Part shown: piece after piece, positions 1 through 64,000 of the stretch | Position numbering within the stretch: the stretch's first letter is position 1 | Layout: each line of letters begins with the position of its first letter | NCBI GenBank assembly: GCA_964425075.1 | Contig: CAYRKM010000001.1 | Coordinates: 459,060-523,059 of the forward strand | DNA: 64,000 bases | Direction of reading: 5' to 3' | Source of the DNA: an uncultured Gammaproteobacteria bacterium | Lineage (GTDB): Bacteria > Patescibacteriota > Microgenomatia > Levybacterales > GWA1-39-11 | Notes under the pieces: model-generated | The model's database searches: none | What the model saw: the letters and a program-made list of their open reading frames with translations, nothing else | What the model was told of the DNA's origin: nothing | Made by a program: the position numbers and the translations under genes

Positions 1-255
1 CATTAGGAATTTGTATGGATGGAGAGGGAGATGGGGATGGTGTAATTGAGATTTGCGTCATATTTTTATTTAAAATAATTTGAGTTGGAGTTGGGGTTAT
101 TGTGCCAAGTGCCTCCAAGGGATCATTTTTTTCACTTCTAGTGAAAAGTATAACAAAGACTGATGTGATAAGGAGAATGCCAATAATAACGAAAGGGACC
201 TTGGACATAGAGTTTAAAATACACCAAAAATAAGGATTGGTCAAGTAAATCTAAA

Positions 256-990
256 TTGAAAATAAATTATTTATTTTGTATTATGAATTTAATGGATGAA
301 GTTGATACAGGAACATTTGGTCGGGATTCTGCGGATGGGGTCGAACACCAAGGTCAAGAGAGAGGAGAAGCGGGAGCTGAAAGTGGAAATGTCTTCGGAA
401 AATTAGTTGAAGCACAACAAGCTCTTAAAGAAGCTAAAAAAGGAGTGCTAGATGGAGTTAATGGAATTACGGGAGACGCTAATGAATTTGCACGATTAAT
501 ACATGATAAACTTCCAGTTAGAAGTGAGATGCCTGGGTTTTATGAGGAAAGAAGTGGAGTTTTGGTTGCACCAAATGGACAGGAAATCAATGTGGGTACC
601 AGAAGGATTCTTGAACGCGATTCCAGACCTGAGTCCCTTACCCCGGAATATGTGACATTTCGAGCGAAGGATGGTATTGGCCGAATAGTTGTTAATACAG
701 GAGAACCTTCGAGGAGAGAAATCGTTTTGTTAGATGGTGATTCGTCAAGATCACCTGTTTTGGCAGAAGTTGGCGTTGAGGAAACAACAATTCGTGGTAG
801 GGTTTCTCGCGAAATTGTGGCTAGTAGTGAAAGTCATTTTGATGGCGATTTATTAGGTTTGGCGAGACAAAAGTTAGAGTATGCTTTGGAGCATGCGGGT
901 GAGCTTAAGTTAAAACCGAAAGATGTTCCTGCTCAAGCTGCAGTTGTCGAAGCTCCTGTTGTTGAGGTTCCGCCTGCTCCTGAACTTTAG
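256..990 (+). CDS. hypothetical protein (member of a local 3-paralog family with 5092..5715 and 9168..9701)
   Basis: 244-aa ORF with moderately elevated GC (~47%). By eye it shares ordered motif blocks (MPG-x-VL-PNG, G-x-R-[IV]-V-x6-L-DG) with the 9168 ORF. No recognisable domain. Confidence 0.45.
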   Translation: MKINYLFCIMNLMDEVDTGTFGRDSADGVEHQGQERGEAGAESGNVFGKLVEAQQALKEAKKGVLDGVNGITGDANEFARLIHDKLPVRSEMPGFYEERSGVLVAPNGQEINVGTRRILERDSRPESLTPEYVTFRAKDGIGRIVVNTGEPSRREIVLLDGDSSRSPVLAEVGVEETTIRGRVSREIVASSESHFDGDLLGLARQKLEYALEHAGELKLKPKDVPAQAAVVEAPVVEVPPAPEL

Positions 991-2084
991 ATTATCATTA
1001 ATTTTTTTGAGGATTTGGTTAATACTTCAATTCCAGTTTCTGTTAATAAAACAGTGTCTTCGATGCGTACTCCGGTAAGTTCTGGCAAATAAACACCTGG
1101 CTCAACAGTCACAACAACACCAGGTGAAAACTCATCTTCGGTGAAGGGTGATAGTCTTGGGCTTTCATGAACTTGAAGTCCCACACCATGACCTAGTCCA
1201 TGGGGAATGTCAGGAAAACCAAATGTTCTTAAATGGCTTGAAGCATTATCTTGTAAAAGATTTGGCTTAAATCCATCTTTCATGTGACCCTTTAATTCCT
1301 CAAGCGCTAACTCCTGCGACTCAAGCGTTGCGGTATAAATTTTTTCAACTTCCTCAGTTGGTTTTTCAAGGAAAACACAACGGGTCATGTCTGAGCAATA
1401 CCCATTAACTTTTGCTCCAAAATCAAGAAGAATAACGTCATTTTTTTTGAGTTTTGTAGTATCGGATAAGTGGTGTGGAACGGCTGCATTTACTCCAAAA
1501 GCAATAATTGATTCAAAGGATAAATCCCCTCCTTTACTTCGGATGAAACTTTCAAGAAGTATCTTCACTTCAAGTTCTGACATTCCTGGTTTGATGTGTT
1601 TTATTATGTAAGAAAAGCCGTTATCCGTGAGATTGCATGCCTTTTTGATATTTTCAATTTCTTCACTGTCTTTTATCATTCGTAAATTTTCAACAAGATC
1701 TGATGAAGGAATAAGTTCTATGCTCTCTAATTTTTCTTCAAGGTCTGCAACTTCTCCGTATGAGATATTTTCCTCCTCAAAGTCCAATTCTTTAATTGAG
1801 TTTTTTTTAAGAATATCAAAAAGAGATTTAAAGAAGGGATTAGAAGCGCTTGTTTCAACAAGGGTTACAAATGGAGCATCTTTTTTTACCATTTCTGTGT
1901 ATCGAGGATCAGTAAAAAGATAAATTTTTTCATTAACGACTAAAACCCATGCTTCTCGTTCTTCAATTGAAAAAGCCCTAATTCCTGTAAGATACGAAAT
2001 GTTATAGGGGGATGTAATAAGAAGGGCGGAAATTGAATCTTTTCGAATGAGGTCGTAAAGACGGGATATTCTAGTTTGAAACAT
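987..2084 (-). CDS. pepP: M24 family Xaa-Pro aminopeptidase / prolidase
   Basis: 365 aa. C-terminal HGLGHGVGLQVHE metal-binding motif and overall creatinase/prolidase layout. Confidence 0.8.
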   Translation of the reverse strand: MFQTRISRLYDLIRKDSISALLITSPYNISYLTGIRAFSIEEREAWVLVVNEKIYLFTDPRYTEMVKKDAPFVTLVETSASNPFFKSLFDILKKNSIKELDFEEENISYGEVADLEEKLESIELIPSSDLVENLRMIKDSEEIENIKKACNLTDNGFSYIIKHIKPGMSELEVKILLESFIRSKGGDLSFESIIAFGVNAAVPHHLSDTTKLKKNDVILLDFGAKVNGYCSDMTRCVFLEKPTEEVEKIYTATLESQELALEELKGHMKDGFKPNLLQDNASSHLRTFGFPDIPHGLGHGVGLQVHESPRLSPFTEDEFSPGVVVTVEPGVYLPELTGVRIEDTVLLTETGIEVLTKSSKKLMII

Positions 2085-2136
2085 TTACTAATTATAGCAT
2101 TCTTGACACAAAAAAAAGATTGGAGTACGATAAATT

Positions 2137-3285
2137 ATGGAAGTACCAAAGTATCCTTTTCCCCTAGCTTTAACATACGACGATATCCTACTTGTGCCAG
2201 GTTATTCTGATTTTCAAAGGCAAGATATAGATCTTACTACCAAAATTTCAAAAAATATAATTCTTGCTATTCCTTTTGTTTCTTCCCCCATGGATACTGT
2301 GACTGAAAGTCGACTTGCCGTTGCTTTGGGTAAGATTGGTGGTATTGGGATAATTCACAGAAATATGACAATTTCTCAGCAAGCAGCAGAAGTAAAAAAA
2401 GTATCTACTCAAAATATTCTGGTGGGGGCAGCAATTGGGGCGGCTGTTGGATACGAGAAAAGAGTTGAGGCGTTAGTTAAAGCAGGGGTAAATGTTGTGG
2501 TTATTGATAGTGCGCATGGGTTTACAGAAAATATAATTGATGCAGTGCGCTATATTAAGAAAACATTTAAAACAATCGATGTAATTGCTGGAAGTATTGC
2601 AACTGGTGAGGCAGCAGAGGCTTTGATAAAGGCGGGAGCCGATGGATTAAGAGTTGGTATGGGTCCTGGTGCAATTTGTACTACTAGAGTAGTTTCGGGG
2701 ATGGGAGTTCCGCAGGTCACTGCTCTTAAAGAAGTTGTGCATGTTGCAAGGCCATTAAAAATTCCTGTGATTGCAGATGGAGGAATAAAATACTCAGGAG
2801 ATATAACAAAGGCATTAGCGCTTGGAGCATCAACAGTTATGATGGGTAACTTTTTTGCGTCGTCAGTTGAATCTCCAGGAAAAGTACTTTTACTAAAAAG
2901 AAATGAAGTACCGGATAGATTTCAAAGTATATTTAACCACAGTCATAAAACGTTTAGGTTTAAAGAATATCGAGGAATGGGAAGTGATGCTGCAATGAAA
3001 AAGGGAGCAAAAGTAAAAGCAGAGGATGAATTTCATGGTAATACATACAGCAAGAGAACTCTTATTGCAGAAGGTGTTGAAGGTTTAGTGCCTATTAAGG
3101 GAACTGTTGAGGAGCTTGTGGCGCAAGCTCTGGGGGGAATAAAATCGGGAATGTTTTATGTTGGGGCCAGAGATATAAAGTCCCTTTGGAAAAAAGCAAA
3201 ATTTATACAAATCACTCAAGCATCACTTCACGAAAGTCACCCACATGGCTTAATAGTCAATAATACGGGAAAGAGCTATGTGTAA
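2137..3285 (+). CDS. guaB: IMP dehydrogenase, CBS-domain-less form
   Basis: 382 aa. Has the IDSAHG block, the catalytic-Cys loop GMGPGAICTTR and a flap segment (MGSDAAMKKG). The segment where the CBS pair normally sits is missing. Lies immediately upstream of guaA. Confidence 0.8.
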   Translation: MEVPKYPFPLALTYDDILLVPGYSDFQRQDIDLTTKISKNIILAIPFVSSPMDTVTESRLAVALGKIGGIGIIHRNMTISQQAAEVKKVSTQNILVGAAIGAAVGYEKRVEALVKAGVNVVVIDSAHGFTENIIDAVRYIKKTFKTIDVIAGSIATGEAAEALIKAGADGLRVGMGPGAICTTRVVSGMGVPQVTALKEVVHVARPLKIPVIADGGIKYSGDITKALALGASTVMMGNFFASSVESPGKVLLLKRNEVPDRFQSIFNHSHKTFRFKEYRGMGSDAAMKKGAKVKAEDEFHGNTYSKRTLIAEGVEGLVPIKGTVEELVAQALGGIKSGMFYVGARDIKSLWKKAKFIQITQASLHESHPHGLIVNNTGKSYV

Positions 3286-3418
3286 TAGTTCTCAATTTTC
3301 AATTCACCCGCCAAAGGCGAGGCTCGCCAGGGGCGGCAATTCTCAGTTAATTTTCATTTATTCACTGACACAAGGAGAACTTAATGGAAACTGAGAAATG
3401 ATAAATGTAAACTAACTT

Positions 3419-4948
3419 ATGATTGTAATTATAGACTTTGGCTCCCAAACAACACATCTAATCGCAAGAAGGATAAAGGATCTCGGTGTTCCTGTGAATA
3501 TTATTCCTCCTCAAAAAACCCGCTCAGTTTTTCTCCAAGAACCATCAGGAATTATTCTCTCAGGTGGACCGGCCTCTGTATATGAAAATGGAGCACCAAG
3601 TATCGATCCGTCTATTTTTTCATTAGGAATACCGGTTCTTGGAATTTGTTATGGCTTACAACTCATGGCGCAGCTTAATGGAGGAAAAGTGGTTCCGGGG
3701 CGCAAAGAATACGGTCCGGCAACAGTTAGCTTAACAACAAAATCAGACGGCGTGATGTTTGCAAAAAATCTACCTAGCTCTTTTACAGTTTGGATGAGTC
3801 ATGGGGATGAAATAGTAAAAATGCCGATAGGCATGAAAACGCTTGGTAAAACTCCTCATATGAAGTTTGCAATGGTGGGGGATGTGAAGCGAAAAATGTA
3901 TGGACTGCAATTTCACCCGGAGGTAGAACACACTGAATTTGGGATAGAAATTCTAAGAAATTTTTTGGCAGTTTGCAATATAAAAACAGGTTCCCAAACC
4001 ATTTCTCCTTCTCTTCTTGTAAAAAACATTCAAGAAATTGTTGGAGAAAATTATGTAATCGGCGCGGTTTCTGGAGGAGTTGATTCAACTGTTGCTGCTG
4101 TTCTTACCGCAAAGGCAATAGGAGAAAGATTTTTCCCAATTTATGTAGACAACGGACTCATGCGGCCAGACGCTAGGGAGCATGTAGAGAAAATATTTGA
4201 GCATATTGGAATAAAACCAGTGATTGCTGAGGTAAAAGGTGAATTATTGGTTTATCTAAAAGGAGTAACTGATAGTGAGGAAAAAAGAAAAATTATTGGA
4301 AGGCATTATATTCAAGTTTTTGAAAGAGAAATGGAAAAGCTTGAAAAGCGTGGAATTCATCCGCAATTTCTAATGCAAGGGACAATTTATAGTGATGTAA
4401 TTGAGAGTAAAGGGACTAAGCATTCAGCCAATATAAAGTCACACCACAACGTAGGAGGTCTTCCAAAACACATGAAATTGAAATTACTTGAGCCAGTTAG
4501 AGAATTTTATAAAGACGAAGTACGTTCCCTTGGGGAAAAACTTGAGCTTCCAAAATCGTTTGTCCAGAAACAACCTTTTCCCGGACCTGGGTATGCTATA
4601 CGAATAAGAGGCGAAGTTACTCCAAAAAGGCTTGCTATGGAAGAACAGGCGGATACAATTGTCATGGAAGAACTTAAAAAAGCAAAGTTATTGGACAAAA
4701 TATTTATTTCATTTCCGGTGTTAACAGATAGCTATTCGACTGCGGTAAAGGGGGATGGGAGAAGTTTTTCAGAAGTTGTGGCATTAAGAATAGTAGAGTC
4801 AAAAGATGTTATGACTTCTACCTGGGCAAAATTACCGTATGAAGTGTTACAGAGAATGTCGTCTAGAATTGTTAACGAAGTGCCACATGTTTCCCGCGTT
4901 GTGTATGACATTTCCACCAAACCCCCAGCAACGATGGAGTGGGAGTGA
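3419..4948 (+). CDS. guaA: GMP synthase (glutamine-hydrolysing)
   Basis: 509 aa. N-terminal class-I glutamine amidotransferase domain (GICYG), PP-loop SGGVDSTV and a C-terminal GMP synthase dimerisation domain. Confidence 0.92.
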   Translation: MIVIIDFGSQTTHLIARRIKDLGVPVNIIPPQKTRSVFLQEPSGIILSGGPASVYENGAPSIDPSIFSLGIPVLGICYGLQLMAQLNGGKVVPGRKEYGPATVSLTTKSDGVMFAKNLPSSFTVWMSHGDEIVKMPIGMKTLGKTPHMKFAMVGDVKRKMYGLQFHPEVEHTEFGIEILRNFLAVCNIKTGSQTISPSLLVKNIQEIVGENYVIGAVSGGVDSTVAAVLTAKAIGERFFPIYVDNGLMRPDAREHVEKIFEHIGIKPVIAEVKGELLVYLKGVTDSEEKRKIIGRHYIQVFEREMEKLEKRGIHPQFLMQGTIYSDVIESKGTKHSANIKSHHNVGGLPKHMKLKLLEPVREFYKDEVRSLGEKLELPKSFVQKQPFPGPGYAIRIRGEVTPKRLAMEEQADTIVMEELKKAKLLDKIFISFPVLTDSYSTAVKGDGRSFSEVVALRIVESKDVMTSTWAKLPYEVLQRMSSRIVNEVPHVSRVVYDISTKPPATMEWE

Positions 4949-4975
4949 TTAGCCTCAAATCTTTATCCTTTGAGC

Positions 4976-5004
4976 TTGACTTTCAAGCTCTTTTATCCTA
5001 TAAT
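4976..5004 (+). promoter_or_regulatory. sigma70-like promoter (TTGACT-17 bp-TATAAT) upstream of the high-GC ORF
   Basis: Consensus -35 TTGACT at 4976..4981, exactly 17-nt spacer, consensus -10 TATAAT at 4999..5004. A GGAGGAGG Shine-Dalgarno and GTG start follow at 5092. Confidence 0.5.
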
Positions 5005-5091
5005 ATGCTTAATTTTCTTGGTGAAGCACAGTTGATACTGTGGGGAGCCAAGGCAAGATTAGCACATTGAGTCTGCGGAGGAGGTCTAGCA

Positions 5092-5715
5092 GTGTCAGAC
5101 ATTTCTGAGTACCGAGTCGTTACTCGGGCGGACGTTGCTGCTGCGCTTCGTGAGAAGTTCGGCACCGACAAGGTGGCCTGGTCTATCGAGCCAGGTTCGG
5201 ATGAAGAGGTAAGCCCAGGGACATGGATTGAGGTATTCGTAGCTGATCCACAAGACGGAGACACACTCATTGGTCGAGGGGACAAACGTTTCTTCGATGC
5301 TCGAGTGCGCCGCCGCCCTGAAGGGTATAACCAGTTGGTTCTTTTCGAGGAGCCACAAATCCCCTTCCCTGAGGATGGGCGACCTAGGGTCGTCGGCTAC
5401 ATCCGAGTCTATGTGAATTTCCACGGTTTCGTGAGAACCCGTCAGGAAAACACACTGATCGGCCAGATGCTGATGATCCATCCGAGCTCGGTCTCAAAGG
5501 CCGAGCCCATTCAGGAAGGGGCGAACCTTATCGCCACCATCTACGTCTACACTAATCCACAACGCCTTGAGGGCGCAGTGGAAGTGGACATTCTTCAAAT
5601 GGAATTCCCAGATGAAGATCCGGACGTGATGAAGGTGAGGGAGCTCGTCGTTCTGGGCGCCGATGGGCGGTCGTTGTCCGTGGCCGCGAAACTCATGGCA
5701 TTCACCAACGCCTAG
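5092..5715 (+). CDS. hypothetical protein encoded in a ~60% GC island (GTG start)
   Basis: 207-aa ORF with GTG start and strong SD. Local GC is about 60% against about 35-40% background, and long antisense ORFs (typical of high GC) are present. Shares motif blocks with the 9168 ORF (A-x-R-x5-GY-x3-L-x-L; G-x-RVV-x2-I-x-Y-x-NF). Confidence 0.5.
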   Translation: MSDISEYRVVTRADVAAALREKFGTDKVAWSIEPGSDEEVSPGTWIEVFVADPQDGDTLIGRGDKRFFDARVRRRPEGYNQLVLFEEPQIPFPEDGRPRVVGYIRVYVNFHGFVRTRQENTLIGQMLMIHPSSVSKAEPIQEGANLIATIYVYTNPQRLEGAVEVDILQMEFPDEDPDVMKVRELVVLGADGRSLSVAAKLMAFTNA

Positions 5716-5778
5716 CCAACCCAGCAGACTTTGGGCGTCTCTGAGCTTTACCGCTCAGGGGCGCCCTCCATTCAATAC

Positions 5779-5807
5779 TTTTCTTTTTACCCTCATTTTG
5801 GTATAAT
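5779..5807 (+). promoter_or_regulatory. putative extended -10 promoter for fusA
   Basis: TGGTATAAT extended -10 at 5799..5807 with a weak -35 (TTTTCT) 17 nt upstream. About 40 nt upstream of the fusA start. Confidence 0.4.
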
Positions 5808-5847
5808 CTTTTGGACCCTTAAAGCGGGTCGTTTTTTTGACTAAAAT

Positions 5848-7977
5848 ATGGCTGGAACATCACCTCAAACAACACTTACAAAAGACAGAAATGTCGCTTT
5901 GGACAAAATCCGCAATTTTGGGATTATTGCTCACATTGATGCGGGTAAAACCACTACTTCTGAGCGCATTCTTTATTACACAGGAAGAACTTATAAAATT
6001 GGAGAAGTTCATGAAGGAGCTGCAACTATGGACTGGATGGACCAGGAGCGTGAGCGTGGTATCACGATCGTTTCAGCTGCTACTACAACTTTCTGGAAAG
6101 ATTATAGATTTAATCTTATTGATACTCCCGGACACGTTGATTTTACCGCTGAAGTTGAGCGTTCTCTTCGTGTTTTGGATGGTGCTATAACTGTTCTTGA
6201 CGCTGAAGAAGGAGTACAAAGTCAGTCCGAAACTGTTTGGCGCCAGGCTGATAAATACAATGTTCCAAGAATTTGTTTTATTAACAAAATGGACAAACTT
6301 GGAGCAGACTACGAGAAGACCATAAAGTCTGTTATAGAAAGACTTGGTACTAATCCAGTAACAATTGGTCTTCCAATTGGAGCTGAAAATGATTTTAAGG
6401 GAATTTATCACGTATTAGATCAAAAGTCCTACATTTGGTCGGGTGAGGAACTTGGAGCAAAGTTTGAGGTAACAGACGAGGTTCCAGATGGAATGACTGA
6501 AATGGTCAAGAAATACCGCGAGCAGCTTATCGAAAAAATTGCAGAAACAGATGACGTCCTTTTGGAAAAATATCTCAATGGGGAAGAAATTGGATATGAT
6601 GAGTTAAAAGCTGCACTTAGAGCTGCAACAATTGCGTATAAAGTAGTACCAGTTTTTGCAGGAACTTCTTTAAGAAACAAAGGCGTGCAACCATTACTTG
6701 ACGCTGTTATTGATTTCTTGCCCTCTCCTTTTGATCTTAAAACTGTAACAGGAACTAACCCAAAAACCGAACAAGAAGAAACAAGAAATCTTACACCGGA
6801 TGATTCATTTACCGGTTTTGCTTTTAAGGTTCAGGTTGACCCACACGTAGGAAAAATTACATATGTACGTATATACTCTGGAAAAATATCTTCAGGTAGT
6901 TATGCATATAATTCAACAAAAGACATAAAAGAGCGCGTTGGAAGACTTCTTTTGATGCATGCAAATCAAAGGGAAGAAATCAAAGAGGCTTATGCCGGTG
7001 AAATTGTCGCAATTGTAGGATTTAAAGATACTGTTACAGGAGACACGCTATGTGATGAGAGTAAGCCAATCATTCTTCAAAAAATTACATTCAGAGACCC
7101 CGTTATTTCTCTTGCGATTGAGCCAAAGACAAAAAGTGACCAAGAAAAATTGGGAGCTGCTATGAAGAGACTCATGGAAGAAGATCCTACTTTTACAGTC
7201 AAAATGAACCATGAGACTGGACAGACAATTATGTCAGGAGTTGGAGAACTTCAGCTTGAGATTATGGTTGAGAGAATGAAAAGAGAAATGGGAGTTGAGG
7301 CAAATGTTGGAGCGCCTCAGGTTGCATATAAAGAAACAATTAAAGGTAAATCAAATGCTGAATTTAAGTACATCAAACAAACCGGAGGACGTGGTCAATA
7401 CGGTCATGTTCTGATTAATATCGAACCAAAAGGCCGTGGTGAAGGATTTGAATTCGTCAATTCCATTAAGGGTGGAGCAATTCCTGCAGAATTTATCCCA
7501 CCTGTTGAAAAAGGTATAAAAGAGGCTATGGAGCGGGGAGTTGCATTCGGATACCCTGTAGTTGATGTAAGAGTTGAGCTATATGATGGAACTTATCATG
7601 ACGTTGACTCTTCTGAAATTGCATTTAAAATTGCAGGATCCCAGGCTTTTCAAAAGGCGGCCAGAACTGCTCAGGTTACCCTTCTAGAGCCTATTATGAA
7701 GGTAGAGGTAACTACACCTGACGAATTTATGGGAGACGTTATAGGTGACCTGTCAGCAAAAAGAGCTCAAATTTCAGGCAGTGAAGAAAGAGGAAACTCA
7801 AGGATCATATTAGCCCTTGTGCCTCTTGCAGAACTATCAGGCTACATTACTACTTTAAGGTCTTTGACTCAAGGACGTGCCAACGCATACATGGAACCTT
7901 CTCATTATGAAGAGGTGCCTGTACAAATCCAAGAGCAGATTAAGGCAAAATCTAACTTCGTACCCAAAGAAGAATAA
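5848..7977 (+). CDS. fusA: translation elongation factor G
   Basis: 709 aa. G1 motif [18 protein letters not shown], and the full EF-G domain layout through domain V. Confidence 0.93.
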
Positions 7978-8059
7978 CGATTTGTACTTTTGGGTCGCCA
8001 AAAGTAAGTACGCAAAGCTCGCGACCGTTGGTCTAAAAAGCTCGCACCTGTATGCGCTT

Positions 8060-8185
8060 CATGCATTCCAAACAAAACTCATTCACTGAAAGATCCGGCA
8101 GTTCACTTCGTTCGCCTTTACATCTTTCCGGGCGTTCACTCGTTTCGCTTGTCATGCTCTCATCGCATAACGGTGCAGAAAAATT
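8060..8185. repeat. intergenic repeat family A, copy 1 (TTCACT/TTCGTT-rich ~110-130 bp element)
   Basis: ...cattcactgaaagatccggcagttcacttcgttcgcc...gcgttcactcgtttcgcttgtcatgctctcatcgcataacggtgcag. Closely matches the 27470..27630 copy and more loosely the 37435..37590 copy. Confidence 0.5.
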
Positions 8186-8232
8186 AGAACGAAAAACTAA
8201 AATAAGTAAAGCTTTTCTGTTAAAATAAGCGC

Positions 8233-9066
8233 ATGGCAAATAGTTTTCCCCCAGATACCTCTAAGTTCAAACTTATCGTTAGTGATTTTGATGGAACCCT
8301 TGCAGGTCCAGAGCACATTGTTACCCCAAAAGTTGTAGCGGCCGTAAAGCGCTGGATTGATTCGGGTCGACATTTCACTATTGCAACAGGCCGGCAATTT
8401 TTGATGTTGGAGGATGAATGTCAAAAAATGGGGCTTATTGACCCAGTGATTGTCAGAGCAGGTTCAGAAGTTGTGGATCCTACAAATCGTAAAGTTTTAC
8501 ATAGTGAATTAATTGATAAAAATATAGTTAGCCAAGTTTTAGAAATGTTAAATAAAAATGATAAATTTGATTTTAATATTGACGTCGATGACACAATTTA
8601 TACAAATTTTGAATTTAAATATGCATACATATTTCCGAAAATAAAATTTGTTGACATAAGAGAGTTTGAGTTAAAAGATATAGCGAAATTTCACTTAAAA
8701 CCAAAGGATGAGAAAGATAATGGATTAGATGAATTTGTAAAAGAGATAGAGCTAAAGTTTCCTCAGTTGCATGCCATTGCAACCCACAATAAAACTTTTG
8801 GAAAGGGTTGGGATTTAACGTCTACCAGAGCCACAAAGTTATTTGGTATTGTAAAAGTTATGGAGCAGTTAAATATAAAAAGGGAGGAAGTTGTTGGAGT
8901 GGGTGACAGCTACAATGACTTTCCACTTTTAGAAGCCGCAGGATTTAAGGTGGCGATGGGAAATGCTGTTGAAGAAATAAAGGCTGTGGCTGATTTTACA
9001 GTTTCTTCTCACATAGATGATGGCGTCGCTGAATTAATTGATAGATTATTAAAATATAAACAATAA
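8233..9066 (+). CDS. HAD-superfamily hydrolase, Cof-like (HAD-IIB) phosphatase
   Basis: N-terminal DFDGTL, GRQF, and C-terminal GDSYNDFPLLEAAGFKVAMGNA motifs. Confidence 0.75.
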   Translation: MANSFPPDTSKFKLIVSDFDGTLAGPEHIVTPKVVAAVKRWIDSGRHFTIATGRQFLMLEDECQKMGLIDPVIVRAGSEVVDPTNRKVLHSELIDKNIVSQVLEMLNKNDKFDFNIDVDDTIYTNFEFKYAYIFPKIKFVDIREFELKDIAKFHLKPKDEKDNGLDEFVKEIELKFPQLHAIATHNKTFGKGWDLTSTRATKLFGIVKVMEQLNIKREEVVGVGDSYNDFPLLEAAGFKVAMGNAVEEIKAVADFTVSSHIDDGVAELIDRLLKYKQ

Positions 9067-9167
9067 ATTTTATCTGGGCATTCCAAAAAACTCCAGTTAC
9101 TCAGAATAATTGCAGTGCAATATATCCATTTTGCATTTAAATAATTGTAGTGTTATAATTTCGCAAA

Positions 9168-9701
9168 ATGAGTAGGTCTATTGAAATTGAAGGATTACAA
9201 GGCTCAGCTAGCGCAGAAGGAGCATCTGTTCATATGCCCGGAACCGTGTTGGAAACAAATGTTTTACCAAATGGCGTAGTAATTGAGCAGTTGGAGCCTA
9301 AGAGAAGGGTTTATTCAGCGGATAGAGGTATGTTTGTGCCAGCAATTAGATATTATGAAGATTCGGGTTATCTCAGCAGACTTACTCTTGTAAGAAAAGG
9401 AAATCACGGTAGAGTTGTGAGTACAATTCCTTATTTTGATGACCAACTTGCTTATGAGACTGCTATTTTAAGTTTTGACGGGTATGAAACCTCTGCAAAT
9501 GGAGAAAGAGTTGTAAGACGGGGCCAAAATGGAATTACCGTTGTTAACTTGTTCAGTATACTTGATGGTAAAGAAATGTCTGATGAGCATGAAAGTGTTG
9601 TTGGTCGTATTGCTGAGGAGATCGGAAAAAATCCTGAACCAGATAGAAGCTTAAGAACTGCTTTGTTTGATGCTCGCAGAGCGCTTGGTATAAGGCGATA
9701 A
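9168..9701 (+). CDS. hypothetical protein (paralog family with 256..990 and 5092..5715)
   Basis: 177-aa ORF with no known domain. Ordered motif similarity to the other two ORFs, judged by eye. Confidence 0.45.
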   Translation: MSRSIEIEGLQGSASAEGASVHMPGTVLETNVLPNGVVIEQLEPKRRVYSADRGMFVPAIRYYEDSGYLSRLTLVRKGNHGRVVSTIPYFDDQLAYETAILSFDGYETSANGERVVRRGQNGITVVNLFSILDGKEMSDEHESVVGRIAEEIGKNPEPDRSLRTALFDARRALGIRR

Positions 9702-9780
9702 TAAATTTACTACTTTAAGGTGTCTTCTTAATGCATGTTTTTTCCACTTTTAATTATTATTCAAGTATAATTAACTAATT

Positions 9781-10974
9781 ATGGCAAGAATAAAAATATC
9801 AGAATTTAAAGCAAAGAAACTATTATATGAGTTTTTGCAAAAACCATATAGTGGAGTTTCTATTGATACTCATGATGAATTTTATGAAGATCTCCTCTCA
9901 AAAATGACTGATGGGAAAAAGTATGTCTTAAAAGTTGATCAGGGCGTAAAACAAAGAAAGAAAAAAGGCCTCGTGAGTTTTGATGTCACAAAAGAAAACG
10001 TAAAAGAGGAAATTGAAAAGTTAAAAGAAAAAGGATTTTCTTATTTTATTTTAGAAGAGTTTCTGGAGCATGAAGGATTTAATGAATTTTATTTTGCAGT
10101 AGAAAGAGTACGGGAAGGGAAGAAAATTCATTTTTCAACAAAAGGCGGAATTGATATTGAGGAAAATAAGGAAAGTATCAAAACTTTTATTTATCAGAAC
10201 GGAGAACAACTTGAGGAAATTTCAAATGACTTTGGATTAGAGAAAGAAACACTAGAAAGTATTCTTGATGCTTTTGATGATTATTATTTCTCATTTCTTG
10301 AGATTAACCCTCTTGTTGTAAAAAATAAGGAATTTTACTTTTTAGATACTGCAGTAGAAGTAGATAGTGAAGCCGAGTTTTTTGTAAGTGACGCATGGAA
10401 TAAAGATGACTTTCGTGAGGGAGTAAGGGCTGAAAAAACTGAGGAGGAGCGGGCAATTGAAGAGTTGAACGAAACAAGTTCTTCTGCTTTTAGTTATGAA
10501 ATTCTAAATCCTAATGGGTCAATTTTTTTAATATTGCAGGGAGGAGGAGCAAGTTTAGTTTTGGCTGATGAGATCTATGATAAAGGAATGGGTAAAGAAA
10601 TTGGGAATTTTGGAGAGTATAGTGGTAACCCAAATGCGGAGGAAACATATATTTATGCAAAAAACGTAATTAGTTCATTAATCAAATCTAATTCAACAAG
10701 AAAAGTACTTATATATGGCGGGGGGGTCGCGAACTTTAGTGATATTAGAATAGCATTCATTGGAGTAATTAAAGCACTTGATGAATTTAAAAGCGAATTA
10801 CTGAAGAATAAAGTTAAAGTTTTTGTAAGACGTGGTGGACCCCATCAGGAAGAGGGACTTGCCTTAATGAAGGAATTTTTGGAGAAAGAAAATCTTATTG
10901 GAGAAGTGCATGGTCCAGAATTGGTTTTGACAGATATTGTAGCTCCCGCGCTTGCGCACGTGGGAAATGACTAA
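9781..10974 (+). CDS. aclB: ATP-citrate lyase, ATP-grasp (beta/small) subunit
   Basis: 397 aa. Block-for-block resemblance to the N-terminal part of ATP-citrate lyase as I recall it: MARIKISEFKAKKLLYEF, FLEINPLVV, LNPNG-ILQGGGASLV, NFGEYSGNPN-EETY, IYGGGVANFSDI, VFVRRGGPHQEEGL. Confidence 0.8.
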   Translation: MARIKISEFKAKKLLYEFLQKPYSGVSIDTHDEFYEDLLSKMTDGKKYVLKVDQGVKQRKKKGLVSFDVTKENVKEEIEKLKEKGFSYFILEEFLEHEGFNEFYFAVERVREGKKIHFSTKGGIDIEENKESIKTFIYQNGEQLEEISNDFGLEKETLESILDAFDDYYFSFLEINPLVVKNKEFYFLDTAVEVDSEAEFFVSDAWNKDDFREGVRAEKTEEERAIEELNETSSSAFSYEILNPNGSIFLILQGGGASLVLADEIYDKGMGKEIGNFGEYSGNPNAEETYIYAKNVISSLIKSNSTRKVLIYGGGVANFSDIRIAFIGVIKALDEFKSELLKNKVKVFVRRGGPHQEEGLALMKEFLEKENLIGEVHGPELVLTDIVAPALAHVGND

Positions 10975-11060
10975 ATCCTAATTTCTAATTAATTATGAAA
11001 TTTAGATTTGATTAGAAATTAGAGCTTAGAAATTGTAGCGCTAAAAATAAAAGTTATTTT

Positions 11061-12935
11061 ATGTTAAATATTAACGATCTAAAAACACTTAACCCGCGAA
11101 TTATTTCCATTGGTTCTCATCCGGCAATTATCCAGTCAGTTCTTGATTATGATTATCTAATAGGACGTGAGAAACCAACAGTTGCAGGAATACTTGCAAC
11201 AGGAAGAAAGTTTGAGCGTTACTTTTTTGGTAAAAGGGAAATTCTAATTCCAGTTTTTCAAACATTCAATTCAATTCCTCAAAATACAAAAGAAAAAATT
11301 ACAATGCTATTAAATGTCGCGTCCGGAAGGCGAGTGCTTACATCTACAACTGATGCAATAAATTATTTCGAAAATCTCAAACTCGGAGTCATTTTTGCAG
11401 AAGGAGTTCCTGAAAAACACGCGGTTGAATTGGGTGAATATGCAAGAAACAAAAATGTAACTCTTATTGGTCCATCAAGTGTTGGAATGGTTTTACCACA
11501 AAGTTTTAAGCTCGGTGCTATAGGTGGAATTCAATCAAAGCAGATTGTTTCATCTGGAATTTTATCTAAAGGAGGAGTATGCGTGTTGTCTGCAAGTGGA
11601 GGAATGGTAAATGAAATCATAAATGTAGTAGGACAGACTCAAAATAAGCTTTCTTTTGCTTTGTCATTCGGAGGAGATAGGTTTCCATTTTTAGAGCCAG
11701 TGGACGCCCTAAAAGCGGCAGAGAAAGATGAGAACACTAAAGCTATTGTGTATTATGGAGAATTAGGTGGAGAAGACGAGTATAAATTAGCAGATCTTTT
11801 GAAAGGAAGTCATCTTACAAAACCAGTTATTTGTTATGTCGGAGGAGTTATCTCAGATCTATTTGAAACCCCGCCACAATTCGGTCATGCAAAGGCGATG
11901 GCAGAAACCAGGCAGGAGTCTGCCCGTGCAAAAAGGGACGCGTTAAAAGATGCAGGGGGAATAGTTCCTGAGAGTTTTTCAGAATTTGTTGACGCGATAA
12001 AAGAACTTTCAGATTTCGGTTTTGAGAAATCAAATGGTACCCTTCGAAATTCTCCCCTCAATCAAATTCGGGACAGGCAGGGCAAGCAAGATGAGATAGA
12101 AGAGAATCAAAAGATTTCATCTGTTACAATTAACAATATGGATGATAGAAAACATGCTCTCATTTCATCAAGTATTTCAAAGGATGAAGAGGGGGACGTA
12201 AAAATTCTTGGAGAAGATTTATTGCCTTTTGCAAGAGAGAATTCCTTTGCAAAAATTGCTGCTTCGCTCTTTTTGGGTAAAAAAATTACGTCGATTGAAA
12301 CCGAGGAATTTGTGGATTTTATACTTAAGGTGTCTGTTGATCATGGTCCTTATGTTTCAGGTGCATTAAATACTATAGTTGCTGCTCGCGCTGGGAAAGA
12401 TTTGGTTTCCTCATTGGCTTCAGGACTTTTGACAATTGGTCCACGATTTGGAGGAGCCTTAAATGAAGCTGCAAAAAATTGGTATAAAGGCGTGGTAGAT
12501 GGTAAGAGTGCATATGATTTTGTGGAAGAATTCGCATCAAAAAAGATTTATATTCAAGGGATTGGACACAAAAAATATAGAGTTGATATGCCAGACCCAA
12601 GAGTAGAAGAGATAAAGAAGTTTGCAGACAAACTTGAGAAAAAGAGATTTATAAATTTTGCCCTTCAGGTAGAAAAAATTACAACTGAGAAAAAAGGAAA
12701 CTTGATTTTAAATGTAGATGGAGCAATTGGAGCGGTTTTGCTGGACTTTCTATCTGAAAAAGAAGGATACAGTGACGAAGAGTTGTGGAATTTGATAGAG
12801 GCAGAATTCTTTAATGCACTATTTGTTTTGTCTCGCTCTACTGGTTTTATTGCACATTTCCTAGATCAAAAAAGACTTGATGAAGGACTACTTCGGTTGT
12901 CCGAGGAAGACGTAGCAGATGCAAGCGCACAATAA
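11061..12935 (+). CDS. aclA: ATP-citrate lyase, CoA-binding / citryl-CoA lyase (alpha/large) subunit
   Basis: 624 aa. SucD-like CoA-binding region ([17 protein letters not shown]) and a phospho-His loop QFGHAKA (canonical GHAGA). C-terminal citrate-synthase-like domain: [67 protein letters not shown]. Confidence 0.8.
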   Translation: [624 protein letters not shown]

Positions 12936-12973
12936 ATTCGAAATTCTAAATTCGAAGCACGAAACAAATTCCA

Positions 12974-13324
12974 ATGTCTGAAAATAAAAATTCCAAACAA
13001 TATGATTTGGAAGAAAGAACATTTATATTTGCAAAAAAAGTTAGGGAATTTGTGAGAACTTTGCCTAAGACACTGTCAAATCAAGAAGATGTCAAGCAGT
13101 TGATCAGATCCTCAGGTTCGGTTGGTGCAAATTGCATAGAAGCAAACGACTCTCTTAGTAAAAAGGATTTTATAATGCGAATAAAAATTTCACGTAAAGA
13201 AGCAAAAGAAAGTCGTTATTGGTTGCGTTTGATTGACAATAAAACTGCAGAATTAGATAATCTTTTAGGCGAAGCAACAGAACTGATGAATATATTTGGA
13301 GCAATTCTTAAGAAGTCTGAGTAA
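12974..13324 (+). CDS. four-helix-bundle protein (TIGR02436 family; formerly 23S rRNA IVS protein)
   Basis: 116 aa. Characteristic GANCIEA and KDF-x-RIKISRKEAKESRYWLRL motifs. Confidence 0.7.
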   Translation: MSENKNSKQYDLEERTFIFAKKVREFVRTLPKTLSNQEDVKQLIRSSGSVGANCIEANDSLSKKDFIMRIKISRKEAKESRYWLRLIDNKTAELDNLLGEATELMNIFGAILKKSE

Positions 13325-13380
13325 TTCTAATTTGAGGTTTGTTTCGAATTTCGATATTCGTATTTCGTATTTTTATATTT

Positions 13381-14346
13381 ATGCAGATTTATAACAATGT
13401 ACCCCTTTCCACTATTCTCTGGTATCAAATTGGCGGAATAGCCAAGACCGTTCTTGATGTTTCATCTGTTGAAGATTTACATGAAGCCCTTTCTTATGTA
13501 AAAGAAAATAATATTTCAAAAGTTTTTGTTTTGGGACTCGGAAGCAATATGCTTTTTCCCGATGAGGGGTTTGATGGAGCAATAATAAGATTTTTAATGC
13601 AAGAAGATGGGAATGGAGTAAGAATTCTTGAAAATAACGTTGTAGAAAGTTTTGCCGGAGAATTTTTGGATAGCGTAATTCAGTTTGGATTTGAACACCG
13701 TCTTGCAGGTCTTGAGTGGGCTGGGGGGCTTCCCGGAACAGTTGGGGCAGCAGTAAGGGGAAATGTGGGAGCATTTGGAGGAGAAATAAAAGATATTTTC
13801 GTAAAAGCACATTGTATAAAACTTCATGAAAATGGAGACTATGAGGAAATTACTTTAACACGTGACGAGATGGAATTTGCTTATCGCACTAGTAAGGTTA
13901 AGGCAGAAAAATTAATTGTTCTTTCAGCTCAATTTCAACTAAAAGAGGCAACCGATGAAGAATTGCTTGCTGCAAGAGAAGTTTATTATGCAAATATTAC
14001 CTACAGACAAGATAAACACCCGTTAGACTACCCAAATTGTGGGAGTGTGTTCAAGAATATTTCCAAAAAAGAAGAAGTTGAAAAAGTTAGGTCTACCTGG
14101 CCAGACGTTAGCGAATTGATTGAGGGAAAGTGGCATGGAAAAGTGAGCATGGGATATGTTGTTGGTAGACTTGGATTTAAAGGACACAGAGAGGGAAATG
14201 CTCAGGTTTCAGAAAAGCATCAGAATTTCATAGTAAATTTAGGAGGAGCAAAAGCTCATGAAGTGAAAAGTATTATTGCCCAAATTGAAGAAGAAATGCA
14301 GGAAGTTTTTGGATTTACCCCAGAAGTTGAGATAGAAATAGTTTGA
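13381..14346 (+). CDS. murB: UDP-N-acetylenolpyruvoylglucosamine reductase
   Basis: FAD-binding PCMH fold with LGLGSNML, a GSVFKN motif and a C-terminal MurB domain. ATG at 13381 is chosen over the upstream start of the tracked ORF (13339). Confidence 0.8.
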   Translation: MQIYNNVPLSTILWYQIGGIAKTVLDVSSVEDLHEALSYVKENNISKVFVLGLGSNMLFPDEGFDGAIIRFLMQEDGNGVRILENNVVESFAGEFLDSVIQFGFEHRLAGLEWAGGLPGTVGAAVRGNVGAFGGEIKDIFVKAHCIKLHENGDYEEITLTRDEMEFAYRTSKVKAEKLIVLSAQFQLKEATDEELLAAREVYYANITYRQDKHPLDYPNCGSVFKNISKKEEVEKVRSTWPDVSELIEGKWHGKVSMGYVVGRLGFKGHREGNAQVSEKHQNFIVNLGGAKAHEVKSIIAQIEEEMQEVFGFTPEVEIEIV

Positions 14347-14370
14347 AAAGACTAGCCTTTTGCACCCTTT

Positions 14371-14748
14371 TTACTTTATGAGTTTTCTTAGGCGTTTTAT
14401 TAAAGGAACATGAACAGAAGAATTTTTGATTTGCATATGATATTCGTCATTTTTAAATATAAAGCGAAATCTGTCTTTAAACATTAGCCCTTGTAAGATC
14501 CCCCCGATAAAAAATCCGTGAATTATATTTGATTGGAATAGGCTTTGAACTACTAGAAGAATAGGTGTTAGAAACATCCAATGATGTACGTGGTATACAC
14601 GGTTTTTTGCAGAGACGTTAAAGCGTGGGAAAATTTGCAAATTTTTTATTTTTTTCTCGGGTAATCTTCTATTTACTTTTGAGCCTGGATGAGTCGCAAG
14701 CATAAAAAGAATAAAACCCACAGATCCCCCCAAAATAATTTCAAACAT
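14371..14748 (-). CDS. hypothetical small membrane protein
   Basis: 125 aa with two or three hydrophobic helices. No recognisable domain. Confidence 0.35.
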   Translation of the reverse strand: MFEIILGGSVGFILFMLATHPGSKVNRRLPEKKIKNLQIFPRFNVSAKNRVYHVHHWMFLTPILLVVQSLFQSNIIHGFFIGGILQGLMFKDRFRFIFKNDEYHMQIKNSSVHVPLIKRLRKLIK

Positions 14749-14870
14749 AGTCAGTCAATGATAGAGATTTTTAGGTTTTTTGTCAAAAGTTTATAATAAG
14801 AAAAAGCGAGCATATTTTATTTGTTCTTGACAAGATCGTTTTTTCTATGAAATACTAAAAATATTAATCT

Positions 14871-15629
14871 ATGAATGGTTTTCGAATTGGATTTATTGCA
14901 GCATTAAGCATCTTAATTGCCATGAGTGTGAGCGCATATACTGCTGCATATGTTCCTCCACCAACAGGCCCAAAGGCCCCAAAATATCCTGAGTACCCTT
15001 CGTATCCTTTACAAGCTGGGCAATATGGAGTGCAGCAAAACCCATTGAGCTCAATATTGCCAAAGACAGCTATTCCAACCCAACCCGTAGTTGCTCAACG
15101 AGCTCAAACGCAGCAACAATTTGATAATTCATACTTAGAACGAGAGCAAAAATATCAAGAATCTTTAAAAAAATATGATGAAGATATGAAGAAATATCAG
15201 GAAGAAAAGAAAAAATATGACGAAGATCAAAAAAACTTTGAAAAAGATAAGGTCATACCCTATGCCCAGAAGGTAATTACAGGTTGGATAATTACATTTG
15301 TAGCACTTGAAGTAATTGCCATGTTTTTCATAAAAATTGGCGCAGATATTGTTGGTTCAGGATATGCTTTTAGTGCTATTTGGGCATTTATCATTGGTCC
15401 GATTTCCTGGGTAGGATGGTATGCCTCTATTCTTATTAGTCGATATGCAATGCAGGCAGAGCTAGAATATTCTTACACTCCTCTATATCAATCAATTGCT
15501 TGGTCTTCAATAATTGGAGTTGTTATTTTAACTGTTTTGGGGACTTTATTATTTAGTAGATTTCAATTAAGGTTCCCTCGCCTTCCAAAGCTTAGTCTTC
15601 CACCTCAGCCCCCTGTCCCACAAGGATAA
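14871..15629 (+). CDS. hypothetical membrane protein with Pro/Gln-rich N-terminal region and KYDED repeats
   Basis: 252 aa. Signal/TM segment, Pro-rich low-complexity region, KKYDEDxKKYQEEKKKYDEDQK repeats and C-terminal TM helices. Confidence 0.4.
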   Translation: MNGFRIGFIAALSILIAMSVSAYTAAYVPPPTGPKAPKYPEYPSYPLQAGQYGVQQNPLSSILPKTAIPTQPVVAQRAQTQQQFDNSYLEREQKYQESLKKYDEDMKKYQEEKKKYDEDQKNFEKDKVIPYAQKVITGWIITFVALEVIAMFFIKIGADIVGSGYAFSAIWAFIIGPISWVGWYASILISRYAMQAELEYSYTPLYQSIAWSSIIGVVILTVLGTLLFSRFQLRFPRLPKLSLPPQPPVPQG

Positions 15630-15696
15630 TTAGATTTTAATGGCAATGATCCCCTCACTTCATGTAGATAACGACTTCTCTTAATTAAGATACAAG

Positions 15697-16947
15697 TTAA
15701 TGACCAGATTGCTCAGGTGTAGTTACTGGAGTAGATGGTGGTATGTATTTTCTGATATATTGATCGAAGCGAACAGCCGTTTTAAAAAGTTGAGAGTGAA
15801 ATGTAAGAACTCCCTCAGAGTCTTCTTTAATTGCACCCTCTTTCTTAAGTTCGGCCAAGGATCTTACAATATTTGAGCATACTTTACTGTCAATAACTGC
15901 CTTCCTCGTTATAGGCTCTTCAAGGCTTACCATATAAGCAAGTAGCTTATCGTTATTGGTCATCTTTTTATTAAACGAGTACATGGGTGAAAAATCCTTT
16001 GTTTGTAGTTGAACAGCTGTTTCAACAATCGCTCCTGCTGCATCATCTTTGTTGATAAATGAATCAGTATCGAGCTGAACTAAATTATGGCCTACAAGTT
16101 GAAGAGAATGTGGGTAGCCCCCACTGGCCTTAACTACAGATTTTAAAGCATCATCATCCCATTTGATATTAATTTTCTCTAATCCTTTTGATAGGATCTC
16201 GTAGGCTTCACCATCAGGCATAACACCAAGAGGTACTAAATCAAAAAATCTTCTTGAGGATGAGTCTTTAGCAAAAAAATCTCTCATGTCTGATTCGTAC
16301 CCAATAAGTAAAAAGGAGATATTTCCGTAGCCATCAACTGTGAGAGTCGTTAAAATATTACGCAGGAGCAACGCTACGCTCGAAATATCTTTGATGTTGT
16401 GTATCTCATCTATAATTATTAATGCACCATCTTTTTTATTCTCTCCATCTTTTGTTTCCTTGAGTATCTGTGAGAGTATTGATACCGTTTCATCCTTTAT
16501 GGTTGTCTCTGGCTTTTCTGTCGTGCCTTTGTTTTCTACAGAGACCGTGGCTACAGTTGGTATTGCTATGGTAAACTTGTTATTCTGAAAAAGATGGCTC
16601 ACCCTGGCTTGTATATTGCTAAGAAAACTCTTGTCTTGTTGTTCTAAAATTTTGTTTACGCTTTGCTGGATTACGCTTATAATACTTTGTTCTTCATCCA
16701 CTGTATAATATGAGGTCAGAAGATTTAATTCATGGAGTTTTTCTAAATTTGCTGATGAGACATGCTTAATTAGACTTGCTAAAGCCGTTTTTCCTATTCC
16801 TCGATCTCCGTATATAAAAAAACTGGCAGGTCTGCCATCTTTTAATTGGGTGAGCTTGCTGCACATTTCATTTACCTGTGAGGCTCTCCCAGCAAATAAG
16901 GAAGGTGTTACAACGGAATGCGGGTTAAATGGATTAACGGAATGCAT
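15697..16947 (-). CDS. AAA-type ATPase (Arch_ATPase/ORC-like P-loop NTPase)
   Basis: 416 aa. N-terminal NPFNP...FAGR box, Walker A GDRGIGKT, Walker B LIIIDEIH. Lies adjacent to an IS1595 transposase. Confidence 0.6.
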   Translation of the reverse strand: MHSVNPFNPHSVVTPSLFAGRASQVNEMCSKLTQLKDGRPASFFIYGDRGIGKTALASLIKHVSSANLEKLHELNLLTSYYTVDEEQSIISVIQQSVNKILEQQDKSFLSNIQARVSHLFQNNKFTIAIPTVATVSVENKGTTEKPETTIKDETVSILSQILKETKDGENKKDGALIIIDEIHNIKDISSVALLLRNILTTLTVDGYGNISFLLIGYESDMRDFFAKDSSSRRFFDLVPLGVMPDGEAYEILSKGLEKINIKWDDDALKSVVKASGGYPHSLQLVGHNLVQLDTDSFINKDDAAGAIVETAVQLQTKDFSPMYSFNKKMTNNDKLLAYMVSLEEPITRKAVIDSKVCSNIVRSLAELKKEGAIKEDSEGVLTFHSQLFKTAVRFDQYIRKYIPPSTPVTTPEQSGH

Positions 16948-16999
16948 TGCTTAAATATTACCACAACTTATTTGTATTTAATACGATTTATAAAATTAA

Positions 17000-17980
17000 A
17001 AAGTGTATTTTTAGTGTATTAAATACACTTTTTCTTGTATTAATACATTATAAACACTTAACGACTGAATTTCTCACGCTATAGTTTGGATTAGTAGTTT
17101 TTCAAATATCTTATCTGGTTCCTTCCTGTAATTGTATCGAAAGGCAAATTCATCCGTATACGACTGCAAATACTTCGGTGACACATTTCTATAAACTCCC
17201 CTTAATCCTCGCTTCAAATGAGACCAGAACCCTTCGATATTTTGGGTATATACGTCACCCCTGACGTAATGCTTCTTGTGCATAACGCTGTCGTGTTTGT
17301 AGCCATATTTTGGTAATTTTCTATATGCATACAGCTGATCGGTATAAACCTGAGCAGACTGATCAACATTATTTTTAACGTTACTTATAAGAGTGAAGTC
17401 GCTGGTATCTGCGACGTGTTTTGTTTTTATGCGTCCTCCGCGTTCTACAAATCCCATTACAATTTCTTTTGGATGTTCTTCCCAATTCTGCCACCACACC
17501 TTCTCACGCCAGTATCCTGCACCTCCAATATAGGTTTCATCGATTTCAACTACACCTTTTAGAAGTTCTCCTCCGACGGAATTCATACAGGTCCTTATTT
17601 GTTTTAACATCCTCCACGACGTTTTATATGTAACACCCAATTCTCTTTGAAGCTGCCTCGCAGAAACTCCCGAACGTGTTGCTGACATTACAAAAATGGC
17701 ATAAAACCAATACTCAAGGGGCGTAGAGGATTTGTGAAAGATTGTTCCAGCCAAAGGACTTACTTGGTAACCGCAGCTACATTGATATACCTTACGATTT
17801 TCGACTTTATAAAACTTGGTAATTGCCTTACACCTTTTGCAAAATATCCCATTCTTGTACCGAAGATCAACGTAGAACTGAAGACACGAATCGCTGTCCG
17901 AAAACCTAAGTAAGAAGCTACCAAGCGTAAATGATACGCTTGACACGACTTAATTATATCAAAGTACATCAAAAATTACT
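17000..17980 (-). mobile_element. putative IS1595-family insertion sequence (boundaries approximate)
   Basis: Single transposase ORF flanked by AT-rich sequence, with a palindrome agtgtattaaatacact at ~17010. I could not define terminal inverted repeats by eye. Confidence 0.4.
17074..17946 (-). CDS. IS1595-family transposase (Zn-ribbon + ISXO2-like DDE domain)
   Basis: 290 aa. N-terminal CKRC...CSCG zinc ribbon and DDE_Tnp_IS1595-like core (VVEIDETYIGG). Confidence 0.75.
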   Translation of the reverse strand: MSSVSFTLGSFLLRFSDSDSCLQFYVDLRYKNGIFCKRCKAITKFYKVENRKVYQCSCGYQVSPLAGTIFHKSSTPLEYWFYAIFVMSATRSGVSARQLQRELGVTYKTSWRMLKQIRTCMNSVGGELLKGVVEIDETYIGGAGYWREKVWWQNWEEHPKEIVMGFVERGGRIKTKHVADTSDFTLISNVKNNVDQSAQVYTDQLYAYRKLPKYGYKHDSVMHKKHYVRGDVYTQNIEGFWSHLKRGLRGVYRNVSPKYLQSYTDEFAFRYNYRKEPDKIFEKLLIQTIA

Positions 17981-18626
17981 AATGCCGTGGTTCAATTTTT
18001 ATTATGTCCATATCTTTACTTACAGCTACGGAAACAAGGTTTGTACCTTCTATTGCCATCTTAGCTAAATTTGACATTTCTTCCAATGTCATAGCCTCTC
18101 TATACATGGTCAAAAAAAGGTACTTCGATACATCAACCCAACCCAATTGACAATGATTATCGTCAATTATCTTGGGATTTATGTCATTACTACTAAGCTC
18201 ATACATCTTAGAGATATTAGAATCCGAAAGACCAATTAATATGAATCCGAATTGTGGGGGAGGTGTTACTCCTGCTTGTACCATTGCTGCGTTCATTGGG
18301 CTTGCATCGAGCCATTCTGTTTGTTTTTCACGAGTTTTTTTGAGTAAAAGATCTTTGACTTGTTCTAGGTTAAGATTTTTAATACCAGGTTCAGCAAGCA
18401 TTGCATCAATTATTTCTTTACAATCAAATCTGTTTCCTGAACCTCCTATTGCTGCCTTGTCATTTAATCTAAATACTTTGGTTGCAGTATCGTCTTTTGA
18501 AAGAGTTTGTGGGTTAAGATTTCTTTTGTCCCCAGCAAGGACAGCTCCATGCTTTGATTTAAGAGCAACTATTAAAGTCATTTGTGGTCTGATTATATCA
18601 GTTTTATTAATTCCAATATTAAGCAT
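17979..18626 (-). CDS. proteasome beta / HslV-like Ntn-hydrolase (peptidase T1 family) with propeptide
   Basis: 215 aa. A 16-aa leader precedes TLIVALKSKHGAVLAGDKR, matching the T1-x15-D17 start of proteasome beta subunits and HslV. A Lys lies near position 33. Confidence 0.45.
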   Translation of the reverse strand: MLNIGINKTDIIRPQMTLIVALKSKHGAVLAGDKRNLNPQTLSKDDTATKVFRLNDKAAIGGSGNRFDCKEIIDAMLAEPGIKNLNLEQVKDLLLKKTREKQTEWLDASPMNAAMVQAGVTPPPQFGFILIGLSDSNISKMYELSSNDINPKIIDDNHCQLGWVDVSKYLFLTMYREAMTLEEMSNLAKMAIEGTNLVSVAVSKDMDIIKIEPRH

Positions 18627-18734
18627 GAGATCGTTGTTTATGAGTTACGTGTCGTAAAGGGATCATTGCCATTTTAATTCTCTTGACAAGCTCTTGAAAA
18701 ATGCCTCATACTGAGGATGCTTAAATAATTTGGA

Positions 18735-19127
18735 TTGGAGGTGAAGGAAATGGCAAAAACTAATACAGACAATCGCGGAAAAATAATAATCATAGTTGGC
18801 TTATTACTTGCATTTGTTACCGGTTTTGTTGTTGCACGCACAAAATACAAACCACAAATTTTAGAATTAAATAAAATGATTACTGAAAAGGACCAGGCTC
18901 TTAGCCGTTTGAAAGCAGATTCAAATAAAGTCATGATGAAAGATGATACTGTTTGGGTTGTAGAAAACGGAATAGTGAGGGAAATGGATGAGTCAGTCGT
19001 ATTTACAAATGGAGATAAAGTAATGCCAGATGGTAAGGTAATGAAAAAAGATGGAACTGAAAGCATGATGATGAATGGGGATGCAATTGATATGGATGGG
19101 AATGAAATAGATGGGGGCGCGTACTAA
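18735..19127 (+). CDS. hypothetical membrane-anchored protein
   Basis: 130 aa with one N-terminal TM helix and a soluble Met/Asp-rich domain. Preferred over the overlapping antisense ORF, which has S/T/F-rich shadow-like composition. Confidence 0.4.
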   Translation: MEVKEMAKTNTDNRGKIIIIVGLLLAFVTGFVVARTKYKPQILELNKMITEKDQALSRLKADSNKVMMKDDTVWVVENGIVREMDESVVFTNGDKVMPDGKVMKKDGTESMMMNGDAIDMDGNEIDGGAY

Positions 19128-19215
19128 TTTTTCAGGACATTCTATTTTTCATCGTAGGACTTTTTTCTATTGACAAATAATATGATATTGATATGCTTAA
19201 TGCATAGCTTGAATT

Positions 19216-19824
19216 ATGGCAAAGAATAAATCTTCAAAAAATAAAATAATTATTGCAGCAGCAGCTGTTATCCTTCTTGGAATAGTTGCTTTTTTCCTTT
19301 TAAGTAGGAACAAAATGGTTAATTTGAGTCCGTCAGGATCGGATAACGCATTTACTTCAATTCAGGATGCTCTTTCTAAATCAATTAGCCTTGAATGTGA
19401 ATTTACAGATGAAAGTGGGCGAATTACTAAGTCGTACATTAAAAATGGCGCAGTTAGGGCAGATTTTACCTCTCAAAATGCTGAAGAGTCTGGAAGCGTT
19501 ATTATGAAAGACAAAAAAATGTACTTTTGGAATTCCAAAGGGGGATACACAATGGAGCTACCGGATGATGTAAAAACAGATACTACTACGGGCGAAACTG
19601 AGTCTCAAGGATCTGATATTTTGAAGGCAATGGAGGAATTTAAGGATAAATGTAAACCTGCAGTTGTTTCAGATAGTCTCTTTACACCCCCAACAGACGT
19701 TACTTTTACTGATATGTCAAAGTTAATACCTACTGGGGCTTCACAAAACGGTTCACAAACACCTCAAATGAGTCAGGAAGAGATACAAAAATACATGCAG
19801 CAATATCAGGACACCGCTCAGTAG
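19216..19824 (+). CDS. hypothetical secreted/membrane-anchored protein
   Basis: 202 aa with an N-terminal signal/TM segment. No known domain. Confidence 0.4.
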   Translation: MAKNKSSKNKIIIAAAAVILLGIVAFFLLSRNKMVNLSPSGSDNAFTSIQDALSKSISLECEFTDESGRITKSYIKNGAVRADFTSQNAEESGSVIMKDKKMYFWNSKGGYTMELPDDVKTDTTTGETESQGSDILKAMEEFKDKCKPAVVSDSLFTPPTDVTFTDMSKLIPTGASQNGSQTPQMSQEEIQKYMQQYQDTAQ

Positions 19825-19861
19825 TAATTGTCTATTCCTCAATTTGTGTTAGAATTCTCCT

Positions 19862-20299
19862 ATGGCAGGCAGAAAAAAGAAGTTGTCCTTCGCATTCTCC
19901 TATAAAAAGTCAATTCCGATTTTAAAATCAGTAATGCGTAAAATCCCCTTGGTTATATGGGGAGGGTTTGCCGTTTTTGGGATTTTTGTATTTGGATTGT
20001 TTGTAGCTTTTGCGGTAGAGGATGTACCCAAAGATGATTTAGCTTCAAAATTATCGGACAATAAAAGCGAACAATATCTCGATGTAATTAATTCGTATCA
20101 AGAGATATCGCGATTATATTATTATCAGCAGCAAGATATTGATATTATTGCAGATTATAATAACTGGCAGGATAATCCTGAGGAACTGTATGAGGCTCTA
20201 AGTAGCTACAAGCAAAAAAAGGATGAGATTTTGTTTCAGTTGGGAAGAATTTATGAATTAAGAAAAAAAGCAGGACTTAGTGCTTCAGAAATTCAATAA
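19862..20299 (+). CDS. hypothetical membrane protein
   Basis: 145 aa with one TM helix near the N-terminus. Confidence 0.35.
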   Translation: MAGRKKKLSFAFSYKKSIPILKSVMRKIPLVIWGGFAVFGIFVFGLFVAFAVEDVPKDDLASKLSDNKSEQYLDVINSYQEISRLYYYQQQDIDIIADYNNWQDNPEELYEALSSYKQKKDEILFQLGRIYELRKKAGLSASEIQ

Positions 20300-20752
20300 T
20301 CAAAAAACTTCAACTCGTGTTCCGACCCCAGACCAATTATAAAGCCATTCTGCATCATTAAGTGCCAGGTTTACACAGCCGTGTGAGGCTCGGTAGCCAA
20401 ATTTATTATGCCAATATGTTCCATGAATTGCATATGCTCCATAAAAATACATAACATTGGGAACATTTTTTATATAGTACGGTTCATATGGAGGATAACT
20501 TCCCTTCATGTCTTGAAGGGAAACCTTGCGCCTAATTTTAAAGCTTCCCTTAACGGTTGGTGTGTATCTCATACCGGTCGAAACTAAGAATTCTTTTTGA
20601 ATTTGACCTCCTTCCCAAGCGTAGAGACGTTGTTTGGTAGTATCAACCGTTATTAATTTATCAGCAGTTATGATACCCTCAGCGTAAGATTGAGCTGGAA
20701 AAAGAAGAAATATTGAAAGAATTATAATTGTAAGAAGTTTTTTCATGTTCAT
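20300..20752 (-). CDS. L,D-transpeptidase (YkuD domain)
   Basis: Signal peptide plus the catalytic motif HGTYWHNKFGYRASHGCVNL (His...SHGC). Confidence 0.75.
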   Translation of the reverse strand: MNMKKLLTIIILSIFLLFPAQSYAEGIITADKLITVDTTKQRLYAWEGGQIQKEFLVSTGMRYTPTVKGSFKIRRKVSLQDMKGSYPPYEPYYIKNVPNVMYFYGAYAIHGTYWHNKFGYRASHGCVNLALNDAEWLYNWSGVGTRVEVF

Positions 20753-20843
20753 ATATTTAGTATAGCAAAATATTTAACTTTGAGCGTAAAATTTGCAATG
20801 CAAAAGCTTTCTAAGGTAAAATGTAAAGTCAGATAGTCTGGCA

Positions 20844-21383
20844 GTGATGAATTTTTCAAACTATTCCATTAAGAAAGTTTTTTGGATATTGGGTGAGAGA
20901 ACAGCAATTCTAGCGGTTGTTGTTTTTTACCTTCTCGTACTTTCATTTCAAGGCTCAAAAAATGCTTATTCAAAAGAGGAGGAGCAATTTCTTCGTCAAA
21001 CACCAGTATATTCCTCAGCAGAAGAAACGAAAAATGATACTTTATCATCAGACATAACTACTCCAATTGAGATTTTCCTCGAAACAGAAAAAATTACCCC
21101 AACCCCTACTCCACTGGTAACACCTACTCCAATTTCAGCTTCGACAAGTAATGATGTATGGGAAAAATTGGCGTCTTGTGAATCAAAAGGGAATTGGAGT
21201 ATAGATACAGGAAATGGTTATTTTGGTGGACTTCAATTCTCACAAGGCGCATGGAATTCTGTAGGAGGAGAGGGTAAACCATCAGATTCCTCAAAAGATG
21301 AGCAAATAAAACGAGGGAAAATGCTTCAAGAAAAACGTGGTTGGGGTGTGTGGGGAGAATGTGCTAAAAAACTCGGTTTATAA
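20844..21383 (+). CDS. Rpf-like transglycosylase domain protein
   Basis: TM segment, PT-rich linker, and a C-terminal CESKGNW-x-DTGNGYFGGLQFSQGAWNSVGG transglycosylase-like domain. Confidence 0.7.
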   Translation: MMNFSNYSIKKVFWILGERTAILAVVVFYLLVLSFQGSKNAYSKEEEQFLRQTPVYSSAEETKNDTLSSDITTPIEIFLETEKITPTPTPLVTPTPISASTSNDVWEKLASCESKGNWSIDTGNGYFGGLQFSQGAWNSVGGEGKPSDSSKDEQIKRGKMLQEKRGWGVWGECAKKLGL

Positions 21384-21384
21384 T

Positions 21385-21466
21385 TTTATAATTTCAAACT
21401 TGTTTTAGGATGAAATCCGCAAACTTGTTTTATAATTGAACAATTTCAAACTTGTTTATAATACTA
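21385..21466. repeat. three tandem ~26-bp direct repeats (t)caaacttgttttataatt...
   Basis: caaacttgtttt(a)taat occurs three times with ~26-bp period, between convergent genes. Confidence 0.5.
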
Positions 21467-21763
21467 CTTTAATGTAGGTTTCTTTGTCACAAATCCTCTA
21501 TTTGTACCTTGGTTAGTGCCATTTGCCGCTTTATTTTTTGCATACGCTTCATTTTTTGATTTCAATTCTTCTTTTTTGCGTCTTTCCTCTTTCATTTTTT
21601 TGTCAAAGGCATCCTGACATTCTTGATTAGTGCACGCAATTTGTGAAAAGGTAAGCTTTGATGTGCCACCATCAAAAGTCTTTAGGGTTTCAACCCAAGT
21701 TTTAGTAATTTTTTGCGGATTTCCGCATCGTGGACAGAGATCTGTTGTAGTAGCTTTCTTCAT
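21464..21763 (-). CDS. hypothetical zinc-ribbon protein
   Basis: 99 aa. CPRCG...C-x4-C motif plus a Lys/Glu-rich tail. Confidence 0.35.
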   Translation of the reverse strand: MKKATTTDLCPRCGNPQKITKTWVETLKTFDGGTSKLTFSQIACTNQECQDAFDKKMKEERRKKEELKSKNEAYAKNKAANGTNQGTNRGFVTKKPTLK

Positions 21764-21866
21764 GGGTAGGTTACCGTTTGGAGTAAAATTATTGGGAGCT
21801 CAATACTCAAACTTAAGTTATTATAGCACAAATGAGGTTAAAATGGAAGGATTTGAGGTGAATAGC

Positions 21867-22907
21867 TTAGGAATCCTTCTCAAGTAATTTTATAAGTGCA
21901 TATTCTTCCCAAGTTAATCCTTTTTTGGCAGATTTCTTTCCATCCAACATCGAAAAGTGTGGAATAAGGATCTTTTTAGAATAGGAATTAAAAACTGTAG
22001 GGTGAATATAATAACTTCTACAAACAGCAACGGTATTTCCAAGATGCTCAGAAACTGTCTTGCAGGTTTCCGTTAAGATTTTTTTCAATTGAGTCTTATT
22101 TTCAAAAGGACCCGTATGATAAAGGTGAACTGAGGCAATATTGGTTCCACCCCAAGTTCTAAAGTCTTTTGCAGTAAAATCATCATCTGCGATTTCCTTA
22201 AGGAAATCATTTACGTCGCTTGAATCAACTACATGACGCTCACCCTTATCGTCTACATATTGGAATAATTCAAATCCGGGAAGCTCAATGCATTTTTTTA
22301 TGGTTCTAGCAATTATTGGGTGAGAAATTTCAAGTTCATGATCTACTCCGCTTTTACCTCGAAAAGAAAATTTTACATCACTTCCTCTCACCTTAACATG
22401 CCGATTGCGTAGTGTTGTTAGGCCAAATGAATTGTTTTCCTTTGAATATTCTTCGTTACCAATTCGAATAAAAGTGTGTTCAAGAAGCCAGACAATGGTT
22501 GATAAAATTTTCCTTTTATCCATACCTGACAGTTTCATATTGTATCTAACTCTATTTCTAATATTTGGTAGTGCCTCACCAAAATCTATCATTTTGGAGA
22601 ATTTATTTTCCTGAGAAGTTTTTATCCAATCTGGGTGATAAATATATTGCTTGCGCCCCTTTTCATCTATTCCGGTTGCTTGAATATGCCCATTTTTTTT
22701 AGGGGAAATCCATACTTTTTCCCATGCAGGAGGAATTACAAGTGACTTTATCCGTTCGAGTTTTTCCGCATCTTTTATCCTTTCACCTTTTGTGTTGTAG
22801 TAATAAAATGAGTTTCTGACTTTTTGCCTGAACCAGCCTGGTGAAGTGTCGGTAACATAGACAAGTCCTTCTTCCTCAACTTTTTCCTGAACTTCTGATA
22901 AATTCAT
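21867..22907 (-). CDS. type IB DNA topoisomerase (poxvirus/eukaryote-like bacterial TopIB)
   Basis: 346 aa. N-terminal FYYYN-KG-I domain, catalytic core with GRKQYIYH, and a C-terminal S-x-x-Y tyrosine motif (CRSYYIHP). Confidence 0.7.
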   Translation of the reverse strand: MNLSEVQEKVEEEGLVYVTDTSPGWFRQKVRNSFYYYNTKGERIKDAEKLERIKSLVIPPAWEKVWISPKKNGHIQATGIDEKGRKQYIYHPDWIKTSQENKFSKMIDFGEALPNIRNRVRYNMKLSGMDKRKILSTIVWLLEHTFIRIGNEEYSKENNSFGLTTLRNRHVKVRGSDVKFSFRGKSGVDHELEISHPIIARTIKKCIELPGFELFQYVDDKGERHVVDSSDVNDFLKEIADDDFTAKDFRTWGGTNIASVHLYHTGPFENKTQLKKILTETCKTVSEHLGNTVAVCRSYYIHPTVFNSYSKKILIPHFSMLDGKKSAKKGLTWEEYALIKLLEKDS

Positions 22908-22955
22908 GTGGATTTAGCGTACATCAAATTAAAATTGGGTACAAGGTTTGAAAGA

Positions 22956-23297
22956 TTAACTTGAGTTTTTGTGTTTTTTGCCCCAGGATTCCATATCAAG
23001 AAGAATTGGGATCAAAGTTTTGCCATGTTTGGTAATAGAGTATTCAACCTTTGGTGGTATGACAGGATAAACTTTTCTTGTAATAACCCTATCGTTTTCA
23101 AGCTCCCGTAATTGCTGAGTAAGCATTTTTTGGGTAATTCCTTCAATTTGATGGTTAAGCTCTGAAAATCTCATAACTTTATTTTTTTGCAATAAATAAA
23201 GAATGAGAGGTTTCCATTTGCCACCCATAACATCCAACGTCACTTTGATTGTTGAGCATTCAAGACTGTATTTTTGTGTTTTTAAAATATTATTCAT
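22956..23297 (-). CDS. HxlR-family winged-helix transcriptional regulator
   Basis: C-x-LD-MGGKWK-LIL...FSEL...ITQKMLTQQLRELE...R-VYP-PPKVEYS-T is the diagnostic HxlR signature. Confidence 0.85.
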   Translation of the reverse strand: MNNILKTQKYSLECSTIKVTLDVMGGKWKPLILYLLQKNKVMRFSELNHQIEGITQKMLTQQLRELENDRVITRKVYPVIPPKVEYSITKHGKTLIPILLDMESWGKKHKNSS

Positions 23298-23375
23298 AGT
23301 TACTTTACAGTAAGTACTATACTTTATAGTATGTACTTGTACTAAATAAACTTAGTATGTATAGTATACCATATT

Positions 23376-23981
23376 ATGGATTATACAAAGCTTGCAACTG
23401 ACCAAAGTTTGGAAAAAACCAAAACTTCCCTTGAGGCAAATGGTTTCAAAGTTTTGATAGCAAAAGACAAGAAAGAGGTTCGAGAACTTGTTTTAAGCCT
23501 TATTCCTGAAGGCTCAAGTATTATGGACAATACCTCAAAAACGCTTGAGGCAATTGGGATAAAAGACATTATCCAGAATTCAGGAAAATATAACTCAATT
23601 CATAAAAAAGTACTTTCAATGTATAGAGAAATTGAAGGCAAGCGTATAAAAGAGCTTAGAAGCGTTATGGATTTTGTAATAGGAAGTTTTCATGCAGTAA
23701 CTGAGGACGGGCATATCATGATGGCTTCAGGATCCGGGAGCCAAATCCCGGGATACGCATATGGGGCAAGTAATGTTATTTTTATTGCCGGAACTCACAA
23801 AATTGTTAAAGATATTGAATCTGGAATGAAGAGAATTTATCAGCATTCTCAGCCTCTTGAAAATGAGCGCATGTTGGAGCTTCATGGCGTACCAAGCAAT
23901 CCAAGAAGGATACTTATAATTAATTCAGAATCCGCACCCCGCACTACAGTTATCTTCGTTAAGGAAGCACTAGGCTTCTAG
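23376..23981 (+). CDS. LUD (lactate-utilisation, DUF162) domain protein
   Basis: 201 aa. Resemblance to LutC/YkgG-type LUD domain proteins, judged by eye. Confidence 0.4.
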   Translation: MDYTKLATDQSLEKTKTSLEANGFKVLIAKDKKEVRELVLSLIPEGSSIMDNTSKTLEAIGIKDIIQNSGKYNSIHKKVLSMYREIEGKRIKELRSVMDFVIGSFHAVTEDGHIMMASGSGSQIPGYAYGASNVIFIAGTHKIVKDIESGMKRIYQHSQPLENERMLELHGVPSNPRRILIINSESAPRTTVIFVKEALGF

Positions 23982-24061
23982 GGTTTTAAGAATTTCCTCA
24001 TTGCGCTTAAACAACTTCGATAATATAGCTTAGCTCAGCAGTTTGTGTTAAAATTCGCCTC

Positions 24062-24376
24062 ATGGTAACAAAACTTGAAGTGTCACCTGAAGGAAAAGAT
24101 AGATGGATAGGATTTGGAGAAGTTGCGCCTGATAATGATGATTTTATTGAAGACCGTTCTGCTGGTAGTCCGAGACTTATTATTTTTAGTTGTGCAGAAG
24201 AGAATCATCAAAGCTCAATTTCTCAGGTACCTATTGGGCCCCACGGAATTATTGATATGCGTAAAGAGCAAGTATTAATGCCAGATCTTAAAAGTGGGGA
24301 TTCGCCCTTTGAAGTAAATGGAGTTAAACTGGAACAATTCCCCTTCTTAGTCAATTTAAGAGCAACCCACATTTAA
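24062..24376 (+). CDS. hypothetical protein
   Basis: 104-aa ORF upstream of the methyltransferase. No recognisable motif. Confidence 0.3.
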   Translation: MVTKLEVSPEGKDRWIGFGEVAPDNDDFIEDRSAGSPRLIIFSCAEENHQSSISQVPIGPHGIIDMRKEQVLMPDLKSGDSPFEVNGVKLEQFPFLVNLRATHI

Positions 24377-24415
24377 TTTCAGCCTCAAAAACCCATATAA
24401 TTAAGTGAAGCTTTT

Positions 24416-25270
24416 GTGTTATTATTGTATAACCTCATGAAGACTTACTACCTCAATAATGGATTTGCTTTATATCATGGTGACTCTATTTCAGTAATGA
24501 ATAATTTCCCCGAAAACCATTTTGATATGGTTTTTGCTGATCCTCCTTACAATCTTTCAAATGGTGGTTTCACCGTGCATGCCGGAAAAAGAGTAAGCGT
24601 CAATAAGGGTGAGTGGGATGAAAGTAAGGGTTTTGAGTTTGATTTAAACTTTCATCTTGCCTGGATAGAGGCTGTAAGGAGAATTTTAAAACCTCATGGT
24701 ACTCTTTGGATTTCTGGGACTTATCATTCTATATATCAATGCGGATATGCTCTTCAGAAACTTGGATACCATGTTTTAAATGATATTTCATGGTTCAAAC
24801 CAAATGCTTCCCCCAATCTTTCAGGAAGATATTTCACAGCAAGCCACGAGTCTCTTATCTGGGCGAGAAAAGATAAAAAATCCAAACACACTTTCAACTA
24901 CCAAGAAATGAAAAATGGTGCGTGGCATTTGAATGATTTTATAAAACGTGAAGGAAAGCAAATGCGCTCCGTTTGGTCAATAGGGACTCCAAGGGCCGAA
25001 GAGAAAAAATTTGGCAAGCACCCAACCCAAAAGCCCATTAGCCTTCTCGATCGAATAATTATTGCTAGTACAAATGTCGGAGACGTTATACTAGATCCTT
25101 TTACCGGAAGTTCAACAACTGGAATTTCAGCAGTAAAGCATGGAAGAAAGTTTATAGGAATTGATACGGAGGAAGAATATCTAAAACTTTCGATAAAAAG
25201 ATTTGAGGATATGAAAATTACAAAGAATATATTAGAATACAAAAAAAGTGCACCTATAGCGCACGAATAG
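24416..25270 (+). CDS. DNA methyltransferase (N6-adenine or N4-cytosine, beta class)
   Basis: Motif IV DMVFADPPY precedes motif I (DPFTGSSTTG), which is the beta-class order of amino-MTases. Confidence 0.8.
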   Translation: MLLLYNLMKTYYLNNGFALYHGDSISVMNNFPENHFDMVFADPPYNLSNGGFTVHAGKRVSVNKGEWDESKGFEFDLNFHLAWIEAVRRILKPHGTLWISGTYHSIYQCGYALQKLGYHVLNDISWFKPNASPNLSGRYFTASHESLIWARKDKKSKHTFNYQEMKNGAWHLNDFIKREGKQMRSVWSIGTPRAEEKKFGKHPTQKPISLLDRIIIASTNVGDVILDPFTGSSTTGISAVKHGRKFIGIDTEEEYLKLSIKRFEDMKITKNILEYKKSAPIAHE

Positions 25271-25279
25271 AATTTATTT

Positions 25280-25807
25280 ATGATTACTAAAGGAAAAGGC
25301 GGGGGAAACACTCAAACAGGGCTACGGTTTGAGAAGCGTGTGAGTATTTTAACATTGCTAGCAAGCACAAAGGGATATAGGGTTGATGGAAATACTATTT
25401 ATTATAATAGCGAGGAAGTAGCTAGAAGTTATGCAAAGAATTCCCTTTATGCCTTTTTGTCTTCAAAAGGCGTTGATTACTCAAAAATAATTTCCAAAAA
25501 GTTACTTCCTGATGAAGCAATTTATGTCATTGTAAACAATACGCTTTTTGTTATCGAAATGAAATTCCAGGAAGTTGCAGGCTCTGTGGATGAGAAACTT
25601 CAAACTTGTGATTTCAAGAAAAAACAATATCAAAAGCTTATGGCTCCTTTAAATATAAACGTACATTATATTTACATTTTGAGTCGATGGTTTGAGAAAC
25701 CTGAGTACAAAGATGTCTTGGATTATGTAGTATCATCAGGGTGTCAATATTACTTTGAGTATCTACCACTTTACCAGATAGGCCTTCCAGTTCCAGAGGA
25801 ATTATAA
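25280..25807 (+). CDS. putative type II restriction endonuclease (PD-(D/E)xK candidate)
   Basis: 175-aa ORF starting 10 nt after the MTase. PDEAIYVIVNNTLFVIEMKF fits a PD...(D/E)xK pattern. No further homology recognisable. Confidence 0.4.
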   Translation: MITKGKGGGNTQTGLRFEKRVSILTLLASTKGYRVDGNTIYYNSEEVARSYAKNSLYAFLSSKGVDYSKIISKKLLPDEAIYVIVNNTLFVIEMKFQEVAGSVDEKLQTCDFKKKQYQKLMAPLNINVHYIYILSRWFEKPEYKDVLDYVVSSGCQYYFEYLPLYQIGLPVPEEL

Positions 25808-26253
25808 TTTAGTGATTTCCGCTAGATATTGAAATTAATAATTTTAGTTCGAATAGTCCAAAATACTTTTTATTAATCTTACAAAATTATTACTTCAATA
25901 AAAGGCTGAATAATGTCTTGTTTCAATAATTCTTTTTTGATATATTCTTGCAATGGAATTAAATCCAAACATGCATGGTGGCTTTGAAGAACATGTCGGC
26001 CCTACTTCTGATTCTTCAAGGCTGTATCCGGGTGTACCATTTAGATTGATGTGTGAAGTCCGTCGTGTGGTAGAAACAACAGAACTAGAAGCCACGAGAC
26101 TTTATCGTGAGCCATTTGGATCTGGTCCAAATTTTGGTTTTGACTTAACTTTTCATACTCAAGTAGAAAGCTGAATGCTTGACTCTATTTAACCCCAGTA
26201 GTACACTGTCTTTCCCCGAAGATAGTAATAAATTGCGTTAACGGGGCAGGCCC

Positions 26254-27405
26254 ATGAATACTATTATTTGCCGTCACTGCGGAAAAGAAATTGAAATCAC
26301 AGAAGCACTCTTGCATCAAGTTAAATCAGAAGTTGAAAAATCTGTGCTAGAAAAACACAATAAGGATTTAGAAAAGGTAAGACTTGAGGCAATAGAGAAT
26401 GCAAAAAGGGAAATTGATGAAAAACAAAGCCTAGAACTCTCCGATCTTAAGAAACAGCTTTTGGAAAAAGAAGAAAAAGTCAAAGAATTTCGAGAACAGG
26501 AACTAAAACTTCGTGAGGAAAAAAGAACAATTGAGGAAGAGAAAAAGCAGATGCAAATAGATATTCAGAGAAAATTGGACGAAGAGCGCAAGGGAATGGA
26601 AGAAAAAATTGCAAAAGAAGAGGAAGAGCGTTATCGAATGAAGGAAAAGGAGAAGGATATGATGATCGAGAATCTTCGAAAGTCATTGGATGAGGCCAAT
26701 AGGAAAGCATCGGGCGTAAGCCAGCAAGTACAGGGTGAAGTTCTGGAGATTGACCTAGAGGAGCAGCTCTTAAAGGCATTTCCTACAGACATAATTGAAC
26801 CAATTGCTAAAGGTGTAAAAGGGGGAGATATTTTGCAGACAGTTAGAAATTCTCAGGGAAAAGTTGCAGGATTGATTCTTTGGGAAACAAAGAGAGCAAA
26901 GTGGACTCCCTCCTGGATAGAAAAACTTCGAGAGGACACGAGAAAAGTCGGGGCAACCTCTTCAATCCTTGTCAGTGAAGAGCTTCCTAAAGGAATTAAG
27001 AACTTTGGTTTTTATGAAAGCGTTTTGATTACTTCCTATGTATATGTGCTTTCACTTGCAATACTTGTGAGACGTGGAATTATGCAAACAGCTGCCGCAA
27101 AATATGCAGCTGAAAATAAAGAGGAAAAACTTGAAATGGTATATCAATATCTCCAAAGCGATGCTTTTCGTCATAGAATTGAGGGATATGTTGAAAGCAT
27201 TTCAGGTATGAAGCAGGATTTGGATTATGAAAAAAGGGCAATGGAAAGGATATGGAAAAAAAGGGAAATGCAGATCTTAAAGGCTGAGAGTAGTTTGTCA
27301 AAATTGTCAGGAGAACTGGAAGGTCTTATGGGTGATTCATTTCCTACAATAAAAAATCTTTCTTTAGGTGATGGTAATGATGATGAAGAAATACCTTTGA
27401 ATTAA
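26254..27405 (+). CDS. coiled-coil protein with N-terminal CxxC zinc ribbon (DUF2130-like)
   Basis: 383 aa. N-terminal ICRHCGKEI, a long Glu/Lys-rich coiled coil, and a conserved C-terminal domain. Confidence 0.4.
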   Translation: MNTIICRHCGKEIEITEALLHQVKSEVEKSVLEKHNKDLEKVRLEAIENAKREIDEKQSLELSDLKKQLLEKEEKVKEFREQELKLREEKRTIEEEKKQMQIDIQRKLDEERKGMEEKIAKEEEERYRMKEKEKDMMIENLRKSLDEANRKASGVSQQVQGEVLEIDLEEQLLKAFPTDIIEPIAKGVKGGDILQTVRNSQGKVAGLILWETKRAKWTPSWIEKLREDTRKVGATSSILVSEELPKGIKNFGFYESVLITSYVYVLSLAILVRRGIMQTAAAKYAAENKEEKLEMVYQYLQSDAFRHRIEGYVESISGMKQDLDYEKRAMERIWKKREMQILKAESSLSKLSGELEGLMGDSFPTIKNLSLGDGNDDEEIPLN

Positions 27406-27469
27406 GGTTTTCTCTTGTTCTTTTGTCGATACAAAAGAACCAAAAAATCATGCCTATATATCCTTAGAG

Positions 27470-27630
27470 CAATCAATCCTCTCTCATTCACTGAAAGAAT
27501 CGGCAGTTCGTTTCACTCAGCCTTTACTTCTTTCCTGGCGTTCATTCGTTCGTCTCTCATGCACTGCGAATATAACGGCATGTAAATAATAAATAAGAGC
27601 TCTTTGTTTCAAATGTAAAAGAGCAACATC
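27470..27630. repeat. intergenic repeat family A, copy 2
   Basis: ctctcattcactgaaagaatcggcagttcgtttcactcagcc...ggcgttcattcgttcgtctctcatgcactgcgaatataacggcatg, homologous to the 8060..8185 copy. Confidence 0.5.
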
Positions 27631-27707
27631 AAAGATATAATTTCAACTGTAAAGATAGAACAACAAATTCCTTTGAAGAATATTTTAATTTGTGATACGG
27701 TATATAT

Positions 27708-28310
27708 ATGAAGCTTGCTGCCAAGCGCCGTCAATATTTTCGCTCTTTCGAAGCAAAATCTCTTCGTTCGCGTTCTTTTCTTACACAATTTGCTGATAAA
27801 CTCACTGAAGTTTGTGGCTCCACTACTTTTCTTATTATCCATATCCTTTGGTTTGGCACATGGATTTTTATTAATACAGGACACTTAAAGCAAATTTCTC
27901 CATTCGATCCTTTTCCATTTGGATTATTAACAATGGTTGTGTCTCTTGAGGCAATATTTTTAGCACTTTTTATTCTTGTTTCTCAGAATCGACAAGCATA
28001 CATTTCAACAATAAGAGACGAAGTTCATATGGGAGTTTCATTAATCTCGGAAGAGGAGATAACTAAAGTTTTGGAGATATTGGCAGAAGTAAGGAAAGAG
28101 GTAGGCATTAAAAAACCAGATCCCGAATTAGATAAGATGCTTGAAAGAATAGACACATCTTATTTAGAAAAAACTATAACAGAGCAACTAAGGCGCGCCA
28201 ACAAACCTCTCGTTGAGCAACTTCTAAAAGAGCTTTCTGAAACAGTTGTAGTGCATCCGGAAGTAGCAATTGGGAACATACACTCCTCAACTCCTGAATC
28301 AAATAAGTAA
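27708..28310 (+). CDS. DUF1003 family membrane protein
   Basis: Two TM helices with FDPFPFGLLTMVVSLEAIFLALFILVSQNRQ, matching the DUF1003 core. Confidence 0.6.
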   Translation: MKLAAKRRQYFRSFEAKSLRSRSFLTQFADKLTEVCGSTTFLIIHILWFGTWIFINTGHLKQISPFDPFPFGLLTMVVSLEAIFLALFILVSQNRQAYISTIRDEVHMGVSLISEEEITKVLEILAEVRKEVGIKKPDPELDKMLERIDTSYLEKTITEQLRRANKPLVEQLLKELSETVVVHPEVAIGNIHSSTPESNK

Positions 28311-28577
28311 TTCTGTTAGAATATCCCCATGGATATTTCCTGCAATTTCTCTTTTTGGGACTTATATAAAGCAGCATTCAAAAAAAATCCTTCTAAAAAA
28401 TTAAAAAAAGATTTTCAAAATCTTTCACAGATTGAAATTAATAAGCATGTTTTAATTTGGGCAAAGAAAGCCGGATGGCAAACAGAAGAAAGGATAGGAA
28501 GTGATAAGAAAATCTATCTAGCTTTTTTCCCATAACTATTTCTTGCAAATGAAATAACTGTGTGATATCTTTGGTAG

Positions 28578-28602
28578 ACCTGCTCAAGAGCAGGTTTTTT
28601 TT
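28578..28602 (+). terminator. intrinsic terminator hairpin
   Basis: gacctgctc-aag-gagcaggt followed by T8. Confidence 0.5.
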
Positions 28603-28618
28603 GTTAAAAAAAGAGATT

Positions 28619-28993
28619 ATGAAAAATTCGTTACCAGCAATTAAAAAAACACTTTTATTTTTATTACCAGCCATATTTTTCTTTGCACTAGGATGTTTTG
28701 CAATGTATATGGTACTGCGAGGAAAAGTTGCAACTCAGGGAGAGCTTACACAAAGAATTTTGACAAACTGCGTTGGTTCTCTTCAGGCGAGTGACCAGTT
28801 AAATAAAAGTTGTGTAGGTGCGTACAATACAGCGGCAACATGTGTAAGTAACTTTAATAAATGCAACATAAAAACAGAAAGTAAAAAGTTATCCGAGTAT
28901 AATTTGCAACGTCAGGAAGCTGAAAAGGCACTGCAAGGATACATTGTAGAAACAGGAAACATAATAAAAGACGCCAAGCAAATACTTCAGTAA
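28619..28993 (+). CDS. hypothetical membrane-anchored protein
   Basis: The ORF tracked from 28562 spans the upstream terminator. An internal ATG (MKNSLPAIKK...) with a TM helix is the more plausible start. Cys-rich soluble domain. Confidence 0.35.
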   Translation: MKNSLPAIKKTLLFLLPAIFFFALGCFAMYMVLRGKVATQGELTQRILTNCVGSLQASDQLNKSCVGAYNTAATCVSNFNKCNIKTESKKLSEYNLQRQEAEKALQGYIVETGNIIKDAKQILQ

Positions 28994-29194
28994 AAATTCG
29001 GATTTAATTAACCCGAATTTCCGGCTGGCTCCCTCAAGCAGCCGGAAACGGGCAAAAGTACTTCTCTTAAAATACTAAAACTAGTTTAGGACAATTAAAA
29101 ACATCTCGCTTGACACTTACGCATTTTTTTCCGGTCAAAATCCTGACATTGCATTACTTGATTTAAGGCTTACTTAGTTCTAGAATTACTTCAA

Positions 29195-30481
29195 ATGGAT
29201 AACCATATTGAGGAAAGTCTTTATCCTATTACGTTTCGCAAAAAGGATGCTGCTAATTTAGGTCAATATCTTAAAAACAGAAACAGTGTTGTATTGGTTG
29301 GGATGAAGAGAGTGGGAATTAGTAATTTCTTGCGTTTCTTTTTATATCATAAAGGAATTCAGAAAAAATACATAAACGACAATAAGAACCATCTTTTTAT
29401 ACCGGTTGATTTAAATGACCTTGTAGAGCGAGAGCTATATCCTTTTTGGGTGCTAACGTTAAAAAGAATTGAGGATGCGGTGAAGGCTTCTGAAATTCCG
29501 GCGGACGCCAAGCAATATATAGACACGTTATTTTCTGACAGTATTCAATCTAAAGATTTATTTTTAACGATTGATAGCATAAGAAAAAGCTTGCTATACC
29601 TTGTTGAAAAAAATATTATACCTACAATTTTTTTCCTACGATTTGACAGAATGAAAGACGTAGTAACCCCTGAATTTTTTTCAAACCTTCAGGGTTTAAT
29701 TGATGCATGTCACAGGAATTTATCTTTTGTTTTTACGAGTGCAAGAAGTTTGGAGAGTCTTTCTCCTGAAGTTTTTTCAAGAGCTTCCATTTCGGCATTT
29801 GCACGTACTATGTATGTGGCTCCTGGAAGTACTGATGACGCAGAGATCATTTTTGAAAACACTGCAAAGAAGAATAACGTCGCTTTCTCAAAAGAAGAAA
29901 AAAAGAAAATTCTTTCAATTGTGGATGGATATGCTCAGTATTTACAATTCGCACTATCATACCTGTATGAAAAAAAGAAAACTAAAATTGACGAAAAATT
30001 ATTTGATGAGTTGCTTAAAGACGAAAGGATTGCTCTTCAATCTGAGGAGTTATGGGAGAGTTTGTTGGACGAGGAAAAAGAAATTGTATTGAAAGCATTT
30101 GAAAATAAAAAAATTACTTTAGAGGAGAGAGATATAGCGGCATATCTTTGGAATACCGGTATGATGGAGGAAGATGGAAAATTTTTCAGTCCACTTTATG
30201 AAAAATTTATAGAGGAGACCATAAAGACAAAAAAAGTATCCCCTCCCAATATCGAGCTTTCAAAAAAAGAGCACCTACTTTTAACATTGCTTGAAGAGAA
30301 TCGTGGAGCCTTATGTGAGAGGGAGACAATCATCCAGAAAGTTTGGCCAGAGGTAGAAAGTTATGGAGTATCTGATTGGGCAGTGGATAGACTTGTTGCA
30401 AGACTTAGACAAAAGCTCAAGCAAATAGACAACAAATTTGAGATAGTAACTGTTAAGACCAGGGGTTATAAATTACTTTAA
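29195..30481 (+). CDS. transcriptional regulator: N-terminal NTPase-like domain plus C-terminal OmpR/PhoB-type winged helix
   Basis: 428 aa. Degenerate P-loop (VVLVGMKRVGIS). The C-terminal ~100 aa match the trans_reg_C wHTH (LTLLEENRGALCERETI...VDRLVARLRQKL...VKTRGYKL). Confidence 0.55.
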   Translation: MDNHIEESLYPITFRKKDAANLGQYLKNRNSVVLVGMKRVGISNFLRFFLYHKGIQKKYINDNKNHLFIPVDLNDLVERELYPFWVLTLKRIEDAVKASEIPADAKQYIDTLFSDSIQSKDLFLTIDSIRKSLLYLVEKNIIPTIFFLRFDRMKDVVTPEFFSNLQGLIDACHRNLSFVFTSARSLESLSPEVFSRASISAFARTMYVAPGSTDDAEIIFENTAKKNNVAFSKEEKKKILSIVDGYAQYLQFALSYLYEKKKTKIDEKLFDELLKDERIALQSEELWESLLDEEKEIVLKAFENKKITLEERDIAAYLWNTGMMEEDGKFFSPLYEKFIEETIKTKKVSPPNIELSKKEHLLLTLLEENRGALCERETIIQKVWPEVESYGVSDWAVDRLVARLRQKLKQIDNKFEIVTVKTRGYKLL

Positions 30482-32247
30482 TGCAACTCAAATTTCTCTA
30501 GTAATTTTTTATTTCCTTCGATCTGATAGTGCAAAAGATCTGAGTAAATTCCTTTTTCTTTTGCTAATTCATGTGGGGTTCCATAATTTGCAATTTTGCC
30601 TTCATTGACAACAATTATTTTGTCTACATTCTGAATTGTAGAAAATCTGTGGGCAATAATAATAACTAATTTATTTTTCATTAAATTCTCTAATGCCTCC
30701 TGAACTTCTTTTTCAGATTTTGCGTCAAGCGAGGAAGTTGCTTCATCAAGAATTAAGATAGGTGCGTCTTTTAAAATTGCCCGTGCAATTTGAATACGTT
30801 GTTTCTGGCCTCCTGAGAGTCTTATTCCTCTTTCTCCAATTTCGCTTTCAAGTCCTTTTGGAAGCTTTTTAACGAATTCGTATGCGTTTGCCATTTTTAG
30901 TGCTTCTATTATTTCTTTGTCTGTTGCATCAGCTTTTCCGTATACTACATTTTCCTTGATTGTTGACGAGAATAGTTCGTTTTCTTGGAATACAAGGGCA
31001 ATATTATTTCTTACAAATTGGTGTGTAATTTTTTGGTATGGAATATCTTTTAGAAATATTTCACCGCTTGTGGGTTGATATAGTTTAAGAATAAGGTTAA
31101 TTATTGTTGTTTTTCCGGCTCCACTATGCCCAACTAACGCAACCGTTTCATTTGTATTAATTGTAAAGTTGATATTCTCCAGGACTATTTCTGACTCTTC
31201 GTATTTAAATGAAACATTTTTAAATTCAATGTTTGGCTTTTCTATTTTTTCACCTTCCTCTTTTTTTGTAAAATCTTCAACAGACTCAAGATTTAAAAGC
31301 TCTAAGTATTCTTTGCTTCCAACCTCCGCTTGTTGTACCTGCGTAAGGAAGTATGACATTGCAAAAAGCGGTATTCTTGCTTGATTAAACAACTGAAGAA
31401 TCAATACCATTTCACCGATTGTCATTGTTCCAATGAAAGCGCTGTAGAAAACTAGAAAATTAATTGCAAACATAATAATTACTAAGGATAGATTTCGAGC
31501 AAAATCTATTTTGTGATATGTTGTGCTTTGCTTGGCATAAATTTTATTTATCCTTGTAAGATTTTTTGATACAGTATTAAACTCTAGAATTTCATTTGTA
31601 AAGCCCTTAACAAGTCGTATGTTGTTAATTGCTTCTCCCATTCTTCCCCTTGTGTAGTCTTCAAACATGTTTTTTTCGGCTTCGTATTTGCCCCATTTTT
31701 TCGTTGAAATATAAGAAAGAGTGATATAAATGGGGAATAAAATAAATGTAAGTAGTGCAATTGTGGGATTGAAATAAGCAAGTACCGCAACTGTAAATAT
31801 GCTTGAGACAAGCATCGGCATCATCATATTTGATAATTGATTGAGGAATTGATAAATAGTAAAAATACCCCTATTTAGTTGATTAATTATTTTTCCAGAA
31901 ATTTGTGAATCAAAATAACTTTGAGGAAGGCTTAATACTTTTTCATAAAATTTTTCTGTCAAGAATTTTCTTGCTCTCCCCGTAAAATGATCACCTAATC
32001 TATTGGAGATGGAAGTAATAGCTTGAGTGATAAGCTCTGAAGCAAAAGCTAGGACGATGAGAAAAATCAATCGTTGCATGCTTCCATTTTCTCCTTGGAT
32101 TTTTGCAACAATTTCATCAACAATAAATTTTGAAAGGATAGGTGCTCCTAGTTGGAGAGTGGAGGAAAACAAGATAAGTGTTCCTAAAATAAATAACAGT
32201 CCGTGTAGAGGTTTTGACAATTTAATAATTCTCCAAATGTTTTTCAT
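30478..32247 (-). CDS. ABC transporter, fused permease/ATP-binding exporter (MsbA-like)
   Basis: Six-TM N-terminal domain. Walker A GHSGAGKTT, signature LSGGQKQRIQIARAI, Walker B ILILDEATS. Confidence 0.85.
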   Translation of the reverse strand: MKNIWRIIKLSKPLHGLLFILGTLILFSSTLQLGAPILSKFIVDEIVAKIQGENGSMQRLIFLIVLAFASELITQAITSISNRLGDHFTGRARKFLTEKFYEKVLSLPQSYFDSQISGKIINQLNRGIFTIYQFLNQLSNMMMPMLVSSIFTVAVLAYFNPTIALLTFILFPIYITLSYISTKKWGKYEAEKNMFEDYTRGRMGEAINNIRLVKGFTNEILEFNTVSKNLTRINKIYAKQSTTYHKIDFARNLSLVIIMFAINFLVFYSAFIGTMTIGEMVLILQLFNQARIPLFAMSYFLTQVQQAEVGSKEYLELLNLESVEDFTKKEEGEKIEKPNIEFKNVSFKYEESEIVLENINFTINTNETVALVGHSGAGKTTIINLILKLYQPTSGEIFLKDIPYQKITHQFVRNNIALVFQENELFSSTIKENVVYGKADATDKEIIEALKMANAYEFVKKLPKGLESEIGERGIRLSGGQKQRIQIARAILKDAPILILDEATSSLDAKSEKEVQEALENLMKNKLVIIIAHRFSTIQNVDKIIVVNEGKIANYGTPHELAKEKGIYSDLLHYQIEGNKKLLEKFELH

Positions 32248-32323
32248 AGTTTCATCATATCATAGCTCAGGCCAATTTTAGTTCATTTAAATGCTCTTTT
32301 TGAAGTTTGGTGGTGGGAGAGTG

Positions 32324-32929
32324 TTAGTTTTTGCCGACAATAACGATGGCATCAGCTGAACCTGAAGTTAAGGTTGCTGAAGTAGTCCCAATAGTATATG
32401 ACTTTGCTAAATCCTTTTTCAGTAAATCAAGATAAGCTTTTTTGGTAGATTTTACCTGAATTACCGTATTTTCATATTCGAAGTTGTCTGCATTTCCGGT
32501 TCCAGAAACTGTATATCCAAGTCCTTCAAGTGTAGCTTTAGCTTTTGAAGCAGCTCCTGGGACTCCTCCACCATTCTGAACCATAATTGTCAGACTAGAG
32601 CGGTCAAGCCCAGATGCGCTATCAGTATTTGATGACGAGGTTTTGGTTGGAGTAACAGTTGCTTTGGTTGTTGGGGTTGGAGTCTCTTCTTCTGGTGTTG
32701 GAGTAGGTTCTTCAGTTGGTGTTATTTCTTCAGTGGGGGTTGGAGTTACATCTACTAATTCCTGTTCTCCTTTTCCTCCTGTGGCTATCGCAGCAATAAC
32801 AACTAGAAAAGCTAGAATTACAATTCCAAGAACAATCAAAATAACTTTTTTTCTATTTCCACTTGAGCGGCCAGATTCATATACGTAGGAGCGGCGAGAG
32901 CGATTGAGAATTGATTCCTGTTCTTCCAT
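32324..32929 (-). CDS. LytR_C (cell-envelope LytR C-terminal) domain protein
   Basis: N-terminal TM helix, Pro/Thr/Glu-rich linker, and a C-terminal LytR_C-like domain (TIMVQNGGGVPGAASKA...ENTVIQV). Confidence 0.55.
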   Translation of the reverse strand: MEEQESILNRSRRSYVYESGRSSGNRKKVILIVLGIVILAFLVVIAAIATGGKGEQELVDVTPTPTEEITPTEEPTPTPEEETPTPTTKATVTPTKTSSSNTDSASGLDRSSLTIMVQNGGGVPGAASKAKATLEGLGYTVSGTGNADNFEYENTVIQVKSTKKAYLDLLKKDLAKSYTIGTTSATLTSGSADAIVIVGKN

Positions 32930-33072
32930 TGTGCCTAAAGGTGTCCATATAATATCATGAATTATTATTTTTTCAACTATAGATTGTCAAATCAAAACTT
33001 TCTGATTTAAAACTTACCAAATTTAGAGTTGCTCGGAAGAGTTTTTAATAATTCCTGTGATACAATTGGCTC

Positions 33073-34140
33073 ATGAAAAAGGTTATTGGTATCCTTTTTG
33101 TGGTTTTTTTGATTGCGCTTTGTTATTTCCTCTTTTTGGATAGAAAATCCCCCTTTTCGGATAGAATTTCTACTTTAACAACTAACTCTAATAATTATAT
33201 AAATCCATCCGCAAAAAAAACCTATATCTTTATACCTTATTGGACTTTTTCAGACAGTATTGTCTCTGATGATTTTGACTCATTATTGTATTTTGGAGTG
33301 ATGGCAGACGTGAATGGTATCAATAGAGATGACCCTGGTTTTGAAAAAGTTGCTAGCTTTATGGCTAGTACAAAATCAAATAAAGAAAGGATTTTGAGTA
33401 TAAGGATGACTGATGCATCTATTAATTCTGAGATTATAAAAAATCCGTCTATTCAGGGGAAAATTATTGATGATTCAATTGAAATCGCAAAGGAATATGG
33501 ATTCGACGGAATTCTGGTAGATTTTGAAACATCTGCATTTGGTTTTGAAAATACAACAAAAAATATTAGTGATTTTTATTCTCGTTTTTCTGTCAAAGTG
33601 CACGAAAATAAATTATTGTTTTACACTACACTTTTTGGGGATTCTTATTACAGGGCTCGTGCGTATGACATTAAGCATATAGGAAAAATTTCAGATAAAG
33701 TTTTGGTCATGACGTATGATTTTCATAAGTCGCGTGGTAATCCAGGTCCCAATTTTCCCCTGAGGGGAAATGAAAGCTATGGCTATGATTTGGGGGCATT
33801 AATTAAGGATTACCAAAAAGATATAGACAACAAAAAATTGATTATAGTTTTGGGATATTTTGGATATGATTGGCAGATTGATAAAAACAAGGAAGCTATA
33901 TCTAATGGTGTACCTTTGAGTACAAATAAGATACAACAGGATTTCGTTAATTCTTGTGTATATAAAAAATGTTCATTAAAACGCAATAGTGATAAAGAAC
34001 CTTACATTGAATACATAGATACGGAAGGAAAACCTCACGTTGTATGGTTTGAGGATGAAATTTCAATAAAGGAAAAATTAGTAGAACTTTCTAAAAATGG
34101 AATTAACCAAACGGGTTTTTGGGCATACTCCTATTATTAG
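33073..34140 (+). CDS. glycoside hydrolase family 18-like protein
   Basis: Signal/TM segment, YIFIPYW start and GFDGILVDFE (D-G-x-x-x-D-x-E catalytic-type motif). Confidence 0.5.
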   Translation: MKKVIGILFVVFLIALCYFLFLDRKSPFSDRISTLTTNSNNYINPSAKKTYIFIPYWTFSDSIVSDDFDSLLYFGVMADVNGINRDDPGFEKVASFMASTKSNKERILSIRMTDASINSEIIKNPSIQGKIIDDSIEIAKEYGFDGILVDFETSAFGFENTTKNISDFYSRFSVKVHENKLLFYTTLFGDSYYRARAYDIKHIGKISDKVLVMTYDFHKSRGNPGPNFPLRGNESYGYDLGALIKDYQKDIDNKKLIIVLGYFGYDWQIDKNKEAISNGVPLSTNKIQQDFVNSCVYKKCSLKRNSDKEPYIEYIDTEGKPHVVWFEDEISIKEKLVELSKNGINQTGFWAYSYY

Positions 34141-34179
34141 TCTTTAAATTTCAAGATTAACTTTCAGAGAAGATTGTTA

Positions 34180-34215
34180 GTGTAGTGTGCCGGAGAGGGG
34201 AATTCCCCCTCCGGC
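34180..34215. terminator. near-perfect palindromic hairpin between convergent genes
   Basis: gtgccggagagggg-aatt-ccccctccggcac, lying between the stop codons of the 33073 (+) and 34246 (-) genes. Confidence 0.45.
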
Positions 34216-34245
34216 ACAAGATTGTCATCCTGGATTGATCGGTTC

Positions 34246-34965
34246 CTACCGCTTGTTGCCCGTGATTACCCTGGCTCCCGCAACTACCGTCACAGTGGCA
34301 AGAACGAAGAGTAGGGCAACCGCCATGTTCCCGCCCTGATCAGTTGTTCCGGCATTCCCCGTTTTGGGGGGAGCCGGCGTCACCGAAGCCTTCGGCTGCG
34401 GTTGGGTCGTACCCGTTGGCGACGTAATGGTTGGTGAGGGCGTTGCCCCCGTTCCAATCACTACAGTCGCTGTTGGCGTTCCCGTCCGAGTTGGCGTCGC
34501 GGTCGGAGTAGAGGTCGGAGTCGACGTTGGTGTCGAAGTCGGCGTGCTCGTTGGCGTCGCCGTGGGCGTTACAGAAACCACTACCACATCGATGTGGCTG
34601 ATTTCTTGACACTCGCTGCCCGAGAGCAGGCGCGTCACCGTAACTACTTGTGTTCCGATTCCCTCGACCTTGTAGCACCCGTTCTCATAGATGCCGTTTC
34701 CGAGCACGTTGGAATGCTGATTGCCTCCGAACATGCTCGAGCCTGACTTGATGCAGACGCCGCTCACGGTGTTACCGGTCCCGGCATCGTACGTGGCGAC
34801 CGGGTCGCCCTCAATACTCCCAACCACTCCTGTGGTTGTGCCTAGACATGTTGCGGGACTGCCTTGACCGTCGGCCAGGGCAGGCCCTGTTGCCGAGATG
34901 GTAACGTATGCTACCACAGCAGCTACGGCCATGATGGCCAATGCTATGGCAAGGAACTTGTTCAC
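34246..34965 (-). CDS. secreted Cys-containing protein with PT repeats and a C-terminal sorting-signal-like tail, in a ~60% GC island
   Basis: 239 aa with GTG start preceded by GAAGGGAG. Signal peptide, (TPTS)n linker, and a C-terminal PPKTG + hydrophobic helix + RVITGNKR. Local GC is about 60%. Confidence 0.5.
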   Translation of the reverse strand: MNKFLAIALAIMAVAAVVAYVTISATGPALADGQGSPATCLGTTTGVVGSIEGDPVATYDAGTGNTVSGVCIKSGSSMFGGNQHSNVLGNGIYENGCYKVEGIGTQVVTVTRLLSGSECQEISHIDVVVVSVTPTATPTSTPTSTPTSTPTSTPTATPTRTGTPTATVVIGTGATPSPTITSPTGTTQPQPKASVTPAPPKTGNAGTTDQGGNMAVALLFVLATVTVVAGARVITGNKR

Positions 34966-35363
34966 GCTATCTCCCTTCTCTTTGTTTTAGCGTGGTGTCT
35001 ACTTGTTGGCTTATACTTTCCTCCAGGATGTCAATGTGCGTTGATTTCGACCTCATATTCCGATTGCATCCCTGCGTTGGGTGGGTGCTCGAAATCCTCG
35101 AGGCGCTTCACGCCTAACTCTGCGGTCCGTCCCTTGAAGCCTCAAGCGGCTTCTAGATAGACCTAGAGTATGGTATGATTGGGGCAATTATATATAAAAA
35201 TAAGCTCAAAGTCAATATTGTGACGCTTAATCTTAGATCTATATAGTGTATGGATAAAAGGTAAAAATTGTCAGGCATTATATCCTGTAGTTTTTGATTG
35301 CTAGCCTCAGGGCAGTTAATTACACAGCCTCAAAACCAGTTTTTATAAAATGTGGTTTATTTT

Positions 35364-36590
35364 CTATTCTACGCGAGAGATTAGTGGAAGGGAAAATTTT
35401 ACTTCTTTTCGCTTTTTAATCACCCTTTTCTCATCCATTAGACTCGTCCCAAAGTCTATTTTTTTGGCATCAAATAGTGGATAAATTTGTTTGGCTTTTT
35501 TCTCAAGCGGTGGGTTATCAAAGAAAAGCGAAGCCTGTTTTTTTGTATTTTCGCTAAATTCATAAATAGTTGCTCCGGTTGAGCGATACAATACATTTTG
35601 CCTGTATATTTTTTCAAAACCATTTCGAAGTTCCGCGCGTATCATCATAGGATAGGAAGTTGCCTGAGTTAGTTTTATATCTACTGCATGGTGGTGAAAG
35701 TCTTGGGTTTTTAGAAAAAGAGAGATGTGTTTTGCAGCATAATTATAGTTGCGAGCTTTTAAGAAGACATCCTCCACGTGAGACAAGAGTCTTACCCACA
35801 ATATCTCTTTGTCATTTGTTGCAGGAGTTATGGTTTGGGATCTCATGATTGATTTATATGTCCTTTTGGCATCTGGAGTAACGGCATAAACAGGATATCC
35901 ATTTAGCTCCAACCAAATTTCATGGAAGGGTTTGGAGAACTTTTCTTTTATGAACTCCTCTTTTTGTTTTGCAAAATCATATGCTGTATTCATCCCTAAT
36001 TTTTTTAGAAAACTTGTGGTTTGATGTCCAATTCCCCAAACTTTTTCAATTGGAGTTTGCTTCAAGAGCGCATCAATATTTCGTCCTTCAATAACTGTAA
36101 GGCCTGATGGTTTGTGAACATTTGCCGCAATTTTTGCTAAAGACTTTGTGATACTTACGCCAATTGAAACCGTAATTCCAAGAGATGACTCTACTTCTTG
36201 TTTTATTTTTGCTGCAATTTGTGCGTAACTCATGTGAAGAGGGCGGCGCATCCCTTTAAGATCAGCAAATCCTTCATCTATTGAATAGACTTCAACAGAA
36301 GGTGAATAATGTCTCATGACAGCAAACATTTTTTCAGAAAAGAGGTGATAAAGTTTGTAATCACTAACTGCAATTGTTACTTGCGGGAATTCTTTTTTTA
36401 TCTTCCAACATTGCATTCCACGGGTAATACCCAATTTACGAGCCTCATATGAAACTGCTGTTGCAATTCCTCTCTCCCAGCCAGTAACTACAGGTTTTCC
36501 TTTAAGATGTGGATTGACTGCTTGAGTAACAGAGGCAAAAAAAGCGTCGCCGTCTAGATGAAGTATTGCTTCAGGCCATGAGGTGGTCAT
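35364..36590 (-). CDS. dinB: Y-family DNA polymerase IV
   Basis: N-terminal ILHLDGDAFFASVTQ, SIDEGFAD, and the overall UmuC/DinB layout. Lies immediately downstream of lexA. Confidence 0.85.
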   Translation of the reverse strand: MTTSWPEAILHLDGDAFFASVTQAVNPHLKGKPVVTGWERGIATAVSYEARKLGITRGMQCWKIKKEFPQVTIAVSDYKLYHLFSEKMFAVMRHYSPSVEVYSIDEGFADLKGMRRPLHMSYAQIAAKIKQEVESSLGITVSIGVSITKSLAKIAANVHKPSGLTVIEGRNIDALLKQTPIEKVWGIGHQTTSFLKKLGMNTAYDFAKQKEEFIKEKFSKPFHEIWLELNGYPVYAVTPDAKRTYKSIMRSQTITPATNDKEILWVRLLSHVEDVFLKARNYNYAAKHISLFLKTQDFHHHAVDIKLTQATSYPMMIRAELRNGFEKIYRQNVLYRSTGATIYEFSENTKKQASLFFDNPPLEKKAKQIYPLFDAKKIDFGTSLMDEKRVIKKRKEVKFSLPLISRVE

Positions 36591-36649
36591 AATAGAGTTT
36601 GAAAAACCGCCGAGTAAGATTGGAAACGGTTTTGATTATAAGTTTGAGA

Positions 36650-36810
36650 GAGGGCATAATGGTTAAAATTTCTGATTGATCTAATTTCTAATTACTAATT
36701 AAATCCCAATAATCTATTTTCCAGTTTCTAAATTAATATTATGTTTGTTGCTTATTGAATTAATTATTTTTTAGATAAATTAGGTTAATTAGAGTAATTA
36801 GGTCAATTTG
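36650..36810. repeat. cluster of CTAATT/AATTAG heptamer-like repeats (family C, copy 3)
   Basis: tctaatttctaattactaattaaatcc ... aattaggttaattagagtaattaggtcaatt. This is the reverse complement of the arrays at 45747 and 59469. Confidence 0.4.
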
Positions 36811-36817
36811 TTCGTCA

Positions 36818-37378
36818 TCAATACTTCCTGATGACGGACCGTACAATTCCAAAAATCTCAAGTTCTTCTTTAGGGTAAAAATCAGGATAAGAGGGGTTAG
36901 CAGAGCATAAAACTACTTGTCCGTCGACTTTTTCAAAAATTTTCAAAGTCCATTCTCGGTCAATTAGCGCCAAAACCACATCTCCCCTATTTGCATTCCT
37001 TGCTTTTTCAAGAATTACCATGTCATTTTTCATAATTCCTATCTCCTCTAGGGAGTCACCGGCAACTTTTAACATAAAAGAGGAGCTTGGTTTGTCAATC
37101 AAATATTCATCCAAGGAAACAAAATTTAGGTCTTCCTCAGCCCCTGTTGGGAATCCAGCCTTTACATTTCCCAACAGGGGAATTTGAAAGAAGAGTGAGG
37201 CGGGCGCTAACTTCCCACTCACTTTATCTAAATAGCCCTGCTCTACAAATTTGGTAATTATCTTATGAATCGCGTTTTTTGAGGCAAGACCAAAAAGAGT
37301 AAGCATTTCAGAATATGAAGGAAGACGTTTATTTTTTTTATAAAACTTTTGTAATTGCTGCAAGTATTCTGCTTTCAT
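36818..37378 (-). CDS. lexA: LexA repressor
   Basis: N-terminal wHTH and a C-terminal S24 peptidase domain with VAGDSL (Ser) and the Lys of the dyad (LKIFEK), plus the cleavage-site region GNVKAGFP. The tracked ORF begins at 37426; Met17 (37378) is the more likely start. Confidence 0.8.
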   Translation of the reverse strand: MKAEYLQQLQKFYKKNKRLPSYSEMLTLFGLASKNAIHKIITKFVEQGYLDKVSGKLAPASLFFQIPLLGNVKAGFPTGAEEDLNFVSLDEYLIDKPSSSFMLKVAGDSLEEIGIMKNDMVILEKARNANRGDVVLALIDREWTLKIFEKVDGQVVLCSANPSYPDFYPKEELEIFGIVRSVIRKY

Positions 37379-37434
37379 ATGTCCTTCTACTTTCGTTCCG
37401 GCGAAAGTAGCAAAGCCTCTCGTCAATTGTCCCT

Positions 37435-37590
37435 CACGTATTCACCAGTTTCACTCACTCGCTAAAACAACCCGGTTCGCAAGCTCACTTCAGTTGTTTT
37501 TCCTTCGGAACTCTCGTTCACTTACTGTTTCATACGTTCGTTACAAAATGACGAACTAAAAATGCGCTCTTGGTTTCAAATGCAAAAAAA
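37435..37590. repeat. intergenic repeat family A, copy 3 (diverged)
   Basis: gtttcactcactcgc...ctctcgttcacttactgtttcatacgttcgtt...gcgctcttggtttcaaatgcaaaaaaa parallels the 3' half of the 27470 copy (gctctttgtttcaaatgtaaaagagc). Confidence 0.4.
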
Positions 37591-37736
37591 TCTATAGTAA
37601 AAAGTCTTTGCTACGAAATTTCAAAAAGTCTTCTTTATTAAATTCCCGAAGATATCGTTCTAAAAAAGAATGAGGTTTAAATAGATGAAGTAGTTTATTA
37701 AAAAGTAAAGAGTACATACTGCCATATTTATCTTAG

Positions 37737-37752
37737 GTGAACGATTGTTCAC
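37737..37752. promoter_or_regulatory. candidate LexA (Cheo-type) box GTGAAC-N4-GTTCAC
   Basis: GAAC-N4-GTTC dyad with perfect 6-bp arms, lying upstream of lexA and separated from it by repeat A3. Confidence 0.3.
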
Positions 37753-37777
37753 TGTCAATATGACAAACTATAACAAT

Positions 37778-38779
37778 TTATTTTTGGAAATATTCCCACA
37801 CTTTTTGAGACAATTTAGCCTCAAATTCGGCAGCTTTCGATTGAGAGGAAGTTTCCGACATTAATACGATGATATAGTCACCTTTTTTGGAGAAAACTAT
37901 CCCTGCATCATGTTTTACTGCTCCTAGCTCTCCAGTCTTATGTGCAACAACCGTTCCATCAGGTAAATATTTTGGAATTCTATCATTGAGTTGCTGGCGT
38001 TTTAGCACTTCAAGCATTTCTTTAGAAGAGGTTTCGTTTACAAGTTGACCTTTATAAAGCAATTCGTAGTAGTCAGCAATATCTTTTGCAGTCGTACGCG
38101 GAGGACTTCCAGTATTTGAAGCAGTGAGATGATTATCAAGTAAGAATTTCTTAACGTTAGAATTTTTTACGGTGTAGGTAAGAAGGAGCGCTGAATAATT
38201 ATGAGAAATTGTAATCATTCGCTCTAGAGCTTCTCGTACCGTTGTATCAATTGAACCTTCTGTTTCTTCTGCGTCTTCTCCGAGGTCAAATATTCTATTT
38301 AATTCTTCAATACTCATCGAAATATTTTTATCAAGACTTAATTTTCCGTCCTCAATTTGCTGATACACTGTTCCCATGGTCCAGAGTTTATATAAGGAAG
38401 CAGAGTCAAATTTTCTTGTTTCATTCAAGCTATAATCTTCACCCGTTTTTAAATTCTTAATAACCACTGCATATGTACCTTTCTCATTTTGTAAAGAGTC
38501 TTTTATTATCTTCTCAAGCTCTCTTGAGCGAGTAATATTTTTATAAGTTTCAATGGACTTTTCAATTGGTGAGGCAAGCGGGGTTAAAATTGTTGATTCT
38601 ATTGTTCCCTCTTCAGATCCCTGTACTCTTATGAAGGCTAAAAGCATAAGAATGAAAGTAAAAAGAGAAAACAGAAGCAGTTTGGACAATGCGGATAAGC
38701 TCGAGACTAGAATATGTTGATATATAAGCACTATTGCAAAAGTGATAAATCCTACAAGAGGAAGAATGAGCCAACCCAT
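37778..38779 (-). CDS. class A beta-lactamase-like serine hydrolase / penicillin-binding protein
   Basis: TM anchor, S-x-x-K (SASLYK), an SDN-like motif and KTG (AHKTGELG). Confidence 0.55.
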   Translation of the reverse strand: MGWLILPLVGFITFAIVLIYQHILVSSLSALSKLLLFSLFTFILMLLAFIRVQGSEEGTIESTILTPLASPIEKSIETYKNITRSRELEKIIKDSLQNEKGTYAVVIKNLKTGEDYSLNETRKFDSASLYKLWTMGTVYQQIEDGKLSLDKNISMSIEELNRIFDLGEDAEETEGSIDTTVREALERMITISHNYSALLLTYTVKNSNVKKFLLDNHLTASNTGSPPRTTAKDIADYYELLYKGQLVNETSSKEMLEVLKRQQLNDRIPKYLPDGTVVAHKTGELGAVKHDAGIVFSKKGDYIIVLMSETSSQSKAAEFEAKLSQKVWEYFQK

Positions 38780-38828
38780 AAAGCAAATTATATCAGGAGA
38801 TTTAGGAAAAACTTTAAATTCGGTTTCC

Positions 38829-39167
38829 TTACAATCCTAATCCTGCTCCTCCTAATTGAGTGTTTAAAGTACTGGTAATGCTGTTATAAGTTTGTGCCAT
38901 TAACCACACCGATATAATAATTGAAAAAAGAGTCAGTAAAATTGCTACAACGCCTATTATTTGTGCTTTGGAGTCTTTTTGCCTGAAATATTTTATTCCC
39001 GGCCAGAGGCCAAGCGGAGGAAGAAAAAAACTTAAAAGGTAAATGCCCATTTGTTTGCCAATCGTCGTTGAGACGGGTGGTTCTTTTATTTTTTGTCCAC
39101 AATTTGGACAAAAATAATTTGCAGGTGAAAGTTGGAATTTGCATTTGGGGCATAGCTCGTGGTCCAT
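38829..39167 (-). CDS. small zinc-ribbon membrane protein
   Basis: CPKC...CPNCG ribbon followed by two TM helices. Confidence 0.35.
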   Translation of the reverse strand: MDHELCPKCKFQLSPANYFCPNCGQKIKEPPVSTTIGKQMGIYLLSFFLPPLGLWPGIKYFRQKDSKAQIIGVVAILLTLFSIIISVWLMAQTYNSITSTLNTQLGGAGLGL

Positions 39168-39331
39168 ATGAGTAGCATCTCACATGAGTTAATAAGCTTC
39201 AATGGGAGAATGCTGGCAATAATCTTTACTTGCAAAATACCTCTTGACGTACAAAAAAACATGTAGTATTATTCTTTTTACACCTTAACTGAGGTGTTTC
39301 TTTTTGGCGAAAGCCACGATATAATACAAAT

Positions 39332-40516
39332 ATGGCAACAGGAAAATTTGATAGAACAAAACCACACGTTAATATTGGAACCATTGGTCACGTTGATCAT
39401 GGTAAAACCACTACAACTGCAGCTATTACTACAGTATTGGCTAAAAAGGGATTTGCAGAAGCTCGAAAATACGAGGATATTGATAATGCTCCAGAAGAAA
39501 GAGAAAGAGGAGTTACCATCAACATTTCCCACCAAGAATACGAAACAGAAAAAAGACATTACGCACACATTGACGCTCCAGGACACGCTGATTACATTAA
39601 AAACATGATCACTGGTGCCGCTCAAATGGATGGTGCAATTTTAGTTGTATCTGCTCCTGACGGTCCTATGCCTCAAACTCGAGAACACATTCTTCTTGCT
39701 CGCCAAGTTGGAGTACCTTCAATCGTAGTATTCATGAACAAAATTGACATGGTTCAAGATCCTGAGCTTATTGAACTTGTTGAAATGGAAGTACGAGAAC
39801 TTTTGAACAAATACCAATATCCAGGAGACGAAACCCCTATTATTAAAGGTTCTGCTCTTAAGGCTCTTGAGGGAGACGCAGAGGCTGAAAAAGCTATTCT
39901 TGATCTTATGGAAGCAGTTGACAGCTACATTCCAACCCCAGAAAGACCAGTTGATAAACCTTTCCTTATGCCAGTTGAGGATGTTTTCTCAATTAAAGGT
40001 CGAGGAACAGTGGTAACTGGAAGAATAGAAAGAGGAATGGTAAAAATTAACGAAGAGCTTGAAATTGTTGGTATAAAGCCAACCACAAAAACAATTGTTA
40101 CTGGAATTGAAATGTTCCGAAAACAGCTCGATGAGGGTCAAGCAGGAGATAATGCAGGACTTCTTCTAAGAGGAATTGAAAAGAAAGATGTAGAGCGCGG
40201 ACAAGTTCTTGCAAAACCTGGAAGTATTACTCCTCACACTGATTTTGAGGCTGAAGTTTATATTCTTACCAAAGAAGAGGGTGGACGTCACACTCCTTTC
40301 TTCTCAGGATACCGACCACAATTTTACATCAGAACAACTGACGTAACTGGTGAAATCAAACTCCAAGAGGGTGTTGAGATGGTTATGCCAGGAGATAACG
40401 CAAAAATGAATGTTTCATTAATTGTTCCAGTCGCTATGGAAGAAGGAATGAGATTTGCTATCCGAGAAGGTGGAAGAACCGTCGGAGCAGGAGTTGTAAC
40501 CAAGATTACTAAGTAA
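39332..40516 (+). CDS. tuf: translation elongation factor Tu
   Basis: [18 protein letters not shown] and SALKALEG motifs. Full 394-aa EF-Tu. Confidence 0.96.
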
Positions 40517-40566
40517 TTAGTGATCATTCGCACATTGTAATTTAACTGATTTTTAAATGGTTATGA

Positions 40567-40594
40567 ACCTGCTTTTCGAAAAGCAGGTTTTTTT
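40567..40594 (+). terminator. intrinsic terminator after tuf
   Basis: acctgctttt-cga-aaagcaggt followed by T7. Confidence 0.6.
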
Positions 40595-40613
40595 GTAGTA
40601 AAATATATCAAAT

Positions 40614-40958
40614 ATGACTATTCAGGCAGAAGCATTAAAAAGATCAAATGAGTTTATAGATAAATCTAGCTTTACGGGAATTGGACAGGAGGTAAAGTGT
40701 GAAACTGGAAAAAGTAGATTCGTATGGTATAGAAATGCTGATTTACGTATACATGATTTTGGAACTGAAGGAAGAACTGGCGCGGTAGGGAATGTAAGAA
40801 TAGGTCCTGTTATTGGTTTGTTTGGGATGAGCGGTGAATCTGGAGATTGGACTTATAATGCTGCTACCGGTGATTTGGCTTTCGAGCTTTTAGAAGGTAA
40901 AGTTGTTGAATTGGATTTAAAAGAAGAGGGTAAAATCAGATTTACACATACACAATAA
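40614..40958 (+). CDS. hypothetical protein between tuf and rpsJ
   Basis: 114-aa ORF with no recognisable domain. Unusual position for a non-ribosomal gene. Confidence 0.35.
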   Translation: MTIQAEALKRSNEFIDKSSFTGIGQEVKCETGKSRFVWYRNADLRIHDFGTEGRTGAVGNVRIGPVIGLFGMSGESGDWTYNAATGDLAFELLEGKVVELDLKEEGKIRFTHTQ

Positions 40959-40967
40959 CATAAAAAT

Positions 40968-41279
40968 ATGGCACAGAAAGGAAGAATAAGAGTAAAATTA
41001 AAGAGCTATGATCCTCGAATCATAGATCAAACATGTCAACAAATCATTGATACGGCCCTTCGTACCGGTGCAAAGGTTGTTGGACCTATTCCATTGCCTT
41101 CAGATAGGACTGTATTTGTAGTAAATAAAGCAGCCTTTATTGATAAAGACGCACGAGAGCATTTTCAGCTCAAAACTCACAAAAGACTCATTGATATTAT
41201 GAATCCAACAGATAGCACTATCGAGAACCTCATTCATCTCGATTTACCTTCAGGGGTAAATGTTGAGATTAAGATGTAG
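40968..41279 (+). CDS. rpsJ: 30S ribosomal protein S10
   Basis: QKIRIKLKSYD-type N-terminus (MAQKGRIRVKLKSYDPRIID), 103 aa. Confidence 0.9.
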   Translation: MAQKGRIRVKLKSYDPRIIDQTCQQIIDTALRTGAKVVGPIPLPSDRTVFVVNKAAFIDKDAREHFQLKTHKRLIDIMNPTDSTIENLIHLDLPSGVNVEIKM

Positions 41280-41922
41280 AATCTGTCTCATTTTGTCTTA
41301 AGAAAATCGTTTTTTTTCTCTTAGTCTCCACCATTTTTTTAACTGCTTCGGGGTTGGGTTGTCTTCCTCTTAGTTTTACACTTATTCTTTGCTTCAGCTC
41401 ATCCGACAGCCCTCTTCCGTAATTTGGATTTTTTTCTCCCTTTAATGCCTCGCTTATTTTTTGTCTAACGCTTTCTGAAAGTGGTTTTCCGTAATTAGCA
41501 TTATTATTTCCACTTGCTGCTTCACTCATACGATTTCTCAGCTCGGGGGTAAATTCTCTTTGGGCATTAGCCTGAGCATGTCTTTCACGCCCATCGGGGC
41601 TAAACTTACCCTTCTCGGGAGGTACAAAGCCCTCAACAAGGAGAGCAGCATAGGGTTCAAGCAATAAGTCAAGCTCACATTCCGTTAGTGGTTCAAGAGC
41701 GGCAAGGTAATTCCCTAAAAGTTGTGGACTTGGTACGCGTTTACCGGTAGAAATAGTTGATATGTAACTGTCGGAGACTTCAAGTTCAACGTGAAGGGAT
41801 TTCAGGGTACGATTGTGCGCTCGAGCAATAGTTGCGAATGCCTTTCCGAATTCTATAGCTTTTGGATGTTTCTCTTTTTCCATACTACGCATTATATTAG
41901 AAGTCTTATAGTAACTCAACAA
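41269..41922 (-). CDS. XRE-type HTH plus NUMOD3-repeat DNA-binding protein (homing-endonuclease-like, no nuclease domain seen)
   Basis: 217 aa. N-terminal HTH (LKSLHVELEVSDSYISTISTGKRVPS). Three NUMOD3-like repeats (TPELRNRMSEAASG, NANYGKPLSESVRQKISEALKG, NPNYGRGLSDELKQRISVKLRG) of the kind found in GIY-YIG/HNH homing endonucleases. No GIY-YIG or HNH motif. Confidence 0.6.
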   Translation of the reverse strand: MLSYYKTSNIMRSMEKEKHPKAIEFGKAFATIARAHNRTLKSLHVELEVSDSYISTISTGKRVPSPQLLGNYLAALEPLTECELDLLLEPYAALLVEGFVPPEKGKFSPDGRERHAQANAQREFTPELRNRMSEAASGNNNANYGKPLSESVRQKISEALKGEKNPNYGRGLSDELKQRISVKLRGRQPNPEAVKKMVETKRKKTIFLRQNETDSTS

Positions 41923-42098
41923 CAGAAAGACAGGTATAAACTCCTTGCATTTGAATTCAAATACGTATATAATAATCCTTACGCAAAATGACGACTTTAA
42001 GGAGGGTTAGTTTGACTACATAAGCTCTAACGGTTAAGGTTTTCTTAATCATCAAAGCGACTGTAGTAGTCGCTTTTTTTGTGGGTTTTAGTTCAAAA

Positions 42099-42148
42099 TA
42101 TACCGACAACTCTTTTGCCAAGCAGAGCTTGTCAGAGACTCTCGGTAT
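42099..42148. repeat. intergenic repeat family B, copy 1 (ataccgacaactct...gagactctcggtat)
   Basis: Same terminal blocks as copies B2-B4 with a different internal hairpin (caagc-aga-gcttg). Overlaps the 5' extension of the tracked rplC ORF. Confidence 0.5.
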
Positions 42149-42173
42149 GTTTTTTAAAACTAGTTTAAAAAAC

Positions 42174-43067
42174 ATGATACAAGCAATATTAGGCAAAAAA
42201 TTGGAACAGACACAAGGATTCCTTCAAAACGGAACACGTATTCCTATGACCAAAATTATGGTTGGGGGAAATGTGGTTTCCCAAATTAAAACCATCGAAA
42301 AAGACGGATATGAAGCTGTTCAACTTGGATTCGGAAATACAAAGAAGGCAGATAAACCAACCCAAGGACACTCAAAAAAAGCGGGGCTCAAAGAGACGCC
42401 TCGTTTTTTTAAGGAAGTAAAGGCTGATAAATTAGAAGGAATTGAAGCGGGAACAGCCATTAATGTAGAAGAAATTTTAGAAGCAGGAGATAGGATTGAT
42501 GTAACTGGAACTTCGAAAGGAAAAGGATATGCAGGAGTAGTCAAAAGACATGGTTTTCATGGAGGACCCAAAACTCATGGTCAGTCAGACCGCCATCGTG
42601 CTCCAGGTTCTATTGGTCAATCTACTACACCAGGACGTGTTTACAAAGGTAAAAAAATGGCAGGTAGAATGGGAAATGAGCAGGTAACTGTTAAGAATCT
42701 TGAGGTTATTGAGGTTAACGGAGAAGAACTTTTAATTAAAGGACTTATCCCTGGTTCAATTGGCTCAATAGTAACAATTACAAGAATTGGAAACAATAAA
42801 AAACATGTAGGTCTTTATCAAGAACCGGTTGCCGAAGAGGTAGTAATAGACGAGAAAAAAGTTGAGGAAGTAGGAGAACCCCTAGTAGAACAAGAAGAAG
42901 CACGGGTTGAGGACGCTGAGGAAGTAAAAGAAGAAATGCAAGCAGAAGCGGCAGCTGAGCAAATTACAGAACCTGCAAAACCTACAGAGGAAGTAAAAAC
43001 AGAAGAAGTAGAGGAGAAAATAGAAGAAGTTAAAGAAGAAACAAAAGAGGAGGAGGAAAAAGCCTAA
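42174..43067 (+). CDS. rplC: 50S ribosomal protein L3 with Glu/Lys-rich C-terminal extension
   Basis: The L3 core starts at MIQAILGKKLEQTQGF (in frame with the tracked ORF from 42081, which would span repeat B1). An ~80-aa acidic/lysine-rich tail follows. Confidence 0.85.
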   Translation: MIQAILGKKLEQTQGFLQNGTRIPMTKIMVGGNVVSQIKTIEKDGYEAVQLGFGNTKKADKPTQGHSKKAGLKETPRFFKEVKADKLEGIEAGTAINVEEILEAGDRIDVTGTSKGKGYAGVVKRHGFHGGPKTHGQSDRHRAPGSIGQSTTPGRVYKGKKMAGRMGNEQVTVKNLEVIEVNGEELLIKGLIPGSIGSIVTITRIGNNKKHVGLYQEPVAEEVVIDEKKVEEVGEPLVEQEEARVEDAEEVKEEMQAEAAAEQITEPAKPTEEVKTEEVEEKIEEVKEETKEEEEKA

Positions 43068-43095
43068 CGTTTTGTAAATTAGCGTTTGGCGTTTA

Positions 43096-43899
43096 GTGAT
43101 TATGGCTGATACAAAAGTTAAAACAATTAAAAAAGTAGCAGCGGTTAAAAAACCAGCTGTTAAAAAAGTTGTGGCAAAAAAAACTACTTCAGTAAATAAA
43201 GTAGCAAAAGCTAAAGAGGCTGTAGTTGTAAAAGAAGCTAAGGTTTCAACCGGTTCTTTGAAAGTTGATGTTATTGGAGCAAATGGTGCAAAGAATGGGA
43301 CTGTTAGCCTTCCAACTGAGTTGTTTGGCATTGTACCTAACAAATCTCTTATAGCTCAAGCTATTCGTGTATATCTTGCAAACCAAAGACAGGGCACTTC
43401 TTCTACAAAAACCAGGGGTCAGGTAAAGGGTTCTACGAGAAAAATTTACCGTCAAAAAGGTACAGGACGAGCAAGACATGGAGCGAACACTGCTCCTATT
43501 TTTGTAGGTGGAGGAATCGCTTTTGGACCTCATCCACGCGACTATTCTTTAAAAATGCCAAAAAAGATGAAAAAGATTGCATTTGCTTCAATCCTTTCTC
43601 AAAAAGCATCAGATGGGGCTATTAAGGTAATTGAGGGAGAATTTAGTGGTAAAACAAAGGATGTTTCAAAGCTACTTAAAACAATGAGTTTGACTAATAA
43701 AACAGGAAAAGCACAGAAAGTGTTATTGGTTATTGGCCAAAATGATAAAAATATCGCAAGGGGAGCACACAATATTGGAGGTTTGTCTATCGAGAGTTCA
43801 GCAACCCTTTCAACCTACCCAGTTTCAATCAGTAAAAATATCATTTTTGTAAAAGACGCGATTAATGATTTAGTTACAAGATATCAAAAAGGAGAATAA
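43096..43899 (+). CDS. rplD: 50S ribosomal protein L4 with Lys/Ala-rich N-terminal extension
   Basis: L4 core (RQGT-STKTRG-V-GS-RK-YRQKGTGRARHG) preceded by a KKVAAVKKPAVKK low-complexity extension. Confidence 0.85.
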   Translation: MIMADTKVKTIKKVAAVKKPAVKKVVAKKTTSVNKVAKAKEAVVVKEAKVSTGSLKVDVIGANGAKNGTVSLPTELFGIVPNKSLIAQAIRVYLANQRQGTSSTKTRGQVKGSTRKIYRQKGTGRARHGANTAPIFVGGGIAFGPHPRDYSLKMPKKMKKIAFASILSQKASDGAIKVIEGEFSGKTKDVSKLLKTMSLTNKTGKAQKVLLVIGQNDKNIARGAHNIGGLSIESSATLSTYPVSISKNIIFVKDAINDLVTRYQKGE

Positions 43900-43901
43900 T
43901 T

Positions 43902-44273
43902 ATGCAGGCACTAGATATTTTAATCAAACCAATTATTTCTGAAAAATCTTTGAGAGACGCACAAACTGGGAAATTTACATTTTTGGTAAATTCAATTGCA
44001 AATAAAACCGAAATAAAGAAAGCAATTGAATCAACCTTTACGGTAAATGTTGAAAAAATAACAACCGTTACGACAAAAGGAAGCACAACAAGAGTCACTA
44101 AATTAGGAAGAAAAACAAAAATATTTAAAAACAAAAAAGCTCGAGTAGTTCTTCGAAAAGGACAAACAATTGATGTCTTTGAAGAACATCTAGGAGGAGA
44201 TGAGAAGAAAGAAAAGAAAGAGAAGAAAGTAGAAAAAAATACCGACAAGAAAGAGTCAAAGGATAATAAATAA
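43902..44273 (+). CDS. rplW: 50S ribosomal protein L23 with Lys/Glu-rich C-terminal extension
   Basis: L23 fold motifs (ILIKPIISEKS, FLVN--ANKTEIKKAIE) plus a KKEKKEKK tail. Confidence 0.8.
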   Translation: MQALDILIKPIISEKSLRDAQTGKFTFLVNSIANKTEIKKAIESTFTVNVEKITTVTTKGSTTRVTKLGRKTKIFKNKKARVVLRKGQTIDVFEEHLGGDEKKEKKEKKVEKNTDKKESKDNK

Positions 44274-44276
44274 CCT

Positions 44277-45014
44277 ATGAAATTAAAAAGAATATTAAAG
44301 AAAAATTCAGGACGGGATAATTCCGGAAGCGTTGTTGTACGTCATCAGGGCGGACGACACAAAAGAATGTATAGACTTATTGATTTTAAGAGAGATAAGC
44401 ATTCAGTAGAGGGAACAATTGTTGGAGTTGAATATGATCCTAATCGTTCAGCTGAATTGGTTTTAGTTCAGTATAGGGATGGGGATAAAAGATACATTCT
44501 TCGTCCATTGGATTTAAATTTAGGAGATAAAGTGATTGCCAATGAAATTACTGACGTAAAAGCTGGAAACACTATGATGCTTAAAAATATTCCCGTAGGT
44601 ACACCAATTCACAATGTTGAATTGACCAAGGGTAAGGGTGGACAGCTTGCAAGAAGTGCTGGGGATCAGGCAAGTGTTATGGCCAGAGAAGATAAATATG
44701 TTCATGTAAAACTCCCTTCAGGTGAAATAAGAAGGATTTCAGGGGACAACTATGCTACAATTGGCCAGCTCTCAAAGGTTGAATGGAAAGATAGAGAATG
44801 GAAGAAAGCGGGAGCAAAACGTCATCTTGGAATAAGACCTACAGTCAGGGGAGTTGCCATGGAGCCGTCTTCTCACCCTCATGGAGGAGGAGAAGGAAGA
44901 AGTGGTATTGGTATGTCTACGCCGAAAACTTTTTATGGTAGACCAGCTGTGGGGAGAACAAGAGATAAGAAAAAATACAGCAATAAATACATAGTAAAAA
45001 GGAGGAAGGCTTAA
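44277..45014 (+). CDS. rplB: 50S ribosomal protein L2
   Basis: [21 protein letters not shown], and C-terminal [10 protein letters not shown] motifs. Confidence 0.92.
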
Positions 45015-45045
45015 GCAGAGCTTGCTTTTGCTAACAAAAGTAATT

Positions 45046-45330
45046 ATGTCACGAAGTTTAAAAAAAGGACCATATGTAGTTGAGAGATTACTGAAAAAAG
45101 TAATGGCTCAAAAAGAATCTGGAGGCAGAGATGTTATCAAAACCTGGGCACGGGCTTGCCAAATTCCACCAGAATTTGTCGGTCACACCCTTGGTGTTCA
45201 TAATGGTAAACATTTTATTAGTGTAAAAGTTGTTGAGGGTATGGTTGGGCACAGACTTGGAGAATTTTCTCCAACAAGGCACTTTAAGGGTCATGGAAGA
45301 GTCGTTGCTCGTGAGATATCAAAGACTTAA
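45046..45330 (+). CDS. rpsS: 30S ribosomal protein S19
   Basis: [11 protein letters not shown] start (the tracked ORF begins 24 nt upstream) and [10 protein letters not shown] motif. Confidence 0.85.
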
Positions 45331-45749
45331 TGAATACTATGGAATATAGAGCAATTGCAAAAAACATTAAAATTTCACCACGTAAGGTGAGGCTTGTGAC
45401 GGATAGCATTCGAGAGTTAACAGTGGCAAAAGCATTAACTCAACTTATGGTGTCTCCAAAAAGAGGCGCAGTTCCTGTTAAAAAAACTATTGAAAGCGCA
45501 ATGGCAAATGCAGTAAATAACAATAATGCAAAAAAGGACGACTTGGTTATTAAAACGATTAATGTAACTGAAGGAATAGCATATAAGAGATATCACTTTG
45601 CAGGACGAGGAAGAACAAGACCATATGTTAAAAAAACAAGCCATATTAACGTGATCTTAGAAGACAAAGCAATAGTTCAAGCTCCAGTTCTAAACAAAGT
45701 AGAGCTTGAGAAAGAGAATAAAACAATTAAAAAAGGAGGAAAGAAATAA
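45330..45749 (+). CDS. rplV: 50S ribosomal protein L22
   Basis: A-A-I-ISPRKVRLV-D-IR start, typical of L22. Confidence 0.85.
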   Translation: MNTMEYRAIAKNIKISPRKVRLVTDSIRELTVAKALTQLMVSPKRGAVPVKKTIESAMANAVNNNNAKKDDLVIKTINVTEGIAYKRYHFAGRGRTRPYVKKTSHINVILEDKAIVQAPVLNKVELEKENKTIKKGGKK

Positions 45750-45822
45750 TTACTAATTAATCTAATTATTCTAATTAAACTAAATTAGAAATTAGAGCAC
45801 TTAGAAATTAGAAATTTTCAAA
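45747..45822. repeat. CTAATT/AATTAG repeat array + TTAGAAATTAGAGC motif (family C, copy 1)
   Basis: taattactaattaatctaattattctaattaaactaaattagaaattagagcacttagaaattagaaatt, upstream of rpsC. Confidence 0.4.
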
Positions 45823-45824
45823 AT

Positions 45825-46469
45825 ATGGGACAAAAAGTTAATCCAATTGCATTAAGAATGGGTATCCACCACGACTTTAAAAGCGTAGGTTATTACCCTA
45901 AAAAGTCATATGCAGTAACAGTTTTGAAAGATATTAGGATTCGAGAGGCTTTAATGAAAAGACTAAAGCCCGCAGGGGTTGGGGATATCATTCTAGAACG
46001 TTCTGCAAGTTCTATAAAAATTACAATTTACGTTATGCGTCCGGGAATTGTGATTGGAAGAGGTGGTTCTGGGCTTGAGGAATTAAAAAAACAAATTGTA
46101 ACTCTTCTTGGTGAGTCACATGTTCCTGGAAAGAGTTCTCAAAAAATTGAACTTAAAGTTGAACCGATTAAGGAACCAAACCTGAGTGCATATTTAGTTG
46201 CAAACAATATTGCAGAACAACTGGCACGACGTATGCCATTTCGAAGAGTAGTAAAGCAAGCAACTGATAGAGTAATGCAGTCGGGGGCAAAAGGCGTAAG
46301 AATTATTCTTGCTGGTCGTATCAATGGAGCAGAAATTGCTAGACGAGAAAGAACACAAACAGGAAAAGTTTCGTTATCAACAATAAGAGAAAATATCGAT
46401 TTTGCAAGCGTTCCTTCGCTTACAAAATCAGGTTACATTGGAGTTAAAGTTTGGATAAACAAAAAATAA
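45825..46469 (+). CDS. rpsC: 30S ribosomal protein S3
   Basis: MGQKVNPIALRMG start, KH domain, and C-terminal GAKG-RI-L-GRI-GAEIAR. Confidence 0.92.
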   Translation: MGQKVNPIALRMGIHHDFKSVGYYPKKSYAVTVLKDIRIREALMKRLKPAGVGDIILERSASSIKITIYVMRPGIVIGRGGSGLEELKKQIVTLLGESHVPGKSSQKIELKVEPIKEPNLSAYLVANNIAEQLARRMPFRRVVKQATDRVMQSGAKGVRIILAGRINGAEIARRERTQTGKVSLSTIRENIDFASVPSLTKSGYIGVKVWINKK

Positions 46470-46522
46470 GCAAAGCTTGCTTTTTGGAAACAAAAAGTAG
46501 CGTTTAGTTTAAAAATAAAATT

Positions 46523-46936
46523 ATGTTACAACCTAGGAAATCAAAATACAGAAAACAATTTAAGCAAAGAAGCCTTCCCGGAATGGCAACAAAAGGGAAT
46601 AGGGTTTCATATGGTGAATTTGGATTGAGAGCTGAAGAGTCAGGACATATTTCAGCCCGCCAAATTGAGGCAGCAAGGCGTGCAATTGTTCATTTTATTA
46701 AAAGGGGTGGACGTGTATGGATTAGAATTTTTCCAGACATGCCTATTACCAAAAAACCGCCAGAAACCCGTATGGGTGGAGGAAAAGGAGATATTGATCA
46801 CTATGTTGCAGTAACAAAAGCTGGACAAATGATTTTTGAAATGGCAGGAGTAACAGAAGAAACAGCAAAAGAAGCATTAAGACTTGCAGGCCATAAATTA
46901 TCAGTAAAATCAAGCTTTATTTCAAAAAACGCATAA
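46523..46936 (+). CDS. rplP: 50S ribosomal protein L16
   Basis: [14 protein letters not shown] start and R-IEAARRA motif. Confidence 0.9.
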
Positions 46937-46945
46937 GGAGAATAT

Positions 46946-47158
46946 ATGAAAAAAAACGACAGAATTGAATTACGATCAAAAACAAAAGAAGAGTTAATAA
47001 AGCAACTACGTGATTTACGTAGCGAAGCGGCAAAATTGTCAATGGATATGACAACAGGAAAAGTAGTAAATACTGCAGAAATTTATAACAAGAAAAAAAT
47101 GATAGCAAGAATACTTACATATCTTGGACAAAAAAAGGAGGAAACAGTAAATGCCTAA
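46946..47158 (+). CDS. rpmC: 50S ribosomal protein L29
   Basis: 70 aa. ELR-KTKEEL---L--LR-E---L motif, located between rplP and rpsQ. Confidence 0.75.
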   Translation: MKKNDRIELRSKTKEELIKQLRDLRSEAAKLSMDMTTGKVVNTAEIYNKKKMIARILTYLGQKKEETVNA

Positions 47159-47486
47159 AACAGTAAAAAAAGTAATAAAAAAAGCTGAAAGCCCTGTCGT
47201 TGTAGAGAAATCTAAAAAGCCAGTCGAGGAAAAAATGAAAGAAGCAAAGAGAAAAACGATTACAGGAAAAGTAGTATCGGTAAAGATGAAAAATACCGTT
47301 GTAGTTGCTGTAGAGAGAAAAGTTGCGCATAAAAAATATGGCAAACTCCTAAAAGTTACAAAGAGATTTAACGTAGATACAAACGGAATGGAAGCAACAG
47401 AGGGAGAGACAGTAGTAATTGAGCAAACACGACCAATGAGTAAAACAAAATATTTTAAATTAGTTTCAAAAGGAGGGAAAGGGTAG
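47151..47486 (+). CDS. rpsQ: 30S ribosomal protein S17 with Lys-rich N-terminal extension
   Basis: Strong SD AAGGAGG 8 nt before ATG 47151. S17 core GKVVS-KM-NTVVVAVER...RPMSKTK preceded by ~28 extra residues. Confidence 0.8.
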   Translation: MPKTVKKVIKKAESPVVVEKSKKPVEEKMKEAKRKTITGKVVSVKMKNTVVVAVERKVAHKKYGKLLKVTKRFNVDTNGMEATEGETVVIEQTRPMSKTKYFKLVSKGGKG

Positions 47487-47492
47487 AATTTT

Positions 47493-47550
47493 ATACCGAC
47501 AACTCTTGCTCAAAAAGCCAACTGGCATTTTGAGCTGAGACTCTCGGTAT
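47493..47550. repeat. intergenic repeat family B, copy 2
   Basis: ataccgacaactcttgctcaaaaagccaactggcattttgagctgagactctcggtat. Inner stem gctcaaaa/ttttgagc around the loop agccaactggca. Confidence 0.55.
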
Positions 47551-47618
47551 AAGCAAAGCTTGCGGTTTAGCAATCTAAATTCTCGCCCAAGGACTTAGAT
47601 TTATAAGGAGCTCGAAAT

Positions 47619-47990
47619 ATGGTACAACACAGAACTATGCTGGTTTCAGCAGACAATAGTGGAGCAAAACAACTACAGGTAATCCAAATTTATGGAGGAT
47701 CAAGTAGACGTTATGGATATATTGGAGAAATGCTTGGGTGTATTGTCAAAAAAGCACTTCCACACAGTCAGTATAAGAAGGGAGATCTTGTAAAAGTTAT
47801 ATTAGTCAGATCTAAGAAAGAAGTAAAAAGAAAAGACGGAATGTATATTAGATTTTCAGAAAATGCTGGAGTTGTAATTGATGAGAAAACAAAAGAGCCA
47901 ACTGGAACTCGTATTTTTGGACCGGTTGCACGAGAAGTAAAAGAAGCTGGATACAGTAAAATTGCAAGTTTGGCTAAGAACGTTGTTTAA
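47619..47990 (+). CDS. rplN: 50S ribosomal protein L14
   Basis: M(V/I)Q-RT-L-VADNSGAK start, 123 aa. Confidence 0.9.
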   Translation: MVQHRTMLVSADNSGAKQLQVIQIYGGSSRRYGYIGEMLGCIVKKALPHSQYKKGDLVKVILVRSKKEVKRKDGMYIRFSENAGVVIDEKTKEPTGTRIFGPVAREVKEAGYSKIASLAKNVV

Positions 47991-48005
47991 AAAGGAAAAA
48001 ATAAT

Positions 48006-48317
48006 ATGAGTTTAAAAATAAAAAAAGGCGATACAGTACAAATAATGTTAGGACGAGATAAGGGTAAAAAAGGTACCGTAGAGAGAGTATTGTCAACTGA
48101 ACGCATGGTTATTGTTGAAGGTATAAATCAAGTGAAGAAGCATTTGAAATCACGACAACAGGGCCAAAAGTCAGAGATTGTAACTCTTACAAAGCCAATT
48201 TCGATTGCAAAAGTGTCATTAATTGATAGCAAAAAGAAAAAACCAACAAGAGTTGGATTTAAAATCGAAAAAGGAAAAAAGATAAGAATCGGACGATTGT
48301 CCGGGGAGGCAATTTAA
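48006..48317 (+). CDS. rplX: 50S ribosomal protein L24
   Basis: [24 protein letters not shown] motif. Confidence 0.85.
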
Positions 48318-48430
48318 TGAAAGTACAAGCATCAGTTAAAAAACGTTGTTTACAATGTAAGATTATAAAAAGAAGGGGGAGGTTACTTGTGATTTGTGAG
48401 AATCCACGACACAAGCAACGCCAAGGTTAA
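48317..48430 (+). CDS. rpmJ: 50S ribosomal protein L36 (zinc-ribbon type)
   Basis: Not in the ORF track because it is under 60 aa. ATG overlaps the rplX stop (taATG). Translation: [37 protein letters not shown], the canonical L36 sequence with the C-x2-C...C-x4-H ribbon. Confidence 0.8.
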
Positions 48431-48432
48431 CT

Positions 48433-48987
48433 ATGACATTTAAAGAAACATTTGAAAAAGAAATAGTAAAAAGCCTTAAAGACAAAATGAAGGTTAATTC
48501 TACTATGGCTGTGCCTAGAGTTAAGAAAATAGTAGTAAATATGAGTTTGAAAGATTTTCTTAAAGACAAGAAAAATATAGAACGTGGTCTTGAGGATCTG
48601 ACTCTTATTACAGGACAAAAACCAAAAATTGCAAAAGCTAGAATTTCTATTGCAACTTTCAAACTTCGAGAGGGAGATAAGATTGGTATGGCAGTAACTT
48701 TAAGAGGACAGAGGATGTATGACTTTTTAGAAAAACTTATTAAAGTTGTATTTCCTCGTGTGAAAGATTTTAGTGGAGTAGACTTGAAAGCATTCGATGG
48801 AAGAGGTAATATATCCGTTGGCTTCGATGAGCATATTGTTTTCCCAGAAATCGATTCAGGAAAAGTAGATGTGTTGCGTTCTTTGCAGGTTACTATCGTA
48901 ACAAATGCACATGACGATGAAAAAGCAAAAATGTTATTAACAGAAATGGGACTACCATTTAAGAAAACCGGAGAAGTAAAAAACTAA
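48433..48987 (+). CDS. rplE: 50S ribosomal protein L5
   Basis: MAVPRVKKIVVNM and GDKIGMAVTLRG motifs. Confidence 0.9.
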   Translation: MTFKETFEKEIVKSLKDKMKVNSTMAVPRVKKIVVNMSLKDFLKDKKNIERGLEDLTLITGQKPKIAKARISIATFKLREGDKIGMAVTLRGQRMYDFLEKLIKVVFPRVKDFSGVDLKAFDGRGNISVGFDEHIVFPEIDSGKVDVLRSLQVTIVTNAHDDEKAKMLLTEMGLPFKKTGEVKN

Positions 48988-48990
48988 ATT

Positions 48991-49176
48991 ATGTCTAAAA
49001 AATCGACAGTTGTAAAACTAAGCAAAAAACAAAAATTCTCAACCCGAGAGGTAAATTTATGCGCTCTTTGTGGAAGAACACGAGGATACATGAGGTTATT
49101 TGGAATTTGTAGAATTTGTTTTAGAGAAAGGGCACTTAAAGGAGAATTTCCTGGAGTGAAGAAAGCGAGTTGGTAA
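48991..49176 (+). CDS. rpsZ: 30S ribosomal protein S14 type Z (zinc-binding)
   Basis: 61 aa with C-x2-C...C-x2-C ([10 protein letters not shown]...CRIC). Confidence 0.85.
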
Positions 49177-49177
49177 T

Positions 49178-49567
49178 ATGACATATCCTGTTGCAAGCTT
49201 TTTAATACAAATAAAAAATGCCTATATGGCAAATAAAAATGAGATGGTCTTTCCTTATTCAAAGACCGTTCTTGCTATTGGAAAAATTTTAAAAGAAGAG
49301 GGGTACATTAAGGACGTAAAAGAAGCAAAAGATGAAAAACGAAATGTAGTAAAAGTTGAGCTTTTGTATCACGGAAATGATAAAGCAATGAGAGATGTAA
49401 AGATTATTTCAAAACCATCAATTCACAGATATATTGGAAAAAATGATGTTAAAAAAATTGTAAGTAGATTTGATTTGGCAATTCTTTCAACAAATCAAGG
49501 AATTATGTCAAACAGAAAAGCATTAAAACTTGGAGTAGGAGGAGAACTTTTAGCAAAAGTCAGTTAA
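49178..49567 (+). CDS. rpsH: 30S ribosomal protein S8
   Basis: Position and motifs (IKNAYMANK, ILKEEGYI, STNQGIMS). Confidence 0.85.
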   Translation: MTYPVASFLIQIKNAYMANKNEMVFPYSKTVLAIGKILKEEGYIKDVKEAKDEKRNVVKVELLYHGNDKAMRDVKIISKPSIHRYIGKNDVKKIVSRFDLAILSTNQGIMSNRKALKLGVGGELLAKVS

Positions 49568-49568
49568 T

Positions 49569-50111
49569 ATGTCAAACATAGGTAAATTACCAGTAACAAT
49601 TGAAGCAGGAGTCGAAGTCAAAAAAGATGGACGAGATCTTACAGTCAGTGGTCCTAAGGGCTCTCTTTTCTTAAAACTTCCTGCAGGAATAGATGTAATT
49701 GTTGCTGATGGTATTGCAACTGTTAAGAAAGAGCACGAAAGCAAGTATTTAGAGAAGTTTTATGGACTATCTCGCGCACTGCTTTCAAATATGGTGAAAG
49801 GTGTTTCAAAAGGATTTGAGAAAAAACTAGAACTTTCAGGAGTCGGATACAGAGCACGAGTTGATGGACACGACTTGATATTAAACGTTGGATATTCTCA
49901 TCCGGTGAAGATTATGGCGCCGGAGGACGTAACTTTTAAAGTAGAGGAAAATGTTATTACCGTTACAGGTGTAGATAAAAGAATTGTTGGAGATATAGCA
50001 GATAACATTAGAAAAGTAAGACCACCAGAGCCCTATAAAGGAAAGGGAATTAAATATGTAGGTGAGAAGATAAGACGCAAAGCAGGAAAGACAGCAAAGG
50101 CTGCAGCGTAG
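49569..50111 (+). CDS. rplF: 50S ribosomal protein L6
   Basis: [15 protein letters not shown], and a duplicated alpha/beta domain structure. Confidence 0.85.
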
Positions 50112-50121
50112 GAGTAAAATT

Positions 50122-50472
50122 ATGAAAAAAGCAGTTTACAATAATTTAAAAACAAAAAGAAGAGTTACAAGAATTCGAAAGAAATTACTTGCTACCTCAA
50201 ACAGACCTAGACTTACTGTCTATCGTTCAAATGTGCATATATACGCTCAAATTATTGATGATAAAAAGGCTAATACGCTAGTTTCTGCTTCATCTAAAGA
50301 GATAAAGGCAACAAAGAAAATGGAACAAGCACAACAAGTTGGGTTATTAATTGCAAAGAAAGCAATTGATAAAAAAATAAAAGAGGTAGTATTTGATAAA
50401 GGTGCTTATAAATTTCATGGGAGGGTAAAAGCTCTTGCAGAAAGTGCACGAGAAGGAGGACTTCAATTCTAG
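50122..50472 (+). CDS. rplR: 50S ribosomal protein L18
   Basis: [16 protein letters not shown] motif, 116 aa. Confidence 0.85.
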
Positions 50473-50543
50473 GGGTCGCAAAATTGGATAAGCAAAGCTT
50501 GCGGACTTTGTCCTAAAGCAAGACTTGTCTACGAATTAAATTT

Positions 50544-50990
50544 ATGGATAACCAATACGACGAAAAAATTGTACAAGTAAATAGAGTTTCTAAAAAAACT
50601 AAAGGTGGAAATAAAATGAGATTTTCAGTTCTTGCTGTTGTTGGGGACCGAAATGGTAAAGTTGGTGTAGGTCTCGGAAAATCAGCAGATGTTGCATCAG
50701 CAATTGCAAAGGCTGTAAGTTACGCAAAAGGACATTTCATTACAGTACCTATTGTTAATGGAACAATTCCACAAGAAATTAGAGTAAAAGAAGGGGCTGC
50801 GGAAGTACTATTAAAACCTGCACCAAAAGGTTCAGGAATTATTGCTGGAGGAGCAGTGAGAAGTGTGGTTGAGGCAGCTGGAATTCACAATATATCATCA
50901 AAAATTTTGGGAACATCAAATAAAGGAAGCAATGTTCATGCAACATTTGCAGCGTTATTAGCATTAAGCAAAAGACAGACTGTAAAATAA
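50544..50990 (+). CDS. rpsE: 30S ribosomal protein S5
   Basis: V-RVSKKTKGG--MRFS-L-VVGD-NG-VG-G-GK motif. Confidence 0.9.
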   Translation: MDNQYDEKIVQVNRVSKKTKGGNKMRFSVLAVVGDRNGKVGVGLGKSADVASAIAKAVSYAKGHFITVPIVNGTIPQEIRVKEGAAEVLLKPAPKGSGIIAGGAVRSVVEAAGIHNISSKILGTSNKGSNVHATFAALLALSKRQTVK

Positions 50991-51008
50991 TATTTTTTCT
51001 TTAAAAAT

Positions 51009-51437
51009 ATGGAACTTAACAAAACAACAACCAAAAAACTAAGACGTCTTGGGCGTGGTTCTGGTTCGGGAAGAGGTAAAACTTCCGGACGAGGAACAAA
51101 AGGACAAAAAGCTAGACGAAATATTGCTCTAGGATTTGAAGGAGGAGCACTTCCTCTTATTAAGAGACTTCCTTTCATGCGAGGAAAGGGTCGCAATAAT
51201 TCCTTACAGGCAAAACCTGTTGTTATTAATGTAAAGGTTCTTGATCTTTTGCCTGCAAAAACTGTTGTTGATATTGAAGCATTAATAAAACATAATATAG
51301 TTGTCCCTTCCGAGGCAAAGAAATTTGGGGTAAAAATTCTAGGTGATGGTGAACTTTCAAAAGCACTTACTGTAAAATTACCTGTTACAAAGTCCGCAAG
51401 GAAAAAAATTGAAAAAGCCGGCGGAAGTGTTTCTTAG
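51009..51437 (+). CDS. rplO: 50S ribosomal protein L15
   Basis: LRRLGRGSGSGRGKTSGRG-KGQK-R motif. Follows rpsE directly, so rpmD (L30) is absent. Confidence 0.85.
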   Translation: MELNKTTTKKLRRLGRGSGSGRGKTSGRGTKGQKARRNIALGFEGGALPLIKRLPFMRGKGRNNSLQAKPVVINVKVLDLLPAKTVVDIEALIKHNIVVPSEAKKFGVKILGDGELSKALTVKLPVTKSARKKIEKAGGSVS

Positions 51438-51448
51438 CATATTCATTT

Positions 51449-52732
51449 ATGAGTAAAATCTTTAATGTCCTTAAGAAAATATTCAAAGACAAAGACTTAA
51501 GGAAAAAGGTACTCATAGTTTTAGCTCTTTTCCTCGTTTTCCGATTCTTTGCGCACATTCCTGTTTCTGGTGTAAATCTTGCGCAATTAAAATCTCTTTT
51601 CGAACAAAATCAATTCTTGGGTCTTATCAATCTCTTGGGTGGAGGTACACTTGCCAACTTCTCAATTCTTGCAGTTGGAATCGGGCCATACATCTATGCG
51701 TCAATCGTGATGCAACTCGCAACTCAAATTTATCCAAAACTTGAAGAACTTCAAAAAGAGGGTGGATATGGAAGGCAGAAAATCAATCAATACACACGCT
51801 ACATCACTCTTCCCTTAGGAGTTTTGCAATCAATTGGAATGTATGCTCTTTTAAGGAGTCAGGGGCTTATTGCAAATCTGGGTCCTTTCGAGTTGGTAAC
51901 ATTTGTTGCAACATTGGTTGCGGGAACTATGCTTGTGCTTTGGCTTGGAGAGCTTATTTCAGAACAAAATATTGGAAACGGTATATCTTTAATTATCTTT
52001 GCAGGTATTGTTGGGCAACTTCCAATTGCGCTTATTCAAGCGGTATCAACCGTAACTCCAGATCAAATTATGAATATGGGACTACTTGCAGCTGCAGGAG
52101 TTTTAATGATTGCGGCAATTGTATTTGTAACAGAGGCTGTTAGAAAAGTACCAGTAATGTACGCAAGACGTATAAGGGGAGGAAGAAGTGAAACTGCGCA
52201 GCAAACATTCCTACCACTTAGACTAAATTCAGCAGGGGTTGTGCCAATTATTTTTGCAGTTTCTATTGTTCTTCTTCCATCATTAGTTTCAAATTATCTT
52301 ATTGCAGCAAAAAACCCAAACTTCGCGTCAATTGGACAATTTTTAGCAGCCAATTTTTCAACCACAAGCGTTGCATATAACGTTGTCTACTTTTTATTGA
52401 TTTTCGGATTTACATATTTTTATACTGCAATTGTTTTCCAACCACAGAAAGTATCAGAAGATATTCAAGAAAATGGGGGGTTCATCCCAGGTATTCGTCC
52501 AGGTAAACCTACTGCAAGTTACCTTAATTTTATTGTTACAAGAATCACTTTGGTAGGAGGATTGTTCTTGGGAATTGTTGCGATAGTCCCAAACATATTG
52601 CAATCCCTTACAGGTATTCAAGCATTAATCGTTGGAGGAACAAGTATTTTAATTGTTGTGTCAGTTGTTATAGAGAGTGTTAAAATTTTCCAAACTCAAT
52701 TAGTTACACGTTCTTACGATAGGTTTCTATGA
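51449..52732 (+). CDS. secY: preprotein translocase subunit SecY
   Basis: 427 aa and 10 TM helices, with conserved GI-PYI-ASI---L and GTS-LI motifs. Confidence 0.9.
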   Translation: MSKIFNVLKKIFKDKDLRKKVLIVLALFLVFRFFAHIPVSGVNLAQLKSLFEQNQFLGLINLLGGGTLANFSILAVGIGPYIYASIVMQLATQIYPKLEELQKEGGYGRQKINQYTRYITLPLGVLQSIGMYALLRSQGLIANLGPFELVTFVATLVAGTMLVLWLGELISEQNIGNGISLIIFAGIVGQLPIALIQAVSTVTPDQIMNMGLLAAAGVLMIAAIVFVTEAVRKVPVMYARRIRGGRSETAQQTFLPLRLNSAGVVPIIFAVSIVLLPSLVSNYLIAAKNPNFASIGQFLAANFSTTSVAYNVVYFLLIFGFTYFYTAIVFQPQKVSEDIQENGGFIPGIRPGKPTASYLNFIVTRITLVGGLFLGIVAIVPNILQSLTGIQALIVGGTSILIVVSVVIESVKIFQTQLVTRSYDRFL

Positions 52733-52793
52733 TGTACTCAGCATATGAGCGTGAGCGAAATATAATTTCCAAAATTATGAATATATATCTTAA

Positions 52794-52853
52794 TTATACC
52801 GTTAACCCTTGGGTCGAATACCAACTGGCATTCTCCCCAGAGACTCCCGGTAT
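52794..52853. repeat. intergenic repeat family B, copy 3
   Basis: ataccgttaacccttgggtcgaataccaactggcattctccccagagactcccggtat. Shares the loop motif (a)ccaactggca and the terminal taccg...cggtat. Confidence 0.5.
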
Positions 52854-52898
52854 CTTTCGCAACCAAGGACTTTTACTACAAAAGGGGGTATGCGAAAG

Positions 52899-53435
52899 AT
52901 GAAAATTATATTAATTGGTATTCAAGGTAGTGGGAAATCAACGCAGGGCAATTTATTATCTCAAAAACTTAATATTCCTTATCTTTCAACCGGCCATATT
53001 TTTCGTGAAATGGCAAAGGAGAAAACCCCAATGGGAAGATATATTAAAGAAACAATCAATGCTGGCGTTCTAATCCCTGATGAGAAAACTCTTCCAATAG
53101 TAACCGAATATTTATCACGTTCTGAATACAAAAACGGATATATCCTTGACGGTTTTCCAAGGACAGTAATTCAGGCTGAAGAGTTTGTGAACGGAATTAA
53201 TTATGTTGTTTACCTTAATGTTTCTGACAGGGAGGCATTGTGGAGGCTTTCTTACAGGGAAGACGAAAGGGAAGATGAAACATTACTAGCATTAAGGAAA
53301 AGAATTGAAATGTTTCATGAATTTACCAAACCAGTCCTTGAATATTATCGAGAAAAAGGCATTCTTGTTGAAATAAATGGAGAGAAGGAAATTCAAGAAA
53401 TTCACGAAGAAATACTAAGAAACATACAAAAGTAG
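52899..53435 (+). CDS. adk: adenylate kinase
   Basis: MKIILIGIQGSGKSTQG P-loop, NMP-binding GHIFRE, and a short LID. The tracked ORF (52809) extends over repeat B3. ATG 52899 has an appropriately spaced AAGGGGG SD. Confidence 0.85.
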   Translation: MKIILIGIQGSGKSTQGNLLSQKLNIPYLSTGHIFREMAKEKTPMGRYIKETINAGVLIPDEKTLPIVTEYLSRSEYKNGYILDGFPRTVIQAEEFVNGINYVVYLNVSDREALWRLSYREDEREDETLLALRKRIEMFHEFTKPVLEYYREKGILVEINGEKEIQEIHEEILRNIQK

Positions 53436-53440
53436 ATCTT

Positions 53441-54007
53441 GTGAAGAAAAGATACATCATAGGAATATCTGGAGCATTTGGTAGCGGAAAATCAACTGCA
53501 GCAGATTATTTTGAAACCAAAGGATATAAAAAAATTTACCTTTCCTCTTTCCTCGAAAAAGAAGCTCTCAAACGCAAACTTCCCTTAACTAGAAAAATCC
53601 TTCAAGATATTGGAAATGAATTTCGAGAAAGAAATGGTTCAGGCGTACTTATGAAGAAAGCCTTAACAAGGCTTAAAAATAATGAAAAAATAGTAATTGA
53701 CGGAATAAGAAATCTTGGAGAAATAGAGGAATTAAGAAAAGTTAAGAATAGTATTATTGTTGGGATTGTTGCAGACAGAAACATTAGATTTGATCGTTTG
53801 AAGAAATTAAAAAGAAGGGAAAAGCTTAACGAAGAGTTGTTTTACAAATTAGACTTGCGTGATTTGGGCGTAGGTGAGAAAATAACTGGTCTTCAAACTG
53901 CAATCTGCATTGCTCTTGCTGATGTTTATATAGATAGCAATGGTAAGTTTGAGGACTTTTACGAAAAATTAGACAAATTTTTACGAGGTTACGAAAAGGC
54001 ATATTAA
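53441..54007 (+). CDS. P-loop nucleotide kinase, dephospho-CoA kinase (CoaE)-like
   Basis: GTG start. IGISGAFGSGKSTAA P-loop as in CoaE and related NMP kinases. 188 aa. Confidence 0.5.
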   Translation: MKKRYIIGISGAFGSGKSTAADYFETKGYKKIYLSSFLEKEALKRKLPLTRKILQDIGNEFRERNGSGVLMKKALTRLKNNEKIVIDGIRNLGEIEELRKVKNSIIVGIVADRNIRFDRLKKLKRREKLNEELFYKLDLRDLGVGEKITGLQTAICIALADVYIDSNGKFEDFYEKLDKFLRGYEKAY

Positions 54008-54020
54008 ACTTTAAACAACT

Positions 54021-54701
54021 ATGAAAAACAGTTTACAAATAGCAATTGATGGACCAGTGGGTTCCGGAAAAGGAACACTAGCTGTAGCTTTGGCTGGAAG
54101 GTTGGATGCTATACACATATATACAGGGGGAATGTATAGGGCCTTAGCACTTGCATGTCTTCGCAAAAATATAGATATCCACAATAATAAAGAGGTCCTG
54201 CAGGTTCTAATGGAAATAGAGATTGGTATGAAAGTGGGAGCGGATTCTCATACTCGAATTATTTTAGATAATGAAGATATTACTGATGAAATTTTTTATC
54301 CTCAAGTAAGCAACATTACTCCAATTACTTCTGCATATCCTGATGTTCGCGAAGAAATGGTTAAAAGGCAAAAAGCGCTTGCTATGGGAAGGCGCGTGGT
54401 TATGGAGGGTAGAGATATTACAACAGTTGTTCTACCAAATGCTGATCTTAAGGTTTTTTTAACTGCTGATATTGATATTAGAGCCCAGAGAAGATGGAAT
54501 CAATTAAAAGAAAAAGAAGTCACAATTGATTTTGAAAATGTAAAAAAAGATATTGAGAAACGCGATAATGCTGATAGCAAAAGAGATACATCCCCATTGC
54601 TGCAAGCAGAGGATGCCTTCATCATTGATACATCTCATGATACTATTGAGGAAACCGTTGAAAAAGTAGTAGGAGAGCTTCAAAGGAGAGATCTTATATG
54701 A
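54021..54701 (+). CDS. cmk: cytidylate kinase
   Basis: IAIDGPVGSGKGTLA start and Cmk-type insert/LID (GRDITTVV). Confidence 0.8.
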   Translation: MKNSLQIAIDGPVGSGKGTLAVALAGRLDAIHIYTGGMYRALALACLRKNIDIHNNKEVLQVLMEIEIGMKVGADSHTRIILDNEDITDEIFYPQVSNITPITSAYPDVREEMVKRQKALAMGRRVVMEGRDITTVVLPNADLKVFLTADIDIRAQRRWNQLKEKEVTIDFENVKKDIEKRDNADSKRDTSPLLQAEDAFIIDTSHDTIEETVEKVVGELQRRDLI

Positions 54702-55471
54702 TTAACGACAAGACTAGAAAAAAAATTGAGGTCATGCGTGAAGCTGGAAAAATTCTTGGCGAGGTTTTGTTTGAAGTAATGAATGCAATAAAACCAGGAG
54801 TAACCGAAATTGAGCTTGATAAACTTGCTGAACGTCTAATTTTAGAAAAAGGGGCAGAACCGGGATTTAAAAAGGTTGATGGGTACGAGCATTCTATTTG
54901 TGTATCTACGAATGACGTTGTCGTTCATGGAATTCCAAAAGATAGAGAGTTGAAAAATGGAGATATTATCGGTGTTGATTGTGGAGTTTATCTAAATGGA
55001 TATCATACTGATATGGCTGAAACCAAAATTGTGGGTGAAACAAGCAATCCTGAAGTAGTGCGTTTTGTAGAGGCTGGCAAAAAGGCTATGTTTGCAGGTA
55101 TTCGTCAGGCAAAAGTTGGACGTCGAGTTGGGCACATTTCTCAAGCAATGCAGGAAGTAATGGAGGGAAGTGGGTACTCTGTAGTAAAAAGTCTGGTGGG
55201 TCATGGAGTAGGAAAAGAGCTTCACGAAGAGCCTGAAATCCCAGGATATTTGGAAAAAGAGCTTCGAAAAACCCCAATTTTAGAAGATGGAATGACCCTA
55301 GCAATTGAGGCTATTTATAATATGGGTAAGGCTGGGGTAGTATATGAGGGAAGCGATGATTGGACGATTTCTTCCTCTGACGGAAGTCTTGCTGGGCTTT
55401 GCGAAAGAACTATTTTAATAACACCTGATGGTCCTGAGCTTATTACATATTTCCCCGGAGAGACAATTTAA
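54698..55471 (+). CDS. map: methionine aminopeptidase type I
   Basis: M24A pita-bread fold with metal-ligand-containing blocks (VHGIP, GDIIGVDCG, GYHTDMAET, HGVGKELHEEP, LAIEAI). Confidence 0.88.
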   Translation: MINDKTRKKIEVMREAGKILGEVLFEVMNAIKPGVTEIELDKLAERLILEKGAEPGFKKVDGYEHSICVSTNDVVVHGIPKDRELKNGDIIGVDCGVYLNGYHTDMAETKIVGETSNPEVVRFVEAGKKAMFAGIRQAKVGRRVGHISQAMQEVMEGSGYSVVKSLVGHGVGKELHEEPEIPGYLEKELRKTPILEDGMTLAIEAIYNMGKAGVVYEGSDDWTISSSDGSLAGLCERTILITPDGPELITYFPGETI

Positions 55472-55607
55472 TCCTAGCCTTGAATAGCTTCAAGATTTCT
55501 GGTAGAATAGCATGTAATTGTTTTGCGTTGAGGCTTACTTTAATGTATAATACTTCAGCCTAAAAACAATTTTTTTGTATGGCGCTGGATATGAAAATAT
55601 TCAAGCC

Positions 55608-55715
55608 ATATGAAGAATGATTATACCGCAAGGTATATGAAGAATGATTATACCGCAAGGTATATGAAGAATGATTATGCCGCAAGGCATATGAAGGATG
55701 ATTATGGCGCATCAA
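55608..55715 (+). repeat. 27-bp tandem repeat (3 copies + parental copy) duplicating the infA start-codon region
   Basis: (c/t)atatgaagaatgattataccgcaagg x3, then catatgaaggatgattatggcgcatcaaggg, which contains the infA ATG. Confidence 0.6.
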
Positions 55716-55922
55716 GGGTCGATAGAAATAGACGGAGTAGTTCGCGAGGTATTACCAAATACATTATTTAGGGTTGAATTAGAAGGAGGAAAGGTAATAC
55801 TGTGTCACTTATCGGGGAAGATGAGGATTTATTTTATAAAAATAATGCCAGGAGATAAGGTAAAAGTAGAAATGACCCCCTATGATACCGAGCGAGGAAG
55901 GATAACATATCGTTACCGTTAG
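55698..55922 (+). CDS. infA: translation initiation factor IF-1
   Basis: 74 aa with the S1-like OB fold (G-V-E-LPN--FRVELE-G--V--H-SGKMR...GD-V-VE-TPYD---GRI). Confidence 0.88.
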
Positions 55923-55977
55923 CAAAAGCTTAAGGGTAAGGTTTCCTACCGCTAAGTTTTTTATCTCAAAATAAATT

Positions 55978-56370
55978 ATGCGTGTTGCAGGTGTAAATAT
56001 ACCAGAACAAAAAAGAGTCGATAGGGCTTTAGCCTACATCTATGGTATTGGTCCAAGCAATGTACTTGAAGTACTAAAAACAGCTGGAATTGATGCTTCA
56101 AGACGACTTAAAGACTTAACAGAGGATGAAGTGGTTAGGGTTCAGAAAGCAATTGAGGTTATCAAAACTGAGGGAGATCTTCGGGCCGAAGTTATAGGAA
56201 ACATTAAAAGACTTAAAGAAATTAGTGCCTACAGAGGGATTAGACATGCAAGAAATCTTCCTTCAAAAGGACAAAGAACAAGAAGCAACGCTCGTACTAA
56301 AAGAGGAAAAAGAGTCACTATTGGTGCAATTAAGAAAGAAATGGCTGAAAAAATGGCAGCAGCCAAGTAG
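55978..56370 (+). CDS. rpsM: 30S ribosomal protein S13
   Basis: MRVAGVNIP--K-V--AL--IYGIG start, 130 aa. Confidence 0.9.
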   Translation: MRVAGVNIPEQKRVDRALAYIYGIGPSNVLEVLKTAGIDASRRLKDLTEDEVVRVQKAIEVIKTEGDLRAEVIGNIKRLKEISAYRGIRHARNLPSKGQRTRSNARTKRGKRVTIGAIKKEMAEKMAAAK

Positions 56371-56375
56371 GTATT

Positions 56376-56434
56376 TATACCGACAACTCTTGTTCAAATA
56401 GCCAACTGGCAATTTGAACTGAGACTCTCGGTAT
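56376..56434. repeat. intergenic repeat family B, copy 4
   Basis: ataccgacaactcttgttcaaatagccaactggcaatttgaactgagactctcggtat. Inner stem gttcaaat/atttgaac co-varies relative to B2. Confidence 0.55.
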
Positions 56435-56474
56435 ATTTAAAAAAAAGGACTTTTATTTATAAAATTTTTTAAAT

Positions 56475-56864
56475 ATGGCAAAAAAAGTAGTAGCTAAAAA
56501 ACAAAGACCAACAATTACAACCGGTAACGGTAAATTATTTGTATCAACTACATTTAATAATACAATTGTTACTATCACTAACGAAAAAGGAGATGCTATA
56601 GCATGGAGTTCTGCAGGAAATGCTGGATTTAAAGGAACTCGAAAATCTACTCCATTTGCAGCCACATCTGCAGTTGAGGAAGCTATAAAGAAAGCAAAAG
56701 AAATTGGCGTTAATTCGGTTGAGGTATTTATTAAAGGACCAGGAGTTGGACGGGATGCATCACTACGAGCTATAAGAAACTCAGGTCTTTCTATTTCTAT
56801 GATTGCTGATGTAACTCCCATTCCACATAATGGGCCACAAGCAAAGAAAAAAAGGAGAGCATAA
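56475..56864 (+). CDS. rpsK: 30S ribosomal protein S11
   Basis: V-I--TFNNTIVTIT---G-A--WSSAG--GFKG-RKSTPFAA motif. Confidence 0.9.
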   Translation: MAKKVVAKKQRPTITTGNGKLFVSTTFNNTIVTITNEKGDAIAWSSAGNAGFKGTRKSTPFAATSAVEEAIKKAKEIGVNSVEVFIKGPGVGRDASLRAIRNSGLSISMIADVTPIPHNGPQAKKKRRA

Positions 56865-56877
56865 ACATTAAGTAAAT

Positions 56878-57483
56878 ATGGCAAGATATACAGGTCCAAA
56901 ACATAGACTAGCAAGACGAGAAGGAGTTAATATCCTTGAGAAAACCTCGGCAACGCTAGAGAGAAGACTCAATATTCCTCCTGGAGTACACGGACGACGT
57001 GGACGAAGAAAGGCTTCGGAGTACGCTTTGCAGTTAAGGGAAAAACAACAACTAAAGCGTTCATATGGTCTTCTTGAAAGACAATTTAGAAAATATGTGG
57101 AAATGGCACAGAAAAGCACAAGTTCTACAGATGAAGTGCTTATTCAACTCCTTGAATCTCGTTTGGACAACGTAGTGTATCGACTTGGTCTTGCAAAATC
57201 CCGCACTATGGCGCGCCAATTAGTAACTCATGGACACGTTTTGGTTGATGGTAAAAAACTAACGATTCCTTCTTATCAAGTACAAATTGGAGAAAAGATT
57301 TCTCTTTCAGGAAAAATCCTTAAGAACGAGGATTTGAAGCTACATATAGAAACAACAGAACCAAATATTCTTCCCTATTTTGAGCGAAAAAATGCTATTG
57401 GGAAGCTTAAAAGTGTTCCAAAAAGAGACCAAGTACCCAATCCGTCTGATTATCAATTGGTTATTGAATTCTACTCAAGATAG
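56878..57483 (+). CDS. rpsD: 30S ribosomal protein S4
   Basis: MARYTGPK-RL-RREG start and S4 domain (LESRLDNVVYRLG-A-SR--ARQLV-HGH). Confidence 0.9.
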   Translation: MARYTGPKHRLARREGVNILEKTSATLERRLNIPPGVHGRRGRRKASEYALQLREKQQLKRSYGLLERQFRKYVEMAQKSTSSTDEVLIQLLESRLDNVVYRLGLAKSRTMARQLVTHGHVLVDGKKLTIPSYQVQIGEKISLSGKILKNEDLKLHIETTEPNILPYFERKNAIGKLKSVPKRDQVPNPSDYQLVIEFYSR

Positions 57484-57533
57484 TAGTAAAATATACTTTT
57501 GTTGTGAGCTCTTCTTCGGAAGAGCATTATATT

Positions 57534-58457
57534 ATGATACAACCAAGCTTTAAAATAAACGAAGAGAAACAAGCACAAGGCTACACACAATTTGTCGTAG
57601 AACCCTTAGAGCCAGGATTTGGTAACACCATGGGTGTTGCTTTAAGAAGAGTTTTACTAACAGGTATTGAAGGGGCTGCTGTTACTTCAGTTACAATTGA
57701 CGGAGTAAAACACATGTTCTCAACTCTTCCAGGTCTAAAGGAAGACATTATCGAACTTATTTTCAACATCAAAACTTTGAGAGTCAAACTTCCAGAAGGG
57801 GTTTCTTCAACTACACTTACTCTTTCAAAAACAGGTCCAGGAGAAATTTTAGCATCTGATATCGAAACTCGTGATGGAGCAGAAGTAGTAGATCCAAAAC
57901 ATTATCTCGGTAGTCTCTCTGACAAAAAATCAAAGATTAATATGGAAATGACTGTTGAGAGGGGACTTGGCTATTCTCTTGCTGAGGAAAGAAAAGTTGC
58001 TACAGTAGGAGTTATTCCAATTGATGCAATTTTTACTCCAATTAATAAAGTTAATTACAAAGTTGAACAAACTCGTGTTGGTAGACAAACCAACTACGAT
58101 AAGCTTATTCTTGAGGTTTACACTGATGGCACAATTGATGCAAAAGACGCATTAGATAAAGCAAGCACCATTTTAGTTTCTTACTTTAAGCAAGTATTTG
58201 ATCCAAATGGAGCAGACGTTGTAGATGCTACTGCTGCTGTTGCACAAGTAGCTCCTGAGGGAAGCAACATTACTGTTGACGAATTAGATTTACCTACAAG
58301 AATTTACAATAGTTTGAAAAATGCTGGAATTGAAACTGTAGGGGATCTATTGGGTACTCCACGAAAAGAACTGATGACTTATAGAAATTTAGGAGCTAAG
58401 TCCCTTTCAGTTATTGAAGAGGCGCTAGGTAAAAAAGGAATACCATTTACTATCTAG
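57534..58457 (+). CDS. rpoA: DNA-directed RNA polymerase alpha subunit
   Basis: N-terminal domain (EPLE-GFG-T-G-ALRR-LL) and C-terminal domain (ELDL--R--N-LK-AGI-TVGDL). The tracked ORF starts at GTG 57504; ATG 57534 (MIQPSF) is preferred. Confidence 0.85.
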   Translation: MIQPSFKINEEKQAQGYTQFVVEPLEPGFGNTMGVALRRVLLTGIEGAAVTSVTIDGVKHMFSTLPGLKEDIIELIFNIKTLRVKLPEGVSSTTLTLSKTGPGEILASDIETRDGAEVVDPKHYLGSLSDKKSKINMEMTVERGLGYSLAEERKVATVGVIPIDAIFTPINKVNYKVEQTRVGRQTNYDKLILEVYTDGTIDAKDALDKASTILVSYFKQVFDPNGADVVDATAAVAQVAPEGSNITVDELDLPTRIYNSLKNAGIETVGDLLGTPRKELMTYRNLGAKSLSVIEEALGKKGIPFTI

Positions 58458-58493
58458 GGAACTGCCAAGACTTATTACCATAGAGAGTTAACA

Positions 58494-58520
58494 CTGCGTC
58501 TGAAATGACGCATTTTTTTT
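58494..58520 (+). terminator. intrinsic terminator after rpoA
   Basis: ctgcgtc-tgaaat-gacgca followed by T8. Confidence 0.6.
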
Positions 58521-58527
58521 ACAAATT

Positions 58528-59037
58528 ATGCGAAAGCAAGTATACGGAAGACAATTTAAAAGAAATACAGCGCAAAGACAAGTTCTATTTAGGGGGCTAA
58601 TGCGTTCTTTGGCTATTTATGAAGGGATAAAGACTACAGAGGCAAAAGCGAAATCTATTAAGGGTCCATTTGAGCGTCTCATCACAAGAGCAAAAGATGG
58701 AGAGGTTGCTCGATATCATTTAGTAAAACATGTTTCTGAAGATGCAGTTGACAGACTTATAAAAGATATTGCACCACGAATGAAAGATAGAGCTGGTGGA
58801 TATACGCGAATTGTGAGAATGGGTACAAGGACTAAGGATAACGCAGAAATGGTGCTTCTGGAGCTTGTTGAAAAGGGAGAGAAAAAAGTTGATCAAAAAG
58901 TGAAGAGAGCATCTGCAAAAAAAGCTGTTTCAACTGACAAAAAAACTTCAACTGTTAAAGCAGCAGTTAAGGAAACACCAAAATTAAAAGCAACAGGAAT
59001 TAAAAGACTTATTTCAAGACAAAAGAAGGGTCAATAA
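58528..59037 (+). CDS. rplQ: 50S ribosomal protein L17 with Lys/Ala-rich C-terminal extension
   Basis: GRQ-KRN-AQRQ-LFR-L core and AGGYTRIV-MG-R-DNA-MV-LELV, plus a ~50-aa basic tail. Confidence 0.85.
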   Translation: MRKQVYGRQFKRNTAQRQVLFRGLMRSLAIYEGIKTTEAKAKSIKGPFERLITRAKDGEVARYHLVKHVSEDAVDRLIKDIAPRMKDRAGGYTRIVRMGTRTKDNAEMVLLELVEKGEKKVDQKVKRASAKKAVSTDKKTSTVKAAVKETPKLKATGIKRLISRQKKGQ

Positions 59038-59039
59038 AT

Positions 59040-59471
59040 ATGATAAAAACTACTACACCTACGAAGGCAAAACAAATCGAAAGAGACTGGCATCTTATTG
59101 ATGTAAAGGATAAGGTTTTGGGTCGTGAAGCTGTAGCAATTGCTCATAAGCTTATGGGTAAGGGTAAGCCTTACTTTGCTAACAACTTAGATTGCGGTGA
59201 CTATGTAGTAGTTGTGAACGCAAAAACAGTTAGGGTAACCGGAAATAAAGAAAAACTTAAAAAATATACTAACTACTCAGGATATCCAGGAGGACTTAGA
59301 ACAAGAACTCTAAAAGAAGTAAGAGCTCAAAAACCTGAGGAAATTATTACCAGGGCAGTATCAGGAATGTTACCAAAAAACAAACTTCGTGCACAAATGT
59401 TAAAAAGACTTTATGTTTTCTCTGACGAAAACCACAAATACGAAGACAAATTGAAAGGAGGAAATGAATAA
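59040..59471 (+). CDS. rplM: 50S ribosomal protein L13
   Basis: RDWHLIDV-DKVLGR-A--IA--L-GK, GDYVVVVNA--V-VTGNK, and GMLPKN-L motifs. Confidence 0.85.
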   Translation: MIKTTTPTKAKQIERDWHLIDVKDKVLGREAVAIAHKLMGKGKPYFANNLDCGDYVVVVNAKTVRVTGNKEKLKKYTNYSGYPGGLRTRTLKEVRAQKPEEIITRAVSGMLPKNKLRAQMLKRLYVFSDENHKYEDKLKGGNE

Positions 59472-59565
59472 TTACTAATTAACCTAATTATTCTAATTGA
59501 CCTAAAAAGTCAAAACCCTGCTAAAGCAGGGGCTAGAAATTAGACATTAGAAATTTGAAATTTAG
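59469..59565. repeat. CTAATT/AATTAG repeat array + hairpin + TAGAAATTAGAC motif (family C, copy 2)
   Basis: taattactaattaacctaattattctaattgacct...ccctgctaaagcaggg...ctagaaattagacattagaaatttgaaattt, upstream of rpsI. Confidence 0.4.
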
Positions 59566-59568
59566 GAT

Positions 59569-60036
59569 ATGGCTAAAGCAGTAGTAGCACCACGAAATCG
59601 CAAAGCACTAAAACCATATGTTCATTCTGTGGGTCGCAGACGTGAAGCTATTGCTAGAGTAAGACTTTATACCAACACTAAAGCAGAAGTTGGAGGAGTA
59701 GAGGTTAAAAAAGGTGAAATTTTTGTAAACGATAAACCAATTCAGGAATATTTTAGATTTAAGCCATTGGCTCCTGTTTATAATAAATTCCTAGTAGATA
59801 TGGGCATTGCTGGAAAATATTCGTTCACAGCAAAAGTAGCAGGTGGAGGATTAAATGGCCAACTTGAAGCACTTATTTTAGGTATGGCACGTGCTTTAGA
59901 CAAGTTTAATACAGACGAATTCCACACAGCACTTCGAGATAAAGGATACTTAACTCGCGACGCTCGGGTTCGTGAAAGACGCAAAGTCGGAAATGCCGGT
60001 AAAGCGAGGAGAAAAAAGTCTTCACCGAAACGTTAA
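59569..60036 (+). CDS. rpsI: 30S ribosomal protein S9
   Basis: GRRREAIARVRL, GGG--GQ-EA---G-ARAL, and a C-terminal RDAR--ERRK-G---ARR--Q-SKR. Confidence 0.9.
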   Translation: MAKAVVAPRNRKALKPYVHSVGRRREAIARVRLYTNTKAEVGGVEVKKGEIFVNDKPIQEYFRFKPLAPVYNKFLVDMGIAGKYSFTAKVAGGGLNGQLEALILGMARALDKFNTDEFHTALRDKGYLTRDARVRERRKVGNAGKARRKKSSPKR

Positions 60037-60164
60037 TACTACTTTTTTCGACGAAGTCCCTCGATATTGCTCTTTGAGCCCTGTATGAATAATACGTGAA
60101 GGCGAAAAGGAAAATATGTGGGGCTAGAAGAAAGAAAAGTTCTCCAAAGCGTTAATTTCTCCAA

Positions 60165-60698
60165 TTATTCAGGAATTTTATTCATATTATATTTTTTGAC
60201 TTTTTCTTTTTCATCAATTTGTGCACAAGCAAAAAATATTCCTTTATTATTAACAATATCCTCAAAGGAATAGTGGAGATCATCTACCACTTCGTAGTTA
60301 CCATTTAGTACATTTTCTTTTTTTATCCATAACAATTGGCCATCCTTTGTTCTGTTTCCGATTGGTAAGTTTTTGCTACTTATTTCAGTCTTAAAAAAAC
60401 ACATCAACCAATCATCTTCATATCCGCCTTCAAGTCTTACAATTCCAATTAATTTTATATCTTTAGGTTTTATGATTATTCCAGATTCTTCCTCAGTTTC
60501 GCGAATTACTGCGTCAAGATAGTTTTCTCCAGGTTCAACCTTTCCACCGATCGAATTGAGACGTCCTGCATCGATTTTCTTATCCTTAGAACGTAGAAGA
60601 AATAAATATTCATCACCACAATGAATAAAATTATTAACCGAAGTTTGAATATGTCTTTTTTTCATAGTTTTTTTAATACTTTCGAAATTGTATCCCAT
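60165..60698 (-). CDS. NUDIX hydrolase
   Basis: Nudix box GGKVEPGENYLDAVIRETEEESGI. Confidence 0.75.
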   Translation of the reverse strand: MGYNFESIKKTMKKRHIQTSVNNFIHCGDEYLFLLRSKDKKIDAGRLNSIGGKVEPGENYLDAVIRETEEESGIIIKPKDIKLIGIVRLEGGYEDDWLMCFFKTEISSKNLPIGNRTKDGQLLWIKKENVLNGNYEVVDDLHYSFEDIVNNKGIFFACAQIDEKEKVKKYNMNKIPE

Positions 60699-61165
60699 CC
60701 GTATCCACGCGACGCAAGACGGGATGTGATTTTTCTTATTTTTTCTTCAGGTTCATATCTTTCAAATTGTCTTGAACGCTTTTGGATATATTCCAATGCG
60801 GTTTTAAAGTCCGACGCTGCAGTTTCCAAAGTTTTCTCGGCCTGTTCTTTTCCAATTCCTTTTTGCTTTAACTCGTATGAAATAAGTCGTCTGCTTTTTC
60901 CTTTTCTTTGACGGGATTCTGCAAAAAGTCTGGCAAAGTCATCATCATCCAGAAAGTGAAGTTCTAATAATTGTTTAAGTGTTTCATTTATTTCTTCTAC
61001 TGAGTATTTTTTCTTAATTAAATAATCATGCATTTCTTTAGTACTTCGGGGCCGAAATGATAAATATTTTAATGCTCTGTTAAATGGAGTTTGGGGGATA
61101 AAGCTACTCCTCGTCTTCGTCTTCATTTTCATCAAGAGCTGTAGGAACAATTGGTTGGGCACCAT
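60662..61165 (-). CDS. recX: RecA regulator RecX
   Basis: Lies immediately downstream of, and overlapping, recA. Three-helix repeat pattern ([15 protein letters not shown], -LLEL-FLDD--FA--FA-SR). Confidence 0.7.
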
Positions 61166-62201
61166 CTGTAGCTCTTTGAGACGCTTCTTTCATTATCTTT
61201 TGAGCAAGATCTGGATTTTCTTGAAGATAAGCCTTTGCTGCTTCTCGTCCTTGGCCAAGCATCTCTTCTCCATATCTTAAGAATGCTCCACTTTTATTTA
61301 CTACGCCTGTTTCAATTGCAACATCCAGTATTCCGCCTTCCTTAGAAATTCCCGTTGACATAATATCAAATTCTGCAATTCTAAAAGGTGGGGAAACTTT
61401 ATTTTTTACAACCTTTACTCTTGTTCTGTTTCCTATTACCTTGTCTCCTTGCTTTAGTGTTTCAATTCGTCTCACATCAAGTCTTATTGAGGCGTAAAAC
61501 TTTAATGCAAGTCCTCCAGTTGTAGTTTCAGGATTTCCAAACATCACACCAATCTTTTGTCTTAGTTGATTAGTAAAAATTAGTATGGTTTTACTTTTTG
61601 AAATAACTGCAGTTAGCTTTCTTAAAGCTTGAGACATAAGACGAGCCTGAACACCCATCATTGAGTCACCCATCTCTCCTTCAATTTCCGCCCTTGGTAC
61701 TAACGCCGCAACAGAATCGATTACAAGTACGTCAATTCCACCGCTTCTAATAAGTTGTTCAGCAATTTCAAGTGCTTGCTCTCCAGTATCAGGTTGGGAA
61801 ATAATAAGGTCTTCAAGTTTTACGCCAATTGTTTGTGCCCACTGGGGGTCAAGTGCATGCTCAGCATCAATAAAGGCAGCAACTCCACCTCTTTTTTGCG
61901 CCTCGGCAATAACAGAGAGACAAACTGTCGTTTTACCAGATGCCTCTGGTCCGTAAATTTCGACAATTCTCCCACGAGGGAGCCCCCCAACGCCGAGAGC
62001 AATGTCGAGCGGGAAAGCACCAGTGGGAATCACATCAACGACCATTTTATGAGCCGCATCTCCAAACTTCATGATAGAACCCTTCCCGTACTGTCTTTCT
62101 ATTTGCTCCATTGCCATAGCAATTGCAGCATTTTTTCCAGACTCAGGTGTTATGCCGTTAGGCTTTGGTGTGGCAGACTTTTTAGAGGATAATCGTGGCA
62201 T
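61104..62201 (-). CDS. recA: recombinase RecA
   Basis: [26 protein letters not shown] (Walker A), IDAEHALD, L1/L2 loops, VIDSVAAL. 365 aa with an acidic C-terminus. Confidence 0.96.
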
Positions 62202-62316
62202 GATTAGCGTTTGGTTAATAGCATTTAGCGTTTAGTTACATAAAAAAACGCTACTAATTAAAACTCATTGTAGCAATTTTTTAATTCTTTGCAAGTGGTA
62301 AAAGCAAGAGATATGT

Positions 62317-62386
62317 CGGGGAGAGGAGAATTGAACTCCTGCCGTACGACCCCCAGCCGTACATTCTACCGTTAAACTACTCCCCG
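62317..62386 (-). tRNA. tRNA-Pro (anticodon GGG)
   Basis: Minus-strand sequence CGGGGAG-TA-GTTT-AACGGTA-GAAT-G-TACGG-CTGGGGG-TCGTA-CGGC-AGGAG-TTCAATT-CTCCT-CTCCCCG folds as a cloverleaf. A perfect 7-bp acceptor stem has C1:G72 (a tRNA-Pro hallmark) and discriminator A. T-loop is TTCAATT, anticodon loop C-U-GGG-G-G. CCA is not encoded. Confidence 0.7.
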
Positions 62387-62535
62387 CTACTATCTCAAAA
62401 GAAAGTAGTTTGCGTCAACAAGATTGCCCAAAACTACTCCCCGAAGTATATTATTTTAACAGAGTTTATAGTAAAACTAAATTGGAGTTGGACAAATTTG
62501 AAATTGTTTATCTCCACTGGTATAGTTAGGGCATA

Positions 62536-62865
62536 ATGCAGGATCTTTCAAAAAAACATTGTGTTCCCTGTGAGGGTAGCGCAAAGCCTTTAGATAAAGA
62601 GGAAATTGCAAAATACTTATTACAACTCAAATCCTCCTGGGCAATAGTTGATGATAAAGAAATTCAGAAAACATTTAAATTAAAGAATTTTGTTAAGGCA
62701 ATTGAATTTGTAAATAAAATTGCAGAAGTTGCAGAAAGCGAAGGGCATCATCCAGACATTACTATAAATTACAATAAAGTAAAAATTCAATTAACCACTC
62801 ATGCAATAAAAGGATTATCAGAAAATGATTTCGTGATTGCTGCAAAAATTGAGAAGTTGATTTGA
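62536..62865 (+). CDS. pterin-4a-carbinolamine dehydratase (PCD/DCoH)
   Basis: 109 aa with E-EGHHPD-x6-V-I-L-TH motif. Confidence 0.75.
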   Translation: MQDLSKKHCVPCEGSAKPLDKEEIAKYLLQLKSSWAIVDDKEIQKTFKLKNFVKAIEFVNKIAEVAESEGHHPDITINYNKVKIQLTTHAIKGLSENDFVIAAKIEKLI

Positions 62866-63995
62866 TTATTTTGCAAGTGTTTGTGCGGAGTAAGCAGGAC
62901 TTGTATCTGTTTGTTCGTGTATCATAAAGCGTCTTGCATACTCTTTTGTAACTCCAACTTTCTTTTTAGGATTTAAAATGCCATCAGGATCAAGTGTTTT
63001 CTTTATCTCCTCAAATATGCTATAAATTTTCTCACCATACTGGAGTTTTACATATGGACTTCGAATCAAGCCGTCATTATGTTCAGCAGAGATTACGCCT
63101 TTATATTTCCATGTAAGATTAAAGACCATATCATTAGTAATCCAAATCTTATTGCGTTCCCCCATTTTTGATAAGTCCATGAGAGGGATTATGTGAAAGT
63201 TGCCATTGCCGATATGTCCTGCAATTGTATACAAAAGTTTTTCGCGTTCTAAAATTCTATACATTTCGAGAAAAAATTGCGGCAACACTTCAACCGGAAC
63301 TATTGTGTCATCTATATATGGTGCTGCGTACATTCCTCTAACTCTTTCTTTAAGCAACTTAAAACTATCATGCCTAATTGCCCAATATTTTTCAGCTTCC
63401 TTTTTTGTTTTACAAATTTTATATTGAACATCTTTAATTATTGATAGATCGTAAGTAAGTTTCTCAATATTCTCATTAATTTCTTTTTTCTCATCTGATT
63501 CGAATTGAACCATCAAAGTTAATTTTGGGATTTTTCCTTCGAATGCTGTTAGGAGATCTGGAAGGAAAAGCTTGGTAGTTACAAACAAATTTGTTTTAAG
63601 TGACTTCCCAAACTCGTAAAAATATTTTAATGCAAGCTTTGTTGTATGATGATCAAAACTCTCAAAGCTCATTGGCTTATACTGTTGAATAATTCTCACA
63701 AGAAGCGGGATTTTTTCGTAGTCCTTTAAAAAAACGACGATAAGCCCCGAATACCTCTTCTTTTTTACGAGTCTGAATTTTATTTCAGTAATTATTCCAA
63801 GCGTTCCTTGCGATCCTGTGAAGAGTCGGGGTATGTCAAAATATTCACCATCCCAAATTTCCCAAATATTGTATCCTGTAGAATTTTTACTAACTTTTGG
63901 TTTTGACTTTTTAATTAAATCATTATTCTTTTCGAATAGGGAGAAGAGCTTTCTATAAAGTTCTCCTTCAAAATCTGTTTGCTTGATTTTTTTAT
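62866..63995 (-). CDS. FAD-linked oxidase (GlcD / D-lactate dehydrogenase-like), apparently N-terminally short
   Basis: The tracked ORF (62866..63699, alternative-start Met) continues in frame upstream to an in-frame stop at ~63996-63998. The upstream part encodes ...FTGSQGTLGIITEIKF (end of an FAD_binding_4 domain). The C-terminal part has the GlcD-type H-x-G-(D/N)-GN-x-H motif (AGHIGNGNFHIIP). No ATG upstream, and only ~100 aa of FAD-binding domain fit before the stop. Confidence 0.5.
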
Positions 63996-64000
63996 TTAAT

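Follow-up and report, generated by a model that had tools for sequence, protein, structure and literature searches.

The RNase III signals of phage T7 (R1.1 type) are intercistronic hairpins of ~20 bp with an asymmetric 4/5-nt internal loop. Other structured RNAs act beside the start codon or along the transcript: phage T4 genes 25 and 38 have split ribosome-binding sites, in which a hairpin separates the Shine-Dalgarno sequence from the AUG; RiboJ, a synthetic insulator, places a processing signal ahead of a hairpin that displays the ribosome-binding site; and the put RNA of phage HK022 consists of two adjacent hairpins. Among dispersed repeats, Correia elements lie in either orientation, are flanked by a TA duplication and reach hundreds of copies. 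In Neisseria, Correia elements can give rise to promoters and can be targets for RNase III binding or cleavage (PMC2649163). Like RiboJ, the intercistronic expression element of plastids is a short module, a processing signal and then a hairpin offering the ribosome-binding site, that turns an operon transcript into stable, translatable units (PMC2230500).

Here, we describe a Levybacteria-specific RNA cassette of ~75-125 nt with two hairpins, the first of which (H1) accounts for four repeats in a 64-kb window (the whole stretch of DNA analyzed); Levybacteria are a lineage of the candidate phyla radiation. The initial annotation of the window had described an element of ~58 nt; this fits the hairpin H1, but the full unit is about twice as long and includes a second helix, H2, that had gone unseen. 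H1 is built on a near-invariant helix of 6-7 bp (P1, AUACCG(A)/(U)CGGUAU), followed by an asymmetric internal loop of 4/5 (or 3/4) nt (NNAA / ACUC(Y)) and a 4-bp helix with a bulged U (P2, CUCU/AGAG). Above P2, the upper stem varies and stays paired, and comprises P3 (~8 bp) and a 3-bp apical stem. In the general layout, H2 starts at the first nucleotide after H1, carries the Shine-Dalgarno sequence in its loop, and uses the Shine-Dalgarno-to-AUG spacer as its 3' strand, whose last nucleotide lies directly 5' of the AUG. This layout is common to ~45 copies from at least 11 Levybacteria genome bins.

The four window copies (B1 to B4) all lie on the + strand, starting at 42100, 47493, 52796 and 56377, and stand upstream of rplC, rplN, adk and rpsK (start codons at 42174, 47619, 52899 and 56475), in agreement with the number and neighbors first reported. 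The initial annotation had counted the T just before the element into its start coordinates. Four or more copies arose in 0/100 shuffles. The 3' end GAGACTCYCGGTAT occurs exactly four times in the window versus 0.25 expected (0/100 shuffles reach 4), and the 5' end ATACCGNNAACNCTT occurs four times with zero mismatches.

B1 has a short H1 (42100..42148, + strand; 49 nt; covariance model 44.1 bits, E 2.6e-12; fold z-score -4.1). Its base, ATACCGACAACTCTT ... GAGACTCTCGGTAT, is the same as in the other copies; its inner stem is shorter and different (caagc aga gcttg), and the central loop (A)GCCAACTGGCA, originally assigned to all copies, is present in B2, B3 and B4 but not here. H2 of B1 (GTTTTTTAAA / TTTAAAAAAC; 42149..42173, + strand; 10 bp) abuts both H1 and the rplC ATG at 42174. 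B1 had been thought to overlap the 5' end of rplC, but the gene starts at this ATG and the copy is wholly upstream; the GTG of the long open reading frame was rejected as the rplC start. In B2, H1 (47493..47550, + strand; 58 nt; covariance model 72.6 bits) begins 6 nt past the rpsQ stop codon and is parted from H2 by a secondary insertion (AAGCAAAGCTTGC...; 47551..47577, + strand), another small repeat that is also seen elsewhere, with a filled site in L034 versus an empty one in L038. H2 of B2 (47578..47618, + strand) holds AAGGACTT and the Shine-Dalgarno sequence AAGGAG in its loop, and its 3' strand reaches the rplN ATG. B3 lies 63 nt past the secY stop codon (H1, 52796..52853, + strand; 58 nt; covariance model 65.6 bits), and its 8-bp H2 (CTTTCGCA / TGCGAAAG; 52854..52898, + strand), with AAGGACTT and GGGGG in the loop, reaches the adk ATG, a start fixed by comparison with the L004 orthologue. 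Finally, B4 begins 6 nt past the rpsM stop codon (H1, 56377..56434, + strand; 58 nt; covariance model 73.4 bits; fold z-score -5.0), and its 10-bp H2 (ATTTAAAAAA / TTTTTTAAAT; 56435..56474, + strand; loop AAGGACTT) reaches the rpsK ATG.

The compensatory changes first noticed in the inner stem are real (gctcaaaa/ttttgagc in B2 versus gttcaaat/atttgaac in B4), and the selected RNA pairing proposed from them is borne out for H1 across 35 copies, where covariation is 0.279 versus 0.091 in shuffles (0/500). In the same 35 copies, 82.9% of H1 cells pair in register versus 28-43% when the strands are slid. H2 behaves likewise: 7.66 of 11 positions pair, versus 4.77 with mismatched partners (0/20000 permutations as high), and in-register pairing reaches 70.5% of cells versus 34-52% when slid. 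Its outermost pair alone takes four forms (AU, n=15; UA, n=12; CG, n=3; GC, n=1). Because P1 and P2 never vary, covariation gives no proof that they pair. The search pattern fixed 25 of the 33 H1 "base" positions, which is an ascertainment bias; a P1-free search recovered only four more unique copies, and P1 is kept in all four. Orthologous copies retain 28-33 of the 33 base positions, with four-fold sites only 28-53% identical in 7 of 8 scorable pairs, and H1 at the groEL site is identical at 58/58 positions between orthologues. Across 312 kb, there are no intermediate or degenerate copies except one 15-nt remnant.

Position is equally constrained. At 40 of 42 unique sites, a sense cassette lies 11-78 nt 5' of a start codon; the two copies without a downstream sense gene are L017 and L018. 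The setting is either a stop-to-start intercistronic gap, where the upstream reading frame often terminates 1-12 nt ahead of H1, or a 5' leader 3' of a promoter. Operon-start copies follow TTGACA-17-TATAAT-type promoters, with the end of the -10 element 6-71 nt 5' of H1, and since these canonical promoters stand upstream, H1 is transcribed. Upstream of B1, a sigma-70-like promoter matching only 8/12 consensus positions (TTGACT-17-TAAGGT; 42012-42040, + strand) and, between it and B1, a hairpin with a T-run (42054-42076, + strand) place the copy within the rplC 5' leader. The initial annotation had asked whether copies are always sense-oriented in leaders, and had named random orientation and location without covariation as the pattern of a generic repeat; what we find instead are sense copies in mRNA leaders or intercistronic spacers. 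Ribosomal proteins make up 14 of the 31 downstream gene families and the translation or transcription apparatus 20 of 31 (binomial P ~1e-9 under assumed background fractions). Other targets are fusA (EF-G), typA, nusA, groEL, hsp20, murA, adk and yidD, the aminoacyl-tRNA synthetase genes glyS and pheT, and genes for a UDP-glucose dehydrogenase, a family-4 glycosyltransferase and a NUDIX protein. An exhaustive pattern scan found at most nine copies per genome bin, a number more in keeping with a regulon than with a repeat that proliferates.

Reading from sequence, we favor with moderate confidence a cis-acting post-transcriptional module, in which H1 would serve for docking or cleavage and H2 would gate the Shine-Dalgarno-AUG region. 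The invariant base of H1 may be docked on or cut by a sequence-specific trans-acting factor, the likeliest candidates being an RNase III-type endonuclease that cuts in the asymmetric loop and an RNA-binding repressor. H1 shares with the T7 signals its intercistronic place, its length of about two helical turns and its asymmetric internal loop; RNase III normally has no need for so much sequence identity, which counts against this reading. H2 would hold the next gene's Shine-Dalgarno-AUG region right beside the H1 site, such that binding or cleavage could determine how stable the downstream cistron is and how well it is translated, regardless of the upstream one. What the sequences show is the structure, its anchoring and polarity, the set of genes, the context of transcription, and gain and loss; the function at the RNA level, the factor acting in trans and the choice between cleavage and repression are inferred. 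The cassette would have spread as a unit via duplication or insertion and been retained mainly 5' of translation-apparatus genes.

The main rival is a harmless, selfish MITE-like insertion, a reading that we consider unlikely but still a serious contender. Under it, the cassette would be small mobile or duplicative DNA with no host function, surviving only where harmless: two stacked hairpins would loop the unit out so that the upstream stop or leader stays beside the next AUG, the unit would bring its own Shine-Dalgarno sequence, and structure would be selected merely for damage avoidance. Gain and loss between genomes speak for it. Relatives have filled, empty or remnant sites at rplC, rplN, rpsN, rpsC and fusA (the 15-nt remnant is in L015), from which it follows that the cassette is gained and lost as one unit and that no individual copy is essential; the presence/absence polymorphism at orthologous sites that is typical of MITEs is seen at rplC, rplN, rpsN and fusA. 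Empty sites are tight junctions with 0-3 nt spacers, H1 and H2 vary together as whole-unit subfamilies that look like the master-copy amplification of mobile repeats, L017 and L018 lack a downstream gene, the L011 copy has a duplicated gene start beside it, and the arms of H1 look like imperfect terminal inverted repeats. Other observations speak against it. At rplC, the filled site reads ...caaaat, then H1-H2, then ATG, versus ...ctaaat followed directly by ATG at the empty L031 site, so the junction of ...aaat and ATG is precisely where H1+H2 sits, and no base is duplicated; the target-site duplication that flanks the terminal inverted repeats of a MITE is absent. The 5' flanks of the copies share no fixed motif, 312 kb contains no solo ends, long elements or parent element, and no cassette was found in viral contigs. 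Further against a selfish unit are the low copy number, the strict polarity (all copies are co-directional with flanking genes, rather than in either orientation), the near absence of a decay series, the invariance of H1 at orthologous sites with saturated synonymous positions, and the enrichment in operons that are essential and highly expressed, from which selfish insertions should be lost. The label "REP-like" from the initial annotation holds insofar as copies are dispersed and have filled and empty sites, but not for copy number, polarity or the start-codon anchor; REP/BIME elements are numerous, lie in both orientations and are mostly 3' of genes, and the cassette departs from them on each count. 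REPs also flank the RAYT transposase gene with which they are associated.

A third reading, which we regard as improbable, is a mobile, promoter-bearing expression cassette that, like Correia elements, would make internal promoters. For the long-H1 subfamily, this reading takes the H2 loop (ACAAATTAGATATATTTAAAGGAAG) as the -10 element (TATATT/TATACT), with a -35-like hexamer just past H1. TATAYT lies 19-22 nt 5' of the ATG in 10 of 11 class-2 copies (15 nt in the remaining one), and in nine class-2 copies with conserved TATAYT, a hexamer at 16-18 nt spacing brings consensus matches to 8-10/12; in L003b and L028, this hexamer is TTGAAA. Yet the 5' strand of H2, the would-be -35, covaries with the 3' strand by the ATG, which puts both in one RNA. 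Several class-2 copies also own a stronger promoter 5' of H1, the implied 5' UTR would be ~14 nt with no Shine-Dalgarno sequence, and a promoter would not fit into class-1 copies, to which all window copies belong.

More doubtful still is a transcription-level signal in long housekeeping operons, with H1 as an intrinsic terminator or attenuator or as a nut/put-like antitermination site. The adjacent hairpin pair does recall HK022 put RNA, the GC-rich subfamily has UAUUUUUCU directly 3' of H1, and there are boxA-like words in H1 (ACUCUUG) and H2 (CGCUC). The boxA sequences of nut and rrn sites are UGCUCUUUA and CGCUCUUA (PMC2724277), and the cassette contains partial words only, with no exact match to either. 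An intrinsic terminator needs a GC-rich stem with an immediate U-tract; the U-tract is absent from B2, B3, B4 and the whole AT-rich subfamily (to which B2 and B4 belong), the base of the stem is rich in AU and is interrupted by an internal loop 6-7 bp up, and H1 of all four window copies was missing from the terminator-like sites in the scan. Several copies share one operon, and the exact abutment on the AUG favors control of translation over elongation.

The initial annotation had also suggested an autoregulatory leader. In the classical form, H1 would imitate the rRNA site of one ribosomal protein and be bound by it, which we judge very improbable. Enrichment in ribosomal-protein operons, the conserved internal loop and the adjoining start codon agree with it. 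Such leaders are confined to the operon of their regulator, however, and the same element stands 5' of at least 17 non-ribosomal gene families (groEL, hsp20, murA, adk, fusA, nusA, glyS and others), while related genomes differ in site occupancy. The suggested comparison with Rfam leader families also found no match. In the window, only tRNA reaches the gathering score of any Rfam 15 family, a set that includes ribosomal-protein leaders, self-cleaving ribozymes, EAR and riboswitches; at E up to 10, the interval 41900-57000 yields only two chance matches, both off the element. The hit to Alpha_RBS is no more than a 16-bit chance match elsewhere in the window. Thirty-seven related loci return tRNAs only, and the cassette has no counterpart in Rfam 15 or in the literature searched. 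Least probable of all is a ligand or temperature switch, with the H1 loop as a small aptamer for a global signal such as (p)ppGpp or Mg2+, or H2 as an AU-rich thermometer that controls access to the Shine-Dalgarno-AUG region: the invariant loop, the weak AU-rich H2 helices reaching the AUG and the targets groEL and hsp20 invite it, but H1 forms a simple hairpin for which no other fold is apparent, covariation lends no support, and the targets range far wider than heat shock.

Relative to known systems, the cassette shares with the Rfam ribosomal-protein leaders (S10/L4, spc/S8, Alpha_RBS) a structured RNA at translation-initiation regions in ribosomal-protein operons, but each of those serves one operon and one protein, whereas the cassette has a single sequence for more than 30 gene families, of which many are non-ribosomal. 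Like REP/BIME, ERIC, pneumococcal BOX, RUP and SPRITE, it is a small interspersed intergenic repeat that folds when transcribed; unlike it, those repeats are abundant, occur in both orientations, are not nucleotide-exact at start codons and are not enriched in ribosomal-protein operons (PMC3049150). Like the cassette, Correia elements are dispersed, co-transcribed inverted repeats beside genes, present in some genomes and absent from others (PMC2649163); the cassette differs in its few copies per bin, strict polarity, lack of visible duplication and a helix that reaches the start codon. In layout it resembles the plastid element and RiboJ, with no kinship of sequence or family, and processing here is putative. 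The T7 RNase III signals are likewise ~20 bp hairpins that recur, all pointing the same way, in the intercistronic gaps of long polycistronic transcripts, with an asymmetric 4/5-nt internal loop parting the lower from the upper stem. The Levybacteria element differs in that the loop and its flanks are invariant across species, a second helix is anchored to the next AUG, and the unit is chromosomal and gained or lost between genomes; its cleavage is putative. Finally, in T4 genes 25 and 38, as in the cassette, a hairpin loops out intervening sequence and brings distant elements beside the AUG; the T4 hairpin parts the Shine-Dalgarno sequence of a single gene from its AUG, whereas the looped-out segment here is a conserved, multi-copy unit.

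Four copies of a ~58-nt repeat lie on the + strand upstream of rplC (B1, 42100-42148), rplN (B2, 47493-47550), adk (B3, 52796-52853) and rpsK (B4, 56377-56434), confirming the four copies that the initial annotation had described. The 64 kb contain exactly four instances of the repeat's 3' end, GAGACTCYCGGTAT, where 0.25 are expected (four or more in 0 of 100 shuffles), and the 5' end, ATACCGNNAACNCTT, is matched perfectly at four places in the window, which has a G+C content of 36.8%. B2 and B4 are 90% identical, and the compensatory inner-stem changes claimed for them are borne out as two double, pair-preserving changes; B1 is a short variant that lacks the CCAACTGGCA apex. B1 had also been placed across the 5' end of rplC, but the true start of this gene is the ATG at 42174 and the repeat is therefore upstream rather than inside.

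The repeat, correctly recognized as a hairpin (H1), is accompanied by a second helix (H2) that had been overlooked. In every window copy, the stretch directly 3' of CGGTAT complements the stretch directly 5' of the next gene's ATG: GTTTTTTAAA with TTTAAAAAAC in B1, CTTTCGCA with TGCGAAAG in B3, and ATTTAAAAAA with TTTTTTAAAT in B4. B2 has the same arrangement beyond a 27-nt secondary insertion. We refer to H1 and H2 together as the cassette, and to related loci from other genomes by L numbers.

All copies fold into one shared H1 architecture: a basal helix P1, AUACCG(A)/(U)CGGUAU; an internal loop that is asymmetric (5' strand NNAA, 3' strand ACUC(Y)); a P2 helix, CUCU/AGAG, containing a bulged U; and a variable upper stem, P3, with a 3-bp apical stem closed by a RACY tetraloop in the 58-nt forms. 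In 35 aligned copies, in-register pairing holds for 82.9% of cells compared with 28-43% when the partner strand is slid, and covariation scores 0.279 where shuffles give 0.091 (0/500). Two-sided changes occur at 8 of the 12 pairs of the P2-P3 helix (e.g., one position is GC in 20 copies, UA in 12 and CG in 1). P1 and P2 do not vary among these copies, and their pairing rests on folding. A metagenome scan in which P1 was not fixed returned seven loci, i.e., six true copies (four distinct sequences) and one chance match; every true copy retained P1; a bulge and a mismatch occurred once each, and compensatory changes were absent, so that P1 pairing is unproven by covariation. Readings of the sequences as a K-turn, loop E or hairpin-ribozyme loop B, as CsrA GGA sites, or as pairing of the ACUCC loop with the Shine-Dalgarno sequence found no support in sequence variation and are leads only.

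H2 is anchored to the start codon. In 32 leaders, 7.66 of 11 anchored positions pair, compared with 4.77 when the 5' and 3' parts are taken from different copies; 0 of 20000 permutations reach the anchored value. Among 34 copies, 70.5% of cells pair in register versus 34-52% when slid, with a covariation score of 0.570 versus 0.184 (0/500), although the copies fall into subfamilies of common ancestry and independent pairing events are fewer than the number of cells. The outermost pair, formed by the first base past H1 and the last before AUG, is AU in 15 copies, UA in 12, CG in 3 and GC in 1, and the outer stem has at least seven different sequences, all of which pair. Anchoring and covariation together imply that there is no linker between H1 and H2 and none between H2 and the AUG. 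The 3' strand of H2 is the spacer between the Shine-Dalgarno sequence and the AUG, and the Shine-Dalgarno sequence itself sits in the H2 loop. Class-1 loops read (G/U)YUCGC-NC-AAGGACUU-(AU-rich)-GGA-(G/U)YUC(G/A)C and feature a conserved tandem U-C mismatch between covarying pairs; those of class 2 read ACAAAUUAGAUAUAUUUAAAGGAAG. Particular H1 and H2 types go together, giving three whole-unit subfamilies: class-1 H2 with either an AT-rich P3 (CCAACUGG apex) or a GC-rich P3, and class-2 H2 with an H1 of 64-66 nt.

Scanning GTDB with a strict pattern, one genome per species, recovered 34 matches at 31 loci, all in bins that are labelled Candidatus Levybacteria/Levyibacteriota or, under the label "uncultured Gammaproteobacteria", have the same genes and are evidently mislabelled. 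Copy number is at most nine per genome bin. From this distribution we infer that the window derives from a Levybacterium; the organism is present in the sequencing runs SRR14271365 and SRR14271372. A covariance model (R1) added one copy (L021:3311) and had no matches between E 1e-12 and E 10, and the strict pattern had 0 matches in viral contigs. A search of 312 kb for decayed copies, with nhmmer filters off, found none except a 15-nt remnant (L015:7455). Rfam 15 has no family for the cassette (window at the gathering threshold, 41900-57000 at a permissive one, and all related loci), and the scans of window and related loci contained no rRNA. The literature searched held nothing on the cassette in Levybacteria or Microgenomates.

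Of 42 unique sites, 40 have the cassette in sense with its end 11-78 nt upstream of a start codon; the two exceptions (L017, L018) follow a stop codon and have no downstream sense gene. Where the cassette lies within an operon, H1 usually starts 1-12 nt after the end of the upstream ORF. Ribosomal proteins account for 14 of the 31 downstream families (L3, L14, S11, L11, L1, S14, L23, S3, L20, S9, L33, L17, L24, L36), an enrichment of P ~1e-9 to 3e-8 for an assumed background of 6-8% ribosomal-protein genes per genome. The remainder serve translation and transcription (EF-G, TypA, GlyRS, PheRS-beta, TsaB-like protein, NusA), are chaperones or insertion factors (GroEL, Hsp20, YidD), or belong to nucleotide metabolism (Adk, nucleoside phosphorylase, NUDIX protein) and envelope or sugar functions (MurA, UDP-glucose dehydrogenase, family-4 glycosyltransferase, 2-hydroxyacid dehydrogenase); one is unknown. 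At nusG-rplK of L003 (344-520), H2 adjoins the ATG of a mere 21-codon ORF, and the rplK ATG lies ~75 nt farther on, beyond another hairpin. A weak tRNA-like match in L019 (6278-6349; 33.9 bits, no ARAGORN call) ends 7 nt before an H1 copy.

Copies at operon starts have good sigma-70-type promoters upstream of H1. Seven of these match the consensus at 10 or 11 of 12 positions (L007, L011, L012, L014, L024, L028, L033; e.g., TTGACA-18-TAGACT in L007, TTTACA-17-TATAAT in L011 and TTGATA-17-TATAAT in L033), and H1 begins 6-71 nt past the end of their -10 elements; in the window, B1 is preceded by the promoter TTGACT-17-TAAGGT (42012-42040; 8/12 matches). H1 and H2 are therefore part of intercistronic RNA or of 5' leaders. 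These promoters often have a T-run hairpin downstream. The leaders of fusA (window 5716-5847), rplC (42012-42085) and L031 (1-38) consist of promoter, T-run hairpin, 9-17 nt and ATG, have no Shine-Dalgarno sequence, and keep the hairpin with or without a cassette insertion; attenuation or stabilisation of the 5' end may be its role. H1 itself is rejected as a terminator because one (AT-rich) subfamily lacks the U-tract, and it was not among the sites in the terminator scan output. A promoter within the cassette is plausible only for the class-2 loop and conflicts with H2 covariation, and a boxA/nut site is represented by partial word matches only.

Comparison of filled and empty sites indicates that the cassette is gained and lost whole and that no single copy is indispensable. 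The rplC site is filled in the window, with H1 and H2 exactly between "...aaat" and the ATG and no target duplication relative to the empty L031 site. The window has 132 nt between rpsQ and rplN, where L031 has 0 nt; between rplE and rpsN it has 3 nt, and L031 a cassette-bearing spacer of 108 nt. Likewise, fusA is empty in the window and filled in L014 and L028, and L015 retains only ATACCGTTAACTCTT+TGATAT before the rpsN ATG. At rplV-rpsC and rplM-rpsI, the window carries an unrelated AT-rich hairpin at positions where the cassette is present in relatives (at rpsC in L031 and L015; at rpsI in L030). This AT-rich family (TTACTAATTAA.CTAATTATTCTAATT ... AGAAATTAGA...; window 45750-45824, 59472-59568, 10975-11060), probably family A of the initial annotation, occupies cassette positions of related genomes at both junctions, which suggests that the two are interchangeable intercistronic elements. 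In L011 (1650-1790), the initial 24 nt of typA recur in diverged form ahead of the cassette (17/21 identical; 0/200 shuffles), which creates an upstream ORF that reads through H1; duplicated gene starts as long target duplications are rejected, as L011 stands alone among 40 copies and the others are not significant.

Several other elements occur in the window. A separate small repeat beginning (AT)AAGCAAAGCTTG(C/T) (window 46466, 47549, 50488; also L023 and L034) behaves as an insertion after ...TAT (L034 filled, L038 empty); it splits H1 from H2 in B2, and in L023 and L034 it parts H2 from the original ATG, a new downstream ATG being used. A 27-nt tandem repeat (55602-55705; 3.9 copies, 93% matches) runs from just upstream into infA, and each unit repeats the infA start region (ATGAAGAATGATTATACCGCAAGG), creating several in-frame or short upstream ATGs; its mini-hairpin, ATACC-GCAA-GGTAT, is ATGCC-GCAA-GGCAT in the third unit, a compensatory change. 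Another ~100-nt repeat, 3' of genes (CTCATTCACTGAAAGATCCGGCAGTTCACTTC...; window ~8060-8200, 27470-27600 and probably 37430-37560; first two copies 88% identical), has no Rfam match. A 217-aa gene on the - strand (41269-41922) encodes two NUMOD3 motifs (Pfam E 5.7e-17), a DNA-binding module linked to homing endonucleases, and interrupts the usual S10 operon between rpsJ and rplC. The gene rpmJ (L36) is located between rplX and rplE rather than after infA (window 48318-48432; L031 6056-6186), and the window's ribosomal cluster lacks an L30 gene.

Nine gene positions share the cassette between distant genomes. Four-fold degenerate sites, scored for eight of these nine pairs (pheT was left out), are 28-53% identical, i.e., saturated, in seven and 76% in the closely related murA pair. 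Across all nine pairs, H2 is 46-86% identical and the H1 middle 38-100% (38-68% in seven), and groEL H1 is identical at 58/58 positions. The H1 base is identical at 28-33 of 33 positions; the search pattern fixed 25 of these 33, and the absence of intermediate copies argues that its conservation is not only ascertainment.

These results establish a co-transcribed, strictly polar two-helix RNA in which H2 closes the Shine-Dalgarno-AUG spacer and the H1 base is sequence-invariant with an asymmetric loop; it is low in copy number, enriched before translation-apparatus genes, and gained or lost as a unit. The leader, processing-site or REP-like roles first suggested for the repeat are supported in part. 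We give roughly even chances to a host-level post-transcriptional function. Because the H1 base is kept in sequence and the upper stem only in pairing, something probably reads the base; because H2 removes the spacing between that base and the AUG, any binding or cutting there would affect either initiation or the 5' end of the downstream cistron. We rate two versions about equally. The cassette may mark endonucleolytic "punctuation" of long operon transcripts, in which cleavage within ACUC|Y would put a hairpin at the 3' end of the upstream mRNA and H2 no more than ~7 nt from the 5' end of the downstream mRNA, or it may be a translational operator for a global factor.

The main alternative is that the cassette is a tolerated MITE-like insertion whose folding just keeps stop codon and AUG adjacent and supplies a Shine-Dalgarno sequence. 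We consider this somewhat unlikely: it accounts for gain, loss and subfamilies but leaves unexplained the invariance of H1, the low copy number, the absence of decay and the enrichment in essential operons. A more ambitious reading, which we regard as quite unlikely, is a lineage-wide post-transcriptional regulon for the translation apparatus of a candidate-phyla-radiation phylum, built on one shared RNA operator. Under it, the invariant H1 loop would be recognized by a single factor, be it protein or small global signal, that co-ordinates translation or mRNA stability of ribosomal-protein, elongation-factor, tRNA-synthetase and chaperone genes. If true, this would amount to a bacterial equivalent of the eukaryotic 5'TOP system, assembled from a cassette copyable to new genes.

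Candidate-phyla-radiation bacteria cannot be grown alone and, to our knowledge, almost nothing is known of their gene regulation and very few recognisable regulators are present. As a processing or operator site, the cassette would show a minimal genome co-ordinating ribosome synthesis through one reusable RNA part, and would offer a compact natural "insulator plus ribosome-binding site" module. As only a tolerated insertion, it would show how RNA folding lets an insert persist in tightly coupled operons without breaking them.

Finally, and bearing on the punctuation version, the 4/5 loop and ~22-bp length of H1 recall the RNase III signals of T7, with which the cassette shares an intercistronic, asymmetric-loop hairpin design. 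Ribosomal-protein leaders serve one operon and one protein, unlike the cassette; REP/BIME elements are abundant, 3' located and in both orientations, none of which applies here. It lacks the U-tract that defines intrinsic terminators and the boxA that defines nut sites (PMC2724277). MITEs such as Correia elements (PMC2649163) have presence/absence polymorphism in common with the cassette, whereas the target duplication and both orientations of MITEs are absent from it. Overall, the cassette is a strongly supported structured RNA element, placed to the nucleotide against housekeeping start codons, and we file it with dispersed structured intergenic elements and cis-acting leaders, among which a start-codon-anchored double hairpin is its distinguishing trait.
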